Of a stretch of 64,000 nucleotides of DNA, positions 1 through 64,000 are shown one piece after another (position 1 is the stretch's first letter; every line of letters begins with the position of its first letter). This stretch comes from Candidatus Paceibacter sp. (GTDB lineage Bacteria > Patescibacteriota > Minisyncoccia > UBA6257 > 02-FULL-45-10c). The stretch is taken from positions 122,664 to 186,663 of the forward strand of contig DYGE01000001.1 in assembly GCA_020724845.1 (NCBI GenBank), given 5' to 3'. Made by a program: the position numbers and the translations under genes. Under the pieces are notes generated by a model. The model worked only from the letters and a program-made list of their open reading frames with translations. It did no database searches and had not been told where the DNA came from.

Positions 1-403
1 CTCGTTTGCCGGCATTTTTTTCCTCTTCGGTTTCGCCAATGCACAAGATTGGAACCAAGCCAGTGTCAGTAGCTGCTTTTAATTTTTTTGCCACTATTTC
101 ATCAGTTTCTCCAAGTTTGTGCCGCCGCTCTGAATGGCCGACAATCACATACTCAACGCATAGATTTTTTAGCTCTTGAGCGGATACCTCGCCGGTAAAA
201 GCTCCTCCGCCGGCTGGCGGATTCTCCCAGAACACATCCTGCGCTCCCAAGCGCGCCTTTTTCAGAACTTTCGCAACTTCCTCTATAAAAACAAAGGGCG
301 GGGCAATAACGATATTCTCCTGATCACTGGCCTTGGCTAAAGAAATGGCTTCTTCCAAAGTCGCCGGGTTCATTTTCCAATTAAAAACTAAAAGTTTTGA
401 CAT
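1..403 (-). CDS. tpiA: Triosephosphate isomerase, N-terminal part; the gene runs past the window start
   Basis: Hand translation of the reverse strand from the ATG at 403-401 gives MSKLLVFNWKMNPAT...IVGHSERRH...ILCIGETEEEK, the classic TIM signature (NWKMN, GHSERR). It is not in the ORF track because it is truncated by the window edge. Confidence 0.85.
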   Translation of the reverse strand, partial: MSKLLVFNWKMNPATLEEAISLAKASDQENIVIAPPFVFIEEVAKVLKKARLGAQDVFWENPPAGGGAFTGEVSAQELKNLCVEYVIVGHSERRHKLGETDEIVAKKLKAATDTGLVPILCIGETEEEKNAGKR

Positions 404-435
404 ACGCTTATTTTATCATAAAAAATCCCCGATGA

Positions 436-1038
436 TTATCGGGGGTGTTGAAGTATCCACTCTGGGAACATCTCAAACGTAAGCGGAGGATCTTGTAAAG
501 TCCGAAGCGGCCAGAATGAATCAAGCGCGTTATTGCTGTCCAGCACGACTACCTCGCGCTCCACATCTTCAAGATAAGGAGGCAATGGATCGCTGGTCAT
601 CGCCCGCTCATACGCCTGTAAATTCTCAAATCTTGCCGACACAATAACTCTACCGGAAGATCTGTTAAAGGAGAGCGCGATTTTCTTCTCATCAAGTTCT
701 CTTCTCTGCTCCGCGCTCACCGCGAAGGCGCCTCGCTTTTCGTACTTGTAATGAATTTCTACAATGCCTACGGTAGTTTTTCTCATCGCTTCCCGCGCAG
801 CAGCAAGGTCGGAAAAAACAAGCTCAATTTTTCTTCTCCTAACTCTTGCTCCGCCGCTTTTTAGCTTATCCACCATCGCATTCAACTCGTGTTCCGGATA
901 ATCCGCCTCATGTTTTTTGGAAATAATAAAATGGGGAATTCCCTGTACGTTATAGATATCAAGCGCTTTCCATTCTTTCCCTAAAAGCGACGTATCCAAA
1001 GTTTTCGGATCAACCGTGATGTGCAGGTCGTAGGCCAT
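436..1038 (-). CDS. Hypothetical protein of 200 aa, function unknown
   Basis: ORF-track ORF with no motif I can assign confidently. Confidence 0.35.
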   Translation of the reverse strand: MAYDLHITVDPKTLDTSLLGKEWKALDIYNVQGIPHFIISKKHEADYPEHELNAMVDKLKSGGARVRRRKIELVFSDLAAAREAMRKTTVGIVEIHYKYEKRGAFAVSAEQRRELDEKKIALSFNRSSGRVIVSARFENLQAYERAMTSDPLPPYLEDVEREVVVLDSNNALDSFWPLRTLQDPPLTFEMFPEWILQHPR

Positions 1039-1108
1039 TTGAGCCTAGTTGTAAAACGACGCTACGTTATAAATATCAGATCATCTCCTTGAAGTCAAAT
1101 AGAAATTT

Positions 1109-1600
1109 CTAAATAAGAAAATTCCCTACTCCAGTCGTAAGCGCAAGCACAATCACACCTGCGGTGAGCACTCCAAGCGAGATGAATGTCACCGCTTTGC
1201 CGAAGTCCACCCCGAACACGAACGCGGCGACGGACGCGCTCCAGGCGCCGGTAAGCGGAAGCGGAATCGCGGTAAAGAGAAAAAGCGCCAGCGAGCCCCA
1301 GACCTCAAACTTCCTAGTATGCTCCCGCCTGGTCTTTTCAAAAAGCCAAGTCAAAAACTGGTGCGCGTAATAGTTGTGATGCATTAAATATTCTGAAAAA
1401 AAGCGGAGGCCTAAAAGAACTGGCGCAATGGGGAGCAAATTTCCAAGCACGCTCAACGCATACGCTTTAAGCGGAGAAAACTGAAAGGCTCCAATCGCGA
1501 TTGGAATTGCTCCTCGAAGCTCCACAATCGGAGAAGCTGAAATTATAATTGTCCAAAGCTCATTCGTCATTGATAAGTCGATTATAATAATACCACTCAA
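1109..1600 (-). CDS. Small polytopic membrane protein, possibly COG2426 (small multidrug export-like)
   Basis: The 163 aa product is hydrophobic with several predicted TM segments and a Gly/Ala-rich helix pattern. Confidence 0.4.
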   Translation of the reverse strand: MSGIIIIDLSMTNELWTIIISASPIVELRGAIPIAIGAFQFSPLKAYALSVLGNLLPIAPVLLGLRFFSEYLMHHNYYAHQFLTWLFEKTRREHTRKFEVWGSLALFLFTAIPLPLTGAWSASVAAFVFGVDFGKAVTFISLGVLTAGVIVLALTTGVGNFLI

Positions 1601-3428
1601 TGACGTCTTTCCCCACCGGCACCGCGTTTAAGCTTCCTTCTTTCGCGTCCTCAATTAAAACCAGGATCGCTATTTCCGGATTCTCCGCCGGCGCGTACCC
1701 CACAAAGAAAGCGTTTGTTTTGGTATTGTTGGCAATTTGGGCGCTTCCGGTTTTAGCCGCGGAAGTTACCGGCAGATTAGCGAGTAAATGCGCCGTGCCG
1801 TAATATTCAGAAACCGCGTCTTTCATGCCCTCCTGCACCTCTTTTATAGCATCTCCCAAATAAGAAAAATTCATGCTTATTTCCGGCTCCCGTTCTTTTA
1901 CTAAGTTCCCCTCGCCATCTACTACGCCTTTAACCAAATGAGGAGTATAGAGCATTCCGCCGTTCGCAATTACAGTGATGTAATTTAAAAGCTGAATCGG
2001 AGTCACCAGCAAATCGCCCTGGCCAATGGATACATTGTATGTGTCGCCGAGGCGCCAGATATCATTTTTGACTTCTTCTTTGATTTCCGGATCCGGCAAA
2101 AAACCAGCCTGTTCGCCGTCTAAATCTATCCCGGTTTTAGAGCCAAAACCAAATTCCTTCCAATACTCTTTCAATTTGTCTATGCCTAAACCGGAAACTT
2201 CCTCGAAACCTCCTCCAACGGCATAGAAATAAACGTTGCTGGATCTCGCTAACGCGGAACGAAGATCCACCCAGCCGTGCGGCTTCCAGTCTAAAAATCT
2301 GCTCGGCTGGTCCGGAAAATATGGATTAGGTATCTCAATGTATCCTTTGGAATATATCTCCTTTTTACTATCGATGAGATTCTCCGAAAGCGCGGCCAAA
2401 GCCACCAATGGCTTTATAGTGGATCCGGGAGCATAAGCTCCGGAAATTGCCCGATTAAAAAGAGGATTAGAAAATGAATTAAGCAGATTCGCCCTGTCGC
2501 TGGAACGATCGGCTTCGGTAAAAGCATTGCTATCAAACGCCGGCAATGAAACCAGCGCCAAAACTTCGCCATTCCTAGGGTCCAGCGCTATCCCAACCGC
2601 CGCAGTCCTCTCCAGCCGCCAGAGGGCCTGCTGCAAGCTGTCATAAAAATATTCTTGCAGGCCGCTATCAATTGTCGTTTGAATATGCTCACCGTTTTCC
2701 GGAGCTTCAAGCAATTTCTCGTCCAAAATATCCAAACGGGCGTTTCTGTAAACCAAACGAACGCCATCACTGCCGGCCAGCACGGAATCATAATATCTTT
2801 CCAGACCGGCTTTGCCGCTTACGTCATTAAACTTCGCAAGCCCGGTATACCCAAGAACATGTGAAAATGCCGGTCCGTTAAGATAGTGCCGCCGATAGTC
2901 ATCGTGCACTTCCAAGACAGAGTCATTAAGATCTTCCACTGCCTCAACTTGGTCGGGAGATATATTTCTGGCCAAGGTGATAAGAGCGCTCTTTTCCAGA
3001 TTGGCTTTCTCCACTAACTCTCTCAATTCCGCTTGCTCAACTTTTAATATAACGCTAACTTCCGCTAAAAGAGCGTCCAGATTAACTGAATTCCTTTTTG
3101 CCAAACCGGAATTCAGCACTAATCTGTAAGCGGATTCATTCTCAACTAATTGCTTTCCGTGGCGATCATAAATAATTCCTCTGACTGCCGGTATGGTAAT
3201 TGGCTGTTCAACGTTCATCGCCGACCTCGCTTCATAAAAATCGCCTTTTAGATAAGTGATATGGGCAATTCTGGCAAACACCGCGGCGCCGGCTAATATC
3301 GCGAAAAAGACCAAAAGGAAAAAAGTTTTCCTGGAAAGCGGAAGCTCCAAAGTTTCCAGGCCATTGCCTCTTTCCTCAAGAATGGCGTGCTCCAGATCAA
3401 ATTCTTCCTTTGGCTTGTGCATGACCAA
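1560..3428 (-). CDS. mrdA: Penicillin-binding protein 2 (peptidoglycan D,D-transpeptidase)
   Basis: N-terminal TM anchor, then the transpeptidase motifs STIKP (SxxK), SSN and KTGSA (KTG) at typical spacing. It is co-located with mreB. Confidence 0.85.
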   Translation of the reverse strand: MVMHKPKEEFDLEHAILEERGNGLETLELPLSRKTFFLLVFFAILAGAAVFARIAHITYLKGDFYEARSAMNVEQPITIPAVRGIIYDRHGKQLVENESAYRLVLNSGLAKRNSVNLDALLAEVSVILKVEQAELRELVEKANLEKSALITLARNISPDQVEAVEDLNDSVLEVHDDYRRHYLNGPAFSHVLGYTGLAKFNDVSGKAGLERYYDSVLAGSDGVRLVYRNARLDILDEKLLEAPENGEHIQTTIDSGLQEYFYDSLQQALWRLERTAAVGIALDPRNGEVLALVSLPAFDSNAFTEADRSSDRANLLNSFSNPLFNRAISGAYAPGSTIKPLVALAALSENLIDSKKEIYSKGYIEIPNPYFPDQPSRFLDWKPHGWVDLRSALARSSNVYFYAVGGGFEEVSGLGIDKLKEYWKEFGFGSKTGIDLDGEQAGFLPDPEIKEEVKNDIWRLGDTYNVSIGQGDLLVTPIQLLNYITVIANGGMLYTPHLVKGVVDGEGNLVKEREPEISMNFSYLGDAIKEVQEGMKDAVSEYYGTAHLLANLPVTSAAKTGSAQIANNTKTNAFFVGYAPAENPEIAILVLIEDAKEGSLNAVPVGKDVIEWYYYNRLINDE

Positions 3429-3468
3429 ATTTTAATATAAAAAAAGCCCTATTGAAAGAGGAGGTTGT

Positions 3469-3798
3469 AAAACCAAGAAGATGTCCTTTCTTTAGACCGC
3501 CTCCATCTGCTAAACATAACCAGAAAGTATCCTCTGTGCGGCAACTGACGGAATCCTGATTTGCTCGGTTCGTCCGCCAGCTGGCGGACGAAAATCAGGG
3601 TGAGACGTAGGCGGAGTTATCACCCCGTGTTGGAAGGCAGGCCGCTATGCTATAGCATAGCGGTCGTCGGAAACCTGGAGGTGTCCGAGACGGGGGTCGG
3701 GGTGAGAATCTGGGACGGTAAGAGGATACTTTCTGGTTATGACACTTTGTCCCCACCGCGCAGCCCGAGTCTAAAGAAAGGACATCTTCTTGGTTTTG
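3469..3798. repeat. Nested-palindrome element, copy 1
   Basis: A perfect outer inverted repeat of about 27 bp (accaagaagatgtcctttctttagac / gtctaaagaaaggacatcttcttggt) encloses conserved flanks. Inside those is a 20 bp inverted repeat cataaccagaaagtatcctc / gaggatactttctggttatg. The core shared with the copy at 60220-60462 is ctgtgcggcaactgacggaatcctgattt...aaaatcagg.tgagacgtaggcgg. The element lies between the mreB stop (3810) and the mrdA start (3428). Confidence 0.6.
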
Positions 3799-3809
3799 GT
3801 AAAATCAGT

Positions 3810-4856
3810 TTAAATCTTTATGTCTTTAGGCCGCATCGGATTATTTACCACCTGATAGTACTTATCAAATTGCTCTACCGCTATTCCAGCGCCCCTCACA
3901 ACCGCGGTCAATGGATCATCAATCACTTTCACAGGAACCATAAATTCCTTTTCAAATAATTTGTCTAAACCCTTCAATAAGCTTCCGCCGCCGCAGAGCT
4001 GAACTCCATTCTTCAGAATATCGCCTACCAATTCCGGCGGCGTGGCTTCAATAACCTGCCTGATAGATTCAACCATTTCTTTCAGTGAACGGCTCATAGC
4101 CGCGCGGACATGGCTATCTTTAAGCACAACCTCTTTAGGCAAGCCGGTCGCCATATCTCTTCCCCGAATAGCCAATTCCAATTTTTGATCGATCGGCATA
4201 GCCGTTCCAATTACCATTTTCAATTCTTCAGCAGTCGGTTCGCCAATCGCGAGCTTATACTCTTCCCGCACAAATCGAATTATATCGTTATTTAGGCGGT
4301 CGCCGGCAATCTTTAAGCTTTCAGATGTGACAATGCCGCCCATTGAAATAACGGCTATTTCAGTCGTGCCTCCGCCGATATCCACTATCGCGCTGGCAGT
4401 CGGCTCATCAATCGGAAGGCGGGCTCCGATAGCGGCCGCCAGCGGCTCTTCCACCACATAGGCCTTATTAGCCCCGGCCCCAATCACCGCGTCCTCTACT
4501 GACTTTCTTTCCACTTCGGTCAGGTTGCTTGGCACTCCGATAACTGCCCGATTATAAGTCAAAAAGCTATTAGAAGCTCCAATTTTCCTAAAGAAATGCT
4601 TCAGCATCTCTTGCGTCATTTCAAAATCAGAAATAACGCCATTTATAAGAGGGCGGATGATATTAATATGCGCCGGGGTCCTGCCAACCATTTTCTTAGC
4701 CTCATCCCCGACTGCCAGAATCTGTCCGGTTTTGCTGTTCACAGCCGCGACTGATGGTTCATTAATAACTATTCCGCGCCCCGCGACGTAAACCAAAGAA
4801 TTCGCCGTGCCTAAATCAACTCCTATACCTTTTGAAAAATAATTAAAAAATTTCAT
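3810..4856 (-). CDS. mreB: Rod shape-determining actin homolog MreB
   Basis: N-terminal phosphate-1 motif GIGVDLGTANSLVYV and overall MreB architecture. I chose the start at the second Met (MKFFNYF...) to avoid overlap with the upstream ORF. Confidence 0.85.
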   Translation of the reverse strand: MKFFNYFSKGIGVDLGTANSLVYVAGRGIVINEPSVAAVNSKTGQILAVGDEAKKMVGRTPAHINIIRPLINGVISDFEMTQEMLKHFFRKIGASNSFLTYNRAVIGVPSNLTEVERKSVEDAVIGAGANKAYVVEEPLAAAIGARLPIDEPTASAIVDIGGGTTEIAVISMGGIVTSESLKIAGDRLNNDIIRFVREEYKLAIGEPTAEELKMVIGTAMPIDQKLELAIRGRDMATGLPKEVVLKDSHVRAAMSRSLKEMVESIRQVIEATPPELVGDILKNGVQLCGGGSLLKGLDKLFEKEFMVPVKVIDDPLTAVVRGAGIAVEQFDKYYQVVNNPMRPKDIKI

Positions 4857-4863
4857 ATAAAAT

Positions 4864-5385
4864 TTATTCGCCTTGTGAATAATCCTCGTATTCTTGCTGT
4901 AAACTCTTTTCAATTTCTTCTGGAGTTTCTTCTTCGGCAGTCATTATACCCCGGCTCTTCTTGGATTGGAACCTTTCGAAAACCCTTAAAGCTTCTTCCA
5001 AGGCCTCTTTGTAGTCTTCCGGAGATCGCTTTTTCTTTAAATCCTCAAGGGCATCTTCAAGGGCGGATTTGAATTCTTCCTGGGATTGATTTTCTAGAGC
5101 TTTAGCAAGGCGGTCTTGTGATTTCAATCTCTCGCCTAGCAAGTATTCTCTCTCAAATTCTCTAACAATCTCCTCGGCAGTTCGCTGCTTGGGTTCTAAT
5201 GACCCTCCCCACTCCTGTCTTTTATTAACTTCTTCAGCGTATTTCGATAAGTCCTCCGTAGAAACTATCCTTGATTCTTCTTTCCCTACCCGTCTTCCAT
5301 GCTTTCGCTTTAGCTCTCCAAGTTTCTCTTCCGCTAATTTTTCAAATTCTTCCAATATTGCCGGCCTTTTTTCAGGATTTTCCAT
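4864..5385 (-). CDS. Hypothetical acidic, charged coiled-coil protein
   Basis: The 173 aa product is E/K-rich with no recognisable catalytic motif. Confidence 0.35.
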   Translation of the reverse strand: MENPEKRPAILEEFEKLAEEKLGELKRKHGRRVGKEESRIVSTEDLSKYAEEVNKRQEWGGSLEPKQRTAEEIVREFEREYLLGERLKSQDRLAKALENQSQEEFKSALEDALEDLKKKRSPEDYKEALEEALRVFERFQSKKSRGIMTAEEETPEEIEKSLQQEYEDYSQGE

Positions 5386-5399
5386 GATAAACAGTCGCG

Positions 5400-6668
5400 T
5401 TATTTTTTTAAGTTTACATTATTAGCTACCGCTCTAAAAAATTCTTCCTCATTAACCAGTTGCGACTCGCCTTCTGATCGGCGCTTGAGTTCCACTTTCT
5501 TGGCTGCCAGCGTTTTCTCACTGACCACCACACGCCATGGAATTCCCAATAAATCCGAGTCATTAAGCTTCTCTCCGGCTGATGCCTTTCTTTCGTCATA
5601 TAATACCTCGAATTCCCCAAAATGTCTAACCAGACTCTCATATACCTTGCTCGCCGCTTCGGTTACTTCTCCAGAATCTCCAAGGGATACAAGATGGACT
5701 TTAAAAGGTGCGACGCTCTCGGGCCATAATATGCCTTTTTCATCATTATGCACTTCTACAATGGTGGCCATTAATCTGCTTACGCCTATGCCGTACGCCC
5801 CCATGATGACCGGATGCTTTTCTCCTTTCTCATCAGTAAAATAAAGGCCTAAACTTTCAGAGTATTTTGTGCCTTGATTAAAAATATTGCCGACTTCAAT
5901 AGATTTTTTCATAGCTATCGCCCCGGAGCACTTGGGGCAAGCGTCTCCTCCCTTGAGCTTTGATATTTCTTCGTTCTCCGCGTACCCGCATTCTTCGCAT
6001 AGAAAGATTGTATCCTCTCCCACATCTGAAAGAACTTGGAATTCATGGGTAAATTTATCAGTAAATACTCCTCCGCCGGCGAGAGTATAAAACGATTTCA
6101 AACCGCATCTTTCGAACACTTTAAAATATGCCTCTTTTGCCCTTTCGTAATATGACTCCAGATCGCTTTCGGTCGCGTGAAAACTATAGAGATCTTTCAT
6201 CATAAATTCTCTCCCCCGCAGAAGGCCTGATTTTGCCCGAGCCTCATTTCTGAACTTAGTTTGGATCTGATACGCGGCAAAAGGAAGATCTTTGTAGGAA
6301 TGCACATGCTTGGAAGCAATAGCGGTTAGAACTTCTTCGTGCGACCAGCCCAGCACAAAATGCGGCTCTTTATCTCTCAAGCCCTTTGCGAAAAATCCGA
6401 CATCCAGATTCCATCGGCTGGTCGGCTCCATGTATTTCTTTTCTATCAATGCCGGCATAAACATTTCCTGGCCGCCAATCGCGTTCATTTCTTCTCTTAT
6501 GATATCCATCACTTTCTGAGCGACTTTCCACCCAAGAGGCAGGAATGAATATATGCCCGCGGAATTTTTGAACACAAATCCCCCCTTTATTAAAAGCTGG
6601 GCGTTTCTAGCCTCTTCCCCTTCTGGAGAGTTTTTAGTAGTTTTTGAGAATAGTTTAGATTGCAGCAT
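5400..6668 (-). CDS. proS: Prolyl-tRNA synthetase, short form without the editing insertion
   Basis: Class II motif 2, FRNEARAKSGLLRGREFMMKDLYSF, and an N-terminus that matches bacterial ProRS. At 422 aa it is far shorter than the roughly 570 aa bacterial type. Confidence 0.8.
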   Translation of the reverse strand: MLQSKLFSKTTKNSPEGEEARNAQLLIKGGFVFKNSAGIYSFLPLGWKVAQKVMDIIREEMNAIGGQEMFMPALIEKKYMEPTSRWNLDVGFFAKGLRDKEPHFVLGWSHEEVLTAIASKHVHSYKDLPFAAYQIQTKFRNEARAKSGLLRGREFMMKDLYSFHATESDLESYYERAKEAYFKVFERCGLKSFYTLAGGGVFTDKFTHEFQVLSDVGEDTIFLCEECGYAENEEISKLKGGDACPKCSGAIAMKKSIEVGNIFNQGTKYSESLGLYFTDEKGEKHPVIMGAYGIGVSRLMATIVEVHNDEKGILWPESVAPFKVHLVSLGDSGEVTEAASKVYESLVRHFGEFEVLYDERKASAGEKLNDSDLLGIPWRVVVSEKTLAAKKVELKRRSEGESQLVNEEEFFRAVANNVNLKK

Positions 6669-6680
6669 AGAGTAATATTA

Positions 6681-7724
6681 TCACAGTAATGTTAATATAT
6701 CCTTCACAGTTATCGCAAGAATCAATAGCAGCAGAAAAGCGAATCCCAAACCATTAGCTACCATTTCAGTTCTAACATCCAGCGGCCTGCCTTTAACTTT
6801 TTCGATCAGCAAGAACAGCAGCCGGCCTCCGTCTAAAGCGGGTATTGGAATAACGTTAAATACCGCCAAATTAAGGGAAATAATGGCAAGGAGCTGAATG
6901 AAATGCGCAACTCCAAGTTTGGTAGTTTGAACAGCCACATTCACAATCCCGACCGGCCCGACAAAACGCTCCAAAACGCTGAAATCAGTAAATAATCCGA
7001 TAACAAGATCGGCTAGGCCGGCGAAAATCAATCCAAGCATCCTGACAGAAGTTAAGAATCCTTGCCAGATGCTTTCCAGAAGCCCAAGCTTCGGCAATCC
7101 GGATTCAACTATAAAAATTCCTAAGTTTCCCTCGCCTTCAGGCACATCCACGCGCGGCGTAACCGTAATTTTAAGATCTTCAGTTTCCCGCCTGACATTT
7201 AACATAACTTCATTGCCTTTATTAGCATCAACAAATTCAAGCAAAGCCGGAACGGTCTGAAAATCAACCAACTGGTCGCCGGATTGGATCCCCGCGGATT
7301 CCGCTATGCTATCCTCGGCAACAGCGGTAATCAATACTGATTGCGGAATCCCAATCATAAAGACTGCCGATATCAGCAACCAGCCAAGCGCGAAATTCAT
7401 CAGCACGCCTGCGGCAATTATTACTGCCCGTTTTAAAATGCCTTGATGGCTAAAACTGCGCGATGAATCCACGCCCGCGGATTCATCTCCGCCGGCTGGC
7501 GGACGCTCGCCGTAAATCTTTACGAATCCGCCGAAAGGAAGCCAATTGATGCTATATAAAGTTTCCCCGATTTTTTTCCCAAAAATTCTTGGCGGCAGTC
7601 CGAAGCCGAACTCTTCCACTAGCAAACCGCCCCACTTGGCAGCAAAAAAATGCCCCGCCTCATGGATGATTATCAGAGCCGAAAGGCCAAAGAATATTAA
7701 GATGACTGACAAGATCTCCAGCAT
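6681..7724 (-). CDS. rseP: RIP zinc metalloprotease RseP (site-2 protease) with a PDZ domain
   Basis: HEAGHFF (HExxH) sits in TM1, followed by a PDZ-like segment and a C-terminal LDGG motif. Confidence 0.8.
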   Translation of the reverse strand: MLEILSVILIFFGLSALIIIHEAGHFFAAKWGGLLVEEFGFGLPPRIFGKKIGETLYSINWLPFGGFVKIYGERPPAGGDESAGVDSSRSFSHQGILKRAVIIAAGVLMNFALGWLLISAVFMIGIPQSVLITAVAEDSIAESAGIQSGDQLVDFQTVPALLEFVDANKGNEVMLNVRRETEDLKITVTPRVDVPEGEGNLGIFIVESGLPKLGLLESIWQGFLTSVRMLGLIFAGLADLVIGLFTDFSVLERFVGPVGIVNVAVQTTKLGVAHFIQLLAIISLNLAVFNVIPIPALDGGRLLFLLIEKVKGRPLDVRTEMVANGLGFAFLLLLILAITVKDILTLL

Positions 7725-7819
7725 TACTTCTAATAATACTATTTTTTGCGTGAAAAATCCCTACGGCCCTCCTATTGCTAAAATGGTAAAAATCTGCTAA
7801 TATATCCAAATCAAGAAAC

Positions 7820-8233
7820 TTGAAAGCGGAGAGTAGGATGGCCGAATCCAGCAACCAGCCTCCAAACTGGCTTTCCGGGCTTCCGGTGATAGGCAAAAAT
7901 ATCTACGCGTATCTTAAATACGACAAGAAAGGCGAAGAGCGTCTTGCCAAAATTCCCGTCGGGAGAATAACCTGCGACAGAAGAATGATCCACCTTGGCT
8001 ATATCGGACCAAGTAGGGTCCTAGGCGACCACCCGGTAATCACCGCAACTATCCCGATGGAATTGGATGAAGTCCTGTTCATTTTTTACAAAGATCTAAA
8101 CGGCGTTGATCAAGTATTGAAGAGCCCGGCCGTTATCTCAACAACTACTATTACTGTTCCGGACGGCAAGCTAATTTTAGCCCAATATCTTGATGGCGAA
8201 GAAAAGAAAATTGCCCAGATTCACTACCCTTAA
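7820..8233 (+). CDS. Hypothetical protein
   Basis: A 137 aa ORF, one of the few on the plus strand; no motif recognised. Confidence 0.3.
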   Translation: MKAESRMAESSNQPPNWLSGLPVIGKNIYAYLKYDKKGEERLAKIPVGRITCDRRMIHLGYIGPSRVLGDHPVITATIPMELDEVLFIFYKDLNGVDQVLKSPAVISTTTITVPDGKLILAQYLDGEEKKIAQIHYP

Positions 8234-8261
8234 ATTTCAAAATGCCCTTTCGGGCATTTTT

Positions 8262-8807
8262 CTATTCCATAATCTCTCTAAGCTTGTTCTCTAACAAAGA
8301 TTCAATTTCTTTATTAGTTTTATCAACTGACTCCTGAATTTTTTCTTTTTCTTTGAAAGCCGCGTCTTCCGAGAGTTTGCCTCCCTCTTCCTGTTTCTTT
8401 ACTTCTTTGTTGGCTTCTTCCCTGGCGCCCCGCACGCGGATTCTTGCCTCTTCGGTCATCTTTCTCAAAACTTTTTCAAATTCTCTTTTTCGCTCGTCTG
8501 TAAGCGGGGGAAGATTTATCCTGATCATATTACCTTCAACGTTAGCCGCCACATTCAAAGACGAGGACTCAATCCCTTTTGCTACCGCGCTCACCGCCCC
8601 CTGATCCCAAACGCTGATTTGAATTTCTTTCGGCGGAATGACCGATATAGAGCCAAGCGCTTTTACCGGCATCTGCTGGCCGTAATAATCAACTTTAATA
8701 TCTTCCACCATCCGAGGAGAAGGCCGGCCGCCGCGAATCGTCTGAAATTCGCTCTTTAACGATTCGGCTACTGACTTTAGTTTTCCTTCAAATTGCTTTA
8801 TATCCAT
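8262..8807 (-). CDS. frr: Ribosome recycling factor
   Basis: Full-length similarity to RRF, including ...IRINLPPLTDERKREFEKVLRKMTEEARIRVRGAREE... Confidence 0.9.
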   Translation of the reverse strand: MDIKQFEGKLKSVAESLKSEFQTIRGGRPSPRMVEDIKVDYYGQQMPVKALGSISVIPPKEIQISVWDQGAVSAVAKGIESSSLNVAANVEGNMIRINLPPLTDERKREFEKVLRKMTEEARIRVRGAREEANKEVKKQEEGGKLSEDAAFKEKEKIQESVDKTNKEIESLLENKLREIME

Positions 8808-8920
8808 ATATTGTAGACCATTAGCCGTTAGTTAATTTAAACCCTGCAAACCAAGGGAAGAAAATAGACCAAAATACCGGCTAGGATCAATAAAATTATT
8901 AGAAAAAATGCTTTGTCCAT

Positions 8921-9715
8921 TTATTGTATAGCTTCTAATTGCAATCGTTTATTAGTATTATAACTCTTTATCAAAAATAATCTATGCAAAACCCCTTTTA
9001 ATACGTCTTTATTTTTTACTGGCTCCGCCCGCAAGCTTATAACTAACTCCTCAAAAAATAGGTCCAGTAAGCCAGGGATCTTCTTTTCCTGATCTATCAA
9101 ATCCTTAATCAGCTTGGATCTTCCCGGCCCTGGCAATTTTAAAAACTTGTCCGCGTAACCGACTGCCTCTTCGGTCAACTCATCGGAAACTAGCCGCATC
9201 GCCCTCCCAGGGCGCCCATATGCTGAAGAGACCGCTTTCATGTTGCTTGTTACTTTTTCCATTTCGCTATCTGCTAACCTGCCAAAATGGATTTTTTGCA
9301 AACGGGACTGAAGAGGGCTTATCAAAGTTTCCGGCTGATGAACTACTAAAATCAAAGTTGCCCTTTCCGGCGGCTCTTCAGTAATCTTTAAGATCGCGTT
9401 CTGCGCCTGCGTAGTAAGGTCGCCGGCATTATCAATTACTACCAGCCGGCGGGAGGAAATAACCGGTTTCTGCCATAAGAAATTTTTCAATTCCCGCATG
9501 GCATCAATGCCAGTAGCATCTTCCAGCAATAAAGAATCTTGAAGCGGTTTTTTGGATAATTCAAACTCCCCTGTTTCCAGAAAATTAGCAAAATGCTCCG
9601 CAAAATAAAATTTCCCCACCTCCGGCTCGCCGAAAAAAATGTAGCCATGGGCTAAATGGTTATTCTTAACCAGCTTTTTGAAATCTTTTACCAGATGAGA
9701 ATGGCCAATTATCAT
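8921..9715 (-). CDS. holB: DNA polymerase III delta-prime-like clamp-loader subunit
   Basis: AAA+ clamp-loader N-terminus (GHSHLV...GYIFFGEPEVGKFYFAEHFANFL) and a size of 264 aa. Confidence 0.6.
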   Translation of the reverse strand: MIIGHSHLVKDFKKLVKNNHLAHGYIFFGEPEVGKFYFAEHFANFLETGEFELSKKPLQDSLLLEDATGIDAMRELKNFLWQKPVISSRRLVVIDNAGDLTTQAQNAILKITEEPPERATLILVVHQPETLISPLQSRLQKIHFGRLADSEMEKVTSNMKAVSSAYGRPGRAMRLVSDELTEEAVGYADKFLKLPGPGRSKLIKDLIDQEKKIPGLLDLFFEELVISLRAEPVKNKDVLKGVLHRLFLIKSYNTNKRLQLEAIQ

Positions 9716-10722
9716 TATCTCTTATTCAGAAGAGTTCTCTTGTAGACATCCAGATGGCTCAAGATAATGCCGGCGCCTTTGGCTACGCAAAATAGCGGCT
9801 CTTCGGCAATATAAGTTTCCACGCCAGTCATTCGCTTGAAGAATTCGTCAATGTAGCGCAATTGCGCTCCGCCCCCGGAAACGATAATCCCCTTTTCCAT
9901 GATATCAGCGACTAATTCCGGCGGAGTTTCGTTGAAAACGCTTTTTACTGAAGCAGCAATGTCAATCAAGTGCTGATTAAGCGCCTCGGAAATTTCATTA
10001 GAATTCACAACTATATCTTTCGGCAGGCCGGAAACCATATCCCGTCCGCGAATTTGGATCTCTAACTTTTCTTTGGATGGAAGCGCGGACCCGACTTCCA
10101 ATTTTATTAATTCAGCAGTTTGCTCTCCGATATGGAGCGAGTATTTTTTCTTAATATAATCCATAATCGCTTGGTCAAATTTATTGCCGGCAACCCTCAA
10201 ACTTGACCAGGCGACAATTCCGCCAAGGGAAATAACGGCTACTTCAGCGGTCCCGCCTCCAATATTAATAATCATATTGCCGGAATAAGAGTTGATCGGA
10301 ATGCCGGCGCCAAGAGCGGCTAAAAGCGGCTCTTTGACTATATAAGCTTCTTTCGCGCCGGCTTCTTTCGCGGCATTCATTATCGCTCTGCGCTCGGTTG
10401 GAGTAATCCCCGCGGGAGCGGAAATCACTACGTCCGGCCGGATTATATTAAACGAACCGGTAGCTTTGGCAATAAAGTACTTTAACATTGCCTTGGTTAT
10501 GTAATAGTCGGCAATGACGCCCTCTCGCAGAGGCCTGTAAGCGGCAATATCATCAGGCGTTCTGCCGATCATGTCCTTAGCTTCTCTGCCGACAGCCAGA
10601 ACGCCATTATCCGGCAAACTCAAAGCAACGATAGTCGGCTCGTTGATAATGAAACCTTTGCCCGGAACAAAAACGATGGTATTCGCGGTCCCGAGATCTA
10701 TTCCTATTTTTCTAGTAAACAT
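9715..10722 (-). CDS. Second MreB-like actin homolog (MreB paralog)
   Basis: IGIDLGTANTIVFV phosphate-1 motif and MreB-like length. This is the second copy in the window. Confidence 0.8.
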   Translation of the reverse strand: MFTRKIGIDLGTANTIVFVPGKGFIINEPTIVALSLPDNGVLAVGREAKDMIGRTPDDIAAYRPLREGVIADYYITKAMLKYFIAKATGSFNIIRPDVVISAPAGITPTERRAIMNAAKEAGAKEAYIVKEPLLAALGAGIPINSYSGNMIINIGGGTAEVAVISLGGIVAWSSLRVAGNKFDQAIMDYIKKKYSLHIGEQTAELIKLEVGSALPSKEKLEIQIRGRDMVSGLPKDIVVNSNEISEALNQHLIDIAASVKSVFNETPPELVADIMEKGIIVSGGGAQLRYIDEFFKRMTGVETYIAEEPLFCVAKGAGIILSHLDVYKRTLLNKR

Positions 10723-10728
10723 ATCCTA

Positions 10729-11988
10729 TTATTTTCTTAAAATATCGGCCCCTATTGCCCTTAGGCGCTCATCTAATTTTTCGTACCCGCGGTCAATTTG
10801 CTCAATATTATCCAGCTCCGATTCGCCTTTAGCGACCAAGGCCGCAATAACCAAAGTAGCGCCGGCGCGCAGATCTAAACTTCCTATCTTTGCGCCATGA
10901 AGCTGTGTCGGGCCGGAAATGAGCGCTCGGTGCGGATCTAAGATAACCGCGTCCGCGCCCATTTTTTTGAGTTCATCAATATATTTTAATCTATTTTCGT
11001 ACATAGTGTCAAAAATTAAAGAACCTCCTTGGGCTTGAGTCGCTAGTATTCCGAACGGCGCCTGCAGATCAGTCGGCAACCCAGGGTGCGGCATAGTCTT
11101 AACTTTAGCCGCCCGCAGTGAAGATTTTTGTCCGTTAACTATCAAGACATCGCCCTTAAAACTAAAAACGACGCCGAATTCTTTCAATTTCTGTAAAAAA
11201 GAGTCTAGGTGTGATTCTTCCGCTCCGACGATATTCAGATTGCTTTTAGTAGCCGCGCTCAAAATGGCAAAAGTCCCGGCCTCTATCGGATCATTGATAA
11301 TTTCGTACTCAATAAGACCGGCGGCTTCGCGATTACCAGGGGAAATTGAGAATTCATGGCTGGCAGTATTCTCTACAACCGTTCCTAACTCTCTTAAAAA
11401 CCCGATTAAATCCCAGACATGCGGCTCAATAGCTGCCAGCTTAATTTTAAAAGGGTGAGCGAATCCGAGCATTAAAAGATTCTCCGTAGCCGTAACGCTT
11501 AACTCCTTGAGGGTGATGCTCGGCAGTTTTACTTTCCCCAGCTGCATCAGGTAAACTCCGGAATCGGAATCAAAATTTACGCCCGCGCCCAGCTCGGCAA
11601 AAGCCTCCAAATGAGTGTCAATTGGACGCGCGCCGATATTGCATCCGCCCGGCATCACGAACGAAATTTTCCCAAAGCGGGCAAGCATGGGCCCAATCAG
11701 CAATATTGAGGAGCGGATTTGCCCCATCAATTCCTGGTCCAATTTCTCCGGATCAAGATCCTTATTGTCAATCTCAATAACATGTTCAGACAGCCAACGC
11801 TGCCTTGACCCCATACTCTTTAGAATTTCCAGAATTTTTAAAACATCGCCGATTCTTGGGATATTTTTCAGTACGCATGTTCGGCTGGTCAGCAGAGTGG
11901 CCGCGATAATCGGGGTTGCCGAATTCTTAAATCCGCCTACCTCAATATCTCCCCGCAGCGGCGCTCCGCCATTAATGATGAATTTCAT
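10729..11988 (-). CDS. murA: UDP-N-acetylglucosamine 1-carboxyvinyltransferase
   Basis: MurA N-terminus MKFIINGGAPLRGDIEV and the EPSP-synthase-fold length of 419 aa. Confidence 0.9.
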   Translation of the reverse strand: MKFIINGGAPLRGDIEVGGFKNSATPIIAATLLTSRTCVLKNIPRIGDVLKILEILKSMGSRQRWLSEHVIEIDNKDLDPEKLDQELMGQIRSSILLIGPMLARFGKISFVMPGGCNIGARPIDTHLEAFAELGAGVNFDSDSGVYLMQLGKVKLPSITLKELSVTATENLLMLGFAHPFKIKLAAIEPHVWDLIGFLRELGTVVENTASHEFSISPGNREAAGLIEYEIINDPIEAGTFAILSAATKSNLNIVGAEESHLDSFLQKLKEFGVVFSFKGDVLIVNGQKSSLRAAKVKTMPHPGLPTDLQAPFGILATQAQGGSLIFDTMYENRLKYIDELKKMGADAVILDPHRALISGPTQLHGAKIGSLDLRAGATLVIAALVAKGESELDNIEQIDRGYEKLDERLRAIGADILRK

Positions 11989-12082
11989 TAATTAAATAAT
12001 ACCTCAATTCCACTGCCACTTTCCAATCTCTTTACGTTTGGTTAAAAAAGTTGTAAAGTATTGAAGAACAGAATCCAGATCT

Positions 12083-13405
12083 ATGACTCTAAGAACAAGA
12101 AGAATAATTTTTTATCTTTTCGCGGCGCTCTTCATACTAATAGGCGCGGTATCAATTTTTTATTCCAGCGGCTGGCGATTTGACCTAGAAACCTTTGAAA
12201 TAAACAAGCTCGGCGCGCTTTTTTTAAACATAACTCCGGAGGGCGCGACCATCGCGATTGATAAAAATACGTTTGACTTCAGCCCAAGTTTTTTAAAATC
12301 CGGCACTTTAATTGCCAACCTCTTTCCCAAGACATACACGGTAAAGGTTATGAAAGAGGGCTATCAGCCATGGACTAAAGAGATCCAGGTGTATCCTTCT
12401 TTGGTGACAGAGGTTCCCTCAGTCGTATTATTGCCGGAAAAGTTGGATTTAGGAGATCCAATTAACGAAGAAGTTACTAACTTTTGGATCGGTCCGAAAA
12501 ATATAATCGTTCTAAAAAATGGGAGATTGGAATTCCAGTCCCATAGAATTTTAGGCGCGGAGGTTTGGAAATGGTCAAATTCTGGAACAGCAGTTATCAC
12601 TAAACAAGATGGCAACTATTTCTTCATAGACCTGGAAAAACCGACCAGCGCGTTAAATCTGAAACTGGTCTTTGATAATTTAAACAAAGCCGGAGACGGA
12701 CAAATTTTGGACATAGATTTCCATCCTGCGCAAGATAATAAATTTATTGTGTTAGCCAGCGATGGACTGCATATTTTAGACGCTCAAAAGCTAACTTTAT
12801 CACTAATTGAAGCGGGAGCCGTTAATACATTCTCAACCCAAAACAACGAATTATTTTATGAGAAAACCGGGCAAATTTTTGCCTATAACCTGACTATCCA
12901 CTCCAATAGCCTTTTAACAGAGCAAGTTTTTGACGGCATTAGAAAAATCCAAGTATCTCCGTCCGGATATTATTTGTCCATTTTGGAAAACTCCGGAGCG
13001 CTCTATGTCTTCGACCGAAAGTCTTTAACCGCCTCTAAAATATCAGAGAATGCCGCTTATTCATTATTCTCGCCCAATAGCAAAAAAATAGCCTCGGTTA
13101 ACTCAAATCAGGAGTTAACCGTCTATCCGCTCAATGAGCCGGTTGAAGGGCTAAAAAACAGTTGGCAAGGGCCGGCCAATTTCCGTATCGGATCTCTCAA
13201 GAAAAATTCTATTTCCTGGCATGCAAATTCCGCCTATCTATTTATCAAATATCCGTCCACTCTGTATCTTTTAGAAGCAAATAACCTCCCCCCTATTAAC
13301 TTCCAAGTTATTGATCTGGAAAACTCTCAATATCAATACCGCGCGAGCTCTAACACTCTCTACCTTCTTAAAGGAGGCAGCTTATATAAACTAGCTCTTG
13401 GGTAA
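12083..13405 (+). CDS. Membrane-anchored protein with a PEGA-like domain followed by repeats
   Basis: N-terminal TM helix and the motif NITPEGATIAIDKNTF. Confidence 0.4.
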   Translation: MTLRTRRIIFYLFAALFILIGAVSIFYSSGWRFDLETFEINKLGALFLNITPEGATIAIDKNTFDFSPSFLKSGTLIANLFPKTYTVKVMKEGYQPWTKEIQVYPSLVTEVPSVVLLPEKLDLGDPINEEVTNFWIGPKNIIVLKNGRLEFQSHRILGAEVWKWSNSGTAVITKQDGNYFFIDLEKPTSALNLKLVFDNLNKAGDGQILDIDFHPAQDNKFIVLASDGLHILDAQKLTLSLIEAGAVNTFSTQNNELFYEKTGQIFAYNLTIHSNSLLTEQVFDGIRKIQVSPSGYYLSILENSGALYVFDRKSLTASKISENAAYSLFSPNSKKIASVNSNQELTVYPLNEPVEGLKNSWQGPANFRIGSLKKNSISWHANSAYLFIKYPSTLYLLEANNLPPINFQVIDLENSQYQYRASSNTLYLLKGGSLYKLALG

Positions 13406-13825
13406 GGGACGGTTTTTAATCAAAAAATAAAGCCAGCCGGCGGATAATCCGCCCAGCAAATCCATAAGGAGATCAGACAAGGTATCATCCAAGGTCATTT
13501 CAAAGGCCTGCAGAAAATAATTGATCAAATATTCGTAAAATTCCCACATTACGCCGATTAAAGCCGTGAAGGATAATACGATGACTAGGAGTACAAACTT
13601 ATGTTCGGATAATATTCGGCTGCCTTCTTGGCCTTCAAAAAAAGATAAAAATAAGGCGGCTACTAGCCATCCGCCAAAAAAATGCAAAACCTCATCAAAC
13701 CACCAAAGCGCTTCTTCCATGCCAACTAGCGCCTGATGCCAGACGAATTGCGCGGCGATAAGAAGCAAAGCAATCAAAATTATTATTCTTTTGTCAGTAA
13801 TCCAGGTCATAATCAAGCTCCTCAA
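13391..13825 (-). CDS. Hypothetical polytopic membrane protein
   Basis: The 144 aa product has several hydrophobic helices. Confidence 0.35.
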   Translation of the reverse strand: MRSLIMTWITDKRIIILIALLLIAAQFVWHQALVGMEEALWWFDEVLHFFGGWLVAALFLSFFEGQEGSRILSEHKFVLLVIVLSFTALIGVMWEFYEYLINYFLQAFEMTLDDTLSDLLMDLLGGLSAGWLYFLIKNRPLPKS

Positions 13826-13877
13826 ATATAAAACGAGACCAACAATAAGTTTGTCTCGTTTTATGTTCTCTGCATCT

Positions 13878-14354
13878 TTATCTCTTTGCCCATTGGGGCG
13901 CCCTCCTTGCTTTTCTTAATCCGTATTTCTTTCGCTCAACCATTCTGGCATCGCGAGTTAGGAATCCGGAACGTCTTAGCCTTTTTCTGAAATCCTCATT
14001 AAAAATGGTCAAAGCCCTAGCTATGCCGTGCCTTACCGCCTCCGCCTGGCCCCTAAGCCCGCCTCCGGCTACTTTTACCGTAGCGCCAAGTTTATCCCTG
14101 ACATTCATAGTTTCCAAAGGCTTGAGCACTTCGTTCTGCAGATGCGTATCTCGGAAGTAATCTTTGAAATCTTTGCCGTTGACTACGATATCTCCCTGGG
14201 CGCTTGTAAACAAGCGGACTCGGGCAACCGCGGTCTTTCTTCCGCCCTTAGCTTCATAATATCTGGACTGTTTAGTGTCTCTCGGTTCTTCCTTCTGCGC
14301 GCTCTTTGCCGGTTTCGCTGCTGTTTTTTTAGTTTTTGCTTCTTTTTTAACCAT
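13878..14354 (-). CDS. rpsI: 30S ribosomal protein S9 with a Lys-rich N-terminal extension
   Basis: The C-terminus GFLTRDARMVERKKYGLRKARRAPQWAKR matches the S9 signature. Confidence 0.85.
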   Translation of the reverse strand: MVKKEAKTKKTAAKPAKSAQKEEPRDTKQSRYYEAKGGRKTAVARVRLFTSAQGDIVVNGKDFKDYFRDTHLQNEVLKPLETMNVRDKLGATVKVAGGGLRGQAEAVRHGIARALTIFNEDFRKRLRRSGFLTRDARMVERKKYGLRKARRAPQWAKR

Positions 14355-14356
14355 AA

Positions 14357-14698
14357 TTATTTGATGATCAATCTTTTAATGCGCTTTGCCTGCAGGAAAT
14401 TTTTCGGGAGCATACGTTCTACGGCATGCCTTAACACTTTCTCCGGGCTTTTTACAAAACGCTCTTTCAGCGTCGCGGATTTCAGGTGGCCCATGTAGCC
14501 GGTATGGCGATAATATTTCTTTCCTTCAAGCTTATCCCCGGTAAAAACCAAATCTTTGACGTTTTCAACCACTACCGTGTCGCTTCCTTCAAGATTTGGC
14601 GCGTAACGAGGGCTCTTTTTGCCCTGCAAAACTAAAGCTATATCCGAAGCCAATCGTCCCAATTTTTTATTTTTTGCGTCAAATTTATATTCTGCCAT
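14357..14698 (-). CDS. rplM: 50S ribosomal protein L13
   Basis: KLGRLAS...YYRHTGYMG...MLPKN matches L13, and the gene is adjacent to rpsI as in the conserved operon. Confidence 0.8.
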   Translation of the reverse strand: MAEYKFDAKNKKLGRLASDIALVLQGKKSPRYAPNLEGSDTVVVENVKDLVFTGDKLEGKKYYRHTGYMGHLKSATLKERFVKSPEKVLRHAVERMLPKNFLQAKRIKRLIIK

Positions 14699-14711
14699 GT
14701 CTTTATAAAAA

Positions 14712-15044
14712 TTAAACGAATTCTATAACTGCCTGCCTGGCTGCGTCTCTTTTGCGCCGTTCCGCAGTCTTGAGGATGCGCAAATATCCGCCAGCTCGGT
14801 CTTTATACCTCGGAGCAATATCATAGTAAAGCTTGGAAGCGGAATCCTTCGGCAGCCGAGACAACAAAAGCCGCAAGCTGGCTAAATTCTGCTTTTTCGC
14901 TAAGGTAACCAATTTTTCCACTTTCGGGCGGAGCTCCTTCGCTCTTGCCTCTGTGGTCTGGATGCGTTCTTTCAGTATTAAGTTATTAGCCAAGGTTTTG
15001 GTGAAAGATTTTCGCCTACCTCGGATCCTTCCAAACTTGCGCAT
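14712..15044 (-). CDS. rplQ: 50S ribosomal protein L17
   Basis: MRKFGRIRGRRKSFTKTLANNLILKERIQTT matches the L17 N-terminus. Confidence 0.9.
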   Translation of the reverse strand: MRKFGRIRGRRKSFTKTLANNLILKERIQTTEARAKELRPKVEKLVTLAKKQNLASLRLLLSRLPKDSASKLYYDIAPRYKDRAGGYLRILKTAERRKRDAARQAVIEFV

Positions 15045-15832
15045 TATTTTTTCTTAGATTTTTTAGCTGTTTTGGTCGCGGCCTTTTTCTTAGCAGCTGG
15101 TTTTTTTGGCGCCGCAGGCTCCTTTTCTTCTACTTCCTTGACTTCAACGCTGGAAACCTTGTCAAAGTGGTCTTTCAAGATGTTAGCCGCTTTATGCAGC
15201 GCGGAAGACGGGGTAATACTGCCATCAGTCGCCAAAGTAATGATTAAGCGGTTATAATCGGTTCTGTCTCCGACACGCATATTTTCCACTGAAAAATTGG
15301 CCTTGACTACCGGGGAGAAAGACGCGTCTATGGCCATCGTGCCGATAGGGAGCTTATCCGACTTTCTAGCTTCAACCGGCACGTATCCCAAGCCTCTTTC
15401 CACGGTAAGCTCCATTTCCAGCTCCGCGGACTTGCTGCTTAGATTGGCAATGTGCGCGCCTGGATTAATAACCTCAACCTCCGCATTGGATTCAATATCG
15501 GCGGCAGTAACAGCCCTTTCCCCCTTAACTTTCAATGTTAAAGTTTGAGGCTCGTCGGTATGGGCTCGAAATCGGACTTTTTTCAAATTAAGGCCGATCT
15601 CTACGACGTCTTCAATAACATTAGGAATGGTTGAAAATTCGTGCTGAACTCCCTTTATCTTAAATTGGGTTACAGCTGCGCCCGGCAATGAAGAAAACAG
15701 AACCCTGCGAAGGGCATTGCCCATAGTAATTCCATACCCGGTGTAAAGACCTTCTATCTCAAATCTCCCCTCGGTATCGGTTTCGGAGACCTTTTTAATA
15801 GTGACTGACTCACTTAAATATGCGAACTGCAT
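15044..15832 (-). CDS. rpoA: RNA polymerase alpha subunit: N-terminal domain only, ending in a Lys/Ala-rich tail
   Basis: The alpha-NTD motifs are present (GYGITMGNALRRVLFSSLPGAAVT). The 262 aa protein ends in KKPAAKKKAATKTAKKSKKK and has no helical alpha-CTD. Confidence 0.85.
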   Translation of the reverse strand: MQFAYLSESVTIKKVSETDTEGRFEIEGLYTGYGITMGNALRRVLFSSLPGAAVTQFKIKGVQHEFSTIPNVIEDVVEIGLNLKKVRFRAHTDEPQTLTLKVKGERAVTAADIESNAEVEVINPGAHIANLSSKSAELEMELTVERGLGYVPVEARKSDKLPIGTMAIDASFSPVVKANFSVENMRVGDRTDYNRLIITLATDGSITPSSALHKAANILKDHFDKVSSVEVKEVEEKEPAAPKKPAAKKKAATKTAKKSKKK

Positions 15833-15864
15833 TGTTTATTAATTATTAATGATATTAATTAATT

Positions 15865-16476
15865 TTATTTTGAGTAATAGTCAACGACCATATTGACGTC
15901 AAATGGCACTTCCACTTCTTGCGGCAAAGCCACCATCTCTCCTTCCAACTTATCTTTATCCAGCTTCAGCCAAGTCGGAACTTCATATTTCTTAAGCCTT
16001 TCCGAAAGATCTTTCAGAGGGCCGGCATCATTGGATTCTTTTCTAATGCCTATTTTATCGCCTACTTTAACGATATAAGAAGGAACGGATACTTTGCGGC
16101 CATTCACGGTAACATGCCCATGCCCCGCAAGCTGCCTGCCGACAGATCTTGAGGGGGCGAAGCCCAAGCGGAACAAGACATTATCTAACCTGCTTTCCAG
16201 AAGCTGGATCATCACCAAACCGGTTACGTCGCTCTTTTTGGATGCCTCTTGAAACACTTTAAGCATTTGCGATTCTCTGATTCCGTAACTGAATTTGATC
16301 TTCTGCTTCTCATTCAGCTGCTGCCCCACTTCAGATGAGGAATGCCTGGCTTGCCCATGAAGGCCCGGCCGATGCGGCCGCCTTACCGTGGCGCATTTGG
16401 CAGAATTACAACGATGAGCTTTTAAGAAAAGCTTGGTTCCTAGGGCTCTTTCCTTTTTTTCTCTAGTATTAAACAT
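15865..16476 (-). CDS. rpsD: 30S ribosomal protein S4
   Basis: N-terminal Cys-containing segment and an S4 domain, in the conserved position between rpsK and rpoA. Confidence 0.85.
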   Translation of the reverse strand: MFNTREKKERALGTKLFLKAHRCNSAKCATVRRPHRPGLHGQARHSSSEVGQQLNEKQKIKFSYGIRESQMLKVFQEASKKSDVTGLVMIQLLESRLDNVLFRLGFAPSRSVGRQLAGHGHVTVNGRKVSVPSYIVKVGDKIGIRKESNDAGPLKDLSERLKKYEVPTWLKLDKDKLEGEMVALPQEVEVPFDVNMVVDYYSK

Positions 16477-16478
16477 GT

Positions 16479-16928
16479 TTAAACTCGTCTAACTTTTTTA
16501 GGCCTTGGGCCGTTATGTGGTATCGGAGTTACGTCTTTAATTGATGTTATATTAAAACCTTGATTTCCAAAAGAGCGAATGGAGGAATCACGGCCGCTGC
16601 CAACGCCGTTAACGTAAATATCCACATCCGAGAGTCCAGTCTTCTTAAGTTTCTCGGCAATTGCTGAAACTACTTTTGAAGCGGCGAAAGGGGTAGCTTT
16701 CTTCGGTCCGGAAAAGCCCAAAGATCCCGCGGAAGCCCAGGCAACGGTATTTCCCTGTTGGTCAGTTACCGTAATAATAGTGTTATTATACGAAGCTCCA
16801 ATATAAACATTGCCCCGGCCTAATTTCTTGCCGGAACCCTTAGAGGCTTTCGCCATAGTAGCCTCTAGCGCGTCTTTTTCTTTTAATACCTCCTCTTGAG
16901 TTTGTTGTGCTATTTTTTTCTTTCCCAT
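16479..16928 (-). CDS. rpsK: 30S ribosomal protein S11
   Basis: GNVYIGASYNNTIITVTD...PHNGPRPKKVRRV matches the S11 signature. Confidence 0.9.
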   Translation of the reverse strand: MGKKKIAQQTQEEVLKEKDALEATMAKASKGSGKKLGRGNVYIGASYNNTIITVTDQQGNTVAWASAGSLGFSGPKKATPFAASKVVSAIAEKLKKTGLSDVDIYVNGVGSGRDSSIRSFGNQGFNITSIKDVTPIPHNGPRPKKVRRV

Positions 16929-16995
16929 GTGAATAATATATTAATTTGGACACCAAGCACATAATGCTTTATATGCTCGGTTTCGCTGCAGTATG

Positions 16996-17379
16996 CTACT
17001 TCAGCTCAACCTTTCTCTTTCCACTGCCGGCAGTCTTTCTTACGTTGCCTCGCACGGTTCGAGAGTTAGTTTTAGTCCTCTGCCCTCTGACAGGCAAATT
17101 TCGCATGTGCCGAATCCCCCTATACGCTTTCAAATCCTTCAGGAGATTGATATTTTGTTTGACAACCTGGCGCAACTCTCCTTCAATCTTATAGTTTTTT
17201 TCTATAAACTCTTTGATCTTGCTAACTTCATCCGGGGTTAAATCTTTCGCCCGCTTATCCGAATCAATCTTGGTCGCGCCTAAGATTCTTTTAGATAAAG
17301 TTGGGCCGATACCATAAATATAGGTCAGAGACACCTCCACCTTTTTATTATCTGGTATATTTATTCCTGAAATTCTCAT
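16996..17379 (-). CDS. rpsM: 30S ribosomal protein S13
   Basis: MRISGINIPDNKKVEVSLTYIYGIGPT matches S13. Confidence 0.9.
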   Translation of the reverse strand: MRISGINIPDNKKVEVSLTYIYGIGPTLSKRILGATKIDSDKRAKDLTPDEVSKIKEFIEKNYKIEGELRQVVKQNINLLKDLKAYRGIRHMRNLPVRGQRTKTNSRTVRGNVRKTAGSGKRKVELK

Positions 17380-17397
17380 GTTGCTTGTAACTTATTG

Positions 17398-17511
17398 CTA
17401 TCCCTGCCTTTGTTTATGTTTTTTAATTTTGCAAACAATATAAACCCTGCTTTTTCTTCGCACGACTTGGCAATCTTTGCATATTTTTTTTACTGATGCT
17501 CGTACTTTCAT
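17398..17511 (-). CDS. rpmJ: 50S ribosomal protein L36 (37 aa); below the ORF-track length cutoff
   Basis: Hand translation gives [37 protein letters not shown], the L36 zinc-ribbon pattern. The gene sits between infA and rpsM as in the canonical order. Confidence 0.8.
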
Positions 17512-17627
17512 CCCGTTAGAGGCAGGTCGCGGTCTTTGTTATCCCGGCATGCCTTAATTCAATCAAAATAATTATATTAAATATTATTCTCTCTAATCCC
17601 ACCAGCGACCGCGGCCTCTAACGGGAT
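17510..17627. promoter_or_regulatory. Long imperfect hairpin between infA and rpmJ
   Basis: Roughly 21 bp arms (atcccgttagaggc(aggt)cgcggtc / gaccgcggcctctaacgggat) around an AT-rich loop of about 70 nt that contains a TATAAT-like box on the minus strand. The 5' arm overlaps the rpmJ start codon. Confidence 0.4.
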
Positions 17628-17643
17628 TCGTTCCTGACGATAA

Positions 17644-17886
17644 TTAAAGTCTCCTTACAATCCTTCCTCTTTTATCATCATAAGGAGTCATCTCCATAAT
17701 AACCTTATCTCCAGGGAGGATTTTAATATAAAACATCCTCATCTTCCCGGAAAGGTGGGCTAAGACTAATTTCCCATCATAGGTCTTAACACGAAAAGAA
17801 GCACCCGGTAGGGCCTCTTCAACGATTCCTTCAACCTTGATAACGTTCTTCTTTGAAGACTTATCCTTTTCTTGATTCTGTGTCAC
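17644..17886 (-). CDS. infA: Translation initiation factor IF-1
   Basis: S1-like OB fold of 80 aa: [33 protein letters not shown]... Confidence 0.9.
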
Positions 17887-17920
17887 TGATATAAAAGTAT
17901 ATCATTATAGGGCTAAAATT

Positions 17921-18000
17921 GTCAACCCCACACATAACTTAGGCCACATGAGGCAAAACAACTCTTGGAGTTGCTAGTCTAAGTTATGTGTGGGGTCAGC
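17921..18000. repeat. GTCAACCCC-foot hairpin repeat H1
   Basis: gtcaacccc followed by a 17 bp arm ccccacacataacttag, a 35 nt loop and the arm ctaagttatgtgtgggg. It is intergenic, just upstream of infA. Confidence 0.6.
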
Positions 18001-18047
18001 CCCTTATGCAACAAAGAAAAATCGGCATTTTTGCCGATGTATTAATA

Positions 18048-19127
18048 TTATTCCCGAACCACTAATCCCTTAGCCGCTTTAATGGTTACTTCCTTAAGCC
18101 CTCTTCTAACCTTGAAAGTCATTTCTTGGCCGACAGGCGCAGCGCGTATTCTTTCTATCGCCTGCCAGGATCCTTCTACCGGCTCACCGTCAATTTCCTC
18201 AATCAAGTCCTTCGGCTCAAAGCCGGCTCTTTCCGCCTCCGAATTCGGGAAAACCTGGATAACCTGTGCCGGAACGTTACCGCACTTAATATCGCTAGGA
18301 CAATTAAAGTGGACGCCTAGTCCCAAAAATCTCCTTCGATGTATAGTATCAATTCTAAATTTATCGCCGCTGATAACCGAGAGCTTCAAGAACGATTCTT
18401 TTTCCAAAGAATATTTTTCAGTGCCGGCGAGCGACTCCCTATCGGCAAATGTTCTTATGAAAACATCGTAGGCTTTTCCCGCATTATCAAATGACACGTC
18501 ACCTTTGTACAAAACCTTGCTCTTAAAAGCCGGCACTAAAGAAAGCAGCAAGTATTTGTATCCCTCGCCGTCCGCAAAAAATCCATGAACCAGCTGATCG
18601 CCCGCCTTAAAACCGGAACGGTCCGCCCAGCTTCCTTCCGTGACCGAACTAACCTTTGCGGAACCGATTTCTACCGGAATTTGGCTAAAAACTAGCTGCT
18701 CCAGCAATTCCTTGCTTGGGAAACTGTATGTTTTGACTTTAAAATCCTTCGGGCTATAGAACGCCAGCCGGGCATCTTCCCGCAAAGAAGCAAGGCGCGC
18801 GGATACGTCGGTTTCTGCCGGAACAACTTTGCCGTTGACTGCCAGCAGAAGGTCTCCGGCGCGAATATTTTCTCGAGAGAGATCTGACATATCATCGCCA
18901 GGCTGTAAATTGCCAAAATCGGCGTACCTGGAAGTTTCTTGAGGGGCTGCCTTCACGGCGGACAGGCGTAAATTAGAATTCTCTAAAACAAGGCCGATCT
19001 GTTTACGCAGGATATTCGCTTTCTGTTCCTGATTCAACGAAACGTGCAGCTGACGCGACTTCACGCGCATGGAGGCGCAGCCGCTGAAAACAACAGTAAG
19101 AGTAACGGCAACCAAGATTCTCTTCAT
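18048..19127 (-). CDS. Putative lipoprotein with PDZ domains
   Basis: The lipobox-like signal VVFSGC and two PDZ-like GD..LL/I motifs. Confidence 0.4.
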   Translation of the reverse strand: MKRILVAVTLTVVFSGCASMRVKSRQLHVSLNQEQKANILRKQIGLVLENSNLRLSAVKAAPQETSRYADFGNLQPGDDMSDLSRENIRAGDLLLAVNGKVVPAETDVSARLASLREDARLAFYSPKDFKVKTYSFPSKELLEQLVFSQIPVEIGSAKVSSVTEGSWADRSGFKAGDQLVHGFFADGEGYKYLLLSLVPAFKSKVLYKGDVSFDNAGKAYDVFIRTFADRESLAGTEKYSLEKESFLKLSVISGDKFRIDTIHRRRFLGLGVHFNCPSDIKCGNVPAQVIQVFPNSEAERAGFEPKDLIEEIDGEPVEGSWQAIERIRAAPVGQEMTFKVRRGLKEVTIKAAKGLVVRE

Positions 19128-19198
19128 TTCCTTTTCTCCTTTTCAAAAGATGGATACTGGCTGTAGGTTAATACAAATTATTCTTTTCGTCAACCCCG

Positions 19199-19327
19199 CA
19201 CCTTTGCGAAATAGAAATCTCCACGGGCTTCGATTTAGATAATCCCAATAGATATGTGGCATATTGACTGCTTCGGGGCTCTTTTCTGTATTTGTACTGA
19301 AAAGCAATCTCGCAAAGGTGCGGGGAA
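19199..19327. repeat. GTCAACCCC-foot hairpin repeat H2
   Basis: gtcaaccccgcacctttgcga ... tcgcaaaggtgcgggg with a loop of about 88 nt. It is an inverted homolog of H3. Confidence 0.6.
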
Positions 19328-19383
19328 ACTTTAAAAACAAAAAAGCCGCGTATTTACGCGGCGCGCCATAAAATCAGGGCTGG

Positions 19384-19541
19384 CTACTTTTTAGGGAGAA
19401 ACGGCAAAAGTAATCTCAAAAGATCCATCAGATCCCCAAAAACCTTTTTAAACCAGGGCTTGATCACCCAATAGAATACGCCCAAAGACAGAACGACACC
19501 CATCCCAAGCCCCACAAGAAGAAGGACCAAAGAAGTGAGCA
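19384..19541 (-). CDS. Possible small membrane protein (52 aa)
   Basis: Hand translation gives MLTSLVLLLVGLGMGVVLSLGVFYWVIKPWFKK.... There is a GAGGAA upstream, and a hairpin-plus-T-run terminator downstream at 19347-19372. It is below the ORF-track cutoff. Confidence 0.3.
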
Positions 19542-19666
19542 TGCTGTTCCTCAATGCGTGGAATGATGTACTGAGTTAAATAATATCCGAAATATCCAGC
19601 GGTGTCAATCTCTTGATTAGCTCCCCAACCCCTTCCCGCATTTTATACCGGAAGGTTCCGCTAATA

Positions 19667-21316
19667 TCACTCAACAGTAATGTTAATCTTGTCAGGATTT
19701 GTTGGCACGGTCTTTACCCAAAATGGCCATAGGGATATCGTCGCGCTTTCCAGGCCGGGCAAGGAAAAGACCGCGGTTTTTAGTTCTGTTTCTGATTTCC
19801 CTAAAATCCTGGACTGTAAATCATCAATATCAATGCGCTTTGCAAGGACCGCCTTGAAATCCACCGGGAAAGACAGGATGCCTTTTCCGAAATCAACCCT
19901 CGCCAGCCCGAACTCAATCTCCGAAGATCGGATGTCAAAATCTTCCCCATTGTCTCTTTTCGCTCTTAAAGCTAGCAGTTCCTGCAAGTCCTCTTCCTTG
20001 AAAGCCACCGCAGTCATTTTTGCTTCCGTAAAAATCCCAAATTCCCCATTCTCATCCGCCTCTTCATCAATTGCCTGCTCTAGCACCTCATACTCTGTTG
20101 CGCCATCAAGTACTTTGAACTCTTGGGGAATTTGAGTTAGCAAAGCGGCTTTTAGCCCACCCTCCAGCTCGTCCCCAGCTTTAGATCTTGCCTGGGCAAT
20201 ATCTTCGGAAGTCGGATAAGCAACTTCTCCAATAAAGCCTCCGGACATGTCGCCAGTAGATTCTCCATAAAAAGACTGATATTTGGGCGTTCCTTTAAAT
20301 CCGGGGATAGTAAATAGTTTCACCGGACCGATGTTAAATTCCGGCCCCGGCTCGTCGGCAATAACTTCCGCGTCAATGTTAGAAGGCACGATCTTACCTT
20401 CAATGATTTTGGCTCCCGGCACGGTTATGCCGTCAGCTAACCTATACATTTTTCCATCCGGACTTATAAAACGGGTTCGCTCAACCAATGGCTGCGGATC
20501 GGAACTGTAGCTGTTGTATACGGTAATTACGCCAGTCGCGTGCCGTTCAACTTGGCGCCTGCCAGTCGCGGGAAACTTGAGATGAAGATTCTTGCTTTCC
20601 GAAAAAATCTGGTTCGGAATACTCATGCTCCCGACATCTAAACCTATGCCGGTGTTGGTGTTGATGGAATCATTATAATTCCAATCCTTGGTCTGTGCCA
20701 CGATAGTAACCGCGGCCCGCGGCAAAACTACGGCTCCCGCCCAGCCGGCCAAAGCCAAAGCGGCGGCAACGATAAATATACTCAACCAGCGAGAGCTTGG
20801 CAAAGATAATTTAGGCATAGAAATTTTCGGCAAAGGCAATCGTCTTCCTTCCGTTGGCTTCTTTTCCTCCCCCTTTGACAGCTTGCCAAAAATAGTGAGC
20901 GGGCTCACCGGAGAGATAAATGGCTTTTCAGCTTCCGCTTCAATCGCCTTCGGCTCCTCCGCTTCTTCAACTTCCTCTTCCTGGAAAACTTTTGCTACCG
21001 GCTTTCTTTTCTTGGCCTTGCCTGCTTTTGGGGCGACTATGTCGGAAAACTGGCGCTTATTCTTAGTAAAGAATGGATTAACTGCTGACAGGCCGCTCAT
21101 TTCAGCTAATTCGATGACATGATCATCAACTGATTCAATAGAAATTTTTTTATCTAAGGCGTCGGCTTCCCGTTTCAAGAGGTGAAAATTACTCAAAGAC
21201 TCTCCTAGATGAGAAAACCTGGGTATGCTTAAAATAACCTCGTTATCAGGAGTATCGATAATTTTCTCAACGATGACCGCTACCTCATCGCTTTTGTTAA
21301 CTGAAATTTTCTTCAT
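19667..21316 (-). CDS. Bitopic membrane protein with a large extracytoplasmic domain; function unknown
   Basis: K/E-rich cytoplasmic N-terminus, one TM helix (WLSIFIVAAALALAGWAGAVV), then a roughly 330 aa outside domain. Confidence 0.4.
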   Translation of the reverse strand: MKKISVNKSDEVAVIVEKIIDTPDNEVILSIPRFSHLGESLSNFHLLKREADALDKKISIESVDDHVIELAEMSGLSAVNPFFTKNKRQFSDIVAPKAGKAKKRKPVAKVFQEEEVEEAEEPKAIEAEAEKPFISPVSPLTIFGKLSKGEEKKPTEGRRLPLPKISMPKLSLPSSRWLSIFIVAAALALAGWAGAVVLPRAAVTIVAQTKDWNYNDSINTNTGIGLDVGSMSIPNQIFSESKNLHLKFPATGRRQVERHATGVITVYNSYSSDPQPLVERTRFISPDGKMYRLADGITVPGAKIIEGKIVPSNIDAEVIADEPGPEFNIGPVKLFTIPGFKGTPKYQSFYGESTGDMSGGFIGEVAYPTSEDIAQARSKAGDELEGGLKAALLTQIPQEFKVLDGATEYEVLEQAIDEEADENGEFGIFTEAKMTAVAFKEEDLQELLALRAKRDNGEDFDIRSSEIEFGLARVDFGKGILSFPVDFKAVLAKRIDIDDLQSRILGKSETELKTAVFSLPGLESATISLWPFWVKTVPTNPDKINITVE

Positions 21317-21338
21317 TCTGTTAAAGATAGAAATCGTT

Positions 21339-22604
21339 TTATGTTACTAACCACCTCACTCTCCTGTTAGCCAAATGGCTCATCTTATCATTCTGCGGCA
21401 GGAAATTTATCTCGAAAAAAGCCGACAGCAAGGAGAACAGATTCCTTACCCTGACCGTTTTTTTCAATTGTACATCATATCCCAGCTTTTCAGTAATAAG
21501 ATTTGTGGATAAAGGAACTAGTTTCAATGATTTCTCAAAGCGGCTCTGAAATCTCCCGGAAAATACGATCGGGGGCATGGTAAAAAAGGAATTTACATAC
21601 ACCAAAGACACGCCGTCATTCGCGAGCGTCTCCAACCCGTTGGCGAATAATTGCAATTCCTTCACTAGGATATTTTCAAACCTTCTAAGAAATACCTGGG
21701 AAGCGTTATCCTCGGCATAATTTTGGATTATCTGCCTGGCGACCGGCGGATCAACTCGAAAATATCTGGCCAGCAAGTGGACTAAATCATTCTCCCCCCA
21801 GCCAAAATTGTCTAAATGAGCCAAGCGGCCATTTAAAGCGGAAAAAACAGAGGTTTGGTTTGGGAAAAGATTCGCCACTAAGAATTGGTTTTCCTCGAGA
21901 ACACGATTCAGCACATGGCTCATTGCCGTGCCCGATTCGGTTATAAGCGCTATATTGTCTTTCGGCAAAAGATCGCGTATTCCGCGCATCAACTCCCTAA
22001 TAATGAAAGTCTGGCTGAAAAATATTTCCACGGATTTCGCTTTGAAGCCGATTGGATTGACGATCTTGTGGCCGTCCAGCTTGATGCCGCGGATCCGGAC
22101 ATCGCTTAGCAGAACATCCACGTCATCAATATTCATTTTTCTGGCGACTCTCAATCGCTTGCGGTCAAAAAATCTCCAAATGGCCTGGGAAATCAAATTA
22201 TCAATATCCGCCTCATCAATAGTCTCTTTGCGATTCGGACGGACTAAAGAAACCGATGAATGGATCGTGGTGGCAAAGTCAGAATCTAGACTTAAAATAA
22301 TCTTATACCTCTCCAGCTTGCGGACTTTTTTCAGGCCCGCCTCCAGCTCGCGCAAAATTCCGGAGATGTTGAAATCCGCTACAGGAAGGATCCAATTTTT
22401 TTTGATATAAATTTTCCTGCGCTCCAAGCTAGCCTTTAAAACAGTTATTTGCACGTAATGATTCAGGACTTCTATGAGAAGGTAATTATCTCCGTATAAA
22501 AAGTGCAGAAGATGCTCCCTAGTCCGATTAAAACCCTTCTTCAAAGAAGAAAGAATGAGCGGAGTATTCTCCCTAATCGGATTTATGTAATTTAAGTCCA
22601 ACAC
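21339..22604 (-). CDS. Hypothetical protein, possibly a degenerate actin-fold FtsA/PilM-like protein
   Basis: Only weak resemblance to actin-like phosphate motifs (ILSLDSDFATT, LITESGTAMS). The call is speculative. Confidence 0.3.
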   Translation of the reverse strand: MLDLNYINPIRENTPLILSSLKKGFNRTREHLLHFLYGDNYLLIEVLNHYVQITVLKASLERRKIYIKKNWILPVADFNISGILRELEAGLKKVRKLERYKIILSLDSDFATTIHSSVSLVRPNRKETIDEADIDNLISQAIWRFFDRKRLRVARKMNIDDVDVLLSDVRIRGIKLDGHKIVNPIGFKAKSVEIFFSQTFIIRELMRGIRDLLPKDNIALITESGTAMSHVLNRVLEENQFLVANLFPNQTSVFSALNGRLAHLDNFGWGENDLVHLLARYFRVDPPVARQIIQNYAEDNASQVFLRRFENILVKELQLFANGLETLANDGVSLVYVNSFFTMPPIVFSGRFQSRFEKSLKLVPLSTNLITEKLGYDVQLKKTVRVRNLFSLLSAFFEINFLPQNDKMSHLANRRVRWLVT

Positions 22605-22649
22605 CCTTAATTATACCATAAAAACAAAATCGGCTCGCCTTGAGCCGAT

Positions 22650-23297
22650 TCAAACCTTGCGAGCCAGTATGGCGCGCGATAATTCGTCAAATTTAACGTC
22701 CGAGTTAGCTATTTGATACATAATCCCCTTGGTAGCATGCCAAAGCCCGAACAAATGCCCTTGTTCGTGGGCGGTAACCAAGGCCAGCTTCAAGCGATAA
22801 TCCAGGCGGCTAAAATCAGTTACTGGTAGCGCGTACCCGTTAATGGATTGCGCGTCATCGGTCCCCACAACCATCACTCCGTTGCCAGCGGCTTTACCCT
22901 TATGTATAGGCGCAAAGCCATTACCGGTGAGCATCAGGCCGCTCAAAAACAGACTGACGTTTGTCCTATCCTCGCCGCGAAGCAAGATCGCTTCTTCAAA
23001 CAAAATTAAATCCAGCTCCTTTTTGCAGACTTGATAGAAAAAAGATACTTTCGCGAGCGTTCTCAAGAAAAAAATCCACGCTTCCGCAAGGAAATCCCTT
23101 TTCCAATGCTTAACCTTGACGCGGTCAAGATCATATCTTAGCATCAGCCCGTTCTCAACTTGATATATGCGCATCACCTCTTCCAAAATATCTTTTGGAG
23201 TAACCTTGTGAGCATACAAATCTTCTCCCGCTTTCGCGTCCACATAAACAGTAACTGTCCTAAGCAGCCCCAAAGGACTGTAGTCGCTATCAGGCAA
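22650..23297 (-). CDS. Metzincin-type zinc metallopeptidase (archaemetzincin/M54-like)
   Basis: The extended zinc-binding motif HEQGHLFGLWH (HExxHxxGxxH) lies near the C-terminus of the 215 aa protein. Confidence 0.5.
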   Translation of the reverse strand: MPDSDYSPLGLLRTVTVYVDAKAGEDLYAHKVTPKDILEEVMRIYQVENGLMLRYDLDRVKVKHWKRDFLAEAWIFFLRTLAKVSFFYQVCKKELDLILFEEAILLRGEDRTNVSLFLSGLMLTGNGFAPIHKGKAAGNGVMVVGTDDAQSINGYALPVTDFSRLDYRLKLALVTAHEQGHLFGLWHATKGIMYQIANSDVKFDELSRAILARKV

Positions 23298-23364
23298 CTA
23301 TCCCCCGTATTTAGCTATAAAGAATCGTTATCTGTAAAATAACTCAATATCCAGAGCGAGTCAA

Positions 23365-23398
23365 AAGAAAAATAGTAAAAGCTCCGATTACTCGGAGC
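23365..23398 (-). terminator. Intrinsic terminator after the TelA-like gene
   Basis: Hairpin gctccgagtaatcggagc followed by a T-run on the minus strand. Confidence 0.55.
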
Positions 23399-23408
23399 TT
23401 GTGTAAAG

Positions 23409-24485
23409 TTAAGAATCCTGCCCGCCGTCCACGACCTCGGCGTCCACGACATTCGTCTTGTCCACCTTTTCGTTTTTCGGCTTCACCTCTTCCACTATCA
23501 CTTCGCCTTCTTCCCGGTCTCCATCTCCATCCTGATCGGCGCCACCCTTGTCCTTGTTGGGGCCGGTCAGCTGCTTCATGTTATCCTTACGCTTCTGCTT
23601 GAACTCCAGCAGTTCCTTATCCAGCGTCTTTCTGCCCTGGTCCAGCAGCTGGAGCATTGCCCCGGAGGTGATGGAATACTTATCCACCAACTGCGCCGCC
23701 TTAACCGAATGGTTGATCGCCTCGAGAGAAGCAATGAACACTTCGCTCAAAACACCCCTAGCGGCGAACATGGCTTGGCTCGTCTTAGTGAGCTCGCGCG
23801 CGGTATCCCGCAAAGCGCTCATCTCGCGCTGCGCCTGGGTGAAGTCATGATATTGCTTCATGCCTTGCCGGAAAACAGTGAGGCCGGCAATCGCCGAACG
23901 CCTCAACGTTTCCAGAAGCGCGTTGCCAATCACGATATTGCCTTTAAGGTTGTTGAGGATATCCTGCTTCTGCTCTTCTCTTTCCTCTTCTGTCAGCGCT
24001 TCAAACTCCTCGTCAAGCAGCTGCACCACCTCATCAAAGATCTCAATTCCAGCTTTCTCCGCCATGTAATTCTGAAGCTCTTGAGCGCTCCAATTTTCCT
24101 TTTCAGCGCGCTTGATGTCCTCTTCCAATTGCTGAAGCTCTTCTTTCTTTTTGATCGTAACCTGCGCGATAGTACGCAACGCTTCCTGGGTATTGTTCAG
24201 ATTCCCTTCCATCTGAGACTCCATCATGTTCATGACATCCGTCTCTTCCATAATGTAACGAGAAACCCGAGCCGGGAGTGCGGGCATCCAACTCTTAGGA
24301 GTAACTTTGGCTAGGGCTTTTGCAAGGATACCCCTGCCGTTACCACCATCCAAATTCAGCGCCTCTTTGATATCATCATTGATGCCCTGAAGGTTAGTAC
24401 CGCTCTCTTGCAACTTCTTGACAGCGGACCGCAAATCCGCATCCGACTGGATCTTCTTCAGCTCCTTCTTTTGGTTCTCGGACAT
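23409..24485 (-). CDS. Coiled-coil stress-type protein, TelA/PspA-like (toxic anion resistance family?)
   Basis: About 360 aa, strongly helical with heptad repeats, and a strong AGGAGG RBS before the MSENQKK start. The gene has about 57% GC against roughly 45% in its surroundings. The family assignment is tentative. Confidence 0.4.
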   Translation of the reverse strand: MSENQKKELKKIQSDADLRSAVKKLQESGTNLQGINDDIKEALNLDGGNGRGILAKALAKVTPKSWMPALPARVSRYIMEETDVMNMMESQMEGNLNNTQEALRTIAQVTIKKKEELQQLEEDIKRAEKENWSAQELQNYMAEKAGIEIFDEVVQLLDEEFEALTEEEREEQKQDILNNLKGNIVIGNALLETLRRSAIAGLTVFRQGMKQYHDFTQAQREMSALRDTARELTKTSQAMFAARGVLSEVFIASLEAINHSVKAAQLVDKYSITSGAMLQLLDQGRKTLDKELLEFKQKRKDNMKQLTGPNKDKGGADQDGDGDREEGEVIVEEVKPKNEKVDKTNVVDAEVVDGGQDS

Positions 24486-24583
24486 CGTGCCTTCCTCCTT
24501 CTTCCTTTTACAGATTTTAACTTCTTGATGCTGGTCATATATTAGCATATTACTTAAAAGGCGTCAAGGACATTCAGGCCCAA

Positions 24584-24609
24584 AGAAAAACCACCCTGTG
24601 TCAGGGTGG
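24584..24609 (-). terminator. Intrinsic terminator
   Basis: Hairpin ccaccctgacacagggtgg followed by a T-run on the minus strand. Confidence 0.55.
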
Positions 24610-24620
24610 CCCGATAAGAG

Positions 24621-24869
24621 TTATCGGAAGAAAGTGTTGCCGTTCCGCACCGCATACCAGATGTAAGCGAGTACGAGAACAACCGCTAAAGGAAGGGCAA
24701 ACGAGGAGAATAAGCCAATCACCAGAGCCAGCGCCCAGAATACTCCGTAAGCGCTGACTAAGAAGAGAATGGCCCGCATCAGCAAGCCGCCGGAGGATCC
24801 CTTCAGCAGGTACTTGAGAAGCGCCAAAACGAGCGGATTCAGTAAGAGCTTACGCAGGATCGGAGGCAT
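24621..24869 (-). CDS. Small two-TM membrane protein (82 aa)
   Basis: Two hydrophobic helices. It lies in the GC-rich cassette and overlaps the upstream ORF by 20 nt. Confidence 0.4.
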   Translation of the reverse strand: MPPILRKLLLNPLVLALLKYLLKGSSGGLLMRAILFLVSAYGVFWALALVIGLFSSFALPLAVVLVLAYIWYAVRNGNTFFR

Positions 24870-25200
24870 TGCCCTCCGCGCCTCCTTTGTCGATCTTGGT
24901 CTCCTCAGCGGTCGTCTCGATCACCTGATCCGTCTGACCGACCTCTTTGACGTAGCCCTCCAAAGCCGCCCTGGCGCCGGCGACAACCGACTCCACGGCT
25001 TCGCTGTGGGTCTGGCCCACCTTGCGAAGCGGCTCGTAACGCCCGTAGAGCAGGCGCTTCAGCTGAAGGTTCGGATCCACCGAACGCTTCGCCGTCTCCA
25101 CCACTTCGGCGCCGGCTCGCTTCGCGAGACCGAGTATGTCCTGTCCGACTTTCAGCGCCGCCTGTCCGAGCGATTCCTTCCCGGGTCTTCCTCCCGTCAT
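24850..25200 (-). CDS. Small soluble Ala/Gly/Val-rich hypothetical protein (116 aa)
   Basis: GC-rich coding region; the AAAGGAGAGG RBS sits 7 nt upstream of the ATG. Confidence 0.4.
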   Translation of the reverse strand: MTGGRPGKESLGQAALKVGQDILGLAKRAGAEVVETAKRSVDPNLQLKRLLYGRYEPLRKVGQTHSEAVESVVAGARAALEGYVKEVGQTDQVIETTAEETKIDKGGAEGNASDPA

Positions 25201-25262
25201 ATTCTCACCTCTCCTTTGCAGTTTCCACTAGCTGTCAAACTATGCTGCTTTGCATATACTAA

Positions 25263-25298
25263 CAAAAAAGCCATCTCCCGTCAAGAGCGAGAGATGGC
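25263..25298 (-). terminator. Intrinsic terminator
   Basis: Hairpin gccatctctcgctcttgacgggagatggc followed by TTTTTT on the minus strand. Confidence 0.55.
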
Positions 25299-25314
25299 TC
25301 GGTAATTTCCAGCG

Positions 25315-26130
25315 CTACCAACGCTTCCAATCAAAGACAGCCGCGGTTACTAAACTCTGAAGCTTCTCAAGTTCAAAATACTTGGTGCTCTCCTGAAAAA
25401 CTTGCTCAACCTCAACAGCGTTCCCGATCTTCAGCGCGCACTCGGCTGTTAAAACTATGACGCCATCATCAAGCAGACGACTCTCCCTTTTAACCTCAAA
25501 ATGGTGCTCCAGGAATTTCCTATCGCCTGATCGAATGGCGACCAATTGCTTGATGCGCAGCCGATCTTTTTCGTCAACTTTCAAAATAGTCTGCAGCATA
25601 ATCTTATAAGATACCGTACGGCTTTTAAAAGCGCCTAAAAATCCTCCTTCCCCGCAGCTGCAGGATATGGTCTCCTCCGATAAAACCGCCCACTCGGTGA
25701 AAGAATTAAGAAGAGCAGCCAACGTAGGATTGCTCACCCTTTTACCGGCGCTAATTTCTCTTGGCGCGGCTGGATTTTTCCAATCAAGATAACTCGCTAT
25801 ATCCGCTACCACAGATCCAGGCGAAGGCAGCTTAGTGGCCTTATCCCAGGCAATCTTACGATTAATTAAGTCGTCATTCAGATACCTAATCGTTTCTGCC
25901 TGCGCCTTGAGCGCTGCATAAAACATCACCAGAAGATAAGAAGTGCTTGCGTTCTCTTTGCAAAACCTCTTGATCTTCCCGCAAATCCGCTGCAGCCTCC
26001 GGATTGACTTATGGTAGTCAACGAAATCCCGGGGCAGATCTTTTTGAGCGAGCTTAACCTGATCTGGCGCCGCTTGGCCGTTTGTCGATTTCGGTATTCT
26101 CCCCTCTATATCTCCACCATAGTATACCAT
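25315..26130 (-). CDS. Hypothetical protein
   Basis: A 271 aa ORF containing a CSCGEGG cysteine cluster; no family assigned. Confidence 0.35.
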   Translation of the reverse strand: MVYYGGDIEGRIPKSTNGQAAPDQVKLAQKDLPRDFVDYHKSIRRLQRICGKIKRFCKENASTSYLLVMFYAALKAQAETIRYLNDDLINRKIAWDKATKLPSPGSVVADIASYLDWKNPAAPREISAGKRVSNPTLAALLNSFTEWAVLSEETISCSCGEGGFLGAFKSRTVSYKIMLQTILKVDEKDRLRIKQLVAIRSGDRKFLEHHFEVKRESRLLDDGVIVLTAECALKIGNAVEVEQVFQESTKYFELEKLQSLVTAAVFDWKRW

Positions 26131-26132
26131 TC

Positions 26133-26738
26133 TTAACCCTCCGGATCCGATTCAGATTCAACAATCTTCTTTGGTTTGCGCGCGGTAAGTTCATGGCGCA
26201 GCTCCTTAAAAGGAAAAAACTCCTGGCCATCAAGCGAATGCGATTTTAGCAGTTCATGGCATCGGAAATACACGAGACTGTCAGCTTGGTAAATAATCGC
26301 AGTCAAAACAACTGTTGCGATGAATGTTCCCATGCCACCGAAAAACCAGAAGGCGGCATCTCCTAGAAAGAAGCCCATTTTCAGATACAAGGATACCAGA
26401 GAAATACTGACCAAGGGGTATGAAATCCTTTGAAGGATCGCCCAGGGCTTCGCTTTTTCAGCGAGAAAATCAGCTAATTCTCTCAACTGGCCCTCGTTGA
26501 AAGCCCGTAAATTCTTTCTGCGCACCCCCTCAAAGTGGCGCGCCGTTTCAATGAAAGCTTTCACGAATTTTTCCTTACGCTCGCGCAATTCTCCGCTCAT
26601 AACCTTTATTGCGGCTATCCTCCGCGTCCGTTCGTTGCCCTCTCTCACGCTTCGCAAAGTCTCCAACAACTGCTCGCGCTCCCTCTGCTTGACCAGATTG
26701 GCTTCCGGCCTTTGGACCATAGCTTGCTCGCCTGGCAT
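26133..26738 (-). CDS. Membrane protein with a cytoplasmic helical N-domain and a C-terminal TM bundle
   Basis: The 201 aa architecture is shared with the ORF at 27003-27659 and may be paralogous. Confidence 0.4.
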   Translation of the reverse strand: MPGEQAMVQRPEANLVKQREREQLLETLRSVREGNERTRRIAAIKVMSGELRERKEKFVKAFIETARHFEGVRRKNLRAFNEGQLRELADFLAEKAKPWAILQRISYPLVSISLVSLYLKMGFFLGDAAFWFFGGMGTFIATVVLTAIIYQADSLVYFRCHELLKSHSLDGQEFFPFKELRHELTARKPKKIVESESDPEG

Positions 26739-26797
26739 ACTTCCTCCTTTTCACTTCTCAAGAAGATTACCTGACTGTTTCATATTATATAATAATA

Positions 26798-26950
26798 ATT
26801 GTAAAAGGTCAACCCCGCACCTTTCAAGGATTGCTTTTCAGAATAGACGCTGAAAAGAGGATAACGATTTATCTATAACAATCTTTAACTAAAATACCTT
26901 ACTGAATTCACGTATGGGTGAATTCTTATCCTTGAAAGGCGCGGGTCAAT
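26798..26950. repeat. GTCAACCCC-foot hairpin repeat H3
   Basis: gtcaaccccgcacctttcaaggat ... atccttgaaaggcgcgggtcaat with a loop of about 105 nt. Confidence 0.6.
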
Positions 26951-27002
26951 AAAAAAGCCTCAAGGATTGTTATCCTTGAGGCGGCTGAAACAAAAGCGGT
27001 TA

Positions 27003-27659
27003 TTACTTCTTCGCTTCCTGACGATTCTGGTTCCACCCAAGACAAGCGGCAAATTTTTCCACTGGAAAGTAATTCTGCCCGTAATGCCTTTTCAGCAAAG
27101 AACGGAAATAAAAGAACCTTAGGCCAGTGATAACCGAATTCTTGCTGTAAAAGACGATTCTACCCGCGGATTTCAACAGGCCTCCGACAAATGAAAGAAG
27201 CTGTCCTTGTAGAATTTTTCTGCCCAAAACCAGGGGAAAAACAACCGCTATCACTAAAGATATCAATAACAAAGGAAGTAAGACCGGAGCTAAAATCAGA
27301 GAACCGATTCCTAAGATCGGAACATAAAGCCCCGTCTTCATAATAAACCACACAACCAGGAAGCCGGCGCCAAGTTCGAGCGGCGCCCAAACGGCCATGC
27401 TCCTCATTACCTTTCTGGCGAGCAGATTGGCTGTTTCTGACAGCTGTTCCTGATTAAATCCGGTTAAGTCGGTTATATGGCCAATGACTTTATGGGCTCT
27501 GGCCAGCTTAAGAAAATCTGCCATAAACTGATCCCTGGCCCCCGATAACTTCAGCTGCAACTCTCTCTGCTGTCTCTCGGAAGATTTGCTAGCCAGCTTA
27601 GAAATGGTTGCCTCGCGCGGAGTGGACTTGATCAGCTTGAATGATCGCTCTTCGTCCAT
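27003..27659 (-). CDS. Membrane protein with a cytoplasmic helical N-domain and a TM bundle
   Basis: A 218 aa ORF. The terminator hairpin gcctcaaggataacaatccttgaggc sits downstream at 26946-26975. Confidence 0.4.
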   Translation of the reverse strand: MDEERSFKLIKSTPREATISKLASKSSERQQRELQLKLSGARDQFMADFLKLARAHKVIGHITDLTGFNQEQLSETANLLARKVMRSMAVWAPLELGAGFLVVWFIMKTGLYVPILGIGSLILAPVLLPLLLISLVIAVVFPLVLGRKILQGQLLSFVGGLLKSAGRIVFYSKNSVITGLRFFYFRSLLKRHYGQNYFPVEKFAACLGWNQNRQEAKK

Positions 27660-27740
27660 CTTTTCCCTCCATATTCGGATTTTCCTGTACCGAGATACAT
27701 GATAACATATTTTTCTAAAAAAGCAAAATTTAAAAACGCC

Positions 27741-28358
27741 TCATTCTTGAGGCGCTAAATGAATTTCTTTTGCTTCCTTTATAACTTTTTCCAGCTCATC
27801 CGCCAGCTCCTCGCTGACACTCTTGACCATCCGCTTATTGGAACGCCAGCGATTTTGGATAATCTCTCTGTTTATCTCTATCACTTTCAAATGCGGCACT
27901 TTAACCTCTCTCAACTCTCCATCAATCCATTTCACAACCGTTTTAATGCCATCGGGCAATTTTACCGATAATACAGCTCTTAAACGCTCCTTATTTTTAC
28001 CTAATTTAGGCCGATATTCCATTTTAACGGAGACAAAGTGCGGCACATGCTCCGAATTCGGCACAGCCCGGTAATCAACTAAACTATGCTTGCGGCTCTT
28101 TAACTCTTCCTGCAGCGAATCAAGCAATTTCGCCGCTATTTTCTCTTGCTCCTTATACTTATCGGAAGACACCTCGTTTCCTTCCGCCCAGCGGACTATC
28201 CTTGAGTCTTTAACTTCTAAATTCTGGTAAACATCAACGTAACCCAAGACTATCATATAGCCGGCCGCTGGCGATACATTCATGGCCATCAAACTGAAAG
28301 ATAAAATCCCTGCCAGTATCGCTTTCTGGCGGCTTGCCATTTGCCTGCCTGCCTTCAA
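27741..28358 (-). CDS. Signal-anchored hypothetical protein
   Basis: N-terminal hydrophobic segment and a charged C-terminal domain (205 aa). Confidence 0.35.
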   Translation of the reverse strand: MKAGRQMASRQKAILAGILSFSLMAMNVSPAAGYMIVLGYVDVYQNLEVKDSRIVRWAEGNEVSSDKYKEQEKIAAKLLDSLQEELKSRKHSLVDYRAVPNSEHVPHFVSVKMEYRPKLGKNKERLRAVLSVKLPDGIKTVVKWIDGELREVKVPHLKVIEINREIIQNRWRSNKRMVKSVSEELADELEKVIKEAKEIHLAPQE

Positions 28359-28430
28359 ATTATTTTCAAGCTACAAAAAAAATTTTACAAAAAATCCAAG
28401 AAGATGGCAAATGAAGCTGCCGAGTAAATC

Positions 28431-30173
28431 TCATTCTACGTCAGCGCGGATACGCTTCACCCCCGCGCCGACGGATTCTTGTTTAGTAATTTTAAATTTG
28501 CCGACCTTCAACGTATTGGTTACATGAGGGCCGCCGCAGAATTCTTTGCTAAAAGCATCATCCAAATTATGGCCGGCATAATATACTTTTACCCGATCAG
28601 GGTATTTTTCTTTGAAGAAGAACAGAGCGCCGGTTTCCTTGGCCTCTTCTAGCGGCATTTCTTTATAGCTCATCAGCAAATCCTTTTGGACAACCTCATT
28701 CACCAAGTCCTCAACTTTCTGCAGTTCTTCCGACGTTAATTTTCGAGGAAAAGAGAAATCAAATCTTAATCTTTCCGCGGTAATGTCCGATCCCATCTGC
28801 TTCACCTCGTCACCAACGACCTTTCTCAAAGCCGCCTGCAAAAGATGGGTAGCGGTATGAAGGCGGGTAACTTTTTCCAGCTCTTCTTGAGTGGAGGCCT
28901 TTAACTCTCCGGTATCTAAAATCAAGCCGTGGCCGCCAAATTTCTTTTCCAAGCCGGCGCGCGAGATTTCCTGGTGTTTCTCAAATTCTTTATCAAAATC
29001 TTCTTTTTTCAACTCCCCCGTCTTATCCGGAACCAATTCTTTCTGAAGCTCAAAGGGCAAGCCGAATGTTTCATAAATATAGAATGCATCTTTGGCTGAA
29101 ATCGCGTCGTATTTTTCTATCTCCTTAACGCCTTGCGCGAGCGCTTTCTCAAATTTGGACTTCTCATCCATCATCACATTTAAAATCTCCCTGTCATTCT
29201 CCATTTCCGGATACCATTTTGCATATTGGTTTTTAATTACCGGAACAGCCAACGCAAAAAGCTCGGCGTGAATGTCATGCTTAATTTCATAGACTAAGAC
29301 TCTGCGAAGCAATCTGCGCAAAATATATCCGGCTTCTTTATTGGAAGGCCGCACGCCATCGGCAATCAAAAATATGGCTGACCGCAAGTGATCCGCAAGC
29401 ACCCTGACAATCCTGTCTTCTAAACCCGGCTTAGCTTCCCGAATAACCGATGCCAGCGGATGAAAAAGATCAGTTTCAAAGACATTGCCAGATCCCTGCA
29501 GCATTACCGCCAACCTTTCCAAGCCCATTCCCGTGTCCACTCCCGGCATTTCTAATTTTTCCAAGGATTTATCGGATCTGCAGTAATACTCGTTAAACAC
29601 CAAATTCCAGATCTCCACTCCATCTACATAGATCTCCGTAGTCGGACCGCAAGGCCCTTCATTTCCAGTCGGGCCCCAAAAATTATCCTCTCTCCCATGC
29701 TTTTTGATATTCTCCTCCGGCAAACCGACTTCTTTATGCCAAATATCATATGATTCCTTATCAAAAGGCACTTCCTCGTCTCCGCCAAAGACAGTCACAT
29801 AGATCCTATCCCTGCTTAACCCAAGGATATTCACGACAAAATCGTAGGCCCAATTTATCGCCTTTCTTTTGAAATACCCGCCGAAAGAAAAATTGCCCAG
29901 CATTTCAAAAAATGTCAGGTGAGTTTTATCGCCCACCTCGTCTATGTCGGAAGTCCTAAAACACTTCTGGACGGAAGCAGTATTCCTGCTCCCAAACTCT
30001 TTCATCGGATCGGCTTTTCCTATGTAATACGGTTTGAATTGCTGCATGCCGGCGGTAGTCAAAAGCACCGACGGGTCATCGGGAATTAATGACGAGGACT
30101 TGACCACTGCGTGCCCCCGCTCTTCAAAAAATTGCAGAAATTTTTTGCGAATTTCACTGGATTCCATAGACAA
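28431..30173 (-). CDS. alaS: Alanyl-tRNA synthetase, short form (catalytic and editing domains, no C-Ala domain)
   Basis: The N-terminus ...FLQFFEERGH..SSSLIP.DPSVLLTTAGMQQFKPYY matches AlaRS, and the editing-domain motif HTATHLL is present. At 580 aa it is far shorter than the typical 870 aa. Confidence 0.8.
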   Translation of the reverse strand: MSMESSEIRKKFLQFFEERGHAVVKSSSLIPDDPSVLLTTAGMQQFKPYYIGKADPMKEFGSRNTASVQKCFRTSDIDEVGDKTHLTFFEMLGNFSFGGYFKRKAINWAYDFVVNILGLSRDRIYVTVFGGDEEVPFDKESYDIWHKEVGLPEENIKKHGREDNFWGPTGNEGPCGPTTEIYVDGVEIWNLVFNEYYCRSDKSLEKLEMPGVDTGMGLERLAVMLQGSGNVFETDLFHPLASVIREAKPGLEDRIVRVLADHLRSAIFLIADGVRPSNKEAGYILRRLLRRVLVYEIKHDIHAELFALAVPVIKNQYAKWYPEMENDREILNVMMDEKSKFEKALAQGVKEIEKYDAISAKDAFYIYETFGLPFELQKELVPDKTGELKKEDFDKEFEKHQEISRAGLEKKFGGHGLILDTGELKASTQEELEKVTRLHTATHLLQAALRKVVGDEVKQMGSDITAERLRFDFSFPRKLTSEELQKVEDLVNEVVQKDLLMSYKEMPLEEAKETGALFFFKEKYPDRVKVYYAGHNLDDAFSKEFCGGPHVTNTLKVGKFKITKQESVGAGVKRIRADVE

Positions 30174-30276
30174 AATTTTATCATGAAATTCGCAAACCAG
30201 GAAGTGAAAATTTTGATTATCGAATTTCTACTTCCTGAAAACAAAAAGGCGCATACGCAGCGCCCTTATTTAAGGT

Positions 30277-31077
30277 TTACGGCCCAACACTTATGGACCA
30301 ATTATAAAAGCCTTTTATGTGATATATCCCGCCTCTAGCAAAATGGAAATGTATAGATTTCGCAGTTCTTGAGCGTAAATCTAATTCAGATAACAACTTT
30401 CTGTTTCTCCTAAAAAGATCTCTAATTTCAATTACTTTTTCTTTTCTCTTAGTTGTGCCAAGGCCGCCTTCATACTCGATCCTAAAGATTATATCGCCCT
30501 CTTGAAATCCTGCCTTATGCGCAAAACTCTCCGGAACCACATGATTCACAACAGCCTCTCCGCTCAAATTAGTAACTTCCAAATCGGAAGCTGCCAGTTT
30601 CGCGACCTCGTCGTTGGAAATATACTTAGTTCCCGAAAGGCCAGTGATTTTATCAATCACCTCCACAGTGATAAATTCATGCTCCTTATAATACGAGCAT
30701 TGATTTCCGGTTGTGGATTTATGAAAAATCTGCAGGACCTCTTCGGGCGTCTTATGCAAAGCAGATTCAAATGTAACTTCGCCAGAACCGCCGCCTTTCG
30801 ACCAACAGCTAACAGAAATCGCCAGGATAAGGTCTCCGCTCCGTAGCGGAGCAGAACCTATTCCGGTATGTTTTTCTCGCAGGGTGGCATCCTTTGATGA
30901 ATATTTAATCGCAGGAACTAGTTTAGGAGACGAAGATGCATCTACCAAGCTCATGCCATAATCATAATAGAAAAGCAAATACGGCCTGTCCGCGAACTGG
31001 GCAGATGCTTGATTCGTAAAAAACAACACCGCGACTGCTAGGATTATCTCTCTCACCACACACCTCTCAAAGGACAA
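30277..31077 (-). CDS. Secreted PDZ-domain protein
   Basis: Signal peptide, then a PDZ-like segment VVPESFAHKAGFQEGDIIFRIE. Confidence 0.4.
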   Translation of the reverse strand: MSFERCVVREIILAVAVLFFTNQASAQFADRPYLLFYYDYGMSLVDASSSPKLVPAIKYSSKDATLREKHTGIGSAPLRSGDLILAISVSCWSKGGGSGEVTFESALHKTPEEVLQIFHKSTTGNQCSYYKEHEFITVEVIDKITGLSGTKYISNDEVAKLAASDLEVTNLSGEAVVNHVVPESFAHKAGFQEGDIIFRIEYEGGLGTTKRKEKVIEIRDLFRRNRKLLSELDLRSRTAKSIHFHFARGGIYHIKGFYNWSISVGP

Positions 31078-31188
31078 CTTCCGTCAAATTTCTCTGACCA
31101 CCATAATATACAGCTAATATATCACTATGTCAATAAAAAGCGCCCACATCGGGGTTTTTCCATTTTTCCGTTGCTAGCCAAATATTCT

Positions 31189-32742
31189 TTATTTCAAAAC
31201 TCTCTGAATTAGGGGGCGAGCCGCTTTTTCCCGGTCAAATTTTTCTTTGAGCTCCGCAATAAGCCCATTCAGTTCCAATTCCAACTGCCAAAGCAATACT
31301 TTGGAATTCCTCAAAACAGGCATAATCTTGTCTATCCCAGCCTCTTCCGCCGCCAAGTCCGAAAGCTCCACCAATACCCGCTCCGAAAGAGCCAGTAACT
31401 CAAAGAGGCGCTGGTTACTTTCTTGATTAAGACTATTATCGGCCGCTTGACTGAATAACGAATCGTATTTATTCCTAAGCTCTCCCATTTCGTAACTCAA
31501 ATTGTCCGTAAAAGAAATTCGATTAAGGGAATTCTTAGCCGCGGCAGCCGCCACGCTGGCTTGCCCGAAAGAAGAAGCATATTGTCCGATGGCAAAAGAT
31601 TCTTCCGCCTGCTCCAAGTTAAATTCCGCGTTTGCCAAAAGCTCATTTAAAGATTTGCTTCGCAAATTTTCTTTTTGGATTTTGTTCTCTAAAAATTCGG
31701 CGGTTTTTGAAGCTCTCGCCAGCATGTGTTCCGCCTCTGTTTTGCCTATTTTCCTAGAATTCTCTGAAAGCTCTAAAAGAAGCTGTCTTACCAAACTGAA
31801 GTCATTTTTTAATTCCTGATCGGTAAAATACTCGCGGCTTTCATCCATAACCCTAATCCTCGCGGAAGAATCCCCCGGCAGGCGCTCTAACAAAGCTGGC
31901 AAAACAGAATTAAGTTCACTAATAACTATCCTGGCTTGAGTTTCCAATAACAGATCTTCCTTGGATTGCAGGAGCAGCTCGCTTAGCCATTCATTTAATG
32001 GAAGCGACCCTTCCCAGCTATCTAATATTTCAGCAGATCTTAACGCCTTAAAAGCTCCGCCAGGCTGATTCGCTAACACGGAAGCAAAACGGATTCTGGA
32101 GCTTTCCTGGTTGTCTAGCTTAATTAAAGCGCTGGTAACAACCGCCCCGAGCTTCTTTTCTAAAGAGCTAAGCTTTCGGCTTCCTGCCGGATCGTTATCC
32201 GGCTCCAACTGATCAAATAACTTACTATGCTTCAATCCGGCATCCAGCAGGCGATTTAATAAATCGCTAAGGCCTGCGTTTCTGTCATCTCTTTCAATTC
32301 GCGCCAAATAATATCCGAGGTTATCCAGGGTGGCTTCATATGCATCAAGCGCCGAGACTAGGACCTCGCTATTATCCGGAATAATCTCTTCTAATCGCTT
32401 TAATTCCGCCGCCTTTTCATTTAAAGTATTAAGTTCAAATTCCGCTTTCTCCACGGCATTAAATTTAAAAGCGCGCAGAGTAGTCCTGCGAAACTGCTTC
32501 ATAAAATAAAACGGATTGGTGTTCAATATCCCAGGGTTAATCACTCCTAAGTCTTCCAAATCCACAGCCTCTTCTTCTATCAACCTTAGAACCAGGCTAT
32601 TTTGGACCTCCTGGGCGTTAGCAATCGGGCTTCCAAACATGGCTGGATTTAAAGCGGCGCTAGCCATCAGAGGCGCTGAAACCAAGCCGAAAACGGCTGT
32701 TAAAATAGATATTTTATTGCGTTTACCCATGAATTTCGGCAA
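31189..32742 (-). CDS. Secreted coiled-coil hypothetical protein
   Basis: Signal peptide and long helical repeats (517 aa). Confidence 0.35.
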   Translation of the reverse strand: MPKFMGKRNKISILTAVFGLVSAPLMASAALNPAMFGSPIANAQEVQNSLVLRLIEEEAVDLEDLGVINPGILNTNPFYFMKQFRRTTLRAFKFNAVEKAEFELNTLNEKAAELKRLEEIIPDNSEVLVSALDAYEATLDNLGYYLARIERDDRNAGLSDLLNRLLDAGLKHSKLFDQLEPDNDPAGSRKLSSLEKKLGAVVTSALIKLDNQESSRIRFASVLANQPGGAFKALRSAEILDSWEGSLPLNEWLSELLLQSKEDLLLETQARIVISELNSVLPALLERLPGDSSARIRVMDESREYFTDQELKNDFSLVRQLLLELSENSRKIGKTEAEHMLARASKTAEFLENKIQKENLRSKSLNELLANAEFNLEQAEESFAIGQYASSFGQASVAAAAAKNSLNRISFTDNLSYEMGELRNKYDSLFSQAADNSLNQESNQRLFELLALSERVLVELSDLAAEEAGIDKIMPVLRNSKVLLWQLELELNGLIAELKEKFDREKAARPLIQRVLK

Positions 32743-32856
32743 TTAAGCCAATAAAAAAAGCCTATTCAAATAAGCTTTCAGATATAGTTTCACGATAAAA
32801 ATGACCTTATTTACTTAAGGTCATTATACCATATCGACTCCCAAAAGTCACCTCTT

Positions 32857-34104
32857 CTAGTAACCCTCTATCGTGTGGGATTTGCCATGCTGGCGAATAC
32901 GACTCAATGCTTTAGCTTCAATTTGCCTGATGCGCTCGCGAGTGACCGCAAATTCTTTGCCTACTTCTTCAAGGGTATGAGTAATACCGTCTTCCAGGCC
33001 GAAGCGCATTTGTAGAATCTTCTGCTCTCTTGGAGTCAGGTCAACCAAGATTTCTTTAATTCTTTCCCTAAGCAAGGTTTGAGAAGCGATCTGGGACGGC
33101 GTTAAGCTGTGAGTATCTTCAATAAATTCAGACAAAGACGACTCGTCATCCTCCTCGCCGACAGGCGCTTCCAAAGAAACCACTTCTTGCGAAATCTTTT
33201 GGATATGATGGACCTTTTCGACCGGAATACTCATTTCAATCGCTATTTCCTCTGGAAGAGGGTCGCGGCCAAGTTCCTGAATAAGGTGCCGCTTCGCTTG
33301 CGTGTATTTTGAGATAGTTTCCACCATATGCACCGGGATGCGAATAGTTCTGGACTGATCAGCCAAAGCGCGGGTAATCGCCTGCCTGATCCACCAAGTT
33401 GCGTAAGTTGAGAATTTAAAGCCGCGGCGATAGTCAAATTTAGATACCGCTCTAGCCAAGCCAATATTGCCTTCCTGAATAAGGTCCAAAATGCCCAAGT
33501 GCGGACTTCGGTTCACATAACGCTTCGCGATTGAAACTACTAAACGCAAATTAGCTTTTATGAATCTCTGCCTGGCCTCCTTATCCCCTTTCTCTATTCT
33601 CTTGGCCAATTCTCGCTCTTCTTCCGTTGTGAGAAGGTCGGTACGGCCTATTTCTTTAAGATAAGTCTGCACCGAATCGGGTAATTCCGCGCCCCCTCGG
33701 TCAACTTCCTCCAATTCCTTCTTGCTGATCTCATCTTTCGGCAATTCAATCAACTGACTAGTCTCCACAACCTTAATATTGGCAGTTTCCAGCTGGGTAT
33801 AGATCTCTTCCAAGAAAGCCACGTCGTCTTCAACGCGCGGGAAATAGTGGAGCACCTCGGTATCCGTTACAAATCCTCGGCTGCGGCCCCTGTCAATAAG
33901 CTCTTCAAGATTCTGTTCATCAGTCCCGGATTTTTTCGCTGGCCTTGCTGCCTTTTTCGGCTCTTTCGCCCCGCCCTTTCTGGCCTTTTTTCTAGCAGAC
34001 GCCTTCTTACCCTTTTTAAGAGGCTTTTTCTTGGCTTTAGGCTTCACCGCCTTCCTTTTTGCCTTAGAGCGCTTAGATTTTTTTAACTTATTTTTTTTCA
34101 TCAT
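32857..34104 (-). CDS. rpoD: RNA polymerase primary sigma factor
   Basis: Region 2 ([40 protein letters not shown]), regions 3 and 4, and a Lys-rich N-terminus. Confidence 0.9.
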
Positions 34105-34237
34105 AAATTTTAAGCCTTCCTATATTAGTTCCTACTATTAGAATATCCGCGCTTAATTCGTATATTCGGAAAGTCTACTTGCTTAATTTTGATTCCTTTC
34201 AGTGGAAAAAGCAATACTTGGCCTAGAACGCGCCTTC

Positions 34238-35977
34238 CTATCGTAAGGCATTTAACTCGCTTGAAAGGGCGGCGTATTCCTCCATGGCTTCTTGGAGGCC
34301 CTGATCGCTCCCTGACTGCTCCAGACGGTGGATTAACTCGCTTACTTCTTGCCGCCTTTCCTTTAAATATTCAACTTTCAATTCCCGCAGTAGGTTTTGC
34401 ATCTCTTTCTTTAAAGTCTCCGCCTCAAAATCCTGGTTTTCCAAGCTAAACTTCAAGCTAATCGTGTTCATAATCTCCCGAAGCTCGTCTTTGGTCTCAT
34501 TCGCATCGCTGACTAGGCTCTCATAAACCCGGAGATGTTCTTTCGGGAAGTACCGCAAGCTCTCCTCTAGCAAGCGCAAGTCATCTTTAAGATGCATCAT
34601 TACGCCTAGAAGCCTTTCGGAAAGCAATTCCCTTCTGGAAAGCTTTCTGGAGTCGGACTGGCTGGCAGCGGCATCCAACTGTCTCTCTAGCGCATTAACC
34701 CCCTTAAGCATTTCCATCTCTTCCGCTAAAATACTTTCCTCTATCCTGACAATAGCTGACAACTCCTTTAGCCAATGGTTTCTGTCAATCGGACTGGCTA
34801 AGCGTTTTATCTTTGAAAGAACAATACGGAGGTTTTTCTTTTTTGATTTAACGTCCGCAGGCGCGTTCTTTGCGTATTTATGGAAATAATATTCCATTGC
34901 TGATTTCGCTTGCTCCGCCAAAGACTTTATTATCCCGGGTTTCTTCTTGACCACATCAGCCGGATCCTTTAAATCCTTATCGTCAATAGTCAAAAGCCGA
35001 ACAGCGAAATCGTGCGCGCCGGCAAGGTCAATCGCGCGCTCAGCCGCTAACTCTCCCGCCTCGTCAGCATCAAAACTCAAAACCAGCTCATCTGCCAATC
35101 TGCGCAAAGCTTGCAGATGATCTTCGGTAAGCGAGGTGCCGGAGGTAGCGATAACGTTCTTAATGCCGTCTTGCCAAACCATCAAAAAATCCATCTGGCC
35201 CTCCACCAGTACCGCGGTTTTAGTTTCCCTGATCTCATTTTTAGTCTTGTAAAATCCGTATAATATTTTTGATTTTTGGAAAATGGGGGTTTCCGGGCTG
35301 TTAACATACTTGCCGACATTAGGATTGTCCGCGCCCGGAAGAATCCTGCCGGTAAAAGCGACTACTTTGCCGAAATGGTTATGAATAGGAAACATCAGGC
35401 GGGAACGAAAACGATCCCAATAAGTGCCCCTTTCGGTTTTGATGGTCAGTCCGGCTTTTTCTATATCCAGGATATTATATCCGAGCTTGAGCAAATGCCT
35501 GGTTAAAGCGTCAGAAACGCCAGGCGCCAAACCAAGTTCAAATTCTTGGACTGTTTCCAGCTTCAGCCCGCGCTCCCTTAAATAAGCATTAACTTCCTGG
35601 GACTTGTCCAAACTCGCTTTAAAGAAATTCTTCGCCTCTTCCATTATTTTATAAAGCGAATTATAGGACTGAAAATCCCGGTTGGCGCCGCCTTTCAGCT
35701 CTACCCCGGCTTTCTCCGCTAGAATTTTAAGGGCGTCATAGAACTCAATATTTTCATATTTCATTAAGAATTTAATAATGTCTCCGCCCTCGCCGCAAGA
35801 ACCAAAACAATGCCAGGATTGCCGCTCTGGAGACACTATGAAAGAAGGAGTTTTTTCCCTATGGAACGGGCAAAGGGCTTTGAAATTTTTGCCAGCTGGT
35901 TTCAGTTCCAGGTATTGTTTTAGAAAATCAACGATATCCAGCTTTTCTTTTATAATTTGAGCAGTGTCGGATGACAT
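34238..35977 (-). CDS. dnaG: DNA primase
   Basis: Zinc-binding domain CPFHREKTPSFIVSPERQSWHCFGSCGEGGD and a TOPRIM domain. It is followed by rpoD, the classic operon arrangement. Confidence 0.9.
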   Translation of the reverse strand: MSSDTAQIIKEKLDIVDFLKQYLELKPAGKNFKALCPFHREKTPSFIVSPERQSWHCFGSCGEGGDIIKFLMKYENIEFYDALKILAEKAGVELKGGANRDFQSYNSLYKIMEEAKNFFKASLDKSQEVNAYLRERGLKLETVQEFELGLAPGVSDALTRHLLKLGYNILDIEKAGLTIKTERGTYWDRFRSRLMFPIHNHFGKVVAFTGRILPGADNPNVGKYVNSPETPIFQKSKILYGFYKTKNEIRETKTAVLVEGQMDFLMVWQDGIKNVIATSGTSLTEDHLQALRRLADELVLSFDADEAGELAAERAIDLAGAHDFAVRLLTIDDKDLKDPADVVKKKPGIIKSLAEQAKSAMEYYFHKYAKNAPADVKSKKKNLRIVLSKIKRLASPIDRNHWLKELSAIVRIEESILAEEMEMLKGVNALERQLDAAASQSDSRKLSRRELLSERLLGVMMHLKDDLRLLEESLRYFPKEHLRVYESLVSDANETKDELREIMNTISLKFSLENQDFEAETLKKEMQNLLRELKVEYLKERRQEVSELIHRLEQSGSDQGLQEAMEEYAALSSELNALR

Positions 35978-36017
35978 ACCAGAATTTTAATCCAAATTTT
36001 GGCTAATTAAAAGACTT

Positions 36018-36088
36018 GGCCCCACACATAACCGGAGTTAGCACTAAGTACGCAAACTTTACCGCTCTGGTTATGTGTGGGGTTGACA
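36018..36088. repeat. GTCAACCCC-foot hairpin repeat H4, in inverted orientation
   Basis: ccccacacataacc ... ggttatgtgtggggttgac. It lies in the divergent dnaG/rpmB intergenic region. Confidence 0.6.
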
Positions 36089-36123
36089 TAGACAGTTTTC
36101 AACTATAAGATAAAAGCTAACTT

Positions 36124-36312
36124 ATGAAACAGTGCGCGATGTGCGCCAAAAGCTATTTGAGCGGCGGAACCCGCAAATTGCTTCGCGGCCACTACAATCC
36201 AACTAATCAGACTAGAAAACAACCTAATCTCCAATGGGCAAACAACCCGGATGGACCAGGGCGAATTAAAGTCTGCGTAAAATGCAAAAGGAAACTAAAA
36301 AAATCGGCCTAA
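36124..36312 (+). CDS. rpmB: 50S ribosomal protein L28
   Basis: CxxC ... PNLQ ... VCVKC pattern typical of L28, in a 62 aa protein. Confidence 0.75.
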   Translation: MKQCAMCAKSYLSGGTRKLLRGHYNPTNQTRKQPNLQWANNPDGPGRIKVCVKCKRKLKKSA

Positions 36313-36374
36313 AAGCCGGTTTTTTTATCAACAAAAAGGGCTCCGCGTGATGATAATCACGGGAGCCCAATGCG

Positions 36375-37295
36375 CTAAGCGCCGCTCTTTCTAATACCCA
36401 CGCATTCCAGAAAACTGTAATCCCTTGTATGGTAAGCCGTAAACCATTGGCGGCTGACTTCCTGAAATCCGGCCACCTTGAGTTCTTCTTCGATCCCTCT
36501 GAGGTGGGCGGCGCCCCAAATAGTAACGACATGACCGTTGGCCAGATGTTTCTTAATGCCGCGAACTGCCACTTCATTTCTCACATCAAGAATGAGCGCT
36601 TCAGTCAACCTCTTCTTTTTGGAAAAGGAAGCCAATGCCTTGAAAAGAACAGAGAAAGCAGGGAGTTGACTGAACAGCTTGTTGATTATCCATCTCAAAA
36701 ACAGCTGAGCGGATTTATCCCGCGACAGGTCAACAGCTGCCAGAGCCGCCTGCTCCTCTTTCTTAATAAGAAAAAGATCATGCTCCGCAAAGGCCTTAAT
36801 AAGCTGAGACATTCTTAAATCTGTATTAATCCAGGCAGGATCGTAGGATAGGCCCTTCTTCTGGTGCTGCAAACCCATCACGTCACAAACCCGCTCAAGA
36901 TACTTAAACAGCAGGCTGCAGCCCCCTGCTACGGCACGCTCTTTTTTAGTTAGGCCGGCTTCCTCTTCAGCAGATAATTTCTCAACCCTTTCAAAAAGAA
37001 CCGTGTATCCGGGGAGAGAATCAATCAACTGCTGAAGCTTCCGATAGTACTCCTGCTCTGCCATATGTATGACAGCAACAAATACTACTCTCCGCTTGGT
37101 CACTGGATGTTCATAGAAAATCGCTGGAGTTTCCAGCTTCCCGTCAACAGTACGAATTCCGTTGACGCCAACGGTATTCACCATCCAAACGAACAGGCGC
37201 CACAAAGGATAGAGCAGCGCCAAACCGCTTAGCATCGCCGCAGATTTCAGCAACGACCACAACGAGCTTATCACGCCCATCTTCTTGCTTCCCAC
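36375..37295 (-). CDS. Hypothetical protein, possibly TraB/GumN family
   Basis: N-terminal TM segment and a C-terminal IWGAAHL motif reminiscent of TraB-family GAGH. The assignment is tentative. Confidence 0.3.
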   Translation of the reverse strand: MGSKKMGVISSLWSLLKSAAMLSGLALLYPLWRLFVWMVNTVGVNGIRTVDGKLETPAIFYEHPVTKRRVVFVAVIHMAEQEYYRKLQQLIDSLPGYTVLFERVEKLSAEEEAGLTKKERAVAGGCSLLFKYLERVCDVMGLQHQKKGLSYDPAWINTDLRMSQLIKAFAEHDLFLIKKEEQAALAAVDLSRDKSAQLFLRWIINKLFSQLPAFSVLFKALASFSKKKRLTEALILDVRNEVAVRGIKKHLANGHVVTIWGAAHLRGIEEELKVAGFQEVSRQWFTAYHTRDYSFLECVGIRKSGA

Positions 37296-37412
37296 CTAGT
37301 CCTCCTTTATGCTGATTTTGTCATAGAACTGTTAATGAATATAATAACAAATATAATAAAATATGTCAAGTTCAACTAAAAACCCGCCTAAAAACTGGCG
37401 GGTTTCAATATG

Positions 37413-37483
37413 TCGGGCTGCTGGGAATCGAACCCAGACTAAATCCACCCCATGGACTCGTACTACCACTATACTACAGCCCG
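37413..37483 (-). tRNA. tRNA-Pro (anticodon GGG); no CCA encoded
   Basis: The hand-folded cloverleaf has a 7 bp acceptor stem (CGGGCTG/CAGCCCG), D-arm GTAT/GTAC, anticodon stem AGTCC/GGATT with loop ATGGGGT, T-arm CTGGG-TTCGATT-CCCAG and discriminator A. Confidence 0.75.
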
Positions 37484-37601
37484 AAAAATTTCTAACGGGA
37501 CCAGTGCGCGTAAGCTGCCACTACCCCATACTCCGATATCCAATAACTTAATATAAACCGAAGCATGCGATACCGCAACAAAAAATCCGCCAGCTGGCGG
37601 A

Positions 37602-38579
37602 TTACTTCAACAGAGGAACAATCGCGTCAAACACCTTTTGCCTGTCAGCTTCACTACGATCCAGCACTATTCGCGTATGAGGAATGTGCTTATGCGTGTC
37701 AGCAAGTATAAAATTCTTCGCATCATCCAGAATGACCTTTTGCTTCGCCGAGTCGACTATCCCGCGCTGCCTCATATTCTTTAGAAGCACCGCTTCGGAT
37801 GCAGGAATCAGATTAATGAAAACAACGTTTATCTCCAGCCGGCATTCGTACAGGGCTTGCGCTCCGCTAGGAGTCATAGCGCAGATCGCGTTCTTAGTTT
37901 TCAGGACTCTTTTTATCTCATCCAGAGAAGAGCCGTAATAATCTCCGTACTTATGCACGCTCTCCAAGAACCGGCAACTCTTCTTCGCCGCCTCAAATTG
38001 CTCCTTGGTAACATGATGATAGTATTTCTTGTCATTTTCGTCGCGCGGACCGCGAGTCGTGAACGTTTTTACTCTAGCAAGCTTGTTCGCGAAATGCTTC
38101 ATAAGCTCTTCTATCCAATGAGTCTTCCCGCCGGCGCGATTGGCGACTAATACGGCCAGGGTATGAGAGCCGCGCAATTCCCGGAAGGGATCCCCTAAAA
38201 CTTTAGACCACTTTTCGTGATTTTCTCCCCAGAGAGGATCAAACTGCGGGAAAACCCTAATCCTCTTTTCCGGATCCCAGTCCAAACGATCCCAAACTTC
38301 TTTATAAACCCCCTCGGAGGCGCCGTAAACGCGAGTCCCGCCGGGAGCTAAGCGCTGTAAACCAAAGGTAAAAAACTGAATGGTATCTTCCCTGCCAACC
38401 GGACCGCCCTCAAAATCCTCGTATGGGCCGGCGGCAAAAGTCTGTATTGGAGCAAATCCGGCTTGCCTAGTATGCTCGGCAAATTCGTGGAAGCGATCTT
38501 GCATAGTTCGCCTAGACGGAGCGGCAATATAAACAATCGCCTCCTTTCCCCGAACCGGCTTCAGCATTTCCGCGACCAT
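37602..38579 (-). CDS. Two-domain protein: an N-terminal Rossmann-like domain (nucleoside deoxyribosyltransferase-like?) fused to a guanylate-kinase-like domain with a degenerate P-loop
   Basis: The C-terminal half carries the guanylate kinase pattern TTRGPR..E..Y..V....F......FLE......YYGS, but the P-loop reads VANRAGGKTH instead of GPSGxGKS/T. The N-terminus contains IVYIAAP. Confidence 0.45.
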   Translation of the reverse strand: MVAEMLKPVRGKEAIVYIAAPSRRTMQDRFHEFAEHTRQAGFAPIQTFAAGPYEDFEGGPVGREDTIQFFTFGLQRLAPGGTRVYGASEGVYKEVWDRLDWDPEKRIRVFPQFDPLWGENHEKWSKVLGDPFRELRGSHTLAVLVANRAGGKTHWIEELMKHFANKLARVKTFTTRGPRDENDKKYYHHVTKEQFEAAKKSCRFLESVHKYGDYYGSSLDEIKRVLKTKNAICAMTPSGAQALYECRLEINVVFINLIPASEAVLLKNMRQRGIVDSAKQKVILDDAKNFILADTHKHIPHTRIVLDRSEADRQKVFDAIVPLLK

Positions 38580-38854
38580 ATTTCCTCCTGTCTACGAGCT
38601 ATTTTTAAAATACACCAACCCCGACAAACTTTCAAATTAAAACCCCGCCCTATCGTTCCCTGCATTGAAACAGGTGGGTGGGCTCATCATTAACGCCACG
38701 GCGCTAAGAAATTTGCCCTCCCTTTATAAACGACTTGTCAGGAAAATGGGCGGGATTCACTATTAAAATAACATATTCCCGAGGCGCAAGCTACCTTGCG
38801 AAGTGCATAACTTTTGGCCTATATTAAAGTAAATTGTTCTTTAAATGAGGCAGA

Positions 38855-39445
38855 ATGATTTTTGGGGCACTGCTTTTGACAGTGGTACTGCCAGTGATAG
38901 GCATCACCGCTTGCGTCGGCATCCATCATTACAAAGAGAATAAACTGCTGGAAATTTTCTTGGTCATTGCCGAGAAATCAATTAACCAAAAAATCAAAGA
39001 TGAGCAGGCGGACAAAGCCATAAACATTCTGCATAACAACAAGAAAATACCCGCGCCGAATCCGATCCAGATAAACATCTACAACCCAGACGGAGCCATA
39101 GTGGCCTTTTATCTCTTTAAGGCCGAAATACGATACCTGCTGGATTGCATAGATAAGCGCCGAAATCAGAGAAAATACCTTTCCTCGCTGTCTCCCAGGG
39201 CTAGAGGTGACGTACTTAAATTCATTGATAACACAAAGAGATTTCTAAAATTCATTGACTTTGATCATATGGATTTTGAACTGCGATCCCTGTTTCTGCA
39301 CAAAACCTATCGCGCAACCGTGCTGATGTGCCGAAAAATCCCGGATGAAAACAATTATCCTGAGCTGGATTTCATCCCGCTTTTTGAAATTGTTGATAAA
39401 AGCCCCACTAGAACCGTACGACTACTGCCTTACTTCCCTACTTAA
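38855..39445 (+). CDS. Hypothetical signal-anchored protein
   Basis: N-terminal TM helix (196 aa). Confidence 0.35.
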   Translation: MIFGALLLTVVLPVIGITACVGIHHYKENKLLEIFLVIAEKSINQKIKDEQADKAINILHNNKKIPAPNPIQINIYNPDGAIVAFYLFKAEIRYLLDCIDKRRNQRKYLSSLSPRARGDVLKFIDNTKRFLKFIDFDHMDFELRSLFLHKTYRATVLMCRKIPDENNYPELDFIPLFEIVDKSPTRTVRLLPYFPT

Positions 39446-39518
39446 TCCCACACATAACTAAGGTTAGCGCCATAGGCGCAAGTTTTAACTGTCTTAGTTG
39501 CGTGTGGGATTTTTGATT
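39446..39518. repeat. Hairpin repeat H5 (cacacataac family, degenerate foot)
   Basis: atcccacacataactaag ... cttagttgcgtgtgggat. It sits between convergent gene ends and overlaps the last codons of the exonuclease gene. Confidence 0.55.
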
Positions 39519-40102
39519 GGCAATTCTTTAATGGATTTATAAACGTCGTAAGCGGCTCTGGCGCCGTTAATAGCGCGGTGCGGCAATGGCTCCGGGTGAA
39601 GTCCTAGAAATTCTGCCAGCCGGCTTAATCGGTATTTTTCCAGCTCATACCCCTTGGCCTCCAAAGCCGCCTTAGCGTGGCTTAAAAGGTCAATCCGATG
39701 ATAATCTAAGGAAGTCTTAATACCAGTCAGCGCATAAGCTATGTCCATGAAGCCCCAGTCCCAGGTGACATTATGCGCGGTGAACACTGCCTCCTTAACT
39801 TTTTCGTTGTACAAGGCCATCGCCTCTTTTAGGCTAAGCGCGTCCTTCCAATCTGCCTCATCATAGCCATTAACTTCTTGAGCGCCGGGATCCATGCGTT
39901 CCGGATGCTCAATCTTAACTTTGACATTGAGTTCGTCCATAACCGTCAGAGTTTTCTGATCAGCCAGTATCAGGCCAATCTCGCAGATTTCGTGCCAGGG
40001 CTGAAAAATTCCGTTTTCGTAACGGAACATTTCCAGGCCGGTCATTTCCAAGTCGGTAAACGCCAGCGGCCTGTCTAAAAAACTCATTTTATCTTCTTGC
40101 AT
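39494..40102 (-). CDS. DEDD-family 3'-5' exonuclease (DnaQ / oligoribonuclease-like)
   Basis: Exo I motif FTDLEMTGLE and the FTAHNVTWDWGF segment (202 aa). Confidence 0.65.
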   Translation of the reverse strand: MQEDKMSFLDRPLAFTDLEMTGLEMFRYENGIFQPWHEICEIGLILADQKTLTVMDELNVKVKIEHPERMDPGAQEVNGYDEADWKDALSLKEAMALYNEKVKEAVFTAHNVTWDWGFMDIAYALTGIKTSLDYHRIDLLSHAKAALEAKGYELEKYRLSRLAEFLGLHPEPLPHRAINGARAAYDVYKSIKELPIKNPTRN

Positions 40103-40105
40103 GTT

Positions 40106-40633
40106 CTATTCGGCTATATCGTCCAGGTTTATATCGTATAATATTTTTTCTCTGACGCTCTTATACTCAACTAACTCATTCTCACTGAACCAAACTTTGG
40201 TTTCCTTTTCCGCGTCTTCCGGACTGGAAGAAGCATGCACCAAATTCCTGACCGCTCTGCCGGCGCCTTCGCTATCCGCCAAATCATATGAATCAATCGT
40301 GAAATCTCCCCTAATGGTTCCGACATCCGATTTTAGCGGTTCCGTCGCGCCCACTAACTTGCGGACTACCGGAATCGCCTTGTTGCCCTCAAGCACCATC
40401 GCCACCACCGGGCTGGCAGAAAGGAAATAAGCCAAATGATCTAAAATATTCTGCGGCAAATTCGGATTTATTTTGTAATGCGTATAGGCCTGCTCTTTGG
40501 TCGGCAGCAAAAACTTCATCGCCACAATCTTCAAGCCGGCGCGCTCAAAACGACCGATTATTTCCCCGACCAAATTTCTCTGCACCGCGTCGGGTTTTAA
40601 TAAAACTAGTGTCCTCTCTTTTGGATTCGCCAT
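40106..40633 (-). CDS. ndk: Nucleoside diphosphate kinase
   Basis: ERTLVLLKPDAVQRNLVGEIIGRFERAGLKIVAMKF matches the NDK signature. Confidence 0.9.
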   Translation of the reverse strand: MANPKERTLVLLKPDAVQRNLVGEIIGRFERAGLKIVAMKFLLPTKEQAYTHYKINPNLPQNILDHLAYFLSASPVVAMVLEGNKAIPVVRKLVGATEPLKSDVGTIRGDFTIDSYDLADSEGAGRAVRNLVHASSSPEDAEKETKVWFSENELVEYKSVREKILYDINLDDIAE

Positions 40634-40648
40634 AAATTAAAATTTTCT

Positions 40649-41386
40649 TTAGGTAATAATAGTACCAATAAATTTATTGTTTTTAAAGTACTTATCCAAA
40701 TTATCTAGATCATTGCCTTTTAGAAGTGCCACTTTCAAGCCAAGCTTTTCCGCTTTCTTTGAGGCAATCGGGTCAAATGGCACGTTCATCCCCGGCCGCC
40801 ATTCCTGGTCAACAAATTGCCTAAGTTCTTTCCAGGTTATCTTATCAATCGGCTTCGCATCCGGAAATTGCTTCGGATCCTTATCATAAAGCCGATCTAT
40901 GTTGGATAAATTCATGACAGTATTAATTTTATATTTCTCGCATAAAAGCACGGCGTCATAATCGGTAGACCACCCCGGCTTCCAGCCGGCGCCGATCACC
41001 ACAGGAGCTTTTGCTTCTTTGAGATTCTCATAGTCCTTAATGATCGCTGGATCGGCTAAATCCCGAAAAATCGTCCTGATTAAATGCGCGTTAAGTCTGG
41101 TAGTATGGATACCCAGCCAGTCCAGATCTTCCGAAGTCAACATCGGGCCCAAAACCTCCTTGCTAACATCCCGGTATTGCCTAGCGACTTTGCCGCCTCC
41201 GGTAATAATAAAAAACTGATAACTATTGTTATCAGCCAATTTTTTACGGATAAATTTATTGAATTCGGAGAGAAATTCGGTATCAAGGCCTTGATCAGTA
41301 AAAATCAAACTGCCCCCTAAAGAAATTACTACTCTATCTTTCTGGTTATTTTTATCCATTGTTTTTTTCAGTTTCTTCTTTGGCAA
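40649..41386 (-). CDS. pyrH: Amino-acid-kinase-family enzyme, probably UMP kinase (archaeal type)
   Basis: VVISLGGSLIF and ITGGGKVARQY are AAK-fold motifs, and the gene is next to ndk. Confidence 0.5.
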   Translation of the reverse strand: MPKKKLKKTMDKNNQKDRVVISLGGSLIFTDQGLDTEFLSEFNKFIRKKLADNNSYQFFIITGGGKVARQYRDVSKEVLGPMLTSEDLDWLGIHTTRLNAHLIRTIFRDLADPAIIKDYENLKEAKAPVVIGAGWKPGWSTDYDAVLLCEKYKINTVMNLSNIDRLYDKDPKQFPDAKPIDKITWKELRQFVDQEWRPGMNVPFDPIASKKAEKLGLKVALLKGNDLDNLDKYFKNNKFIGTIIT

Positions 41387-42782
41387 TTTTTATTCCCAGC
41401 TCTTTAAGCTGCTCTTTACTGACATCGCTCGGAGCGCCCATCAGCAGATCCCGGCCGTCGCCGGTTTTTGGAAACGCGATCACCTCCCGGATATTCGGTT
41501 CGTTTTGAAGAATCATTACTATTCTGTCCAATCCCGGAGCAATGCCGCCGTGCGGAGGAACGCCATAAGTAAACGCTTTTAATAAATGCCCAAATTTTTC
41601 CCGCACGTCTTCCGGCTTGTTGCCCATAGCCTCGAAAACTGCCGCTAACAATTCCGGGTCGTGTATTCTGATGGAGCCGCCGCCTACTTCATAGCCGTTC
41701 AAAACAAAGTCGTATTGATCAGCCATAATTTCTCCAGGATTTTTCTCGAATACCGCTCGAAATTCCGCAGCATCCTTCACTTTTGGTTTGGTAAATGGAT
41801 GGTGCACAGCATCCCACCTCTTTTCAGTTTCTTTCCATTCAAATGCAGGAAAATCCACGACAAAAAGAAACGCTAATTCGTCAGGGTCATTTTTGTCGCC
41901 CCTGACATCCGGCTTGTCGGTATTGTATTTCTCCATTACCTCTTTGTAAGGCACCCTGGGAATCCTACCATTCGCATCCAGTTTCAGCTTCTTGTTGGGA
42001 TACAATTTTCTGACCATCCCTAAAAATAATTCTTCGGTCAAATTCAAAATATCATCTTCAGTAACAAAACTCATCTCAATATCCAATTGGGTAAACTCCG
42101 GCTGGCGGTCGCCGCGGGTATCTTCATCGCGGAAACATCGAGGAAATTGAAAATACCGTTCCAAGCCAGCTACCATCAGCAACTGCTTGTATTGCTGAGG
42201 CGACTGCGGCAAAGCATAGAATTTTCCATGATGCAGGCGGGAGGGAACCAAATAGTCCCGGGCGCCCTCTGGGGTGGATTTTCCAAGAACAGGAGTTTCT
42301 ACTTCCACAAAATCCTTTTCCGTCAAAAAGTCCCTTACGTATTTAGTAATTCTATGGCGGGCCTTAAGGTTGTTTTTAAGCCGGGAACGGCGAAGGTCCA
42401 AATAACGATATTCCATCCTATGATCTTCGCCTATTTCGTAGCCATCGCCGGAAACGTCAATCGGCGGAGTTTCGGCCTGGTTCAGAACCTCTAATCCTTC
42501 GGCCAAAACTTCGTACTCGCCGGTAGCCAAATCTTTATTGACTAAATTTTCCGGCCGCTTGTTTATCTGGCCGGTAATTTTTACCACCCACTCCTGCCTT
42601 AGGGTGCTCGCAATCTCATACAATTCCTTCGGCTTGCTCAAAAAAACTACCTGGCACTTGCCGCTCCTGTCTCGAAGATCAATAAAAATTATTTTACCGT
42701 GATCGCGCCGGACATCCACCCAGCCTTTCAGTTCAACTTTCTCGCCTTCTTTTTTTGTAATGTCGTTTATAAGGGTTCTCAT
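41352..42782 (-). CDS. aspS: Aspartyl-tRNA synthetase (type 2 / archaeal-like; could be AsnRS)
   Basis: N-terminal OB domain (VELKGWVDVRRDHGKIIFIDLRD), class II motif 2 FRDEDTRGDRQPEFTQLDIEMSF, motif 3 GGIAPGLDR; 476 aa. Confidence 0.7.
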   Translation of the reverse strand: MRTLINDITKKEGEKVELKGWVDVRRDHGKIIFIDLRDRSGKCQVVFLSKPKELYEIASTLRQEWVVKITGQINKRPENLVNKDLATGEYEVLAEGLEVLNQAETPPIDVSGDGYEIGEDHRMEYRYLDLRRSRLKNNLKARHRITKYVRDFLTEKDFVEVETPVLGKSTPEGARDYLVPSRLHHGKFYALPQSPQQYKQLLMVAGLERYFQFPRCFRDEDTRGDRQPEFTQLDIEMSFVTEDDILNLTEELFLGMVRKLYPNKKLKLDANGRIPRVPYKEVMEKYNTDKPDVRGDKNDPDELAFLFVVDFPAFEWKETEKRWDAVHHPFTKPKVKDAAEFRAVFEKNPGEIMADQYDFVLNGYEVGGGSIRIHDPELLAAVFEAMGNKPEDVREKFGHLLKAFTYGVPPHGGIAPGLDRIVMILQNEPNIREVIAFPKTGDGRDLLMGAPSDVSKEQLKELGIKIAKEETEKNNG

Positions 42783-42849
42783 TTGTTTTTATTTTGATTA
42801 TCAGTCAATAACAAATATAACCTAATTTTTGAAAAAGAAAAAGGCGCCT

Positions 42850-43107
42850 TTACAAGGCGCCGAAAGACCGTTGGTCTTTCTTCTTAAGGTTCAAACGGGA
42901 TTCCAGCGTATCCCCTACAACCGCGAAAATCCAGACAAAAGCCAGCAATCCGATCCCAATCAAGGCTAGATCGCTGATTCCCTTCATCTTCGCCCAGAGA
43001 ATAAGCGCTCCGATCGGAGCAGACAAAACGGATCCGTACCGAATGCTCTGCTTCTGAATCATCAGCCGCATACCAGGCCTCCTTTGCGATTTTTTATAAT
43101 ATAACAT
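42850..43107 (-). CDS. Small membrane protein
   Basis: An 85 aa ORF with one or two TM helices. Confidence 0.3.
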   Translation of the reverse strand: MLYYKKSQRRPGMRLMIQKQSIRYGSVLSAPIGALILWAKMKGISDLALIGIGLLAFVWIFAVVGDTLESRLNLKKKDQRSFGAL

Positions 43108-43178
43108 ATTTCTCTCTATTTTGTCAAATTAAAAAGGCCCTGCCGCCAGTTTGTAACTGACAGCAGGGCTTTGGGAGA

Positions 43179-43490
43179 TCACGCGGGAATCTTCTTCTCC
43201 ATAATCTCCCGAGCTAGCTCTGATTCGCTGTTTCCGCATCGGTAGCAATGAATCATCGCGGCTCGGCCGCTCTTGCCCGACTTAGCGTATGTCAGGCAAC
43301 TGCCGCACTTCCGGCATCTGGGCGTCATAGCCCAGTTCAGGAAGAACATCAGTACGATCAGCCCTAATCCAGCGATCACTCCCACGCAAAGAGTAATCAC
43401 GAAGGCCTGCAGAATCGCGCTCATCATTTCCTCCCCCAGCCATATTTTATAGACTATAGCATTGTAACACACATTATTCCAAATTGTCAA
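43179..43490 (-). CDS. Membrane protein with a C-terminal CxxC...CxxC zinc ribbon
   Basis: CRKCGSC...CYRCG; GC-rich coding region. Confidence 0.35.
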   Translation of the reverse strand: MTIWNNVCYNAIVYKIWLGEEMMSAILQAFVITLCVGVIAGLGLIVLMFFLNWAMTPRCRKCGSCLTYAKSGKSGRAAMIHCYRCGNSESELAREIMEKKIPA

Positions 43491-43542
43491 ATCAAAAAAT
43501 AAGGCCCACCTTGCGGTGAGCCTTTGTGATAAAAGTCAATTA

Positions 43543-44208
43543 CTACTTAGTAACCTGAAGCGGGTCCATCGTGCCGGTCTCGTAAGCCTCGCGCGTGCTC
43601 TTAGTAAGCACGATCAGATACATCTGCTCGCGAGCCTCCGTGCCGCGCAGGACCTTGGTTCCAATCCTGGCCTCCAATCCCTGGCTGGGGAAACCCAGCC
43701 AACCCACGACCCGGCTCCGAACCAACCCCTTCTCGCGCCACACGTCATAGCCGCGAAGCTGATCCAGAAGCTTGGTCTGCTTGTTCTTATACGCCTCCCG
43801 AAGAGAGGCGACCAAGCTGCCAACACGGTCGTAGATGTCCAGGCCTTTCAGATCTGGATAGGCCTCCATGATCGCCGAAAAGAACGGCGTTCCTTGGCCA
43901 TATCCCATCTTTCCGTTCTCCCCTTCGTAGCGGCCTTTCACCGCGTCCGAGAGAATCTGGTCGAACTTCTCCGACTTCAGATTGGCAATGCCGATCTGCT
44001 CGTGGAAGTTCGAGATCAGGTTGGAGAGCTCGTTCTGGTTGTCCGAGTACTGCGCGTTCAGCTGCTTCTCGCGGGCGATTCCTTCGTTACGAACGCCGTC
44101 CACATAGAAGAAGAGCACCGCGCCCGCGGCCAAAAGGACCGCGAGCAGGCCGCCGAGCGCCACCAGACCGACTACCAGCGCGCTGCCACTGTCTTTCCCG
44201 TTCTTCAT
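43543..44208 (-). CDS. lemA: LemA family protein
   Basis: N-terminal TM helix plus a LemA-like helical domain (GIAREKQLNAQYSDNQNELSNLIS...). The coding GC is about 60%, an outlier for this window. Confidence 0.75.
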   Translation of the reverse strand: MKNGKDSGSALVVGLVALGGLLAVLLAAGAVLFFYVDGVRNEGIAREKQLNAQYSDNQNELSNLISNFHEQIGIANLKSEKFDQILSDAVKGRYEGENGKMGYGQGTPFFSAIMEAYPDLKGLDIYDRVGSLVASLREAYKNKQTKLLDQLRGYDVWREKGLVRSRVVGWLGFPSQGLEARIGTKVLRGTEAREQMYLIVLTKSTREAYETGTMDPLQVTK

Positions 44209-44282
44209 GATTTTTCTCCTCTTTGCTCCAGCATCTGCCGGAGCGGTTCTTGTCCCGACTCAACATCGGGACAGCCCAGCGA

Positions 44283-45767
44283 TCAGCGATAAGTTCTTCG
44301 CCACCGCGGGGCGTACGGCCACGCTCTTTCCCCTACTAGAATCGCCGCAATCCATGCCAGCATAGAAGCCAAGAAGGCCCCGATAGCAATCCAGATTTTC
44401 TGCTTCCTCGTAAGCTCTATTTCACTCTTAAGGTATTCAAACCCGCGCATGCGCACCCTTTGAAACTTGCTACTCGGATCATCCAGGCCCCAAAAGATGC
44501 GGTTAAGCATGCCTTTGCCATGGACCAGCTCCGCAGTCTGGTGCCGCAGATTGTTCTCGCTCATCCGAAAGACGAATTTCCCCTGAATCTTTCCGATCAA
44601 CGATTCCGGAGTCAAAGGGCTGCCTGACAGAGATTCCCTTATGGTAGCCGTCATATGCTCATTGCCAAGGGGCATGCCGGTAATGGCTCTCGCCCAACTC
44701 ACCGAATTGCCGTCACTGGTACCCACCAGAACAATAATGCTGTTCTTGCTGATAGCGTTCTTTTGAAAAAACTTCGGATTCTGCCAGTAGGCCTTAAGCG
44801 CCAACAGGTACTCGTCCGGATTGGCGGACACTTCGTCGTTTTTCACAATGACTAAGTGCAAGTCGCCTTCCAGTTCGGTGCCGATACCGGCGTTCAAATA
44901 AGACAAACTCTTCTGCCAGCCGTAATCATTGCCGGGGTTAAATCCAACGAAATACGCCTTACGCGCGTGATAAAAATCATGCACATCAGTCGTAAGCGCC
45001 GGAAGCAACCCTTTGGCTAGATACTTCTCAATCGCGCCGGAATGCTGCTGCAAGATGGTTCTCTCGCTTGCCAAAATGAAGTTGTCGTATCTGGCCCGCG
45101 TGGTAACCGGCCCCGGTTCTCCGGAACTGACTCTCTCCTGGACTCTCTCCCAGAAAGGCGGGATGCCTGTACCAGCCCTGCTAATCACATAATCCGGAAC
45201 ATTGACCCCAGTCCGCCAGCGATGAGCCTGCGGGTTATCCGGGAGACGATGCTCGCTGATCGTGTAATCACCGAGCGTCGTTTGAACTGTGTAAGTCGTC
45301 TCCTGATCAACATAAGGACAGCTATGATACCGCTTCTCTCTGCGCGTGCAAGTCTTATGAACCCGACGCCTATTCTCCCCGCTACCGGTATAGTAGCTAC
45401 AGTCGTAGCTTACAGTAACCCAGTACGGATCGCAGTCGTATTCGTAACGGCAAGGGCCGTCGCGAGTACAGCGGTAAACCTTGGTCAAGGCCTTCAGCTC
45501 CCAACCATTCCGGTATTCATAGAACCCGAGGTTGTTCGCTTGCGCCATTTTCCAGCCCCCGTAGAGGCTCAACGGAACGAGAAGGACGCTAATAGCGGCT
45601 AAGCCAATGGCGTACTCCGTCCAGGTGATCTCCTTATCGCTATTGGAAGAGTCCAAAGCGAACTTAACCAACAAACCTGCGATAGCAGCGGCAATGACCG
45701 CTAAGATCGCTAGAGCAAACATCGGCATGCCATACACCTCCCCTATAGGATTTTTCAGGTGCTGCAA
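44283..45767 (-). CDS. LemA-associated membrane protein (N- and C-terminal TM; DUF2207/TPM-like?)
   Basis: A 494 aa protein with TM helices at both ends, adjacent to lemA, with elevated GC. Confidence 0.4.
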   Translation of the reverse strand: MQHLKNPIGEVYGMPMFALAILAVIAAAIAGLLVKFALDSSNSDKEITWTEYAIGLAAISVLLVPLSLYGGWKMAQANNLGFYEYRNGWELKALTKVYRCTRDGPCRYEYDCDPYWVTVSYDCSYYTGSGENRRRVHKTCTRREKRYHSCPYVDQETTYTVQTTLGDYTISEHRLPDNPQAHRWRTGVNVPDYVISRAGTGIPPFWERVQERVSSGEPGPVTTRARYDNFILASERTILQQHSGAIEKYLAKGLLPALTTDVHDFYHARKAYFVGFNPGNDYGWQKSLSYLNAGIGTELEGDLHLVIVKNDEVSANPDEYLLALKAYWQNPKFFQKNAISKNSIIVLVGTSDGNSVSWARAITGMPLGNEHMTATIRESLSGSPLTPESLIGKIQGKFVFRMSENNLRHQTAELVHGKGMLNRIFWGLDDPSSKFQRVRMRGFEYLKSEIELTRKQKIWIAIGAFLASMLAWIAAILVGERAWPYAPRWRRTYR

Positions 45768-45811
45768 ACTGACGATATTATAGCTTAAATTTAATATAAT
45801 GTCAAATTATT

Positions 45812-46687
45812 TTACTCTCCGGAAAAGACCCGTATTTTGCCGTCATTCGCTGTAATTTTCACTAGTCCGTTCAGGTCAGTCCTGTAAATCTGCGAGCCGA
45901 AACTGGCTAACCTAGCCAACGTCTGGCCGGTAGGATGGCCGTAACTATTCTTCCCTACCTCAATCACGGATATCAGCGGAGTAACCGAGCTTAGAAACTT
46001 CCAATCGGAGGAATATTTTGAGCCGTGATGGCTGACTTTCAAAATATCCGCGTCCACATCGTACTTATCAGCGATCCGCCTTTCGGTTTCATCGCTAATA
46101 TCCCCGGTAAACAAAACTTTAGCCCCTTCGCTCTCAAGCAGCGCGACCAAGCTTAAATCATTAACATCCCTGGCCCATCCGTTTTTCTCGGGTGATAAGA
46201 TGCTAATTTGAGAATCCAGATATTTTATCCTGTCTCCGGAAAAGAGAGTTATCCTCGCTACCTCTTTTTCTCTGATAACCAGTTCCAATTCCTGCCAAGC
46301 GGAGCTCTGGCTAGTTTGCCCGCCCAGCAATACCGCGCCTACTTTATAATCCTTTACAAGCTCAACGAAACCGCCGAAATGATCCAACTGCGGATGAGAA
46401 ATCATCACTAAATCTATATAACGGTCATTAACGGGCAGAATATTTTCCAGATTGGCCTGCAGCTTGCCATTCGGTTGCCCGCCGTCAATTAAAAGCTTCG
46501 GCCCGCCGGGCATAATGATCAACGAACTGTCCCCTTGCCCGACGTCTAAAAAATACAGCTCTAAATCTTGGGAGTCTGCCGGAAAAATAATTAAAAACCA
46601 AACCAGCGCGTCCAACGCTACCAGCGAGGCAACGACAATCTTGAGATGCTTGATATTATCTTCTCCTTTCATAAAATAAAAATCCAA
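45812..46687 (-). CDS. comEC: ComEC C-terminal metallo-beta-lactamase domain as a separate ORF
   Basis: LDVGQGDSSLI...DGG is the MBL fold typical of the ComEC/Rec2 C-terminus. It overlaps the upstream ORF by 32 nt. Confidence 0.7.
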   Translation of the reverse strand: MDFYFMKGEDNIKHLKIVVASLVALDALVWFLIIFPADSQDLELYFLDVGQGDSSLIIMPGGPKLLIDGGQPNGKLQANLENILPVNDRYIDLVMISHPQLDHFGGFVELVKDYKVGAVLLGGQTSQSSAWQELELVIREKEVARITLFSGDRIKYLDSQISILSPEKNGWARDVNDLSLVALLESEGAKVLFTGDISDETERRIADKYDVDADILKVSHHGSKYSSDWKFLSSVTPLISVIEVGKNSYGHPTGQTLARLASFGSQIYRTDLNGLVKITANDGKIRVFSGE

Positions 46688-48071
46688 TTAAAAATAAATA
46701 ATACAATGCCGCGGCAAAAAATCCAAAAGATTCGGTGACTATCGCCAAACTTATTTTTGAAAATAAATCTATGACCCAAAGCTCATATGACAAGAGCAAG
46801 TTCAAGGCCACTCCCACAATGCCGGCTAAAAAATCGGAAAAAAGTCCAAGACCGCCCATTATGAAACCAAGGCCCATAGTAACAGGGATAACGGAGAGGA
46901 TAAGGATGTTGGCAAGAAAGGAAGTCAGCGAGAACATGCCGAAATTGCCAAGCAGAAGCGGTACGACCGCCAGCTGGGCGGAAACCGTGGTAAGCATATT
47001 CTCTTTCCAATCCAGCCGACCCTTACCATGCATCCCGGACACATCCTGCAGAACCGGCATTAAATAAACGATTCCCAACAAAGCGGCAAAGGAGAGCTGA
47101 AATCCCAAGTCAAACGCCAAAATCCTCGGATTAAATAGGGCCATCGCGAACGCGGCTATGACGATCGCGTTTCGCATGCTGTAAAGACGCTCAGTCTCTT
47201 TCGCCAAAAGCGCTATGATACCCATAATGGCCGCCCTGATGATGGACGCTTCTCCACCGGTCATCAGCACAAATAAAATAATCACTAAGACGCTTAAATA
47301 AAAAGTGGCGCTTCTTGAAAAATAAACGCCGAAAAATCCGGCTGCCACCATAGCGATAACGGAAATATTATATCCGGAAAGAGCAACCAGATGAGTCGTG
47401 CCGCTAAGCGACATCTTCTCCTCAAATTCTTTTGAGAACTCCTGCCGTTCGCCCAAAGTAATGCCGGCCAAAAAAGCGGCTTTTTGCGATGGCAAGCTGC
47501 TCTTGAAAACCCTTATTATCCTGTTTTTCAGGCGCAGCAATGCCGCTTTAACAAAATTGCCCCGGCCGGATTCCAGCAGCTCGATTTGGGCATAGTTAGA
47601 TATGCCGGCTATGTTTTCTTTTTGATAATAATCCAGGAAATCGCCCTCCGGCCGCTTAATAATGCCGCTTATTTTTAGGGAATCGCCGTATTCAAAATCC
47701 GGATATCGCGCGGCGTTAACCTGTATTTGCCCTTTATGCGGGTCGCGCAAATTCACCAGCAGTCTCTGTCGGGATTGGAAATGTTCGGCTTTTCTGACTA
47801 CGCCGGTAACCTCTGACGACTCATCAAAAGGAATTTCTATAAATCCCCGCGCGTAATCAAAAACGAAAAAATATAATCCGCCAATTAACAGCGCCAGCGA
47901 CAAAAAAGCAATCAGAAATTTCCTGAAAAATAAAAAATAGGCTGGCAACAGCAAGCCCAGCAGCAAAACCGCCGACAAACTATTAAAGACGCTAGCGAGG
48001 AAAATTCCTAAGAGGAAAAAGGCGCAAAACCAGAAAGCTAGGTCATGAAGATGCATCCCTCTAAAATACAA
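46656..48071 (-). CDS. comEC: ComEC/Rec2 competence channel, N-terminal membrane portion
   Basis: Polytopic membrane protein of 471 aa with the competence-domain pattern, immediately upstream of the MBL ORF. Confidence 0.65.
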   Translation of the reverse strand: MYFRGMHLHDLAFWFCAFFLLGIFLASVFNSLSAVLLLGLLLPAYFLFFRKFLIAFLSLALLIGGLYFFVFDYARGFIEIPFDESSEVTGVVRKAEHFQSRQRLLVNLRDPHKGQIQVNAARYPDFEYGDSLKISGIIKRPEGDFLDYYQKENIAGISNYAQIELLESGRGNFVKAALLRLKNRIIRVFKSSLPSQKAAFLAGITLGERQEFSKEFEEKMSLSGTTHLVALSGYNISVIAMVAAGFFGVYFSRSATFYLSVLVIILFVLMTGGEASIIRAAIMGIIALLAKETERLYSMRNAIVIAAFAMALFNPRILAFDLGFQLSFAALLGIVYLMPVLQDVSGMHGKGRLDWKENMLTTVSAQLAVVPLLLGNFGMFSLTSFLANILILSVIPVTMGLGFIMGGLGLFSDFLAGIVGVALNLLLSYELWVIDLFSKISLAIVTESFGFFAAALYYLFLIGFLFYERRR

Positions 48072-48111
48072 AAAGGCCCGCCTTGTTACAAGCGCGGGCC
48101 AGAAAAAACAA

Positions 48112-48540
48112 CTAAAGCGTATCAGCGGATCGGGTTAGAAAACTGCCGTCAGGCAACAGAACCGTTATTTCTTGAACTGCCGGGAAAAGCCGGAAAATAG
48201 TATCGGTGTGCTTTTCAGCGGCAAGCAAGATTCTGTCCAGTCGCTCCTCCTCTTGTCTTTCTTTGCATTCCTCTAGGAGACGATCCGCGGCCGCCTTCAG
48301 CTGCTCTTTATGGCGCTGAAGGACCCAAGCAACGGTTTCCTTTCTCTGCCTTGCCAAATCCTTCTCCAGTTCGCCACGATAATACCGATCGGCGTCGCGG
48401 TGCTTTTCCAGCCGCACTCTCTTCAGCCATTCGGCGTGGCTTTGCGAAATTCTTAGAGCGCGCGCCACTTCCTGGACGCTCGCCCCTCTACGGAACAGCA
48501 GGTCGGACTCGCTGTAAAGATCGCTCTGTTTTAGCCTCAC
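48112..48540 (-). CDS. Hypothetical protein with an N-terminal HTH-like segment
   Basis: QEVARALRISQSHAEWL, in a 142 aa ORF. Confidence 0.3.
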   Translation of the reverse strand: MRLKQSDLYSESDLLFRRGASVQEVARALRISQSHAEWLKRVRLEKHRDADRYYRGELEKDLARQRKETVAWVLQRHKEQLKAAADRLLEECKERQEEERLDRILLAAEKHTDTIFRLFPAVQEITVLLPDGSFLTRSADTL

Positions 48541-48611
48541 AGCTTACCTCCAAAGATTGTACGGCCTTGCACTAGCGATATAATAACACGAAAAGTAACT
48601 TAATGCAAGAT

Positions 48612-48908
48612 CTACCGCGCTTGCTTGCCGATTTTTAAAAAGTCCTTCATTTCCCTTATTAAACCATCCCATTCTTCATCCCGAATCTGGCTTAAACCGG
48701 GGACTTTATCCTCTAAAAATTTATTGATCTCTGTGGCGCTGCCGCTTTCGGCTAACTGGTTAAACTCCGCCTGGTCCTCCTTGTTTAATTTCTCATAAAC
48801 CCTTAATAAGAGCCGCCTTAAAAGCGAATCCGCCAGCTGAACCATCACCTGATTCTTTTCTTCTTCGGTAAATTTTTCCAATCCGAGTTCTTTAATTAAA
48901 TCCGCCAT
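48612..48908 (-). CDS. Hypothetical small protein
   Basis: A 98 aa ORF. Confidence 0.3.
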   Translation of the reverse strand: MADLIKELGLEKFTEEEKNQVMVQLADSLLRRLLLRVYEKLNKEDQAEFNQLAESGSATEINKFLEDKVPGLSQIRDEEWDGLIREMKDFLKIGKQAR

Positions 48909-48949
48909 ATATTCATTATACTAGATTGTTGTCAGTTGTTAATTGTTTC

Positions 48950-50980
48950 CTAGTACCATGGGGTCGGCATCCTCTGTAAAAACTGCTCAATAGTTAAATT
49001 CGCTTTGTCAGCTGAATACCACGGCCTCAATAAATCGGCTAATTTTCTCTGCCTGAATATTTCTTCTGCCCTGGCTTCTTGCGGGCTGGCAAAAGGTATC
49101 TCTTTAGAGAAGAAGTAGTCGCCCCACCAGGATCTTCCTCGATGAGCCATAAATTCCTTGACTGTCATATTTTTAACCGCGTCGTACTGCTCCAAGCTTA
49201 GCCTGGTATTCCGCCAAATGTAATCATTATAGCCCTCCACCGCGTTCGCGTAAGATTCCGCGTTGCTGAACTCCGCGAATAAATCAGAAAAATCTTTACC
49301 GCCTTCTTCCGGTACCACCTCTCCCATCTTGTCAAATAGGCCCTTTAAGATATCTTCTTTTTCTCCTAAATTGCCATGCTCAAAATGGAAGCGAAGATTG
49401 CGGATTTCATTAGCGTCGAGCTGATTATCTCTGAAAGCTTCCGCGGCGTCTTCAGCAACAGCCGTTTCTAGCCACTTCGGCGGCTGTTTTCCGGCCTGTT
49501 CATACATAGCGTATAAATCCTGATTCGTGCCAATAGAAAGCTTATCTTTTACATCAATGACTTCAAAATGGCCCGGCCCGCCTCCTTCTCCGACGATAAA
49601 ACGAACCTGATCGCCCTCATGAACCAAAGCAATGTCTTTAATAGGAACTTTAACGCCATCAACTTCAACCGTGGAGTTTTCCCAAGCGGCCCGAAATTCT
49701 TCCGGAGACATTTTCGCTTCCGCCGCCAGCGCTTGAGCGGCTCCAGAAACGCTTCCGCCTTTTTCTATAGTGTGCAAATATTCTAAAGTTTCGCTTGCCT
49801 TGATAGCCTCTTCCGACGAAGATCCTTCAGGAATAATCGGTGATTTCTCTTTAGCAATTTCTTCAGGAGAAACTACAACGCCTTCCGGGCTTCCGCCGAA
49901 AAGCTTCATAACATTTTCAACAGCATGCATTGCTACTCCAGACCCGACTAAAGTGCCAAGCGTACCCGCCATTAAATAACGCCTGAAACGCATCTTATTT
50001 TCCCACTCCTTAAGATCGCCCATAACTCCCGCCATCTTACTCTCCAAAGCCGCATCACTTAATTTCAGGTAATTCACCATATCAGTAGCTGTTTTGACTT
50101 CCCTTTTTTCCAAGCTTTCCGATACCGCTCTTTGGTATTGCTCAATCGCTTCCACATTCAATGCTTTTTCCTGAGACTTTTTCAGCCAGCTTTCTAAACC
50201 GACGCTTAATGCGCCACTTGCCAAAACCTTCTGGAGAGCATATTCGCCGGTTATCAGCGCTCCAAGGGCCAATCCGACTCCCCCGCCAGTTCCTGCCGCG
50301 ACAACCGTTCCACCGACCAATGCGCCGGCCAAGACCAGTTTTGTCTTTAGAGGAGCGCTCTTATAATCCTCTGCCAGCTTTCTAAAGAAACCCAAAAACT
50401 TATTTCCAGCGCTAACTTCCTTGGTCTTAGCTTCGGCCTCAAATTGGCTTTTGAGATTGTATACCTTAGTAAATTCACTAACCAAAAATTGGGTGCCGCC
50501 TTTTTCCAATTCCGCCTTCCTTTCTTCATCTTTCAGCCCCTTTTCATCCATTTCCTTTTCCGCTGCGTTCAATCTCTGCTGAAGATAAATTTGCCTTTCC
50601 GTAAAGTATTCCTTTTGAGCCGCTTCCAAATCCGCCAGCATCTGCTTGGCTTTAGGGTCAATTTCAAAATGCCTGGCCTTTTCTTCTTCAGTTAAGCTAG
50701 TACTTTCTAAACCTTCCTTCCTTTTATCAATCTGCAATTTAGCCCGCAGGTATTTTTCGCGCGCCTGATCTAAAAACTCTTCCGGAGCTTTTTCTTGAAT
50801 CTCCGGCTCCGCGCCTTCTTCCCAAGCTGGCACCAATTCTGGTTCCTCCGAAGTTTCTCCGGTTGTCCTGACTTTAATTTCGGGGAGATCATCGCTTTCC
50901 ACGGTCGGCAAAACCGGCCTTTCTTTCGGCTTTTCTTCTTGTGGATTTAGCTGGGGATTTTTTGGAATTTCCGCGGCCAT
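48950..50980 (-). CDS. Large hypothetical protein with a central Gly-rich TM segment
   Basis: A 676 aa helical, charged protein with a central LVLAGALVGGTVVAAGTGGGVGLALGALITG segment. Confidence 0.35.
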   Translation of the reverse strand: MAAEIPKNPQLNPQEEKPKERPVLPTVESDDLPEIKVRTTGETSEEPELVPAWEEGAEPEIQEKAPEEFLDQAREKYLRAKLQIDKRKEGLESTSLTEEEKARHFEIDPKAKQMLADLEAAQKEYFTERQIYLQQRLNAAEKEMDEKGLKDEERKAELEKGGTQFLVSEFTKVYNLKSQFEAEAKTKEVSAGNKFLGFFRKLAEDYKSAPLKTKLVLAGALVGGTVVAAGTGGGVGLALGALITGEYALQKVLASGALSVGLESWLKKSQEKALNVEAIEQYQRAVSESLEKREVKTATDMVNYLKLSDAALESKMAGVMGDLKEWENKMRFRRYLMAGTLGTLVGSGVAMHAVENVMKLFGGSPEGVVVSPEEIAKEKSPIIPEGSSSEEAIKASETLEYLHTIEKGGSVSGAAQALAAEAKMSPEEFRAAWENSTVEVDGVKVPIKDIALVHEGDQVRFIVGEGGGPGHFEVIDVKDKLSIGTNQDLYAMYEQAGKQPPKWLETAVAEDAAEAFRDNQLDANEIRNLRFHFEHGNLGEKEDILKGLFDKMGEVVPEEGGKDFSDLFAEFSNAESYANAVEGYNDYIWRNTRLSLEQYDAVKNMTVKEFMAHRGRSWWGDYFFSKEIPFASPQEARAEEIFRQRKLADLLRPWYSADKANLTIEQFLQRMPTPWY

Positions 50981-51008
50981 TATTTAAATAATAGTACAGG
51001 CCGGTTTT

Positions 51009-52343
51009 TTAGACAATCACGCCTCCGCCAAGCATCATTATAGAATTTGAACCCTCCTTCGCTGAAGCTTCCGCCTTCGCCAAGGCTTCGGCGGACAGGT
51101 CGGCGGGCAAGTAAAACACCGCCGATTGCCCAGAGGCAACAAATTTTTGAGGTTGGCTAAATACAAGCTTGAATAAAGAATTATGAATCACGAATGATGC
51201 GGGAACTAGCGGCTGCCTATAGCGCACTCGCGCTAAAACTGGAACGCTTAATTCCTTATTCTTAATTCCCCTGCCGCCTGCCCGGCCAGGGGGCAGGCTT
51301 AATTCCATATTTACAAGATTCACATCTCTTAACTCAATCTCCTTTTTGTAAAGCATCGGGTCGTCCTCCGAAGCTATAACGACAGTATTAGTTTTCACAT
51401 CCTTGCTCGCCACATAAAATGGTTGTTGGTTATTAGTTGTCGGTTGTAAGTTCACCCCTATGCGCCTTTGGCCGATCGTATAAAAATACGCTCCGCTATG
51501 CTTTCCGACTGTTTCGCCAGCGGAATTCAAGACTAAGCCCATTTTTTCCGGAATGTAATTACCCAAAAAATCCTTAAGCGTAACCTGCCCAAGAAAACAA
51601 ATCCCCTGCGAATCCTTTTTCTCGGCGTTCGGCAAGCCAAATTTCTTTGCCAGCTTCCTCACCTCCGGCTTGGTATATTCACCAATCGGAAACAAACAAT
51701 GCCGTAGCTGCTCCTGCGTCAGCGTCCATAAAAAATAGCTTTGATCTTTATTTTTGTCTTTAGCGATATATAAAGAAAAAATATTTTGGGTCAATCTGCC
51801 GAATTGTCGTGGAGAAACTACGGAAGCGCCAAAAGATTGGTTTCCGCTGAAGGCGGAATTTTGGCGCTGAGGCGTAGCGGGCACTCGCCGCTGGAGCGAG
51901 TGAACCGCGGTTCTCGCAGACGATTCGACTGAGCGACTTCTGCCCAAGCGGACATAGTGCCCGGTCGCCACATAGTCCGCCCCCATTTCCAATGCCTTCT
52001 GCAGAAACAATCCAAACTTAATCTCCTTATTGCACATCACATCCGGATTCGGCGTAAGACCTTTGCGATATCCGTCAACCATATATTCAACCACTTTATC
52101 TTTATATTCCTGCTCCATGTCAAAAACATAAAATGGAATGCCTAAAACCTCCGCCGCTCTTCGCGCGTCCTCCGCATCCTGTTCCGCGCAACCGTCAACG
52201 TTGTAGCACTTTAAATGCGCGCCAACCACGTCAAAACCGCGCTCTTTCAAAAGCGCCGCCGCAACAGACGAATCCACTCCCCCGCTCATTCCCACGAATA
52301 CCTTTTTGATCTTTTTACTTTTTGGCATAGCTATAAAATACAA
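51009..52343 (-). CDS. mnmA: tRNA-specific 2-thiouridylase, with a low-complexity insertion of about 60 aa
   Basis: PP-loop VGMSGGVDSS, then CNKEIKFG, ATGHY and DQSYFL motifs. An Ser/Arg/Gln-rich insert lies between HYVR and DQSYFL. Confidence 0.8.
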   Translation of the reverse strand: MYFIAMPKSKKIKKVFVGMSGGVDSSVAAALLKERGFDVVGAHLKCYNVDGCAEQDAEDARRAAEVLGIPFYVFDMEQEYKDKVVEYMVDGYRKGLTPNPDVMCNKEIKFGLFLQKALEMGADYVATGHYVRLGRSRSVESSARTAVHSLQRRVPATPQRQNSAFSGNQSFGASVVSPRQFGRLTQNIFSLYIAKDKNKDQSYFLWTLTQEQLRHCLFPIGEYTKPEVRKLAKKFGLPNAEKKDSQGICFLGQVTLKDFLGNYIPEKMGLVLNSAGETVGKHSGAYFYTIGQRRIGVNLQPTTNNQQPFYVASKDVKTNTVVIASEDDPMLYKKEIELRDVNLVNMELSLPPGRAGGRGIKNKELSVPVLARVRYRQPLVPASFVIHNSLFKLVFSQPQKFVASGQSAVFYLPADLSAEALAKAEASAKEGSNSIMMLGGGVIV

Positions 52344-52395
52344 TCATTTTTAATGAAAAGCAAATATATTTTTCGTTATCTATTATGGCCGTTCG

Positions 52396-53697
52396 TTATT
52401 TATCAGTTGTAAGTTGCGGGTCGTTTGTCACTTTGTATACATCCCCCGCGCCCATAGCGATAATCATGTCTCCTTTCTTCGCCTCTAATATTAGAGCCGC
52501 GCGCGCATCAGCAAAAGAACTTACGTATCGCGCGTTTTTGTGGAATTTCTGCATTTTCTCCACCAAATCCCGCGAGTGGGTGCCATCGTCTTTTTCCCGC
52601 GCCGCGTAAATGTCCGCCACCAGCACCGCGTCCGCGTCACCAAAGCTTTTCGCAAAATCATTCATTAATAATTTCGTCCGGCTGAAAAGATGCGGCTGGA
52701 ACACACAAAAAACCTTGCGTTTACCCTGGGCTTGTCGAAGGGCCGCTAATGTGGCTCTGATCTCCGTCGGATGATGGCCGTAGTCGTCATACACCAGCGC
52801 GCCGCTTTTAGTCTTTCCTTTGTATTCAAATCTCCGCCAGGTGCCGCCGAACTCCTTCAGCGATTTTGCGGCCTGCTTCACATTCGCTCCAAGAATTTTA
52901 GCCACCGCCAGCGCCGCCTGCGCGTTTTCCTGATTGTGCCTGCCGATCAGTTTCAAATTTAGATTCCGCGGCATCTTGGTATAGTCAACCACAGTACAAC
53001 GCGTGCTCCTTACTATTGGAGCAAGATATTTCCCATTCGGATTGCATACGATAAAGCCATCCGGACCGGCCTTCTTCACAAATTCAGTAAACGCCTTCTG
53101 GATATTTTGAACCGTCCCATAATAATCCAAATGGTCGTTATCAATGTTGGTAACCACCGCGATCTTCGGATGAAGGTTGAGGAAAGATTTTTTATACTCG
53201 CACGCTTCCACCACAAAATAATTGCTTTTGCCGGCAACAAAGTTACTTTCTCGCCCTGAGCCAGTCGAAGGGTCTCCTTTAAGGAGGCTGCCGACAATAA
53301 TCGTCGGATCCAATCTTAAATCCCGAAGCATAGTGCCAATCATCGCCGTAGTAGTTGTTTTTCCATGAGAACCGGATACCGCGATAGTATATTTGTCTTT
53401 GGAAATTTCACCAAGCATTTCAGGATACGACAACGTTCGAATGCCAAGATTTTTTGCTTTAATCAATTCCGGATTATCTTCGCGGATCGCCGGCGAGTAC
53501 ACCACCAGATCAACATCCTTATGTAAATTTTTCTCGTCATGCCCAAAATAAATTTTCGCCCCAAGTTTTTGCAACTCTTCCGTAATCTCCGACCGGGACA
53601 TATCCGAACCAGTGACGCTTTTGTTTTTCGCTAGCATCATCCTCGCAATCGCCGAAACCCCGATGCCTCCGACGCCTATGAAATGTGCTCTTTTCAT
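52396..53697 (-). CDS. murC: UDP-N-acetylmuramate--L-alanine ligase
   Basis: HFIGVGGIGVSAIA N-terminus and a Mur ligase P-loop GSHGKTTTT. I chose the start at MKRAHF. Confidence 0.85.
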   Translation of the reverse strand: MKRAHFIGVGGIGVSAIARMMLAKNKSVTGSDMSRSEITEELQKLGAKIYFGHDEKNLHKDVDLVVYSPAIREDNPELIKAKNLGIRTLSYPEMLGEISKDKYTIAVSGSHGKTTTTAMIGTMLRDLRLDPTIIVGSLLKGDPSTGSGRESNFVAGKSNYFVVEACEYKKSFLNLHPKIAVVTNIDNDHLDYYGTVQNIQKAFTEFVKKAGPDGFIVCNPNGKYLAPIVRSTRCTVVDYTKMPRNLNLKLIGRHNQENAQAALAVAKILGANVKQAAKSLKEFGGTWRRFEYKGKTKSGALVYDDYGHHPTEIRATLAALRQAQGKRKVFCVFQPHLFSRTKLLMNDFAKSFGDADAVLVADIYAAREKDDGTHSRDLVEKMQKFHKNARYVSSFADARAALILEAKKGDMIIAMGAGDVYKVTNDPQLTTDK

Positions 53698-54431
53698 AAA
53701 CCCCACCCCTTTATTGCCTTTTCCCACCTCTGCAAATTCCCACAGTCAAACCATTTGCCGCTTGATTTATAAGCCGCCAGCTTACGCTCCGCCGCTAGCT
53801 TGGGAAACAAGTCTTTTTCAATCATTAAAAATTTCTCCCCGGCTTGGATTTTGCCAGCCAGATGTTCGCGAACCTTCGGATCAATCAGATAAAGGCCGGA
53901 AGAAATAAAATTCGTCGGCGGATTTTCCGGTTTTTCTAAAAAATTACAAATGTGATCGCCCTCACAAATTAATACGCCATATTCGTTCGGGTTCGGCACC
54001 TCCACCGCCGCAATCGTCGCCAGCCCACGAACTTTTTGATGATGCGCAGCCATCGCAGAAAGATCTACTTCTTTCAACTCATCGCCGTTCGTCAAAAAGA
54101 ACGGCTCATCTCCGGTCCAGGTATGAAGCTGGTGCGCCCAATAGCCGAAAGTGCCCATCGGCTCCTCTTCCGCCATCAGATTAATCCATAGTCCGTTAAA
54201 ATTATTCTGATAACGCCTTAGCCACCAGGAAAAATCCTCCAGATCATCTTTACGTACGGTAATCGCCACCTCCTCTACCCCGTGCGCCTTAAACATTCCA
54301 ATGAGGTAGTTGATGATCGGCTTTTTATTCACCGTAAGTAGCGGCTTAGGAGTTTCCAAAGTAACCGGATAAAGCCGAGTTCCTTTCCCGCCGGCAAGAA
54401 TAATCGCCTTTTTAATTCTTATTCCGTTCAT
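53694..54431 (-). CDS. Sugar-phosphate nucleotidyltransferase (G1P thymidylyl/uridylyl- or mannose-1-P guanylyltransferase-like)
   Basis: N-terminal AIILAGGKGTRLYPVT motif. Confidence 0.7.
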   Translation of the reverse strand: MNGIRIKKAIILAGGKGTRLYPVTLETPKPLLTVNKKPIINYLIGMFKAHGVEEVAITVRKDDLEDFSWWLRRYQNNFNGLWINLMAEEEPMGTFGYWAHQLHTWTGDEPFFLTNGDELKEVDLSAMAAHHQKVRGLATIAAVEVPNPNEYGVLICEGDHICNFLEKPENPPTNFISSGLYLIDPKVREHLAGKIQAGEKFLMIEKDLFPKLAAERKLAAYKSSGKWFDCGNLQRWEKAIKGWGL

Positions 54432-54471
54432 ACACCTAAATATAACCTATTTCCGGTCTGCAGGGTTAACC

Positions 54472-54499
54472 AAAAAAATATCCACGTCCGAAGACGTGG
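54472..54499 (-). terminator. Intrinsic terminator ending the GC-rich non-coding transcript
   Basis: On the minus strand CCACGUCUUCGGACGUGG is followed by AUAUUUUUUU. Confidence 0.65.
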
Positions 54500-55100
54500 A
54501 TGAAGGGGGTCGGAAAACGCACTTGGCGATCCTGAAAGGCGAGGTTTTCCCTGGCCTTAATCAAGTTCGCTTATCAGTATCCAGCTTGCCCCGATGTTAT
54601 GGGTAAGCGGGCGGGAATCAGATGTTGAAGGCCAGAGATCCGGCGCGCGCGATTGGCGCGCGGCCCATGGATTGCCTTCTTCCGAGGATTCCCACTGGAT
54701 ACTTGTCACCCTGCATTTCGCAAGGCTGCGTTTTCCGGTGAAGGTACGAAAGAGAAGTGGCTTTTGCCGGTGCTTGATTTACTCGCGTGCTTCAGACGCA
54801 TTTGCGAAGTAAATCCCGACAGGCCCGGATGTCGCGACACCCGAGACGCTCCATATGGGAACACAGCCCATAGAAGCGAAGCCGACCTGATGCGCCGAGG
54901 GAGCGAGTCACGGGGGATCGTGCCCGTTCCTTTGTACCCCACCAACTCCGCCTCAATTGCGGTAGCTGGACTCGGTGACCAGGTTCTAACCATCCCAGAG
55001 CGTTGTTGCGCCCTGGGTGCATTCTCCGCGGCGCCAGCCGACGCCCCCGTATCGGGAGGGCCAGCTCGTTCTGCGCCTGACCGGAGAAGATTTTCAAGGT
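54500..55100 (-). ncRNA. Candidate large structured ncRNA, or an unusually long attenuator-type leader, of about 620 nt; identity unknown
   Basis: About 58% GC against about 45% around it. It has no credible ORF in any frame; the six-frame ORFs here are Arg/Ser/Pro-rich artefacts that overlap on both strands. It is bounded by a consensus promoter (55108-55135) and the intrinsic terminator (54472-54499), and contains many local GC helices. Confidence 0.45.
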
Positions 55101-55107
55101 TAGGGAC

Positions 55108-55135
55108 ATTATAGCATAATAACAGAATCTGTCAA
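55108..55135 (-). promoter_or_regulatory. Consensus sigma70 promoter firing leftward
   Basis: On the minus strand TTGACA (55135-55130), a 16 nt spacer, then TGCTATAAT, an extended -10 (55116-55108). The -35 hexamer is supplied by the GGGGTTGACA end of hairpin repeat H6. Confidence 0.55.
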
Positions 55136-55215
55136 CCCCTTAGTAGAACTTCGGCTAGGCCGCCTTTAGCGGCCTTATCGCTGAAAGCCACCGAAGTTTC
55201 ACTAAGGGGTCAAGC
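55131..55215. repeat. GTCAACCCC-foot hairpin repeat H6
   Basis: gtcaacccc-ttagtagaacttcgg ... ccgaagtttcactaagggg-tcaagc, with an inner hairpin ggccgcctttagcggcc. Confidence 0.55.
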
Positions 55216-55318
55216 TCTATGACCAAAAACTCTTTGTAATTCACCTTCACAATGTTCGGAAATAAAGAAGGAGGCTCGCTGTTGAAAATTTTTTAGTAGG
55301 ATACTATAATTCAAAAAC

Positions 55319-55891
55319 ATGCTTAGTTATAATGAATTAAAAATTGGAACAATTTTTGAACTGGACGGCCAGCCGTATGAAGTTTTGTCATACGAATTTT
55401 TGCGCATGCAGCAGAGAAAACCGGTCGCCAAGACCAAAATTAAGAATTTAGTCACCGGTCAGGTGCTGGACAGAAACTTCCACCAGAACGAAACTTTCAG
55501 CGAAGCAGAGGTAGATAAACAAGAAGTTACTTATCTTTACAACCACCGCGGGGAATATTGGTTTTGCGAGAAAGGAAATCCAAAAAACCGATTCTCTCTC
55601 ACCGAAGAACAGCTCGGGAGCGCGGCTCAATTCTTGAAAGCTAATACCGACGTAACTGCGCTGAAATGGGAAGAAAAAATCCTGAACATCAAGCCGGCTA
55701 TCAAAGTTGACCTAGAAGTTACCGAAGCGCCGCCAGCCGAACGGGGCAATACTGCCCAGGGGGGCAACAAGCTGGTAACTCTGGAAACCGGAGCTAAAGT
55801 CACGACTCCGATGTTCATAAATACTGGTGACATCGTCAGGGTCAATACGGAAACCGGGCAATATGTGGAAAGAGTGGAAAAGGCCAAATAA
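55319..55891 (+). CDS. efp: Translation elongation factor P
   Basis: Full-length similarity to EF-P: N-terminal KIGTIFELDGQPYEVL and C-terminal GDIVRVNTETGQYVERV. Confidence 0.9.
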   Translation: MLSYNELKIGTIFELDGQPYEVLSYEFLRMQQRKPVAKTKIKNLVTGQVLDRNFHQNETFSEAEVDKQEVTYLYNHRGEYWFCEKGNPKNRFSLTEEQLGSAAQFLKANTDVTALKWEEKILNIKPAIKVDLEVTEAPPAERGNTAQGGNKLVTLETGAKVTTPMFINTGDIVRVNTETGQYVERVEKAK

Positions 55892-55894
55892 AAA

Positions 55895-55927
55895 AACCGC
55901 TAGTTCAAAAACTGGGCGGTTTTTTAT
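55895..55927. terminator. Bidirectional intrinsic terminator shared by efp and the convergent ATPase gene
   Basis: Hairpin aaccgc...ggcggtt flanked by an A-run and a T-run. Confidence 0.55.
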
Positions 55928-57609
55928 TATTCTGGCGCGATTTCATCTAAATCATCCTGGTCGCTTTGCTTGCTTAAAGACTTTTCCAAAGCCGCGCGCA
56001 ATTCGCTAAGGTCGGCTTTCTGCTCTGGCCGCCTGTCCGGCCTTTCCGGCTTTGGAGCGATAGGCGGAGGGGCTGGCGCCCGCGGCGGCCTGCTCGGCTC
56101 CTTCTCTTGGACCGGCTTCAATACATCGGCTAGCGGCCGTTCATGTTTCTTAGGCGGCCGTTCAGTTCTTGGCTGTCCCTCGTCTTTTCTTGGCGGCCTT
56201 TGGAAGCGCTGTTCCGCGCCTCGGTTGTAACTTGGGCGAAGCATCCTGGACATCGGCTGTTCCTGCCTCCTGCCCGGCCGATCAGAGCCAGCCCCTTCCG
56301 GCGCCGACTGCTTGCTTCGTTCCAGCCAATCTTCCGCGATCTTTCCTTCTATCACCTCTCTAGGCGTTCCGTAGTTTTTTCTAGTGTTTTGAATAATCAA
56401 TTCTTTGAAATTTTTCTCCGGGGTCGGATGCGGCGGAATAGTCATGGCCGAAAAAGGCCTGGAAGCAATGCCGTCAATCATCAGCTTAGTGTAGAAATTG
56501 TATTTGGGAAGATTCACGAAATCAATAGCCATGAAATCCGGCTGAAATTCCCTTTCCAGGAATTCCGCGTCTTCCGCGCCGACACGGAAAGAAAGCAATG
56601 TGCCGACGTTTCCGAAAATCGCGTCACGGACTTTAGTGTTGGTATCGCGGACCAGCTGCCTGATATATTGGTGGGCTAAAATCAAACAAAGGCGGTATTT
56701 TCTCGCTTCAGACAAGATGCTGGCGAAAGAATCAGTGGCAAAGTTTTGAAACTCGTCAACATAAAGATAGAAATCTTTTCTTTCGCTTTCCGGGATATCC
56801 ACCCGCGACATAGCGGCCAGCTGCAGCTTGGTAATGACCATTGCCCCTAAAAGCGCGGAGTTGTCCTCGCCGATTTTTCCCTTAGACAAGTTAAAAATCA
56901 GTATCTTTCTCTCATCCATTGCCTTTCTCATATCAATAGAAGAATGGGACTGACCCAGAATATTTCTGATCAAAGGGTTGGTGACCAGTTGGCCGACTTT
57001 GTTCTGAATGGCCGCCGTCGCCTCCGTCTCAAATTTCTGGCTGTATTTCGCGTACTCATTCACCCAAAAACCCTTAACCACCGGGTCTTTTAAATTATCA
57101 ACCACCTTTTTGCGGTAATCCTTGTCGGAAAACATCCGCATGATGCCTAGCAGCGTTGAACCGGGATACTCCAAAAGAGCCAGCAAAGCGTTGTTTAAAA
57201 TGTATTCCATGCGCGCCGACCAAAGATCGGCCCAAATTTTCTTGAAGACGCCCATAATGCCGGAGGCGACCAAATGCCGGAATTCGGTACTGACTTGTTC
57301 CAAGGGATTAAAGGCAATCGGATGCGCCATATCAGAAGGATCAAAATAAATCACGTCCTTTAAGCGCTCTTCCGGAATAAAATCCAAAAGGCGCTCGGCG
57401 AATTCTCCGTGCGGATCCACTACGCCGATTCCATGTCCGGCAAGGATATCAGAAATAACCATATTTTCTAATAAGGTCGTTTTACCGACGCCGGTTTTTC
57501 CGATCACGTACATATGGCGGCGGCGGTCATCTATCTTAATTCCAAACTGGATATTTTGGTTCCGGAAATTGGTTATCCCGAAATTTGTTTTTTTCTCTTG
57601 TTCTAGCAT
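55927..57609 (-). CDS. VirD4/TraG/TraD-like (type IV coupling protein / HerA-FtsK superfamily) P-loop ATPase with a Pro/Arg/Glu-rich disordered C-terminus
   Basis: Walker A YVIGKTGVGKTT, Walker B FYLYVDEFQNF, and a following ILAHQ segment typical of TrwB/TraG-type ATPases; 560 aa. Confidence 0.55.
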   Translation of the reverse strand: MLEQEKKTNFGITNFRNQNIQFGIKIDDRRRHMYVIGKTGVGKTTLLENMVISDILAGHGIGVVDPHGEFAERLLDFIPEERLKDVIYFDPSDMAHPIAFNPLEQVSTEFRHLVASGIMGVFKKIWADLWSARMEYILNNALLALLEYPGSTLLGIMRMFSDKDYRKKVVDNLKDPVVKGFWVNEYAKYSQKFETEATAAIQNKVGQLVTNPLIRNILGQSHSSIDMRKAMDERKILIFNLSKGKIGEDNSALLGAMVITKLQLAAMSRVDIPESERKDFYLYVDEFQNFATDSFASILSEARKYRLCLILAHQYIRQLVRDTNTKVRDAIFGNVGTLLSFRVGAEDAEFLEREFQPDFMAIDFVNLPKYNFYTKLMIDGIASRPFSAMTIPPHPTPEKNFKELIIQNTRKNYGTPREVIEGKIAEDWLERSKQSAPEGAGSDRPGRRQEQPMSRMLRPSYNRGAEQRFQRPPRKDEGQPRTERPPKKHERPLADVLKPVQEKEPSRPPRAPAPPPIAPKPERPDRRPEQKADLSELRAALEKSLSKQSDQDDLDEIAPE

Positions 57610-57614
57610 GTAAT

Positions 57615-58898
57615 TTAAATTGGCAAATTAGCCGGCGGTTCGCCCTTGCGGGTGTCCAAACGGCGCAGTAATGGCGCTTCAACCGTAACCAGCGGGAAGT
57701 GGAAAACTGTAGCTAGTTCCTCGGTATTCAAAATTGACGATTTTATGGGAAACCAGCGCATTTTATAAAGTTCATAGATGACGCGCTTGCGATAATTAAG
57801 CCGTTTCTTCCTAAACCAGCTTTTGTAAGTTAATTTCCTTGAAGTTATAAAGGTCAGCGTATCCGTGATCGGCTTAAAGCCGTTCATATCCTGGGTGCTG
57901 AACTGCTTGAAAGCGCCATTCACCGCCGCGATATTTGCGGGCGTAAAACTGTCTTGCCTATCAATATAAATAAACCTGATGGCAGCTTCATATCCCAGCT
58001 TGGACATTTTATTCTCCACGCCCTCCAGGATGTTCTTCTCGCCCGGAGAAAGGTGTAGCATCTTAATCTTCTCATCTTTCTTAGGGGCCTCTGACCAGAC
58101 AGGATATTCCGCCGGGGCTAAAGTTAGATTCCGCAAAAACTCAAAAAATCCGCCGACAATTACTTCAATCCAACCAGGCTTCTTCTCCTTTTTGCGATCC
58201 ATAATCTTATCCCGAATTTCATCGCCTTCCGCCTTCCATTTGTCCGGCACCGGCTTGAGTAAATATTGCAGCCAGATTGCTTCGCCCTCCTTCAGCCGAG
58301 ACATAACTTCCGTGATGGCGGCAATCGGATCTAAGCGCTGCTCCTCAACATTTGCCTCAAAAAATTCGTAAGTCTTGATAGGATAGACATTCTCTTTAGC
58401 TAGAATAAAATCGTTGCCCCACAAATCATAAGCGTCGTTGGGAAGCGTATCCGGCATCAGCTTAACATAATCTTCCGCTTCATGGAGCTCGGCGTCCGGG
58501 TATTCTGAATAGATCACTGATTCCACAAGATTTCTATGCGTCTCCGGGCAACGAACATAAAAATGCACTCCGCCGGCATAACCGACCAATTCAAAGGTAA
58601 ACCAGCTTAAATCGGATCCTTTGAAATATTTGTCCTCAAAACTCGGGTCGGTAACGTAAATGGCGTGCAGGGCGGAAAAAATATTTTCCATTGCCTTAGG
58701 GGTTTTAAGAATGTTGCGCGGTATCTTTATCTCTAAAAGAACCCACTTGATATCCAGCTTCCAAAGACGATTTAACCCCCACACCCAAAAATCTCGCCAG
58801 ACAAAAAACAAGCCGAGCGGAACAATAATCCACCAGCTGACTAAAAAAACCTCTAGAGTAGACTTGCCTATGCCGAAAAGAACGGTATTGAAATCCAT
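57615..58898 (-). CDS. Membrane protein partner of the VirD4-like ATPase
   Basis: Two N-terminal TM helices and a roughly 350 aa soluble domain. It lies 5 nt upstream of the ATPase gene in the same operon. Confidence 0.4.
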   Translation of the reverse strand: MDFNTVLFGIGKSTLEVFLVSWWIIVPLGLFFVWRDFWVWGLNRLWKLDIKWVLLEIKIPRNILKTPKAMENIFSALHAIYVTDPSFEDKYFKGSDLSWFTFELVGYAGGVHFYVRCPETHRNLVESVIYSEYPDAELHEAEDYVKLMPDTLPNDAYDLWGNDFILAKENVYPIKTYEFFEANVEEQRLDPIAAITEVMSRLKEGEAIWLQYLLKPVPDKWKAEGDEIRDKIMDRKKEKKPGWIEVIVGGFFEFLRNLTLAPAEYPVWSEAPKKDEKIKMLHLSPGEKNILEGVENKMSKLGYEAAIRFIYIDRQDSFTPANIAAVNGAFKQFSTQDMNGFKPITDTLTFITSRKLTYKSWFRKKRLNYRKRVIYELYKMRWFPIKSSILNTEELATVFHFPLVTVEAPLLRRLDTRKGEPPANLPI

Positions 58899-58953
58899 GT
58901 ATTAATTTTAGAACGAACAAGAACTAAAGTAAAAACCCTTGTATAACTAAAAG

Positions 58954-60045
58954 TTAGACAGACTTTACAGTATAACGCCCGTCGTCCAATCTCCTAAAGT
59001 GCTTGCGGTTTTGCAAGTTGATCATTACGGTGTTTTTCTTCAGTAATCGCTCCTTTAACACTAAATTCAACAGCTCTTTCGGAGTTAACGGCCCGTTTTG
59101 CTTAAGAATTCTAGCCATAACTTCCCTGGCAGTGCCCGGCATCAAACCGAACTCCTGCAAGCCGTACATTCCCCTGCCAACCAGAACAAAGCGGTTATCT
59201 TTAATAAGCTCATTATGGACAGTTTGAGGATGGGCGACTTTTTCAGAATTTTTTCTGACTTTATTAATCATCTTGGCAATATCTTGAAAATGGAGCGGTT
59301 TTTCGTTTTTCTTGAGCACTAAATGGGCCCAGTCTCGTACAGTTCTCGGATTAACCTCCGGCCATTGAGCAAGGCCGAAATCTCCGTATTCATTAACGTG
59401 AAATTCTTTGGAGGTGGAAATGTAATTAAGGGCAACCAAATCTTTCAGGTTATGCGGCTTAATTGCTTCGCTGAAAAGCGAATCAACATCCGCGTGGCTG
59501 ACTACCTGGCTCTTCTTGCCCTTCATAAATTTAACGAGTTTAGCCACTAACCCAACGGCCTTCTTCTGGTCTGCTTTATTCAAAGCCCAGTAGCTGTAAA
59601 CATTTTCGTCTTCCGGAACAAAAGTCAGATCTTTGGAGGCTTCTAAAAGAAAGCGGGCCTTGTTGCCAAAATTAGCCGTGTTGGGGTCGGCTACCATGGT
59701 TTTTAAGTCAGCGAACAGAAGGCTCTCCCTTCGGATGCCGCCGACATTCTTCAAGTGGGCCTTAACCAATTCAACAAATGCCTTGCCTTCGTTTTTCTGC
59801 AAAAGCTTATTAAGATCATTCAGGGCCCCGGCCTCAATCTGCCTTACTCTTTCTCGGGTAATACCCTTACTATCGCCGATTTCGGCTAAAGTTTTGGTTT
59901 GGCCGTCTTTCAATCCAAAACGACCCTCCAAAACTTCCCTTTGCCTTTGGTCGAGGGCTGCTAATAAATCACTGACTATTTTTGATACCTTGACGTTCAT
60001 AAAACGATTTATGTAGATAGTACCATAATTCCTTTTGGAATGCAA
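58954..60045 (-). CDS. Hypothetical protein with a sigma-70 region-4-like HTH at the N-terminus
   Basis: TLAEIGDSKGITRERVRQIEAGAL closely resembles the sigma factor region 4.2 HTH. The remaining roughly 280 aa are unassigned. Confidence 0.4.
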   Translation of the reverse strand: MHSKRNYGTIYINRFMNVKVSKIVSDLLAALDQRQREVLEGRFGLKDGQTKTLAEIGDSKGITRERVRQIEAGALNDLNKLLQKNEGKAFVELVKAHLKNVGGIRRESLLFADLKTMVADPNTANFGNKARFLLEASKDLTFVPEDENVYSYWALNKADQKKAVGLVAKLVKFMKGKKSQVVSHADVDSLFSEAIKPHNLKDLVALNYISTSKEFHVNEYGDFGLAQWPEVNPRTVRDWAHLVLKKNEKPLHFQDIAKMINKVRKNSEKVAHPQTVHNELIKDNRFVLVGRGMYGLQEFGLMPGTAREVMARILKQNGPLTPKELLNLVLKERLLKKNTVMINLQNRKHFRRLDDGRYTVKSV

Positions 60046-60219
60046 GTCTTACCTACTAAATATTTAACATCTATATAATAGCATACTTATATGAAAAGCG
60101 CAAGTCCCCACCAAGATTCGCGTAAGATCATCAAATAATCTGCTATCTTTTACGACTATATGTATTTTTTAAAATCACACATAGGATAACAGATTCCAGA
60201 AAAAATGTAAAGAGTCACA

Positions 60220-60462
60220 ACCACCAGAACCTATTTCAGCTGCACGCCTCCACCTGATAAACATAACCAGAAAGTATCCTCTGTGCGGCAACTGACGGAA
60301 TCCTGATTTGCTTGGTTCGCTTGCGAAAATCAGGATGAGACGTAGGCGGCGCTGATCGCAGGAATCAGCGAACGCTGGTGCCGGTAGGAGGATACTTTCT
60401 GGTTATGACACTTTGTCCCCACCGCGCAACCCGACGCAGCTGAAATAGGTTCTGGTGGTTTT
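60220..60462. repeat. Nested-palindrome element, copy 2
   Basis: Perfect outer inverted repeat accaccagaacctatttcagctgc / gcagctgaaataggttctggtgg. It has the same conserved flanks, the same 20 bp inner inverted repeat and the same conserved core as copy 1, with a different variable inner hairpin. It lies 18 nt 3' of the secF stop. Confidence 0.6.
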
Positions 60463-60479
60463 ACCTTCGGATCTAAATT

Positions 60480-61358
60480 TTATTTCCGGTGCAAAAAAGT
60501 AAGAAGTGGGCTGGCTACAAAAATGGAAGAATAAGTCCCGACCAGGGTGCCTATTAAGATGAGAAGCGTGAAAAAGCTTAAGGAAGAAGCGCCGAAGAAG
60601 TACAAGGCAACCAACACTAAAACCAGGGTCAAGGAAGTGTTGACCGATCTCGCCAGGGTCTGATTGATGCTGTCATTTATCACTCCGTCAAAACTGGCGT
60701 TCCTTTTAGAGAGCAAAAGATTTTCGCGTATTCGGTCAAACACAACGATTGTATCGTGGACCGAGAAGCCCATTATCACCAGAATGGCGACGATGAAATT
60801 CGTATCCGCCTCAACGCCGTATTGCCATCCCCAGAAAGCGAACACGCCGGCTGAAATCAGAGCGTCATGAAACAAAGTTACTAAAGTAGTCACTCCGTAC
60901 TTCCAAGAGCTGACCGGATAAGAAACCTTCCTGAAGGCGAAAGCAATATACAGAGATATGCCAATCAAAACCAGAACAAAAGCCAAAAGAGCGCGGCTGC
61001 GAAGCTCGCGTCCGATTGCCGGCCCGATGCTGGCAAAACTCAATTCTTCAAATTCTCCCAATTCCGCCTCAACTAATCCGGCCAGCTCCTGATGCCGTTC
61101 TTCCGAAATGTCTCTCATCCGGATTGAAAAATCTCCGGAGTTTTCGCCTTGCCTGACTAAAGCGTCTTCCTGATTTTCCAGCGCAGCTCTTATCGCGCTT
61201 ATACTAACATCATCAGAGATAAAACGTACCTGCCAGTGAGTTCCTCCAACAAAGTCTATTCCTTGTTTAAATCCGAAAACCGCCATGCTGGCTATGCCCG
61301 CTACAACCAGCAAAGCTGAAACTGTCAGATATATTTTTTTATATTTAATAATTTCCAT
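60480..61358 (-). CDS. secF: Protein translocase subunit SecF
   Basis: GIDFVGGTHWQV and the SecF TM pattern. Confidence 0.85.
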   Translation of the reverse strand: MEIIKYKKIYLTVSALLVVAGIASMAVFGFKQGIDFVGGTHWQVRFISDDVSISAIRAALENQEDALVRQGENSGDFSIRMRDISEERHQELAGLVEAELGEFEELSFASIGPAIGRELRSRALLAFVLVLIGISLYIAFAFRKVSYPVSSWKYGVTTLVTLFHDALISAGVFAFWGWQYGVEADTNFIVAILVIMGFSVHDTIVVFDRIRENLLLSKRNASFDGVINDSINQTLARSVNTSLTLVLVLVALYFFGASSLSFFTLLILIGTLVGTYSSIFVASPLLTFLHRK

Positions 61359-61370
61359 AATCGAAAGTTG

Positions 61371-62675
61371 TTAGTTGCCTGCCCGGCCAGGGTTAGTTGT
61401 TAGTCGCCCGGCAAACGCCCTTAATAATGTCCTAGTAACTGTAATCGCTGTGAACATGCTTACCAAAACACCGATGAGCAAAGTCAGGGCAAACCCCTTA
61501 ACAAAACTGGAAGTGAAATAGAACAGAATAATAGTAGTCAAGATAGTTGTTAAGTTGGAATCGCGGATTGAAGTCCAGGCTCGCTGGAAACCATCCTCCA
61601 CCGCTAATGCCCGGGAAGATCCTTTCGCTAATTCCTCTTTCATGCGCTCAAAAATTAGGATATTAGCGTCCACTGCCATGCCGATAGAAAGAACGAATCC
61701 AGCTATGCCAGCCAGTGTCATAGTTATGGAAAAGACCTTGAAAACTGCCAAAGTCAGAATTACATAAATTCCAAGCGCCATCACAGAAGCAAGTCCAAGC
61801 CCCCAATAATACAAAACCATAAACAGCATCACCGCCAGCGTGCCCCAAGCCCCTGCCATGATCATTTTCTGAAGAGAATCCTGTCCCAGAGACGCCCCAA
61901 CTGTCTGCTGATTGATCAGTTTAATTGGAGCCGGCAAAGCTCCAGCATTAAAGCGCTCCACTAATTCCCTGGCTTCCTGCAGGGTAAATTGGCCGGTAAT
62001 CTGCGCCTGCCCGCCAGTAATCTTTTCCGAAACTCGCGGAGCGCTGATTAAATTATTATCCACAAAGATCGCGAGCGGCTGGCCGACGTTTCTCTCCGTT
62101 ATGGCCTCAAAGAGTTCCGACCCTTCCGAATCAAATTCTATAAATATCTGCGGCTGATTGGTGACATTGTCAAAAACTAACTGGGCTTTTTTAGCGTAAC
62201 GTCCGGTTAATTCGGTCGGCCGGAAAGTCGGCTGATCCACCGTTTCAAAATCCAGGCCTAATTCTTCCGGCACCTCAACTTGCTCAACCGATTCAACCTC
62301 GGCAAAAAATAGAAATGGGGTTTCGCCGATCTGCTGAATGGCTTCGCTGATATTCTGAACTCCGGCCAGCTCAACTAATATCCGATAAGAATCCCCGGCT
62401 TTGGAAGTAACCACATTCGGCTCGCTAACGCCGAACAAATTAACCCGGCGCTCCAAGACATCCCGGAGACCGGACATCACCGGATCGCGATCCGCGAAAT
62501 CAACCCCGGACATATCAACTTCATATATCAATTGGCTTCCGCCAACTAAATCCAAACCAAGCCGCCACGGCAAGAAGCTGTCTATGGCTTTTCCTTGCGG
62601 GTACACAAAATAGCCGGCTAGAACCGTTATCGCCAAAATTACCAAAAGAGTTGAAAATGCTTTCGCGCGAGACAT
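61371..62675 (-). CDS. secD: Protein translocase subunit SecD
   Basis: GLDLVGGSQLIYEVD, the periplasmic domain and the C-terminal TM bundle. Confidence 0.85.
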   Translation of the reverse strand: MSRAKAFSTLLVILAITVLAGYFVYPQGKAIDSFLPWRLGLDLVGGSQLIYEVDMSGVDFADRDPVMSGLRDVLERRVNLFGVSEPNVVTSKAGDSYRILVELAGVQNISEAIQQIGETPFLFFAEVESVEQVEVPEELGLDFETVDQPTFRPTELTGRYAKKAQLVFDNVTNQPQIFIEFDSEGSELFEAITERNVGQPLAIFVDNNLISAPRVSEKITGGQAQITGQFTLQEARELVERFNAGALPAPIKLINQQTVGASLGQDSLQKMIMAGAWGTLAVMLFMVLYYWGLGLASVMALGIYVILTLAVFKVFSITMTLAGIAGFVLSIGMAVDANILIFERMKEELAKGSSRALAVEDGFQRAWTSIRDSNLTTILTTIILFYFTSSFVKGFALTLLIGVLVSMFTAITVTRTLLRAFAGRLTTNPGRAGN

Positions 62676-62784
62676 AATGAATTAACCAACAACCTACAAC
62701 TTGCGACTCACAATATAAAATAAACAATTAGAAATTATTCTACTACAAACAGATAAAAATTGAAAGAGAAAAAGGAAATCAGCT

Positions 62785-63414
<630 letters not shown>

Positions 63415-63526
63415 AGATTAAGTAGCGCTACTTAGGAAACCACAAAGAGTATTTTCTTTGTGGTTTTCTGGCTAGTTGCTTCTATAAAAATAACTCCCTT
63501 TCGGGAGTTATTGCAAGCTGGCTGGC

Positions 63527-63871
63527 TTAATGCCCAAACTCTTCAACCACCTGCTGGCTTTTGAGATAACTAAGAATTTTAGAAGTAACTTCTGGTATTA
63601 TTTCTTCCCAGGCGAACGCGTGAGCAATTTTGATGTGGATGTCGTACTGGTCCAGCCAAATGCTCTGAACACCACTGACCCGAAAAAGCTGTTCGGCCAA
63701 ACCGTAACCCTCATTCGGAAACCCATAAGAATCTACTTGGACCAGATCCCACCTTCGCATATATACTTCCAAACGAGTATTAATTAAAGTCCTAATGCTA
63801 AAAAGCATAATTGACGGGTCTATCGTTCTTATTACATCAATCCTATTCCACTGCGGGTCTCGTTTTTTCAT
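63527..63871 (-). CDS. Hypothetical small protein
   Basis: A 114 aa ORF with a terminator hairpin aactcccgaaagggagtt just downstream. Confidence 0.3.
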   Translation of the reverse strand: MKKRDPQWNRIDVIRTIDPSIMLFSIRTLINTRLEVYMRRWDLVQVDSYGFPNEGYGLAEQLFRVSGVQSIWLDQYDIHIKIAHAFAWEEIIPEVTSKILSYLKSQQVVEEFGH

Positions 63872-64000
63872 TTAGTTTTCAAGTTGAGGCGATCCTGGCT
63901 ATAGATTACCAGAATTTTATTAAAAAATCAAGCGCTTGATTTTTTATTTTCTCCTGCTATCCTTTTATCAGTTCTGAACTTAAGCGAATAAGAGGCAGTT

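Follow-up and report, generated by a model that had tools for sequence, protein, structure and literature searches.

What are the nested palindromes that recur, in almost the same form, at two unrelated operon junctions of a patescibacterial genome? The DNA analysed here is a stretch of 64 kb (the window), in which an earlier note had pointed out two such loci and proposed either a family of structured RNAs or a mobile hairpin element that is non-autonomous. We find that the evidence backs both together. The window holds three copies (c1, c2 and c3, for copies 1 to 3) of a structured hairpin-repeat family that was previously undescribed, and on balance we hold it probable that the two loci and the third copy represent a non-autonomous dispersed mobile repeat of Harrisonbacteria-like Patescibacteria, the unit of which is a structured strand of ~145 nt and probably a small RNA.

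Layout of the copies and extent of the family

The two loci lie, as the earlier note had it, between the genes for MreB and a PBP2-type transpeptidase (mrdA; c1) and between those for SecF and a Sigma70_r4/HARE-HTH protein (c2). Their assignment to the minus (coding) side did not hold up, as the evidence presented below favours the + strand as the one that folds. The minus strand carries almost all genes of the window, GC skew is negative throughout, and at all three copies the folding strand runs antisense to the host genes. Homologues of SecF place the host among Harrisonbacteria-like Patescibacteria, with nearest relatives that are only ~70% identical. A second MreB/Mbl paralogue is encoded at 9715-10722, ~5 kb from the mreB that adjoins c1.

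Both loci are built from an outer helix (P0), asymmetric flanks, an inner helix (P1) and a core (Table 1). The outer inverted repeats are perfect and differ between the copies, as claimed before, and the repeat scan sets their lengths at 29 and 25 bp instead of 27 and 23 bp. Alignment of the two loci agrees with the conserved asymmetric flanks that had been described, the common parts being CGCCTCCAYCTGMTAAA on the 5' side and ACACTTTGTCCCCACCGCGCARCCCGA on the 3' side. The inner inverted repeat, said to be an identical 20 bp, is indeed perfect over 20–21 nt (20 nt in c2 by the repeat scan); it proves to be helix P1 of the family, which is the same in c1 and c2, is homologous between c1 and L032, one of the relatives' contigs, and differs but covaries in L013, L020, L024b, L027 and c3. 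The core had been called almost identical, and its sequence CTGTGCGGCAACTGACGGAATCCTGATTT shows no difference between c1 and c2. A variable region is present within it, of ~100 nt in c1 and ~35 nt in c2 and not of the ~150 and ~50 nt given earlier. These repeats are not expected by chance: shuffles predict 0.01 occurrences of the inner 20-mer, of which the window has four, and none of the core or the 3' flank, of which it has exactly two each. The predicted folding energy of c2 is -125.4 kcal/mol (z = -12 relative to shuffled controls; -120 kcal/mol and z = -10 for its other strand), and that of c1 is -168.9 kcal/mol (z = -9.9).

In c1 the tip of P3 is an extended perfect palindrome (3569-3592), and the domain of ~100 nt that stands in place of P4 contains another (3642-3663). 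This copy is the weakest of the three in the window under the covariance model (77–83 bits) and, given its broken P2, may be decaying. By comparison, c2 matches the model over 60266-60403 with 130–132 bits (E ~1e-25), and its opposite strand scores only 19.6 bits.

Table 1. Positions of the three window copies, of their parts and of the copies in relatives' contigs
Feature	Position	Strand	Remarks
c1 outer helix P0, 5' arm	3469..3497	+	29 nt, 100% complementary to 3769-3797; copy-specific; A-run at start
c1 5' asymmetric flank CGCCTCCATCTGCTAAA	3498..3514	+	conserved with c2 and with L015 15615-15631 (another species)
c1 helix P1, 5' arm (the earlier note's inner inverted repeat)	3515..3535	+	21 nt, perfect repeat with 3721-3741
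c1 core	3536..3720	+	P3 intact; P2 broken; P4 replaced by ~100-nt domain
c1 helix P1, 3' arm	3721..3741	+	repeat scan, 21 nt, 100%
c1 3' asymmetric flank ACACTTTGTCCCCACCGCGCAGCCCGA	3742..3768	+	identical to c2 at 26/27 nt
c1 outer helix P0, 3' arm	3769..3797	+	TTTT end; mreB stop (3810-3812) 12 nt away
c2 outer helix P0, 5' arm	60219..60243	+	25 nt, 100% complementary to 60436-60460; copy-specific
c2 5' asymmetric flank	60244..60261	+	one extra unpaired A, then CGCCTCCACCTGATAAA
c2 family unit	60262..60407	+	P1 (60262-60281 / 60388-60407) around three-way junction P2-P3-P4
c2 3' asymmetric flank plus one unpaired C	60408..60435	+	
c2 outer helix P0, 3' arm	60436..60460	+	TTT next; secF stop (60480) 19 nt away
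c3 (subfamily B)	51792..51935	+	inside mnmA (51009-52343, minus), antisense to the gene
L013 copy	16425-16568		between efp and NTP-transferase gene
L015 copy	15632-15709		fragment at contig end, 54–57 bits
L020 copy	17632-17775		inside mnmA, sense
L023 copies	10004-10147 and 8997-9137		
L024 copy	9289-9430		
L027 copy	9989-10132		
L030 copy	1328-1491		
L032 copy	180-323		

The two copies first described are both real, and a third, more divergent one (c3) had been overlooked; a scan of the window with the model and without filters returns exactly these three. The wider search that the earlier note had called for gave, besides c3, about ten distinct copies in contigs of related Patescibacteria. 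Counted as distinct hits of BLASTN and the covariance model there are 12, namely c1, c2 and c3 plus nine copies in relatives' contigs; the sample analysed comprises only ~12 distinct copies from ~7 organisms. Scores under the 144-position model range from 83 to 164 bits, except for the L015 fragment and for c1, which scores 77 bits under a second model; E values of the family matches run from 1e-14 to 1e-34. c3 scores 104–132 bits and forms a second subfamily together with the copy at 8997-9137 of L023.

The divergent copies in L013, L015 and L020 came from BLASTN against the relatives' secF-region loci, and a peptide profile of one stop-free frame gave three ORF calls, through which further copies were reached in L023/L024/L025/L026, L027-L029 and L030. 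An exhaustive search with the peptide profile among 1.84 billion representatives returned only eight ORF calls over the element, one of which led to L032, and the family may therefore be narrow. Searches with exact patterns yielded a chance match for the core 20-mer in genome contigs (a signal-peptide coding region of Planctomycetota), seven unrelated single matches for the inner-repeat 18-mer in metagenome contigs, and no match in viral contigs. Comparison with Rfam, also proposed earlier, left the core without a match to any family: Rfam 15 at gathering thresholds recognised only tRNA-Pro in the whole window, a search of the c1 region at E<=10 gave only a chance AT-rich match outside the element, and the copies of L026, L029 and L030 had no match on the element at E<=5. 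Likewise, no account of a comparable element turned up in full-text searches of the literature on Patescibacteria.

Other hairpins are scattered through the window. Those at 17925-17996, 36020-36082 and 39444-39511 have a common stem, CCCCACACATAAC paired with GTTATGTGTGGGG, and different loops; they constitute a second repeated hairpin family, which the covariance model does not match. Long hairpins at 19194-19325, 26814-26945 and 55135-55210 have arms with CCCCGCACCTTT, or something close to it, at their start; TCAACCCCGCACCTTT is common to the first two, and several hairpins of this type are followed directly, on the minus strand, by a promoter-like TTGAC(A)-17-TATAAT arrangement. An intergenic region of ~680 nt (54432-55110, 57% GC), between an NTP-transferase gene and efp, is visibly structured. 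It has no Rfam match at E<=1, contains no tmRNA and has no BLASTN match in the relatives' loci; we considered it as a homologue of the L013 region beside that contig's copy, and dismissed this for want of BLASTN similarity.

Fold, covariation and folding strand

As modelled, the unit of ~145 nt takes the same fold in all copies: a long rod, P1, of 15–21 bp and differing sequence, carries at its end a three-way junction of P2, P3 and P4. Between P1 and P2 (CGGCA:UGCCG) lies a small internal loop (GUG / GUA or UCA). P3 starts with an invariant base, UACG:CGUA, and an internal loop, GA//GAGG (or GAGA), beyond which a 10-bp helix leads to the invariant bulge GCUUGG and to a tip hairpin that differs in length between copies. 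P4 is linked to P3 by one A. It consists of GGCG:CGCC and a further helix of 8 bp, which covaries and ends in the conserved loop CGCAGGA, and the chain returns from P4 to P2 via GG.

The fold could be checked for covariation, as the earlier note had urged, and compensatory changes back it when measured against slid controls, shuffles and RNAalifold. In an alignment made by MAFFT, blind to structure, 96.6% of cells are paired compared with 37–44% when partners are slid; both sides have changed in 32 of the 54 pairs, and none of 500 shuffles reaches any of these measures. In the alignment of the 12 distinct model hits, compensatory change is seen at 43 of 54 pairs and the share of paired cells is 97%, although this alignment leans towards the structure since it was fitted to the model. 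RNAalifold independently finds the same fold with 31 compensatory pairs. Examples are P2, which becomes UGGCA:UGCCA in L024b and GAGAA:UUCUC in c3, and the P3 helix CCCUGA:UCAGGG, which becomes CUCCGA:UCGGAG in L024b. Judged from these alignments, compensatory substitutions hold the predicted fold. A gene for a Cys-rich micropeptide (CxxC...CxxxC), which one frame might have suggested, is ruled out: L024b has lost one Cys and gained a stop while keeping every RNA pair. The number of stops per frame varies among copies and no frame is consistently stop-free, which gives no reason to assume general selection on translatability.

Which strand folds is suggested by the wobble pairs. The family has 19 G.U cells and three A.C cells, although L013 goes the other way (three A.C, one G.U). 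Furthermore, L023 and L025 represent one locus in two strains, and between them the outer helix CAGCCAGUA:UACUGGCUG has changed to UAGUUGGUA in such a way that pairing is kept only via G.U. Together, the G.U excess and this helix point to 5'-GUGCGGCAAC as the folding strand, which is the + strand of the window. Between the two strain versions of this locus, ~10 substitutions, nearly all of them C>T or G>A, fall within 35 nt of 5' flank (L023 9969-10003, L025 707-741), a local hypermutated patch; hardly any differences are seen in the core and in 70 nt of 3' flank.

Dispersal, insertion into mnmA and the outer arms

Several features of the copies are those of a mobile element. c1 and c2 are nearly identical and sit at unrelated loci. 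The gene order around secF (secD-secF-sigma_r4-DUF8128-TraG-like-efp) is conserved in relatives, and the secF-to-sigma_r4 junction measures 434 nt in the window versus 75–238 nt in L013, L014/L015, L016 and L020; at the secF junction of five relatives there is no copy and no long hairpin. Copies are dense, with three in the 64 kb of the window and three in 11 kb of L024, where both orientations occur, and across the family the orientation relative to neighbouring genes is mixed. One L023 copy (L023b) adjoins a truncated copy, and the other (L023a) is enclosed by an outer rod bearing the flank motifs of the family.

The enzyme that might move the element is not apparent nearby: the ~50 ORFs of the window contain no Pfam domain of a transposase, integrase or reverse transcriptase and, specifically, no Y1 transposase/RAYT domain. 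No direct target-site duplication was identified, and c1 and c2 are flanked by inverted, not direct, repeats. A GCGAG repeat beside L027 was examined as a possible target duplication and rejected, being a family motif present in other copies too. In L013 a pair of genes for bAvd and a reverse transcriptase, of the diversity-generating retroelement type, is found at 18789-20175, ~2 kb from that contig's copy. An exact-protein look-up of SecF and MreB gave no strain-level empty site and returned only contigs of the same strain, which contain the copy or end inside it. Among the contig ends L004, L005 and L031, those of Logan short-read contigs of this strain fall inside c2, exactly 30 nt beyond the final position at which the copies can be told apart, and that of a JGI contig falls inside c1. 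The repeats break assemblies.

Two copies lie within coding sequence. c3 occupies the mnmA frame without a stop, adding ~48 residues in a loop between HYVRL and AKDKNKDQSYF and splitting the Pfam tRNA_Me_trans (HUP) domain into two stretches. The insert runs antisense to mnmA yet keeps the frame open throughout, which means that it must be translated and not spliced. The L020 gene carries a family copy in the same MnmA loop, in sense orientation and again with an open frame, and the mnmA of L016 has no insert. Judged by these frames, the mnmA copies are tolerated, presumably read-through insertions, as in Rickettsia palindromic elements. The L020 loop also contains, directly 5' of the family copy and in frame, a second and unrelated hairpin of ~145 nt (17468-17612, 18-bp stem), the interior of which includes GTCCGCCACCGCGGAC, resembling the 3' flank of the window copies.

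The outer arms of c1 and c2 differ from the rest of the element in their distribution. They have no common sequence, each is unique in the window, and both start with an A-run, end with a T-run and exceed all other terminator-like palindromes in the window (arms of 15–19 nt). In c1 they meet the conserved ends exactly, and in c2 with one unpaired base per side. Such arms are specific to c1 and c2; L027, L024b, L030 and L032 have neither the arms nor the asymmetric flanks. Because L015 has the 5' flank, we take the flanks to belong to a subfamily unit and the arms to be made or acquired at each locus. Perfect palindromes without a spacer at helix tips (3569-3592 and 3642-3663 in c1; also in L030) point to palindrome formation at the DNA level.

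The arms would extend the rod, and two origins can be proposed for them. The element may have landed on the dyad of a palindromic terminator with an A-run and a T-run, or one flank may have been copied by fold-back, primed by the element's own hairpin. A perfect 30-bp palindrome without a spacer, TAAAAAATCAAGCGC followed directly by GCGCTTGATTTTTTA, is present at 63921-63946; it resembles a bidirectional terminator and can serve as a model of an unoccupied palindromic site. The complete structure, which includes the A-run and T-run, might act between operon genes as a large bidirectional terminator or as a target of RNase III. A more radical proposal, which we regard as speculative and distinctly unlikely, is that a mobile structured RNA (or its cDNA/ssDNA copy) uses a new integration chemistry, by palindrome-dyad targeting or by hairpin-primed fold-back, to give inverted target duplications of 25–29 bp. 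Such a chemistry would explain the copy-specific perfect arms, the zero-spacer palindromes at the tips and the onion-like nesting of rods.

Explanations, known systems and implications

If the copies are a mobile structured RNA or its gene, as we favour, the folded strand would be recognised by an enzyme acting in trans, not encoded in the window, which would copy the element, and intergenic copies may also be expressed as small RNAs. Many intergenic copies carry features that would fit expression: a -10-like box and a conserved frame, ACAAC..AAGCGAG on the 5' side and YGAGCGA..UAUUUU on the 3' side, with the rod and U-tract as a possible terminator. By eye, the copies of L027, L024b, L030 and L032 lie ~25 nt past a host terminator hairpin, which is followed by the -10-like box; in L027, L024b and L030 the ACAAC..AAGCGAG frame precedes P1 and YGAGCGA follows it, and a UAUUUU-type tract comes after the latter. 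The two frames could form tandem G.A pairs, and the intergenic arrangement looks like a putative small transcription unit with the rod as its terminator. A sigma-70 promoter scan beside c1 and c2 on the + strand found nothing above chance.

These same features, along with the strong covariation, the invariant loops and junctions and a folding strand that neighbouring genes do not set, would also suit a family of host small-RNA genes that is not mobile. The copies would then be paralogous ncRNA genes (scaffolds of an RNP, or regulators) spread by ordinary duplication and gene conversion, with the outer arms as processing or terminator stems. We consider this unlikely, if deserving of serious attention, because such genes are not expected within the reading frame of mnmA in both orientations, in truncated or nested form, or absent from the orthologous junctions of relatives; a density of up to three per 11 kb is hard to square with ordinary paralogues, and point mutation cannot yield perfect flanking arms of 25–29 bp. 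An RNA that removes itself from host transcripts, as a self-cleaving ribozyme or a miniature self-splicing intron, would account for the compact, conserved junction core and for the sense copy inside mnmA of L020, and introns are common in Patescibacteria (PMC13011429). However, no Rfam ribozyme or intron model matches at E up to 5–10, most copies are intergenic, and the stop-free, in-frame antisense insertion of c3 speaks against removal from the transcript, all of which makes this reading very improbable. Resemblances to hammerhead, group I, group II and retron msr/msd RNAs were also considered and set aside, as Rfam gives them no support and the window has no adjacent RT gene.

The fold might instead matter only as DNA. 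In a REPIN or an IS200/IS605-PATE-type element it would be the ssDNA substrate of a Y1 enzyme (RAYT/TnpA-like) or something similar, and RNA would be incidental. The element is indeed hairpin-based, strand-specific, non-autonomous and without direct target duplications; G.T wobble forms in ssDNA too, and the zero-spacer tip palindromes and perfect outer arms imply events at the DNA level, not selection on RNA. Nevertheless we judge a purely DNA-level element to be quite unlikely. Beyond the lack of a Y1 transposase/RAYT domain in the window, a three-way junction with loops of the tandem-G.A type is neither a REP doublet nor a pair of LE/RE hairpins, the folding strand in the window is the leading-strand template by GC skew while the IS200/IS605 type favours the lagging, and the L024 copies stand in both orientations within 11 kb. 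As for unrelated palindromes, either intrinsic terminators of the ordinary kind or products of chance, the A-run and T-run of the outer arms do recall the bidirectional terminator at 63921-63946. The probability of this reading is practically nil, since twelve copies fit one 144-position model and shuffles never reproduced the repeats; repeat shuffles, covariation and model matches together refute it.

How does the family, which we continue to read as a mobile repeat with a structured strand, compare with known small repeats? It is most like Rickettsia palindromic elements (RPEs), REPINs and Correia-type repeats, but it does not fit the definition of any of them. RPE copies have a common consensus sequence and a conserved peptide. 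They are hairpin-forming, non-autonomous, dispersed elements of ~150 bp whose mechanism of spread is unknown, and they are translated as in-frame inserts in surface loops of housekeeping proteins (PMC10969869). The present family likewise occurs in frame in a surface loop, that of MnmA, twice (c3 and L020). It differs, going by the descriptions of RPEs, in a rod that varies and covaries, a peptide frame that is not conserved and an apex formed by a three-way junction; it is also mostly intergenic and is found in Patescibacteria, not Rickettsia.

REPINs are inverted doublets of REPs of 20–40 nt, with a GTAG motif, hundreds of copies and an adjacent RAYT gene. The family resembles REPs and REPINs as a short non-autonomous hairpin repeat, often at gene ends, that keeps structure over sequence and makes no direct target duplications, but its unit is a 145-nt rod with a three-way junction instead of a REP doublet, and the window lacks RAYT/Y1. 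Correia, ERIC, BOX and SPRITE repeats have conserved terminal inverted repeats, and Correia also has a TA duplication; we know of no description in which any of these has a three-way-junction core that covaries, or perfect outer arms of 25–29 bp that differ from copy to copy. These repeats, and sRNAs derived from QMITEs, are cotranscribed with their neighbours as long hairpins that are targets of RNase III/E or terminator-like, and small repeats of the Correia type insert into one another and sometimes yield sRNAs (PMC10969869). Palindrome-associated elements derived from IS200/IS605, together with their omega/reRNAs, share with the family strand specificity, dependence on hairpins and the absence of target duplication. 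They encode a structured RNA at their ends. The family, however, lacks separate left-end and right-end hairpins, its two window junctions show no conserved target tetranucleotide, and neither TnpA, TnpB nor IscB is encoded near the window copies. Like a classical MITE it is small, non-coding and multi-copy at non-orthologous sites; unlike one, it has terminal repeats that are not conserved in sequence among copies, and there is no parent IS in the window. The combination of a covarying three-way junction and copy-specific perfect outer arms is the family's own.

For RNA biology, the family provides a motif that is new and well supported, a three-way junction whose loops do not vary and to which no function has been assigned. 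For the study of mobile elements, it is a case in which structure is conserved rather than sequence and the flanks are inverted instead of direct repeats; if insertion does make the outer arms, this would amount to a new mechanism of integration. The genomes of Patescibacteria are tiny and leave little room for repeats, yet one hairpin repeat per 4–20 kb is tolerated here, even inside mnmA, an essential-type gene for tRNA modification. Perfect nested palindromes break short-read assemblies and inflate ORF calls, and knowing the family should therefore improve the assembly and annotation of genomes of the candidate phyla radiation (CPR).

Follow-up and report, generated by a model that had tools for sequence, protein, structure and literature searches.

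The 64-kb window (the whole stretch of 64,000 nucleotides that was analysed), from the genome of an ultra-small bacterium of the Patescibacteria (CPR), contains seven hairpin elements, H1 to H7, or about one per 9 kb. Six of these had been reported in the initial annotation, and all six are present at about the coordinates it gave; a seventh (17511-17626) was missed, and the limits of H2 and H3 were about 10 nt off. The elements are given here in genome order, along with the promoters, terminators and gene start beside them:

17511..17626: H7, class B, 116 nt, arms CCCGTTAGAGGC (also counted as a fourth arm class); flanks TTCA (17507-17510) and TTCG (17627-17630)
17896..17925, minus strand: infA promoter, TTGACA, 18-nt spacer, TATACT, score 11/12, TG-extended; its -35 starts with the duplicated TTGA beside H1
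17926..17995: H1, class A, 70 nt, arms CCCCACACATAAC; flanks TCAA (17922-17925) and TCAG (17996-17999)
18021..18038, minus strand: PDZ-protease gene terminator, intrinsic; on the minus strand it comes just upstream of H1
19194..19325: H2, class C, 132 nt, arms CCCCGCACCTTTG; left flank TCAA (19190-19193), right flank degenerate (AAAC)
19345..19362: terminator upstream of H2
26784..26812, minus strand: promoter of the 201-aa gene (26133-26738), TTGACC, 17-nt spacer, TATAAT, score 11/12; its -35 begins with the duplicated TTGA adjoining H3
26813..26945: H3, class C, 133 nt; flanks TCAA (26809-26812) and TCAA (26946-26949)
26957..26982: terminator of the gene upstream of H3
36020..36082: H4, class A, 63 nt; flanks TTGG (36016-36019) and TTGA (36083-36086)
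36083..36111, plus strand: rpmB (L28) promoter, TTGACA, 17-nt spacer, TAAGAT, score 10/12; the duplicated TTGA beside H4 opens its -35
36125, plus strand: start of rpmB, the L28 reading frame having been read from the sequence and compared with locus L022 of a relative
39446..39509: H5, class A with decayed arms, 64 nt; left flank TTAA (39442-39445)
55108..55135, minus strand: consensus promoter, TTGACA, 16-nt spacer, TATAAT, score 12/12, TG-extended; its -35 begins with the duplicated TTGA beside H6, and it drives a non-coding unit of about 620 nt
55136..55209: H6, class B-like, 74 nt, arms CCCCTTAGTAGAACTTCGG; flanks TCAA (55132-55135) and TCAA (55210-55213)

The gene contexts originally assigned to the hairpins (infA, the dnaG/rpmB divergent region occupied by H4, the non-coding unit and the convergent gene ends) are correct. 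For five of the seven, the position is exactly between an intrinsic terminator on one side and a -35 box on the other, and these copies are probably not transcribed. The other two, H5 and H7, are away from promoters and both are certainly within transcripts. H7 is inside an operon, between infA and rpmJ, and its terminal A together with the TG of its flank forms the minus-strand ATG of rpmJ. H5 is between convergent genes: its TTAA left flank contains the stop codon of the gene at 38855-39445, and its right arm includes the stop codon and the last five or so codons of a DnaQ-like gene (39494-40102, minus strand). The description of all the copies as intergenic is thus roughly right, but it does not hold for H5, and H7 abuts the rpmJ start.

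With respect to their anatomy, the window elements are foldbacks of 63-133 nt (27-150 nt elsewhere) that have no coding capacity and that terminate in Y-CCC...GGG-R. Their stems are of 18-20 bp with a complementarity of 89-100%, and their DNA folding z-scores range from -4.3 to -7.1, an equally good fold being found in none of 200 shuffles. Each end carries a class-specific inverted repeat of 10-13 nt; the remainder of the stem is variable yet paired, and the interior, where inner GC hairpins with GNA/GNRA-like loops are present, is freely variable. The three arm classes initially recognised are real, and CCCACACATAAC, CCCGTTAGAG and CCCCGCACCTTT are found across Patescibacteria MAGs. All that the arm classes have in common is the CCC/GGG and one covarying pair. 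The CCC/GGG is invariant across the 32 tabulated copies with a single exception, the right end of H3, which has GG. Co-variation of the stems had also been proposed, and it is borne out by class A, whose stem is paired at 97.8% over 20 copies: seven pairs of the distal stem have changed on both sides, and pairing as high as that observed was reached in none of 500 shuffles. H2 and H3 are indeed inverted homologues as far as their interiors are concerned, yet a downstream TTGAC adjoins both of them.

The foot GTCAACCCC, reported in all copies, is carried by five of them; H5 has CTTAATCCC instead. Its frequency is beyond chance (five occurrences against 0.2 expected, with five reached in none of 100 shuffles). 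The palindromic form GTCAACCCC...GGGGTTGAC, however, occurs in no copy, and the flank instead recurs at the far end in direct orientation (GGGGTCAG, GGGTCAAT, GGGGTCAAG). The foot had been misread as part of the palindrome, since its outer portion is flank and not stem: because TNNA direct repeats flank the elements, the shared foot resolves into the target duplication (TCAA), the terminal pair (C) and the CCC. Read on the downstream gene's strand, it is GGG-G-TTGAC.

These flank repeats are copy-specific target-site duplications. A 4-nt direct repeat, TNNA, is found on both sides of the elements, mostly as TCAA/TTGA in the window. Over 32 copies, its two variable positions are the same on the left and the right in 29 and 30 cases (about 11 expected), and the T and A that bound them are near-invariant. 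The flank matches total 128, as against 86 +/- 6 when the flanks are permuted. The base just inside the duplication is not itself duplicated; rather, in 30 of the 32 copies (16 expected) it is complementary to the base at the other end, giving a Y-R pair. A duplication of 6 nt (GTTGAC) was considered and rejected, the outermost base matching in 11 of 32 copies, which is the chance level, and the innermost base pairing with its opposite number. The duplications are imperfect in H2, H4, H5 and H7, and a duplication of 4 nt is not distinguishable by sequence from one of 2 nt with A...T element ends.

Beside four of the seven copies is a strong sigma-70-like promoter whose -35 begins with the duplicated TTGA (at 17925, 26812, 36083 and 55135), and in promoter scans these four promoters score 10-12/12. 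Across all copies, the outward TTGA ends are promoter-like in 8 of 14 (a tally of the listed flanks), compared with 8% of all TTGA sites, a baseline that takes in intergenic and other sites together.

Comparison with two distant relatives (L022 and L023, about 50% amino-acid identity) reveals that H1 and H7 are filled sites whose orthologous sites are empty. At the H1 site, both relatives have an uninterrupted infA promoter (...ttaGGGGTTGACttt..., containing GGGGTTGAC), conserved without the element and with the target intact: they read cttattaacattaGGGGTTGACttt where the window reads cataaGGGGCTGA[C-CCCACAC...GTGTGGG-G]TTGACaat. At the H7 site, they have infA, 14 nt and then the rpmJ ATG, while the window has 116 extra nt. 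The intergenic region orthologous to that of H2 is only 77 bp in L022, and the dnaG/rpmB region that harbors H4 is 45 bp there vs 147 bp in the window. Over the syntenic 21 kb, L022 has no elements and the window five; a class A covariance model detected no hidden copies in the loci of the relatives.

That the palindromic repeats form a dispersed family is supported, and the family extends to many Patescibacteria genomes. A scan with exact arms matched 20 loci, all in Patescibacteria MAGs, with nine loci in one Saccharibacteria MAG and five in another Patescibacteria MAG. The arm classes are multi-copy in unrelated MAGs (Saccharibacteria, Sungiibacteria, Azambacteria), where the same flank rule applies, and classes B and C accompany class A in other Patescibacteria MAGs as well. 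There are nested copies (L002, 6105-6268), arm-only forms of 27 nt (L004 and L007) and, at an occupied site, a remnant of 23 nt (L108 vs L109); in a copy-rich MAG the largest repeat unit, of about 175 bp, is a nested pair. Viral contigs gave no matches to class A and class C arms.

What might mobilise these elements was sought in several ways. Pfam/NCBIfam annotation of the roughly 40 window proteins gave no transposase, integrase or RAYT, and a search of the window, the 20 hairpin loci and the viral contigs brought up neither an autonomous element nor a transposase that has these ends. Among the protein families neighbouring the 20 hairpin loci only housekeeping genes are recurrent, and no arm pairs enclose ORFs at long range. 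One locus, L008, has a RAYT-like gene (PF01797, E=8.8e-12, with HUH and Y motifs in its translation) about 150 bp away from two copies, one of class A and one of class B. A homologue search found this gene family to be very abundant in CPR metagenomes. In 80 such loci, the RAYT-like genes have perfect palindromes of their own, of 27-45 nt and with loops of 3 nt, on their flanks and often inside the gene; arms of classes A/B/C are present in about five of the 80 and never adjoin the gene. The L008 gene is itself flanked by ATGTTCGAGGTCCGACCTCGAACAT rather than by class A/B arms. RAYT was consequently rejected as the mobiliser, given the different palindromes that these genes possess, and neither the window nor the other hairpin loci gave a homologue.

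We consider it probable that the hairpins belong to a family of MITE-like, non-autonomous foldback transposable elements that has spread through the Patescibacteria (CPR). They are short and non-coding, with terminal inverted repeats and copy-specific duplications, and they are dispersed, multi-copy and present at filled sites that have empty counterparts. Elements that are MITE-like in kind are known; a literature search by sequence motif and by topic found neither a description of this family nor any account of such elements in CPR. Mechanistically, we infer a trans-acting transposase that would make a staggered cut, 4 nt wide, at a TNNA target and join the element to it, leaving TNNA on both of its sides. 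The favoured target, TTGA, is the start of the sigma-70 -35 hexamer TTGACA, and in such a gene-dense genome the surviving insertions would be mainly those between a terminator and the next promoter. Insertion into a -35 box would be tolerated because the duplication regenerates TTGAC(A) directly beside the element, and such insertions could then be neutral. Five copies would seem to share the foot GTCAAC-CCC for this reason.

Compact bacterial genomes harbor several families of MITEs or palindromic repeats, such as the Correia elements of Neisseria, the Rickettsia palindromic elements (RPE), the pneumococcal RUP and bcr1 of Bacillus cereus. These are short, non-coding, multi-copy inverted repeats that fold into hairpins, duplicate their target and are mostly intergenic, often with no transposase nearby. 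The hairpins described here share all of this, being short non-coding multi-copy hairpins with target duplications that are intergenic and occasionally touch coding ends. They also interact with promoters, with the difference that Correia ends supply promoter boxes, and the present hairpins keep the -35 box intact through their duplication. They have, however, no sequence similarity to any of the four families, their host range is the Patescibacteria, and their target is TNNA with a 4-nt duplication, whereas the duplication is TA for Correia and RUP and TTTAT for bcr1. Moreover, their class arms of 10-13 nt are conserved across distant CPR phyla.

This last feature also argues against the MITE interpretation: ordinary MITEs derived from IS elements do not usually have the same 12-nt arms in CPR lineages so far apart, nor three to four classes of arm within a single small genome. 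Furthermore, the compensatory changes in the stem suggest that the hairpin itself has been selected or homogenised, and not the transposase-binding ends alone. The end and target signature recalls the piggyBac superfamily and the prokaryotic IS1380 family, whose ends and target duplication may be similar to those of piggyBac. The piggyBac arrangement is TTAA|CCC...GGG|TTAA, with TCAA, TAAA and TTAG reported as variants, and IS1380 has been used as its prokaryotic outgroup (PMC10813416). Our elements are like piggyBac in starting with CCC, ending with GGG and having a duplicated 4-nt T..A target, but no DDE/DDD transposase was found, so that this goes no further than a resemblance; they differ from piggyBac in having an extra covarying Y-R pair between the duplication and the CCC/GGG, in the freedom of the two middle target bases and in a preference for TTGA over TTAA. 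It is conceivable, though we are doubtful, that this is a foldback family with piggyBac-like ends and target (TNNA|Y-CCC...GGG-R|TNNA), moved either by an unrecognised prokaryotic transposase of the piggyBac/IS1380 type or by an enzyme that recognises the hairpin and not its sequence, and homing preferentially into -35 hexamers that it rebuilds. Recognition of the hairpin itself would account for the several arm classes and for the compensatory stem changes. On this reading some copies may have been co-opted, one giving the rpmJ start codon and one a stop codon, and several of those between terminators and promoters could act as insulators.

The position of five copies exactly between a terminator and a -35 box, with four strong promoters, might instead reflect promoter-associated palindromes under selection (an operator, a cruciform or insulator, or a substitute for an UP element), including a co-opted mobile element. 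The conservation of the stem by compensatory change and that of the arm sequences across phyla are in line with such a function. Yet the relatives use the same promoters without the element, H5 and H7 are off promoters, the arms differ at equivalent promoter positions and both orientations occur; the TTGA duplicated at the far end indicates, moreover, a target sequence and not a designed module. We find this improbable. The compensatory changes, inner GC hairpins and strong folding z-scores, along with the inclusion of H5 and H7 in transcripts, could be taken as signs of a family of transcribed, structured small RNAs, either sRNA genes or cis-acting elements, that act as RNA. This is very unlikely: in a search of Rfam only a tRNA-Pro passes the gathering thresholds, and no match overlaps the hairpins even at E<=1. 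Five copies are downstream of a terminator and upstream of a -35, with neither a promoter nor a terminator of their own evident. Their orientation to neighbouring genes is not fixed, arm-only 27-nt and nested copies occur, target duplications flank the elements and orthologous sites have none. The initial annotation had raised both a regulatory palindrome and a small-RNA family, and both are unlikely: five copies lie between terminator and -35, both orientations occur, and relatives have the same promoters and operons without the elements.

It had also proposed REP/REPIN-type elements, which would be moved by RAYT, a Y1 HUH transposase. REP/REPINs too are extragenic hairpins scattered over the genome, in which the foot is conserved and the distal part of the stem varies, the RAYT-like family is abundant in this same group of organisms, and the L008 gene is close to two copies. 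Nevertheless, our elements differ in their long variable interiors and in their copy-specific target duplications, which single-strand Y1 transposition does not make, and the RAYT-like genes are associated with palindromes of their own; a REP/REPIN origin is, in our judgement, quite improbable, and a little more so than selected promoter palindromes. Finally, a hairpin conserved while its sequence varies, with AAC...GTT motifs in the arms, brings to mind structure-specific recombination sites, of the folded integron attC-like or Xer/dif-like kind; the CATAA/TTATG of the arms presumably resembles the inner part of Xer-binding arms. But the copies are single among housekeeping genes and not in cassette arrays, the window has no integrase/intI, the hairpin bases are YCCC/GGGR, unlike RYYYAAC/GTTRRRY, and site-specific recombination would not yield copy-specific 4-nt duplications. 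Such an explanation is hardly credible.

Returning to the MITE-like foldback elements, a Patescibacteria family common to distant lineages and present here at such density can be read as a sign of ongoing or recent transposition. The genomes of this group are tiny and gene-dense, and are usually called poor in mobile DNA. The elements may contribute to the fragmentation of repeat-rich assemblies, and they are markers for strain comparison. Since those that duplicate TTGA sit in a promoter without destroying it, they pinpoint real -35 boxes of the sigma-70 type; for Patescibacteria there are almost no promoter data. If the enzyme were indeed piggyBac/IS1380-like or structure-specific, this would matter more broadly, both to the evolution of transposons and to CPR genetic tools. 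An extension of the window by about 9.5 kb (L104) yielded a single doubtful relative (L104, 6498-6550), whose flanks are inverted rather than direct.

All six hairpins of the initial annotation (H1 to H6) were found close to their annotated positions. They rank among the longest inverted repeats of the window in an inverted-repeat scan, with arms of 18-20 nt that are 89-100% complementary, and folded as single-stranded DNA they give z-scores of -4.3 to -7.1. The sequence described as their common foot, GTCAACCCC, is indeed more frequent than in shuffled sequence (5 occurrences in the window against 0.2 expected, with at least 5 in 0 of 100 shuffles). It is present in five of the six copies to which it had been ascribed; H5 lacks it. 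The count of six was itself too low, as a scan for hairpins starting with CCC and ending with GGG revealed a seventh member, H7 (17511-17626), whose arm sequence, CCCGTTAGAGGC, is of a fourth type. The proposed palindromic arrangement of the foot, GTCAACCCC...GGGGTTGAC, was seen in none of the copies: the far end is a direct, not an inverted, copy of the flank, and reads GGGGTCAG in H1, GGGTCAAT in H3 and GGGGTCAAG in H6.

The flanks of 32 copies follow the pattern N-T-N-N-A-Y / CCC...GGG / R-T-N-N-A-N, in which the T and A are almost fixed, the two middle positions agree between the left and right flanks in 29 and 30 copies (about 11 expected), and the left Y is complementary to the right R in 30 (16 expected). 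Because of this pattern we take the element to be Y-CCC...GGG-R and its duplicated target to be TNNA; a 2-nt duplication, with an element that ends in A...T, would give the same sequences. A duplication of 6 nt was rejected, since the outermost left and right bases (11 and 16 matches in 32) are near chance and thus not duplicated, and the innermost Y and R are complementary. The foot can accordingly be parsed as TCAA (the duplication), C (the terminal pair) and CCC. The interiors of H2 and H3 are inverted relative to each other, as had been noted, and each nevertheless adjoins TTGAC, which must therefore belong to the target and not to the element.

Two syntenic relatives, L022 and L023, whose PDZ protein is 47-50% identical to that of the window, show what the sites look like without the hairpins. 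Their PDZ-infA spacer, of 82 bp, reads ...gatttttcttattaacattaGGGGTTGACttt...TAATAT..., whereas that of the window reads ...gatttttctttgttgcataaGGGGCTGA-(C CCCACACATAAC...GTTATGTGTGGG G)-TTGACaat...TATACT...; the terminator, -35, -10 and leader are thus conserved, and the H1 hairpin with a second TTGA is extra. The infA-rpmJ spacer is 14 nt in both relatives and 14 nt plus H7 in the window, the dnaG/rpmB spacer is 147 bp in the window versus 45 bp in L022, and the one that precedes the PDZ gene is 539 bp versus 77 bp. No such hairpin was found in the 21 kb of L022 searched, against five in the matching part of the window. The hairpins are probably MITE-like foldback mobile elements.

The family extends to other Patescibacteria. 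A scan for class A (the class of H1, H4 and H5), with one genome per species and requiring exact CCCACACATAAC, N25-55 and GTTATGTGTGGG, gave 20 loci, all in Patescibacteria MAGs (Saccharibacteria, Sungiibacteriota, Azambacteria and unclassified), with up to nine in a single MAG. A second conserved class, CCCGTTAGAG, to which H7 belongs, was found together with class A at those loci, as was a 129-nt element similar to H2/H3. L109, which is more closely related to the window (its AspRS is 74% identical), has three copies of class C, the class of H2 and H3. When the 20 class A copies are aligned, the arms are invariant and the distal stem is variable yet 97.8% paired, seven pairs being altered on both sides (0 of 500 shuffles as high). 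Variants include nested copies, arm-only forms of 27 nt and a remnant of 23 nt where a site is occupied. The remnant comes from the NDK-permease spacer that two related genomes of one assembly share: there L109 has a 135-nt class C-like element (12072-12206), and L108 has a 23-nt mini-hairpin, TACCCTGAACTTATTGAAGGGTT (12035-12062), which looks like an internally deleted remnant. In L104 (6498-6550), DNA that extends the window, and about 2.9 kb outside the window's start, a 53-nt hairpin TTACCACCCGTTAAG...CTTAACGGGTGGTAA lies upstream of an hpf-like gene; its arms are class B-like, yet its flanks are inverted, not direct, and it could be either a decayed relative of the family or an unrelated leader structure.

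The window carries the housekeeping genes of a Patescibacteria (CPR) genome, among them infA, rpmJ, the rpsM-rpsK-rpsD-rpoA-rplQ cluster, dnaG, a sigma factor, AlaRS, AspRS, ComEC, MurC, EF-P and T4SS-like genes; every named best hit of AspRS is to Parcubacteria-type Patescibacteria. The foot, taken on the strand that carries the downstream gene, is GGGG-TTGAC(A/C), and a consensus scan predicts four promoters whose -35 starts inside it:

H1: infA promoter, TTGACA, 18 nt, TATACT
H3: promoter of a 201-aa gene (26133-26738), TTGACC, 17 nt, TATAAT
H4: rpmB promoter, TTGACA, 17 nt, TAAGAT
H6: 55135-55108, minus strand, promoter of a ~620-nt, probably non-coding unit, TTGACA, 16 nt, TATAAT, 12/12

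The intrinsic terminator of the preceding gene lies immediately upstream of each of H1, H2 and H3. H5 is placed between convergent genes and holds the stop codon of one: the last ~5 codons and stop of a DnaQ-like gene (39494-40102) come from its right arm (39494-39509), and the stop of the convergent gene sits within TTAA, its left duplication. H7 is inside the infA-rpmJ operon, immediately 5' of the rpmJ ATG, and on the minus strand (17626-17629) this start codon consists of the terminal A of H7 and a TG from the duplicated target.

The commonest duplication overall is TTGA/TCAA. In a tally of the listed flanks, 8 of 14 outward-TTGA ends are followed at 16-18 nt by a -10-like hexamer, versus 8% of TTGA sites overall in that DNA, an enrichment that is overstated because the control includes coding sequence. 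The same pattern is seen in other genomes (L001, L005, L008 and L014). On the simplest reading, the association with promoters would be accounted for by an intrinsic preference of the elements for TTGA as target, together with the survival of those insertions that rebuild a -35 box.

As to what moves the elements, no transposase was found in the window, the hairpin loci or the viral contigs. The piggyBac transposons insert at TTAA, occasionally at TCAA or TAAA, their first three bases are CCC, and the IS1380 elements are their prokaryotic relatives (PMC10813416). The TNNA/CCC...GGG/TNNA of the hairpins resembles the end and target signature reported for piggyBac; this resemblance of sequence may serve as a lead, and we claim no membership of either group. 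The initial annotation had suggested a REP/REPIN-like family, among other readings, and a search for a RAYT-type gene, and at one Patescibacteria locus, L008, a RAYT-like Y1 gene belonging to a large family does adjoin two element copies. However, at 80 metagenome loci such genes are flanked, and often interrupted ~200 nt from their start, by short perfect palindromes of their own, and class A, B or C arms are rare there; moreover, the window has no homologue of the L008 gene and the hairpins have target duplications. For these reasons the REP/RAYT model is disfavored. The RAYT-like genes themselves (L008 2140-2924; L024-L103) form a Y1_Tnp family of ~230 aa, very abundant in CPR and Omnitrophota metagenomes; the flanking palindromes are gene-specific and 27-45 nt long, and in many members the extra copy lies within the reading frame.

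We found no description of elements like these hairpins in the searchable literature, nor of the hairpin family in Rfam; set against these sources, the kind of element is already known and the family is new. It is unusual in that several arm classes are conserved between very distant CPR lineages, that the stem shows compensatory changes and that insertion into -35 hexamers is systematic.

Three other features of the window deserve mention. The GC-rich unit of ~620 nt (54478-55098, minus strand), which runs from the H6 promoter to an intrinsic terminator (54501-54480), has no credible ORF and no match in Pfam or Rfam; it probably encodes a large non-coding RNA. Ten consecutive genes (19667-28358) that separate the PDZ gene from the AlaRS-like gene have no Pfam or NCBIfam hit; at the equivalent place L022 has only two genes that are unannotated or nearly so. 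Finally, a larger structured foldback repeat is present in two copies (3470-3797 and 60219-60460) and has no Rfam match. Its highly conserved core, which includes ACATAACCAGAAAGTATCCTCTGTGCGGCAACTGACGGAATCCTGATTTGCT ... GGATACTTTCTGGTTATGACACTTTGTCCCCACCGCGCA, looks pseudoknotted; the inner hairpins vary in length, and the outer stems are self-complementary within each copy and non-homologous between copies. In other assemblies of this genome, the sequence is broken precisely at this repeat.

Follow-up and report, generated by a model that had tools for sequence, protein, structure and literature searches.

What are the three genes that lie between positions 23365 and 25298 of the 64,000-nucleotide stretch of a Candidatus Paceibacter sp. 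contig analysed here (the window)? Patescibacteria account for a large part of bacterial diversity, and the majority of their accessory genes carry no annotation. The original prediction, made from the sequence, was of a GC-rich, horizontally acquired cassette in which a small membrane protein precedes a TelA- or PspA-like coiled-coil protein. From three 'hypothetical' genes, the follow-up of this locus leads to five families of proteins that occur together, and it supplies alignments, the motifs conserved in them and some 15 loci as examples.

Gene layout and base composition

All three genes are present on the minus strand (Table 1), with products of 358, 82 and 116 amino acids where about 360, 82 and 116 had been predicted, and the order of membrane protein then coiled coil is as claimed. 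The strong Shine-Dalgarno sequence expected of the coiled-coil gene, cc358, is there (AGGAGG, 8 nt 5′ of the ATG), and its AlphaFold model is all-helical, also as anticipated. The 358-residue form is the one given by NCBI, JGI and Logan; an upstream start giving 379 residues occurs in one catalogue only. The small membrane protein tm82 begins with a hydrophobic/basic helix and has a transmembrane (TM) hairpin; by hydropathy, a single unbroken hydrophobic stretch (residues 26–76) fits two TM helices. The s116 protein contains 12.9% Gly and 12.9% Ala.

Table 1. Positions in the window of the genes and of the predicted transcription signals.
Feature	Position	Strand	Description	Basis
cc358	23409..24485	-	358-aa all-helical coiled-coil hairpin protein, acidic disordered C-terminal tail	ORF and Shine-Dalgarno sequence
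tm82	24621..24869	-	82-aa small membrane protein, net charge +7	hydropathy
s116	24850..25200	-	116-aa Ala/Gly-rich soluble helical protein	sequence
h271	25315..26130	-	271-aa soluble protein, conserved partner of the cc358 family	homologues near cc genes
h201	26133..26738	-	membrane protein: N-terminal helical cytoplasmic part, TM hairpin, C-terminal YGxxFFP-type motif; h218 paralogue	
h218	27003..27659	-	second h201-type membrane paralogue	
h205	27741..28358	-	N-terminal signal or TM segment; alaS-proximal end of insertion	
Terminator 3′ of cc358	23379..23400	-	9-bp stem, then T run	-14.7 kcal/mol, z -5.4
Terminator 3′ of s116-tm82 unit	24588..24612	-	11-bp stem	-16.6 kcal/mol, z -2.9
Terminator 3′ of h271	25268..25300	-	13-bp stem	-22.4 kcal/mol, z -5.1
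Terminator of h218	26982-26957	-	3′ of h218	
Putative promoter-like site for cc358	24539..24567	-	TTGACG-17-TAATAT, extended -10 TG	consensus scan only
Putative promoter-like site for s116-tm82	25256..25284	-	TTGACG-17-TAGTAT with TG, inside h271 terminator	consensus scan only

Three intrinsic terminators had been placed at 23365–23398, 24584–24609 and 25263–25298, and all are found within a few bases of these positions (z-scores in Table 1 compare the folding energy with that of shuffled sequences). The claim that each cassette unit has its own terminator does not survive. First, the hairpin at 25300–25268 terminates the upstream gene h271 and no cassette gene. Second, the reading frames of s116 and tm82 share 20 nt, so that the two genes form one operon, with a single terminator for both. 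The interval consists of two transcription units, s116-tm82 and cc358, rather than three. Rfam and tRNA scans found nothing in it.

The GC content of the interval is 53.0% rather than the 57% first given (window, 45.9%), and s116 is the sole cassette gene at 64%. The anomaly in composition is real and sharp: the three cassette genes have GC3 values of 0.66, 0.68 and 0.75, whereas the mean for the window is 0.51 (sd 0.07), and only six of the 61 window genes exceed the mean by 1.5 sd, namely these three and three more at 43179–45767. High-expression codon bias was considered as the source of this peak and rejected, because the ribosomal protein genes of the window have GC3 values of only 0.37–0.54. 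Recent horizontal acquisition is borne out in part. The block is missing from the syntenic site in relatives and its GC3 is 2–3 sd high, as that of the ribosomal genes is not; against this, the gene of the cc358 family is deviant in different genomes, with elevated GC3 at 11 of 13 loci, so that the composition does not simply reflect recent transfer into this genome. There is a general caution here: where GC3 peaks recur in one family across genomes of differing base composition, local GC peaks are not automatically evidence of recent transfer.

Extent, insertion site and distribution of the module

The three genes are not a self-contained unit. Beside homologues of cc358 there are repeatedly homologues of h271 and h201/h218, the genes that adjoin the cassette in the window, as well as of s116, and the real unit is therefore an accessory module of about 23379–27659, of which the cassette genes are the GC3-rich part; h271, h201 and h218 have native composition. 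Five families make up the module, all without annotation: the cc358 family (coiled-coil hairpins of ~340 aa), s116, the tm82-type proteins, h201/h218 and h271. Among 15 loci with a cc358-type gene, eight have an h271-like gene, eight an h201-like gene and 12 one or the other; the three with neither are divergent members. Partner matches in loci outside model building have E values of 1e-65 to 2e-19.

Each of the partner families has features of its own. Homologues of h271 lie 1–2 kb from cc homologues on the same strand (L025, L031, L041, L044, L046, L053 and L054), with support from blast (1e-29), tblastn and, for loci outside training, HMM matches (5e-65 and 6e-52). Their invariant residues are Cys157 (in a CxCG motif), Ser201-x-Asp203 and His210, and there is no match to h271 in Pfam or the PDB. 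Genes of the h201 type flank cc genes in L023, L025, L026, L029, L038, L044 and L053 (h201 matches the L026 homologue at E 5e-7, and h218 matches h201 at E 3e-5). They share a conserved N-terminal 'LIxxTxxEKLLxKI' motif and are multi-copy, with two in the window, three in L044 and four in L053; in L044 a 239-aa ORF of this type includes a copied cc C-terminus, a recombination scar. Proteins like s116 adjoin cc homologues in L025, L026, L041, L044 and L054 and pass a leave-one-out HMM test (E 5e-6 to 0.018). Searched against the PDB, the s116 profile found nothing but designed helical-repeat proteins, by the summing of repeats, and these matches were discarded as uninformative. Small TM-hairpin proteins occupy the position of tm82 in L025 (62 aa), L026 (109 aa) and L029 (94 aa), and the mutual sequence similarity among these and tm82 is not significant. 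Whether h205 belongs to the module is uncertain; it is missing at the syntenic site in relatives and has no homologue in the other cc-family loci.

In relatives, the block is absent, and alaS lies directly beside the conserved gene h421 in nine of them (L004, L006, L008, L009, L011, L012, L013, L016 and L021). Here the module sits within an insertion of ~5.8 kb between these two genes, which are adjacent in Candidatus Harrisonbacteria and allies, and no integrase, tRNA, flanking repeats or att sites are found at its borders. The module is sporadic, at different chromosomal sites, in small genomes of the Patescibacteria type, and in every long locus it lies among housekeeping genes. Members of the cc358 family occur in 0.1-µm fractions of groundwater. 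In L054 a GIY-YIG gene adjoins it. PADLOC searches with ten proteins gave chance-level matches only (DrmB, E 0.077; Cas11a, E 0.005), and there is no match in PHROGs or in 50,697 phage records.

The cc358 family and its resemblance to PspA and Vipp1

By sequence comparison, cc358 is the founding member of an unnamed family. An exhaustive HMMER search recovers 104 representative clusters, 84 of them at E≤1e-10, with matches over residues 12–300. Word-indexed searches do not recover the family: with cc358 they return only itself, and with an 86-sequence alignment only itself and a divergent member, P0090. A degenerate DNA pattern for A..E.WDA..LQ.Y, written by hand, gave 22 matches, of which five are true loci. 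Neither cc358 nor tm82 nor s116 falls into a family in Pfam, NCBIfam, PHROGs, PADLOC or PDB sequence searches, the best match being at chance level (E 0.077).

A single-sequence AlphaFold model of cc358 is poor (pLDDT 47.8). The AF2 model made from the 86-sequence alignment reaches 67.5, with core residues 100–220 at 80–98, and predicts a hairpin of helices 84–129 and 166–236 (pLDDT 80–98). The strongest conserved motif of the family is at the tip of this hairpin (A127, E130, W132, then LQ.Y), where there is also a highly conserved insert of 36 residues, and an additional region of ~80 residues precedes the hairpin at the N-terminus. Two distant members have neighbours of recognisable kinds: the P0090 gene (locus L024) follows an E2/JAB/E1 operon, starting 21 nt 3′ of its Ubl-like gene, and the other follows a gene for a Clp-type AAA+ ATPase.

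The original prediction likened cc358 to TelA and PspA, and as an identity this fails: by every sequence test applied, cc358 belongs to neither family. With hmmscan it matches nothing in PF04012 (PspA_IM30) at E≤0.1 and has no match to PF05816 (TelA); none of 86 family members matches either profile at E≤0.01, an NCBIfam search was empty, and the family profile matches nothing in the PDB, PspA and Vipp1 chains included. Nor is there a gene for PspB, PspC, PspF, LiaF, LiaRS or Toastrack nearby, by Pfam scans that covered every gene between 19667 and 35977.

There is nonetheless a weak but repeatable resemblance to PspA and Vipp1. First, the top three Foldseek matches of the cc358 model in the PDB are Vipp1 chains (E 0.016–0.13, prob 0.85–0.99), and more Vipp1/PspA entries appear among the top 25, interleaved with generic coiled coils (Smc arms, FliJ, YscO, AhlC, BAR); nothing reaches E≤1e-3, and TM-scores are 0.2–0.5. 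Second, although hhalign gives the family alignment a probability of 0.7% against E. coli PspA and 2% against six diverse PspA/IM30 proteins (score 22.6, P 0.024; profile made with PDB alignments and PspA genes carried on plasmids), the latter alignment covers 122 collinear columns over both hairpin arms (cc358 79–225 to PspA 11–136) and sets tip Trp on tip Trp. Its score stands above the coiled-coil controls at about the 1–2% level (reversed, 15.7; block shuffles, 15.2 ± 2.6, with one in 100 reaching 22.6). A BFVD fold search, with nothing at E≤1e-3, includes among its weak matches a phage PspA/IM30 protein and, at rank 19, a TelA-like protein (E 0.2, TM-score about 0.2). A crude hydrophobic-moment scan of residues 1–100 found no distinctive hydrophobic amphipathic helix of the H0 kind. 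The architecture behind the predicted likeness to a LiaI-LiaH, PspA or TelA module is not contradicted by gene order, by the sub-significant structural neighbours or by the collinear profile alignment; the TelA or PspA label itself has no HMM match behind it, and tm82 has two TM helices.

Candidate functions and comparison with known systems

We tentatively propose that cc358 is a membrane-recruited coiled-coil scaffold, similar in logic to PspA and LiaH. It would be a cytoplasmic protein built on the long helical hairpin, with the conserved tip as a docking surface, and TM-hairpin partners would recruit it to the membrane's inner face, where tm82 and h201/h218 would anchor or sense. The roles of s116 and h271 may be those of a regulator or chaperone and of a possible Cys/His enzyme. 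The module would then work as LiaI-LiaH or PspBC-PspA do, and the scaffold may have a very remote ESCRT-III/PspA-like fold. What inclines us this way, cautiously, is the 104-cluster family, the kept neighbourhood, the hairpin model, the Vipp1/PspA hints and the predicted membrane partners. Several points count against it. First, sequence searches suggest no link to a known family, hhalign probabilities being 0.7–2%. Second, the predicted model has no Foldseek match at E≤1e-3, and coiled coils are mixed among its Vipp1 matches. Third, cc358 is larger than the ESCRT-III fold and, in the crude scan, without a clear H0-like helix. Fourth, the family is patchy and missing at this site in close relatives, an unusual pattern for a stress system of the housekeeping kind. 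Finally, the E2/JAB/E1/Ubl and Clp-type AAA+ neighbours of the distant members fit conflict systems at least as well.

The main rival is such a module for conflict or defence, resembling abortive-infection or toxin/immunity systems, in which cc358 and h271 sense or scaffold, the membrane proteins are permeabilising effectors or antidotes, and the whole moves between genomes and diversifies by recombination. We regard this as possible, and only slightly less probable than the scaffold. Presence and absence among close relatives, differing chromosomal sites, the expansion of h201-type paralogues, the scar in L044, the deviant GC3 of the cc gene in most loci, the GIY-YIG gene in L054 and the operons next to the distant members all agree with it; it is opposed by the failure of PADLOC and PHROGs to match any of ten proteins, by the lack of a nuclease, NTPase or other recognisable effector domain, by an insertion free of integrase, tRNA and flanking repeats, and by the restriction of defence-like neighbours to divergent members without h271 and h201 partners. 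To our knowledge few defences have been described in Patescibacteria, and a conflict system here would be a new one.

It is improbable that the genes are cargo or a remnant of a Patescibacteria mobile element or prophage (structural or lysis genes, for example) with no cellular role of their own. Such an origin would account for the insertion relative to close genomes, the deviant composition and the promoter-like site and terminator of each unit, but it fits poorly with the empty phage, PHROG and BFVD (E≤1e-3) searches, the borders without integrase, att repeats or tRNA, the native composition of h271, h201 and h218, and the housekeeping genes around the module in every long locus. Least probable of all is a genuine TelA or PspA/IM30 envelope-stress protein with a LiaI-like anchor, a classical Psp/Lia-type module, to which gene order, the nearest structural neighbours, a PspA alignment above shuffled controls and the weak BFVD matches all point, and which the lack of any PF04012, PF05816 or NCBIfam match, the low hhalign probabilities, the TM helix count of tm82 and the missing Psp, Lia and Toastrack genes all contradict.

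The scaffold reading has a further-reaching form, which we consider doubtful. The cc358 family may be a very divergent, Patescibacteria-centred branch of ESCRT-III/PspA with adaptors of its own (TM-hairpin proteins that have a docking motif in common at the N-terminus, a small protein of UBA/HhH-like type and a Cys/His enzyme), forming a new membrane-remodelling or repair system in ultra-small episymbiotic bacteria, possibly tied to ubiquitin-like conjugation, at which the distant member behind the E2/JAB/E1/Ubl operon hints. ESCRT-III/PspA is an ancient, membrane-remodelling superfamily of proteins that assemble on membranes into rings, rods or filaments, and if cc358 is a remote relative, the superfamily would extend to a lineage and an architecture in which it has not been described.

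Among known systems, Bil-type operons for ubiquitin-like conjugation (E2, JAB, E1, Ubl) resemble this one in that the P0090 gene lies directly downstream of such an operon, but the link is one locus with a distant member, and none of the genes for E1, E2, JAB and Ubl is present in the window. The TelA/KlaA 'toxic anion resistance' family shares with cc358 a length of about 350 aa and an all-helical character, though neither a PF05816 match, in cc358 or its 86 homologues, nor a convincing superposition (TM-score about 0.2). The LiaI-LiaF-TM domain is defined by four transmembrane helices (PMC11237479), whereas tm82 has two predicted and no Pfam match, and the partners s116, h201/h218 and h271 are unrelated to PspB, PspC, PspF, LiaI, LiaF and Toastrack. 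The canonical ESCRT-III/PspA fold has 200–250 aa and five helices, with a hairpin formed from H1 and H2/H3, and its N-terminal amphipathic helix H0 binds membrane (PMC7619361); cc358, at 358 aa, differs in its N-terminal extra region, its tip insert and the lack of an evident H0 in the crude scan. Like PspA, Vipp1 (IM30) and LiaH, however, cc358 is predicted to be all-helical, its long hairpin leading into more helices and then a disordered tail; like them, with PspBC or LiaI, it is encoded beside small membrane proteins; and in the low-probability profile alignment with PspA the two hairpin arms are collinear, each family having a Trp at the tip.

Transcription units and a local peak in GC content

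Every gene in this part of the window lies on the minus strand. The cassette encodes a soluble Ala/Gly-rich protein of 116 aa (s116), a membrane protein of 82 aa (tm82) and a coiled-coil hairpin protein of 358 aa (cc358). Gene calls and hairpin folding against shuffled sequences place its genes and terminators where the original prediction had put them, and we regard them as real because of their positions, folding energies and z-scores. The three units proposed, each with its own terminator, are instead two transcription units, the hairpin at 25268-25300 being that of h271 (a window gene named, like others below, by product length in aa). The TTGACG -35 hexamer of the promoter-like site before s116 falls within the loop and stem of this terminator, and termination and initiation signals therefore overlap at 25256-25300.

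Features of the cassette, in order of transcription, and of the cc358 model
Feature	Position (nt of window, or residues)	Strand	Basis or detail
h271 terminator	stem 25300-25268	-	-22.4 kcal/mol, z -5.1 vs shuffles
Promoter-like site before s116	25284..25256	-	sequence
s116	25200..24850	-	sequence
tm82	24869..24621	-	20-nt overlap with s116
Terminator after tm82	24612-24588	-	-16.6 kcal/mol, z -2.9 vs shuffles
Promoter-like site before cc358	24567..24539	-	sequence
cc358	24485..23409	-	AGGAGG 8 nt 5' of ATG
Terminator after cc358	23400-23379	-	-14.7 kcal/mol, z -5.4 vs shuffles
cc358 long hairpin	helix 84-129 against helix 166-236		predicted model
cc358 hairpin tip	two short helices, 134-163		predicted model
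cc358 further helices	263-306		predicted model
cc358 tail			acidic, disordered; predicted model

The interval 23365-25298 is GC-rich, as had been proposed, at 53.0% against 45.9% for the window rather than the 57% against 45% first given. The GC3 values of cc358 (0.66), tm82 (0.68) and s116 (0.75) compare with a mean of 0.51 (sd 0.07) for the 61 window genes; h271 (0.51) and pep215 (0.53), on either side, are unremarkable, and GC3 is not raised in the ribosomal protein genes of the window (0.37-0.54). The compositional anomaly is genuine and sharply bounded. Only six of the 61 genes are outliers, the other three forming a second GC3-rich patch at 43179-45767 (0.63-0.78 vs the mean of 0.51). 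These Pfam-less genes encode three proteins with transmembrane segments: one of 103 aa that also has CxxC...CxxC, one of 221 aa with the segment at its N-terminus, and one of 494 aa with segments at both ends.

The cc gene exceeds the mean GC3 of its own locus's non-module genes in 11 of 13 loci (p about 0.02 in our own two-sided sign test on these counts), by up to +0.15 to +0.23 in the window, L031, L044, L046 and L053; no such excess is seen in the h271-type or h201-type genes of the cc-family loci compared. Because of this recurrence, the GC peak belongs to the cc family in hosts differing in base composition, and in some loci to s116-like genes as well. Recent transfer into the window's genome alone fails to explain 11 of 13 loci. 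Possible causes are a pool of genes that circulates horizontally and has a composition of its own, some gene-specific constraint, or GC-biased gene conversion where a gene is prone to recombination. In L044 (Ga0209541_10004842, 2728-4419), three h201-type copies follow the cc gene, and the 239-aa copy terminates in about 55 residues that almost match the C-terminal end of the cc protein encoded next to it, in what looks like a duplication or recombination scar.

A recurrent module at a variable site

The cassette belongs to a real and conserved module of several gene families, which occurs sporadically and whose insertion site varies. There is no meaningful match to cc358, tm82 or s116 in Pfam, NCBIfam, PHROGs or PADLOC (the best, TTL at E 0.08 and DrmB at E 0.077, are at chance level), and none to cc358, or to the profile of its family, in the PDB. 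Nonetheless, cc358 is not an orphan, since exhaustive HMMER searching of 1.84 billion representatives returned 104 clusters at E<=1e-3 (84 at E<=1e-10), about 300-360 aa long and aligned over residues 12-300.

We gathered 14 cc-family loci beyond the window, 15 in all, and several partners recur. First, h271 homologues lie 1-2 kb or less from the cc gene on the same strand in L025, L031, L041, L044, L046, L053 and L054 (blast 1e-29; HMM 5e-65 and 6e-52 in loci outside the training set). Second, h201/h218-type membrane proteins, often two to four copies per locus, flank the cc gene in L023, L025, L026, L029, L038, L044 and L053. Third, s116-like small proteins adjoin it in L025, L026, L041, L044 and L054 (leave-one-out HMM E-values 5e-6 to 0.018). 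Finally, the position of tm82 is held in L025, L026 and L029 by small transmembrane-hairpin proteins with no significant sequence similarity to tm82. An h271-type or h201-type gene is present in 12 of the 15 loci, the exceptions being those of the divergent cc members P0090, P0110 and P0034, the last followed by a histidine kinase and a response regulator. None of the partner families matches Pfam or the PDB. Unannotated families are common in Patescibacteria, and we found no description of the cc family or its neighbourhood in the literature searched.

The invariant residues of the h271 family, C157 (in a CxCG motif), S201-x-D203 and H210, may indicate a Cys/His enzyme or metal site. An N-terminal 'LIxxTxxEKLLxKI' motif is common to the h201/h218-type proteins and a 'YYFLR'-type family of about 150 aa (noted for window 26133-27659, L023, L026, L053 and L054), which hints at a shared docking or targeting peptide. 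In s116-like proteins the C-terminal half (e.g. 'YQRLVKMGFPSKEARRMV', alignment A6) resembles a UBA or helix-hairpin-helix unit; one member matches UBA_7 (E 0.0055), and Topoisomerase V HhH repeats come up at E 0.005, neither of them significant.

The window is a bacterial chromosome segment carrying dnaG, rpoD, alaS, infA, a ribosomal-protein block with rpoA, and aspS or lysS-type genes. Its nearest genomes in the species-representative collection, using a 549-aa marker protein (65-46% identity), are MAGs labelled Candidatus Harrisonbacteria or Patescibacteria group. In nine relatives (L004, L006, L008, L009, L011, L012, L013, L016 and L021) alaS directly adjoins h421, and L004 and L008 keep the extended order rpoD, h517, alaS, h421, h549 ... 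rpsM. Between alaS and h421 the window has eight extra genes (22650-28358): h205, h218, h201, h271, s116, tm82, cc358 and pep215. The last (22650-23297) has a perfect metzincin motif, HEQGHLFGLWH (HExxHxxGxxH), and a sub-threshold match to Peptidase_M10 (E 7.6e-4, 19.8 bits vs a cut-off of 24); it may predate the remainder of the insertion, since one relative, L007, carries a pep215-like gene (26% identical) at the same place. Between h517 and alaS (30277-31077) lies a gene for a 266-aa protein that weakly matches PDZ; the gene is absent in L004 and L008 and therefore marks a second insertion, small and strain-specific, close to the first. The window also encodes a homologue of VirD4/TrwB-type type IV coupling proteins and a protein with weak likeness to TraB/PrgY (55927-57609 and 36375-37295), and ComEC (46656-48071).

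The cc358 hairpin and its possible role

An AlphaFold model of cc358 from an 86-sequence alignment is moderate overall (pLDDT 67.5, pTM 0.58), with a confident core at residues 100-220 (pLDDT 80-98). The most conserved residues of the family lie at the predicted hairpin tip: A127 (79/86), E130 (70/86) and W132 (82/86), then L137, Q138 and Y140. Foldseek against the PDB gave nothing at E<=1e-3; the top three matches and several more are Vipp1/PspA chains (7o3w_A, E 0.016, prob 0.99, TM 0.23/0.38), with generic coiled coils interspersed. Nothing significant emerged from BFVD, where a phage PspA/IM30 protein ranked 12th and a TelA-like protein 19th. Aligned by hhalign with a PspA/IM30 profile of six diverse proteins (E. 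coli, Synechocystis, Nostoc, Arthrobacter, Clostridium and a haloarchaeon), the cc family scores 22.6 (P 0.024, probability 2%), against 15.7 for the reversed PspA alignment and 15.2 +/- 2.6 for 100 shuffles in 7-column blocks, one of which reached 22.6. The 122 collinear columns (cc 79-225 onto PspA 11-136) cover both hairpin arms and place tip Trp on tip Trp and the cc-family 'aEExD' motif on PspA 'AEDP'. This signal is repeatable but weak; it fits a very distant ESCRT-III-like hairpin and is far from proof.

Our tentative working model is PspA/LiaH-like: cc358 would form a scaffold from its hairpin, dock partners at the conserved tip and act at the membrane through transmembrane-hairpin proteins. 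Nearly as likely, if doubtful in its own right, is a conflict or defence module; in its favour are the patchy occurrence, the expanded paralogues, the scars of recombination, and the position of distant cc members beside Ubl and AAA+ genes. P0090 (L024, SRR22387818 contig, 1459-4941) lies 21 nt 3' of an operon of Prok-E2_D, Prok-JAB, ThiF(E1) and an 89-aa Ubl-like gene; L024 is probably not from a Patescibacterium, since a flanking protein ends in an outer-membrane-barrel-like ...GVYLF. P0110 (L027, GCA_964412735.1, 775-3430), a true though distant homologue (hhalign 99.4%) without the tip Trp motif, has a Clp-type AAA+ ATPase (AAA_2, AAA, ClpB_D2-small) immediately upstream and two large Pfam-less genes after it. 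That the insertion is a mobile-element remnant is improbable; scans of the window showed neither an integrase or tRNA gene nor repeats at its borders. The original prediction taken literally, as membership of TelA or PspA, is slightly less probable still, and the outcome is the one that the prediction had named as refuting it: neither cc358 nor any of the 86 aligned members matches TelA (PF05816) or PspA_IM30 (PF04012), nor do the members match any consistent Pfam family, and by sequence cc358 therefore belongs to neither.

Three features count against a remote link to ESCRT-III. The canonical fold spans 200-250 aa (PMC7619361), whereas cc358 is longer, extended by about 80 residues at the N-terminus and by an insertion at the tip, and a crude hydrophobic-moment scan of residues 1-100 revealed no obvious H0 helix. 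Neither a PSP survey (PMC11237479) nor an ESCRT-III review (PMC7619361) mentions Patescibacteria. The value of these findings lies in the definition of a testable five-family module and in its possible remote link to ESCRT-III.

Follow-up and report, generated by a model that had tools for sequence, protein, structure and literature searches.

The 64-kb window analysed here (the whole stretch of 64,000 nt, from Candidatus Paceibacter sp.) carries the gene efp on the + strand and, divergent from it, NTP_transferase-murC-mnmA on the - strand. Between efp and NTP_transferase lies a predicted transcription unit, read from the - strand, which is the subject of this analysis. The features of the locus are:

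55319-55891, + strand: efp, divergent from NTP_transferase-murC-mnmA (- strand)
55108-55135, - strand: sigma-70-type promoter, with TTGACA at 55135-55130, a 16-nt spacer and the extended -10 element TGcTATAAT at 55116-55108 (TATAAT at 55113-55108, TG at 55116-55115)
54753-55101, - strand: putative lineage-specific 5' domain, ~345 nt, GC-rich, with a folding-energy (MFE) z of -4.6
54472-54501, - strand: intrinsic terminator, AUCCACGUC-UUCG-GACGUGGAU followed by AUUUUUUU
54439-54469, - strand: probable NTP_transferase promoter, with TTAACC at 54469-54464, 19 nt of spacer and TATATT at 54444-54439, 8 nt from the ATG at 54431

The first-pass annotation of this DNA had described a near-consensus promoter at 55135-55108 on the - strand, a textbook terminator at 54499-54472 and an interval of about 58% GC in a genome of about 45%, and all three descriptions hold. 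In the promoter scan the RNA promoter scores 12/12 plus the TG, and perfect TTGACA-N16-18-TATAAT sites occur twice in the 64-kb window, where 0.03 would be expected; transcription is predicted to start at about A55101. The terminator hairpin (54501-54480) has a stem of 9 bp and a UUCG loop and is followed by a seven-T run (54478-54472); it lies 630 nt downstream of the promoter, and 40 nt separate the end of the T-run from the NTP_transferase ATG (54431). The predicted transcript therefore comprises positions 55101-54472 of the - strand (~630 nt), and its GC content is 58%, against 45.9% for the whole window, with values of up to 0.55-0.62 in 300-nt windows of this region.

The folding energy of the transcript, expressed as a z-score of the MFE against shuffled sequences, is -6.5 when the - strand RNA is folded in full; the 5' 350 nt reach -4.6, and the 3' 251 nt, which contain the conserved core described below, reach -5.9. 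The + strand also reaches z = -5.2, so that energy alone does not identify the strand, and the assignment to the - strand rests on the promoter, the terminator and the G-U pairs of the consensus structure, many of which are compatible with the - strand only.

Overlapping open reading frames of 153 aa (+ strand) and of 105 and 95 aa (- strand) cover the interval, none of which had seemed plausible in the first-pass annotation, and the protein searches agree. Five ORFs were tested against Pfam and none has a match; the 153-aa ORF, the only one of the window that was searched among 5.8 billion proteins, has no relative there, and an antisense ORF called as a gene in the related locus L103 retrieves, as a protein query, its own identical copy as the sole match. 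No ORF is common to the members of the family; between close members all three codon phases carry substitutions about equally, and insertions and deletions measure 1, 4 and 5 nt. The absence of translated homology, the ORFs that differ between members and these non-phased indels and substitutions speak against a protein-coding gene, and likewise against the degraded pseudogene that the annotation had named as its possible undoing.

Relatives and the conserved core

Loci collected through homologues of NTP_transferase contain eight further distinct relatives of the RNA, all in Harrisonbacteria-like metagenome contigs. Those found by nhmmer are L088 (the same as L108), L103, L104 (the same as L105) and L116. 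A covariance model, R1, which was seeded with five members and run without filters, matches L117 (E~1e-7), L107 (E~5e-7) and L089 (E~3e-3), each over R1 positions 1-247 with large internal deletions, which concern the tip of the P3 arm in L117 and L107 and the P4 region in L117. The remaining locus, L106, is a partial relative which has only the tail, a P4-like hairpin and the 3' motif. The window RNA, itself a seed member, scores 161 bits (E~1e-56) against R1 and carries all the features of the family: the YGUWCYUU tail, P1 with AAGU, the CUUA loop, the GGG..A.C loop, the promoter and the terminator.

The signals at both ends of the gene recur in the family. A TTGACA-N16-TGnTAnnnT promoter precedes the RNA in seven of the eight relatives, the eighth (L089) having TTGACA-N17-AATAAT with a TGC, and a GC-rich hairpin followed by a U-run ends the RNA in all of them. 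Total lengths range from ~260 nt (the compact L117, 266 nt) to the 630 nt of the window. The NTP_transferase gene lies directly downstream in 7/9 members; the L089 copy is found between mnmA and comEC, and comEC begins after a gap of 250 nt.

The conserved part of the RNA is only its 3' ~245 nt (window 54752-54509, - strand). Its predicted layout is a single-stranded 5' tail and a four-way junction at which the closing helix P1 meets the arms P2, P3 and P4. All elements are on the - strand:

54738-54752: 5' tail CUUUCGUACCUUCAC, consensus U..GU.C.UU (YGUWCYUU), unpaired in all single-sequence folds
54727-54737: P1 5' strand CGGAAAACGCA, pairing with 54521-54511 in a closing helix of 11-13 bp
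54708-54726: P2 hairpin GCCUUGC-GAAAU-GCAGGGU, stacked on P1
54577-54702: P3 branched arm (helices 3-9), with a variable tip and the P3c hairpin
54613-54588: P3c hairpin, loop GCUUACCCAUAACAUC with the invariant CUUA
54526-54570: P4 hairpin, with the nearly invariant loop CAGGGAAAACCUCG (54553-54540), consensus GGG..A.C
54511-54525: junction CAAG (AAGU invariant) and P1 3' strand UGCGUUUUCCG, from the alignment (helix 1)

A linker follows between the P1 3' strand and the terminator. The invariant unpaired bases are those of the tail, of the P3c loop (CUUA), of the P4 loop (GGG..A.C) and of the junction between P4 and P1 (AAGU).

Pairing was evaluated in A8, an alignment of seven distinct and mutually related sequences which was itself fitted to the model. 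Standard pairs fill 93.2% of its 444 pair cells, and in 37 of the 72 pairs (66 cells) both partners have changed. Its covariation score is 0.425 and is attained by none of 500 shuffles, which give 0.189 +/- 0.017; as a control, sliding the 3' partners by 1-3 columns leaves 38-41% of the cells paired and 4-10 pairs with changes on both sides. P1 (helix 1, 13 pairs) is 97.8% paired with six pairs changed on both sides, a part of its covariation being a 1-bp register shift common to the window, L117 and L107. P2 (helix 2, 10 pairs) is 92% paired and also has six such pairs, and in P4 (helices 10-11) they amount to 9/13; its stem reads AAGGC/GCCUU in the window and GGGAU/AUCCC, AGAGU/GCUCU or AAUGC/GCCUU in relatives. 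The short GC helices noticed at first reading, such as gcgcgc-gattg-gcgcgc, belong to this structure as well: the GCGCGC/GCGCGC helix is the tip of P3 (54661-54645, helix 7) and covaries in relatives, and the tip as a whole (helices 5-7) is dispensable, being the part missing in L117 and L107. The search for homologous regions and covariation that had been proposed at the outset has thus produced both, and the eight relatives together with the base-pair covariation, that is 7-9 distinct sequences of a single narrow clade, identify the locus at the level of sequence comparison as a real RNA gene.

Several partners were considered for the tail, which in L088, L103 and L104 lies a few nt from the predicted transcript start. 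A pseudoknot with the P4 loop and a pairing with the P2 3' strand are each compatible with some members and lack clean covariation, and neither is proposed here. The same holds for a role as anti-Shine-Dalgarno mimic or as seed: this DNA has few Shine-Dalgarno motifs, and start codons in the 64-kb window show no excess of tail complements in their vicinity.

Outside the core the members carry different expansions. The 5' domain of the window is predicted to contain three sub-domains, the last of which ends with a helix, GGCUU...AAGCC, that abuts the conserved tail; a copy of the tail motif stands at both ends of the domain. It resembles no fetched locus and hides no second copy of the core, and it may be regarded as a lineage-specific expansion whose structure is predicted from folding energy only. 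The other lineages differ in turn: L116 has 55 nt and L106 ~205 nt 5' of the tail, L107 combines an addition of ~150 nt at the 5' side with a 130-nt 3' domain, and L089 has additions at both sides. These different additions define the family as a conserved core with lineage-specific peripheral domains. The core itself is only 44-60% identical between subgroups, while the adjacent NTP_transferase proteins are 79-86% identical, which indicates fast sequence drift under structural constraint.

The search for members beyond the nine contigs was negative throughout. Single-sequence nhmmer against 80 efp loci of other Parcubacteria gave no match, and profile HMMs together with a descriptor of helices and motifs added no member; scanning with the descriptor feature of the AAGU junction and P1 3' strand recovers all known members. 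In phage and plasmid collections blastn returned one chance match of 54 nt, and pattern scans of viral contigs returned none. No locus carries a second copy, nor does the rest of the 64-kb window, where two other GC-rich patches (24800-25100 and 43516-44292) are ordinary coding regions; in L005, the GC-rich sequence close to efp encodes a small protein. As far as seen, the RNA family is limited to a few uncultured groundwater Harrisonbacteria-like Parcubacteria of the Candidate Phyla Radiation (CPR). Its presence at the efp/NTP_transferase spacer is patchy even among close relatives, a distribution that fits an essential role poorly, unless the gene can change its place, of which L089 is an example.

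Comparison with known RNA families

Rfam 15 comprises 4227 models, including those of OLE, ROOL, GOLLD, raiA, HEARO, 6S, RNase P, SRP, tmRNA, T-box, riboswitches and group I/II introns. At the gathering threshold a tRNA-Pro (37413-37483) is the sole match in the whole window. A search of the region 54300-55400 with lax filters and E<=10 gives three chance matches of 16-17 bits, and in the eight relatives, at E<=5, no match falls inside the RNA; moreover, ARAGORN detects no tmRNA in the window. The first reading had found no convincing signature of RNase P RNA, tmRNA, SRP, T-box or group II domain V and had suggested an Infernal comparison with the whole of Rfam; run permissively, that comparison, together with ARAGORN, confirms the reading, and neither a housekeeping RNA nor any other family was found.

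A divergent housekeeping RNA (RNase P RNA, 6S/Ms1-like RNA, SRP RNA or tmRNA), missed by Rfam in a fast-evolving CPR lineage, would nevertheless account for several traits of the gene. Its promoter is of maximal strength, as in stable-RNA genes; RNase P, SRP and 6S RNAs typically show modular expansions on a conserved core and fast drift; and the gene can relocate (L089), so that RNA-less spacers are no proof of an RNA-less genome. We consider this identity quite improbable, because the permissive Rfam searches of the window and of the eight relatives as well as ARAGORN speak against it, and because the diagnostic features of each candidate are missing. RNase P RNA, like the new RNA, has a strong promoter and a core closed by pairing near its ends, with peripheral helices that differ between lineages; however, both the window sequence and the family consensus lack its universally conserved P4 strands (GGAAAGUCC / ACAGAA..GGCUUA), its long-range pseudoknot topology is not found here, and no RNase P model matches at E<=10. 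The RNA sequence also lacks the SRP helix-8 motif GGAA/AGCA, and it has no tRNA-like end. RNAs of the 6S/Ms1 type conserve structure and not sequence; sequence searches detect them poorly, and synteny is often used to locate them (PMC9130861). They resemble the new RNA as proposed here, which would be abundant and trans-acting and keeps its structure while its sequence drifts, but 6S and Ms1 RNAs are long, mostly double-stranded rods with a large central bubble, whereas the consensus found here joins P1, P2, P3 and P4 at a four-way junction and leaves the 5' tail free; the lack of an Rfam 6S match likewise speaks against this type.

The first-pass annotation had suggested a large structured RNA of the OLE/ROOL/GOLLD/raiA type. 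The independent, non-coding and structured unit is there, as is the likeness to orphan structured RNAs, but the RNA matches none of those models, and the ~345 nt 5' part which makes it large has no relatives. Like the new RNA, the raiA motif RNA is a stand-alone multi-helix RNA of ~200-250 nt with its own promoter and terminator, not a leader, near translation or competence genes, and its function is poorly understood. It differs from the new RNA in its helices and conserved bases, in the phyla that carry it (Firmicutes and Actinobacteria) and in the absence of large variable add-on domains, and the two are not linked by any Rfam match. ROOL and GOLLD, which are often found in prophages near tRNA genes, are likewise large orphan bacterial RNAs with a conserved and a variable part and a patchy distribution; the new RNA matches neither model, has no phage context and no counterpart in the phage and viral collections. 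OLE RNA shares with the window RNA a length of ~600 nt, a GC content high for the genome, a highly structured nature and, presumably, a ribonucleoprotein state. In OLE RNA, however, conservation extends along the entire molecule, and there is a link to the oapA/B/C genes (PMC9723947). The new RNA does not match its model, is conserved over 245 nt and has no associated protein genes. It is a new RNA family, which as an orphan structured bacterial RNA joins raiA, OLE, ROOL and GOLLD and is unrelated to them.

Neighbourhood and possible roles

The genes that neighbour the RNA in the window assign this DNA to a Harrisonbacteria-like member of the Parcubacteria. They offer no clue to an RNA-related function, a partner, a target or an activity. 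The patchy occurrence of the RNA among close relatives and its different position in L089 could reflect an origin from, or a service to, a mobile or accessory element, as a remnant intron, a guide or scaffold without its protein gene, or a DGR-associated RNA. The efp/NTP_transferase spacer behaves as an insertion hot spot: the window, L103 and L091 contain inverted-repeat inserts, L085 a paralogous gene, and L106 a cassette of a reverse transcriptase and bAvd. The duplicated tail motif around the 5' domain of the window points in the same direction. Yet no transposase, reverse transcriptase, nuclease or integrase is adjacent to the RNA in the window, L088, L103, L104, L116 or L117; the RNA gene has neither terminal repeats nor target duplications; the models of group I/II introns, HEARO and others in Rfam do not match; and the empty phage, plasmid and viral searches and the single copy per locus, with none elsewhere in the 64-kb window, are equally unfavourable. 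The 5' domain taken by itself may or may not be a group I intron, a class defined by a P3-P8 core with a G-binding P7 and by a terminal G: it gives no match to Intron_gpI at E<=10, a model which is insensitive to some subgroups, the tail motif recurs at both of its ends, and the 5' domains of the other members, of 55-215 nt, are too small or unrelated. A link to the DGR cassette of L106 was also dismissed, as neither a reverse transcriptase nor Avd is present in the window or in the other RNA-bearing loci. A mobile origin is, on balance, very unlikely.

The RNA is transcribed in the direction of NTP_transferase, and in seven of the nine members the same gene follows directly. Its terminator ends 40 nt before that gene, and for this reason the first-pass annotation had offered, as its alternative, a very long attenuator leader. 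Such a cis-acting leader (attenuator or riboswitch), which would control read-through into NTP_transferase-murC, finds little room at this locus. Between the terminator and the ATG lies the promoter-like TTAACC/TATATT, a candidate recognised by inference, with a 19-nt spacer that falls outside the 16-18 nt rule of the scan, which aligns with the TTAACT-N18-TATAAT of the RNA-less locus L086 and appears homologous to the promoter of the RNA-less relatives; in all other spacers GTTATAAT or GTTATAT boxes adjoin the ATG. Many relatives have the orthologous gene pair and dispense with the RNA: in L005, the closest species representative, and in numerous others, the two genes are only 25-96 nt apart, with no RNA between them (the RNA-less pairs are those of L005, L086/87/93, L097, L109, L110-115 and L118), which marks the RNA gene as an extra unit between two divergent promoters. 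Moreover, the copy in L089 precedes comEC at a distance of 250 nt, the linker parts the P1 3' strand from the terminator with no obvious anti-terminator in sight, and the terminator hairpins are long and stable. The leader is hence hardly probable, and we infer that the RNA does not regulate its neighbouring genes in cis.

That the interval is a non-functional GC-rich remnant, a degraded gene or a chance structure, has a negligible probability: GC-rich DNA typically shows long ORFs that overlap on the two strands, and the + strand folds well too, but there is no translated homology, promoter and terminator are kept in all members, and compensatory changes keep 93% of the pairs at ~45-60% identity, so that covariation largely refutes it.

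The reading that we prefer, and consider likely, is that positions 55101-54472 (- strand) are a stand-alone structured non-coding RNA gene of an undescribed family, fast-evolving, modular and trans-acting, whose product is probably part of a ribonucleoprotein. In this proposal the conserved promoter of maximal strength would drive the RNA and its own intrinsic terminator would end the transcript. The ~245-nt 3' core is the conserved functional unit, to which each lineage has attached peripheral domains of its own; that of the window is the 345-nt 5' domain. The RNA would act in trans, abundant and stable, through its fold, most likely as the scaffold of a ribonucleoprotein and less likely as a ribozyme, and the invariant tail, P3c loop and P4 loop may be its contact sites for protein or for another RNA.

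Significance of the family

Very few classes of structured bacterial non-coding RNAs are known to exceed ~200 nt, and neither Rfam 15 nor the full-text literature searches yielded one specific to the Candidate Phyla Radiation; no paper retrieved in them reports an RNA like the present one. For now the claim is a modest one, as it concerns nine contigs of a single clade with predicted transcript ends and abundance. The family offers a clear example from nature of how a small conserved core can accommodate large and fast-changing peripheral domains.

CPR organisms have tiny genomes from which many functions are missing, and when a genome of ~0.6-1 Mb keeps an RNA gene of 260-630 nt under a consensus promoter, that gene is probably useful. 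A bolder and rather doubtful extension of the preferred reading is that the core is a CPR-specific RNA subunit of a ribonucleoprotein, or a ribozyme, with an activity unlike that of known bacterial RNAs. If this were true, the add-on domains, with which the RNA reaches a total length of as much as 630 nt, would form higher-order assemblies comparable to those of ROOL, GOLLD and OLE, and the RNA may stand in for a protein function that these tiny genomes have lost.

Inserts and terminator of the RNA gene

Directly upstream of the promoter of the structured RNA gene lies an imperfect hairpin of about 75 nt (window 55140-55215; hairpin 55146-55199), which is flanked by GCTTGAC and GGGGTTGACA; the TTGAC belonging to the -35 box therefore occurs twice. 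At exactly the same point, the Harrisonbacteria-like locus L103 carries a different insert of about 150 nt with inverted repeats at its ends (2228-2380); at L088 and L104, two further loci with relatives of the RNA, there is no insert at this point. The inserts of the window and of L103 appear to be MITE-like insertions through which the -35 box is re-created.

At the other end of the gene, the long terminator hairpin CCGCCGGGGAACC..CCUCCUGUNCAGAGGAA..GGUUCCCCGGC of L107 (1003-1057) was compared with the terminators of L088, L103, L104 and L116, and its identity between divergent subgroups of the family is 84-88%, whereas that of the RNA core is only about 45% there. This difference hints that the hairpin is under selection or, alternatively, that it has been exchanged by recombination.

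Other contents of the spacer and neighbouring genes

The spacer between efp and the NTP_transferase gene also houses a second family of structured elements (L091, a relative's locus, 3459-4000; L103, 2760-2960), with GC-rich cores placed inside nested long inverted repeats and sharing the motifs TCGGG(C/A)TGGCGGTGGGATC and (A)ATGGAGG(C/T)G. A comparison of these elements with Rfam assigned them to no family, the sole match being a spurious miRNA. In another relative (L085, 3253-4000), a second, paralogous NTP_transferase-like ORF occupies this spacer in place of the RNA.

At L106 (1-1700) the RNA gene is adjoined by a diversity-generating-retroelement-like cassette, in which an RVT_1 reverse transcriptase and a bAvd-like ORF are accompanied by a template-like stretch rich in Asn/AAC. 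Homologues of the reverse transcriptase and of Avd are found near efp in two other Parcubacteria (L007, about 11290-12470; L046, about 260-1680); neither gene is present in the window.

Compared with its L089 orthologue, the window mnmA gene (51009-52343, minus strand) has extra in-frame segments rich in Arg/Ser/Ala (about 30, 10 and 16 aa), especially at 51800-52100. The first of these inserts coincides with a local GC-rich patch and breaks the Pfam HUP domain match into two.

Promoters and translation starts

Besides the promoter of the RNA gene, the window holds only one other perfect site, a TTGACA-N17-TATAAT (45777-45805, minus strand), directly upstream of a 494-aa ORF (44283-45767). Only about 10 of the 51 ORFs in the window have a Shine-Dalgarno motif in front of them. 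Since the -10 boxes of efp (start region 55282-55319) and of the NTP_transferase gene (start region 54431-54469) lie 8-13 nt from the ATG, leaderless or near-leaderless mRNAs are suggested to be common in the source organism.
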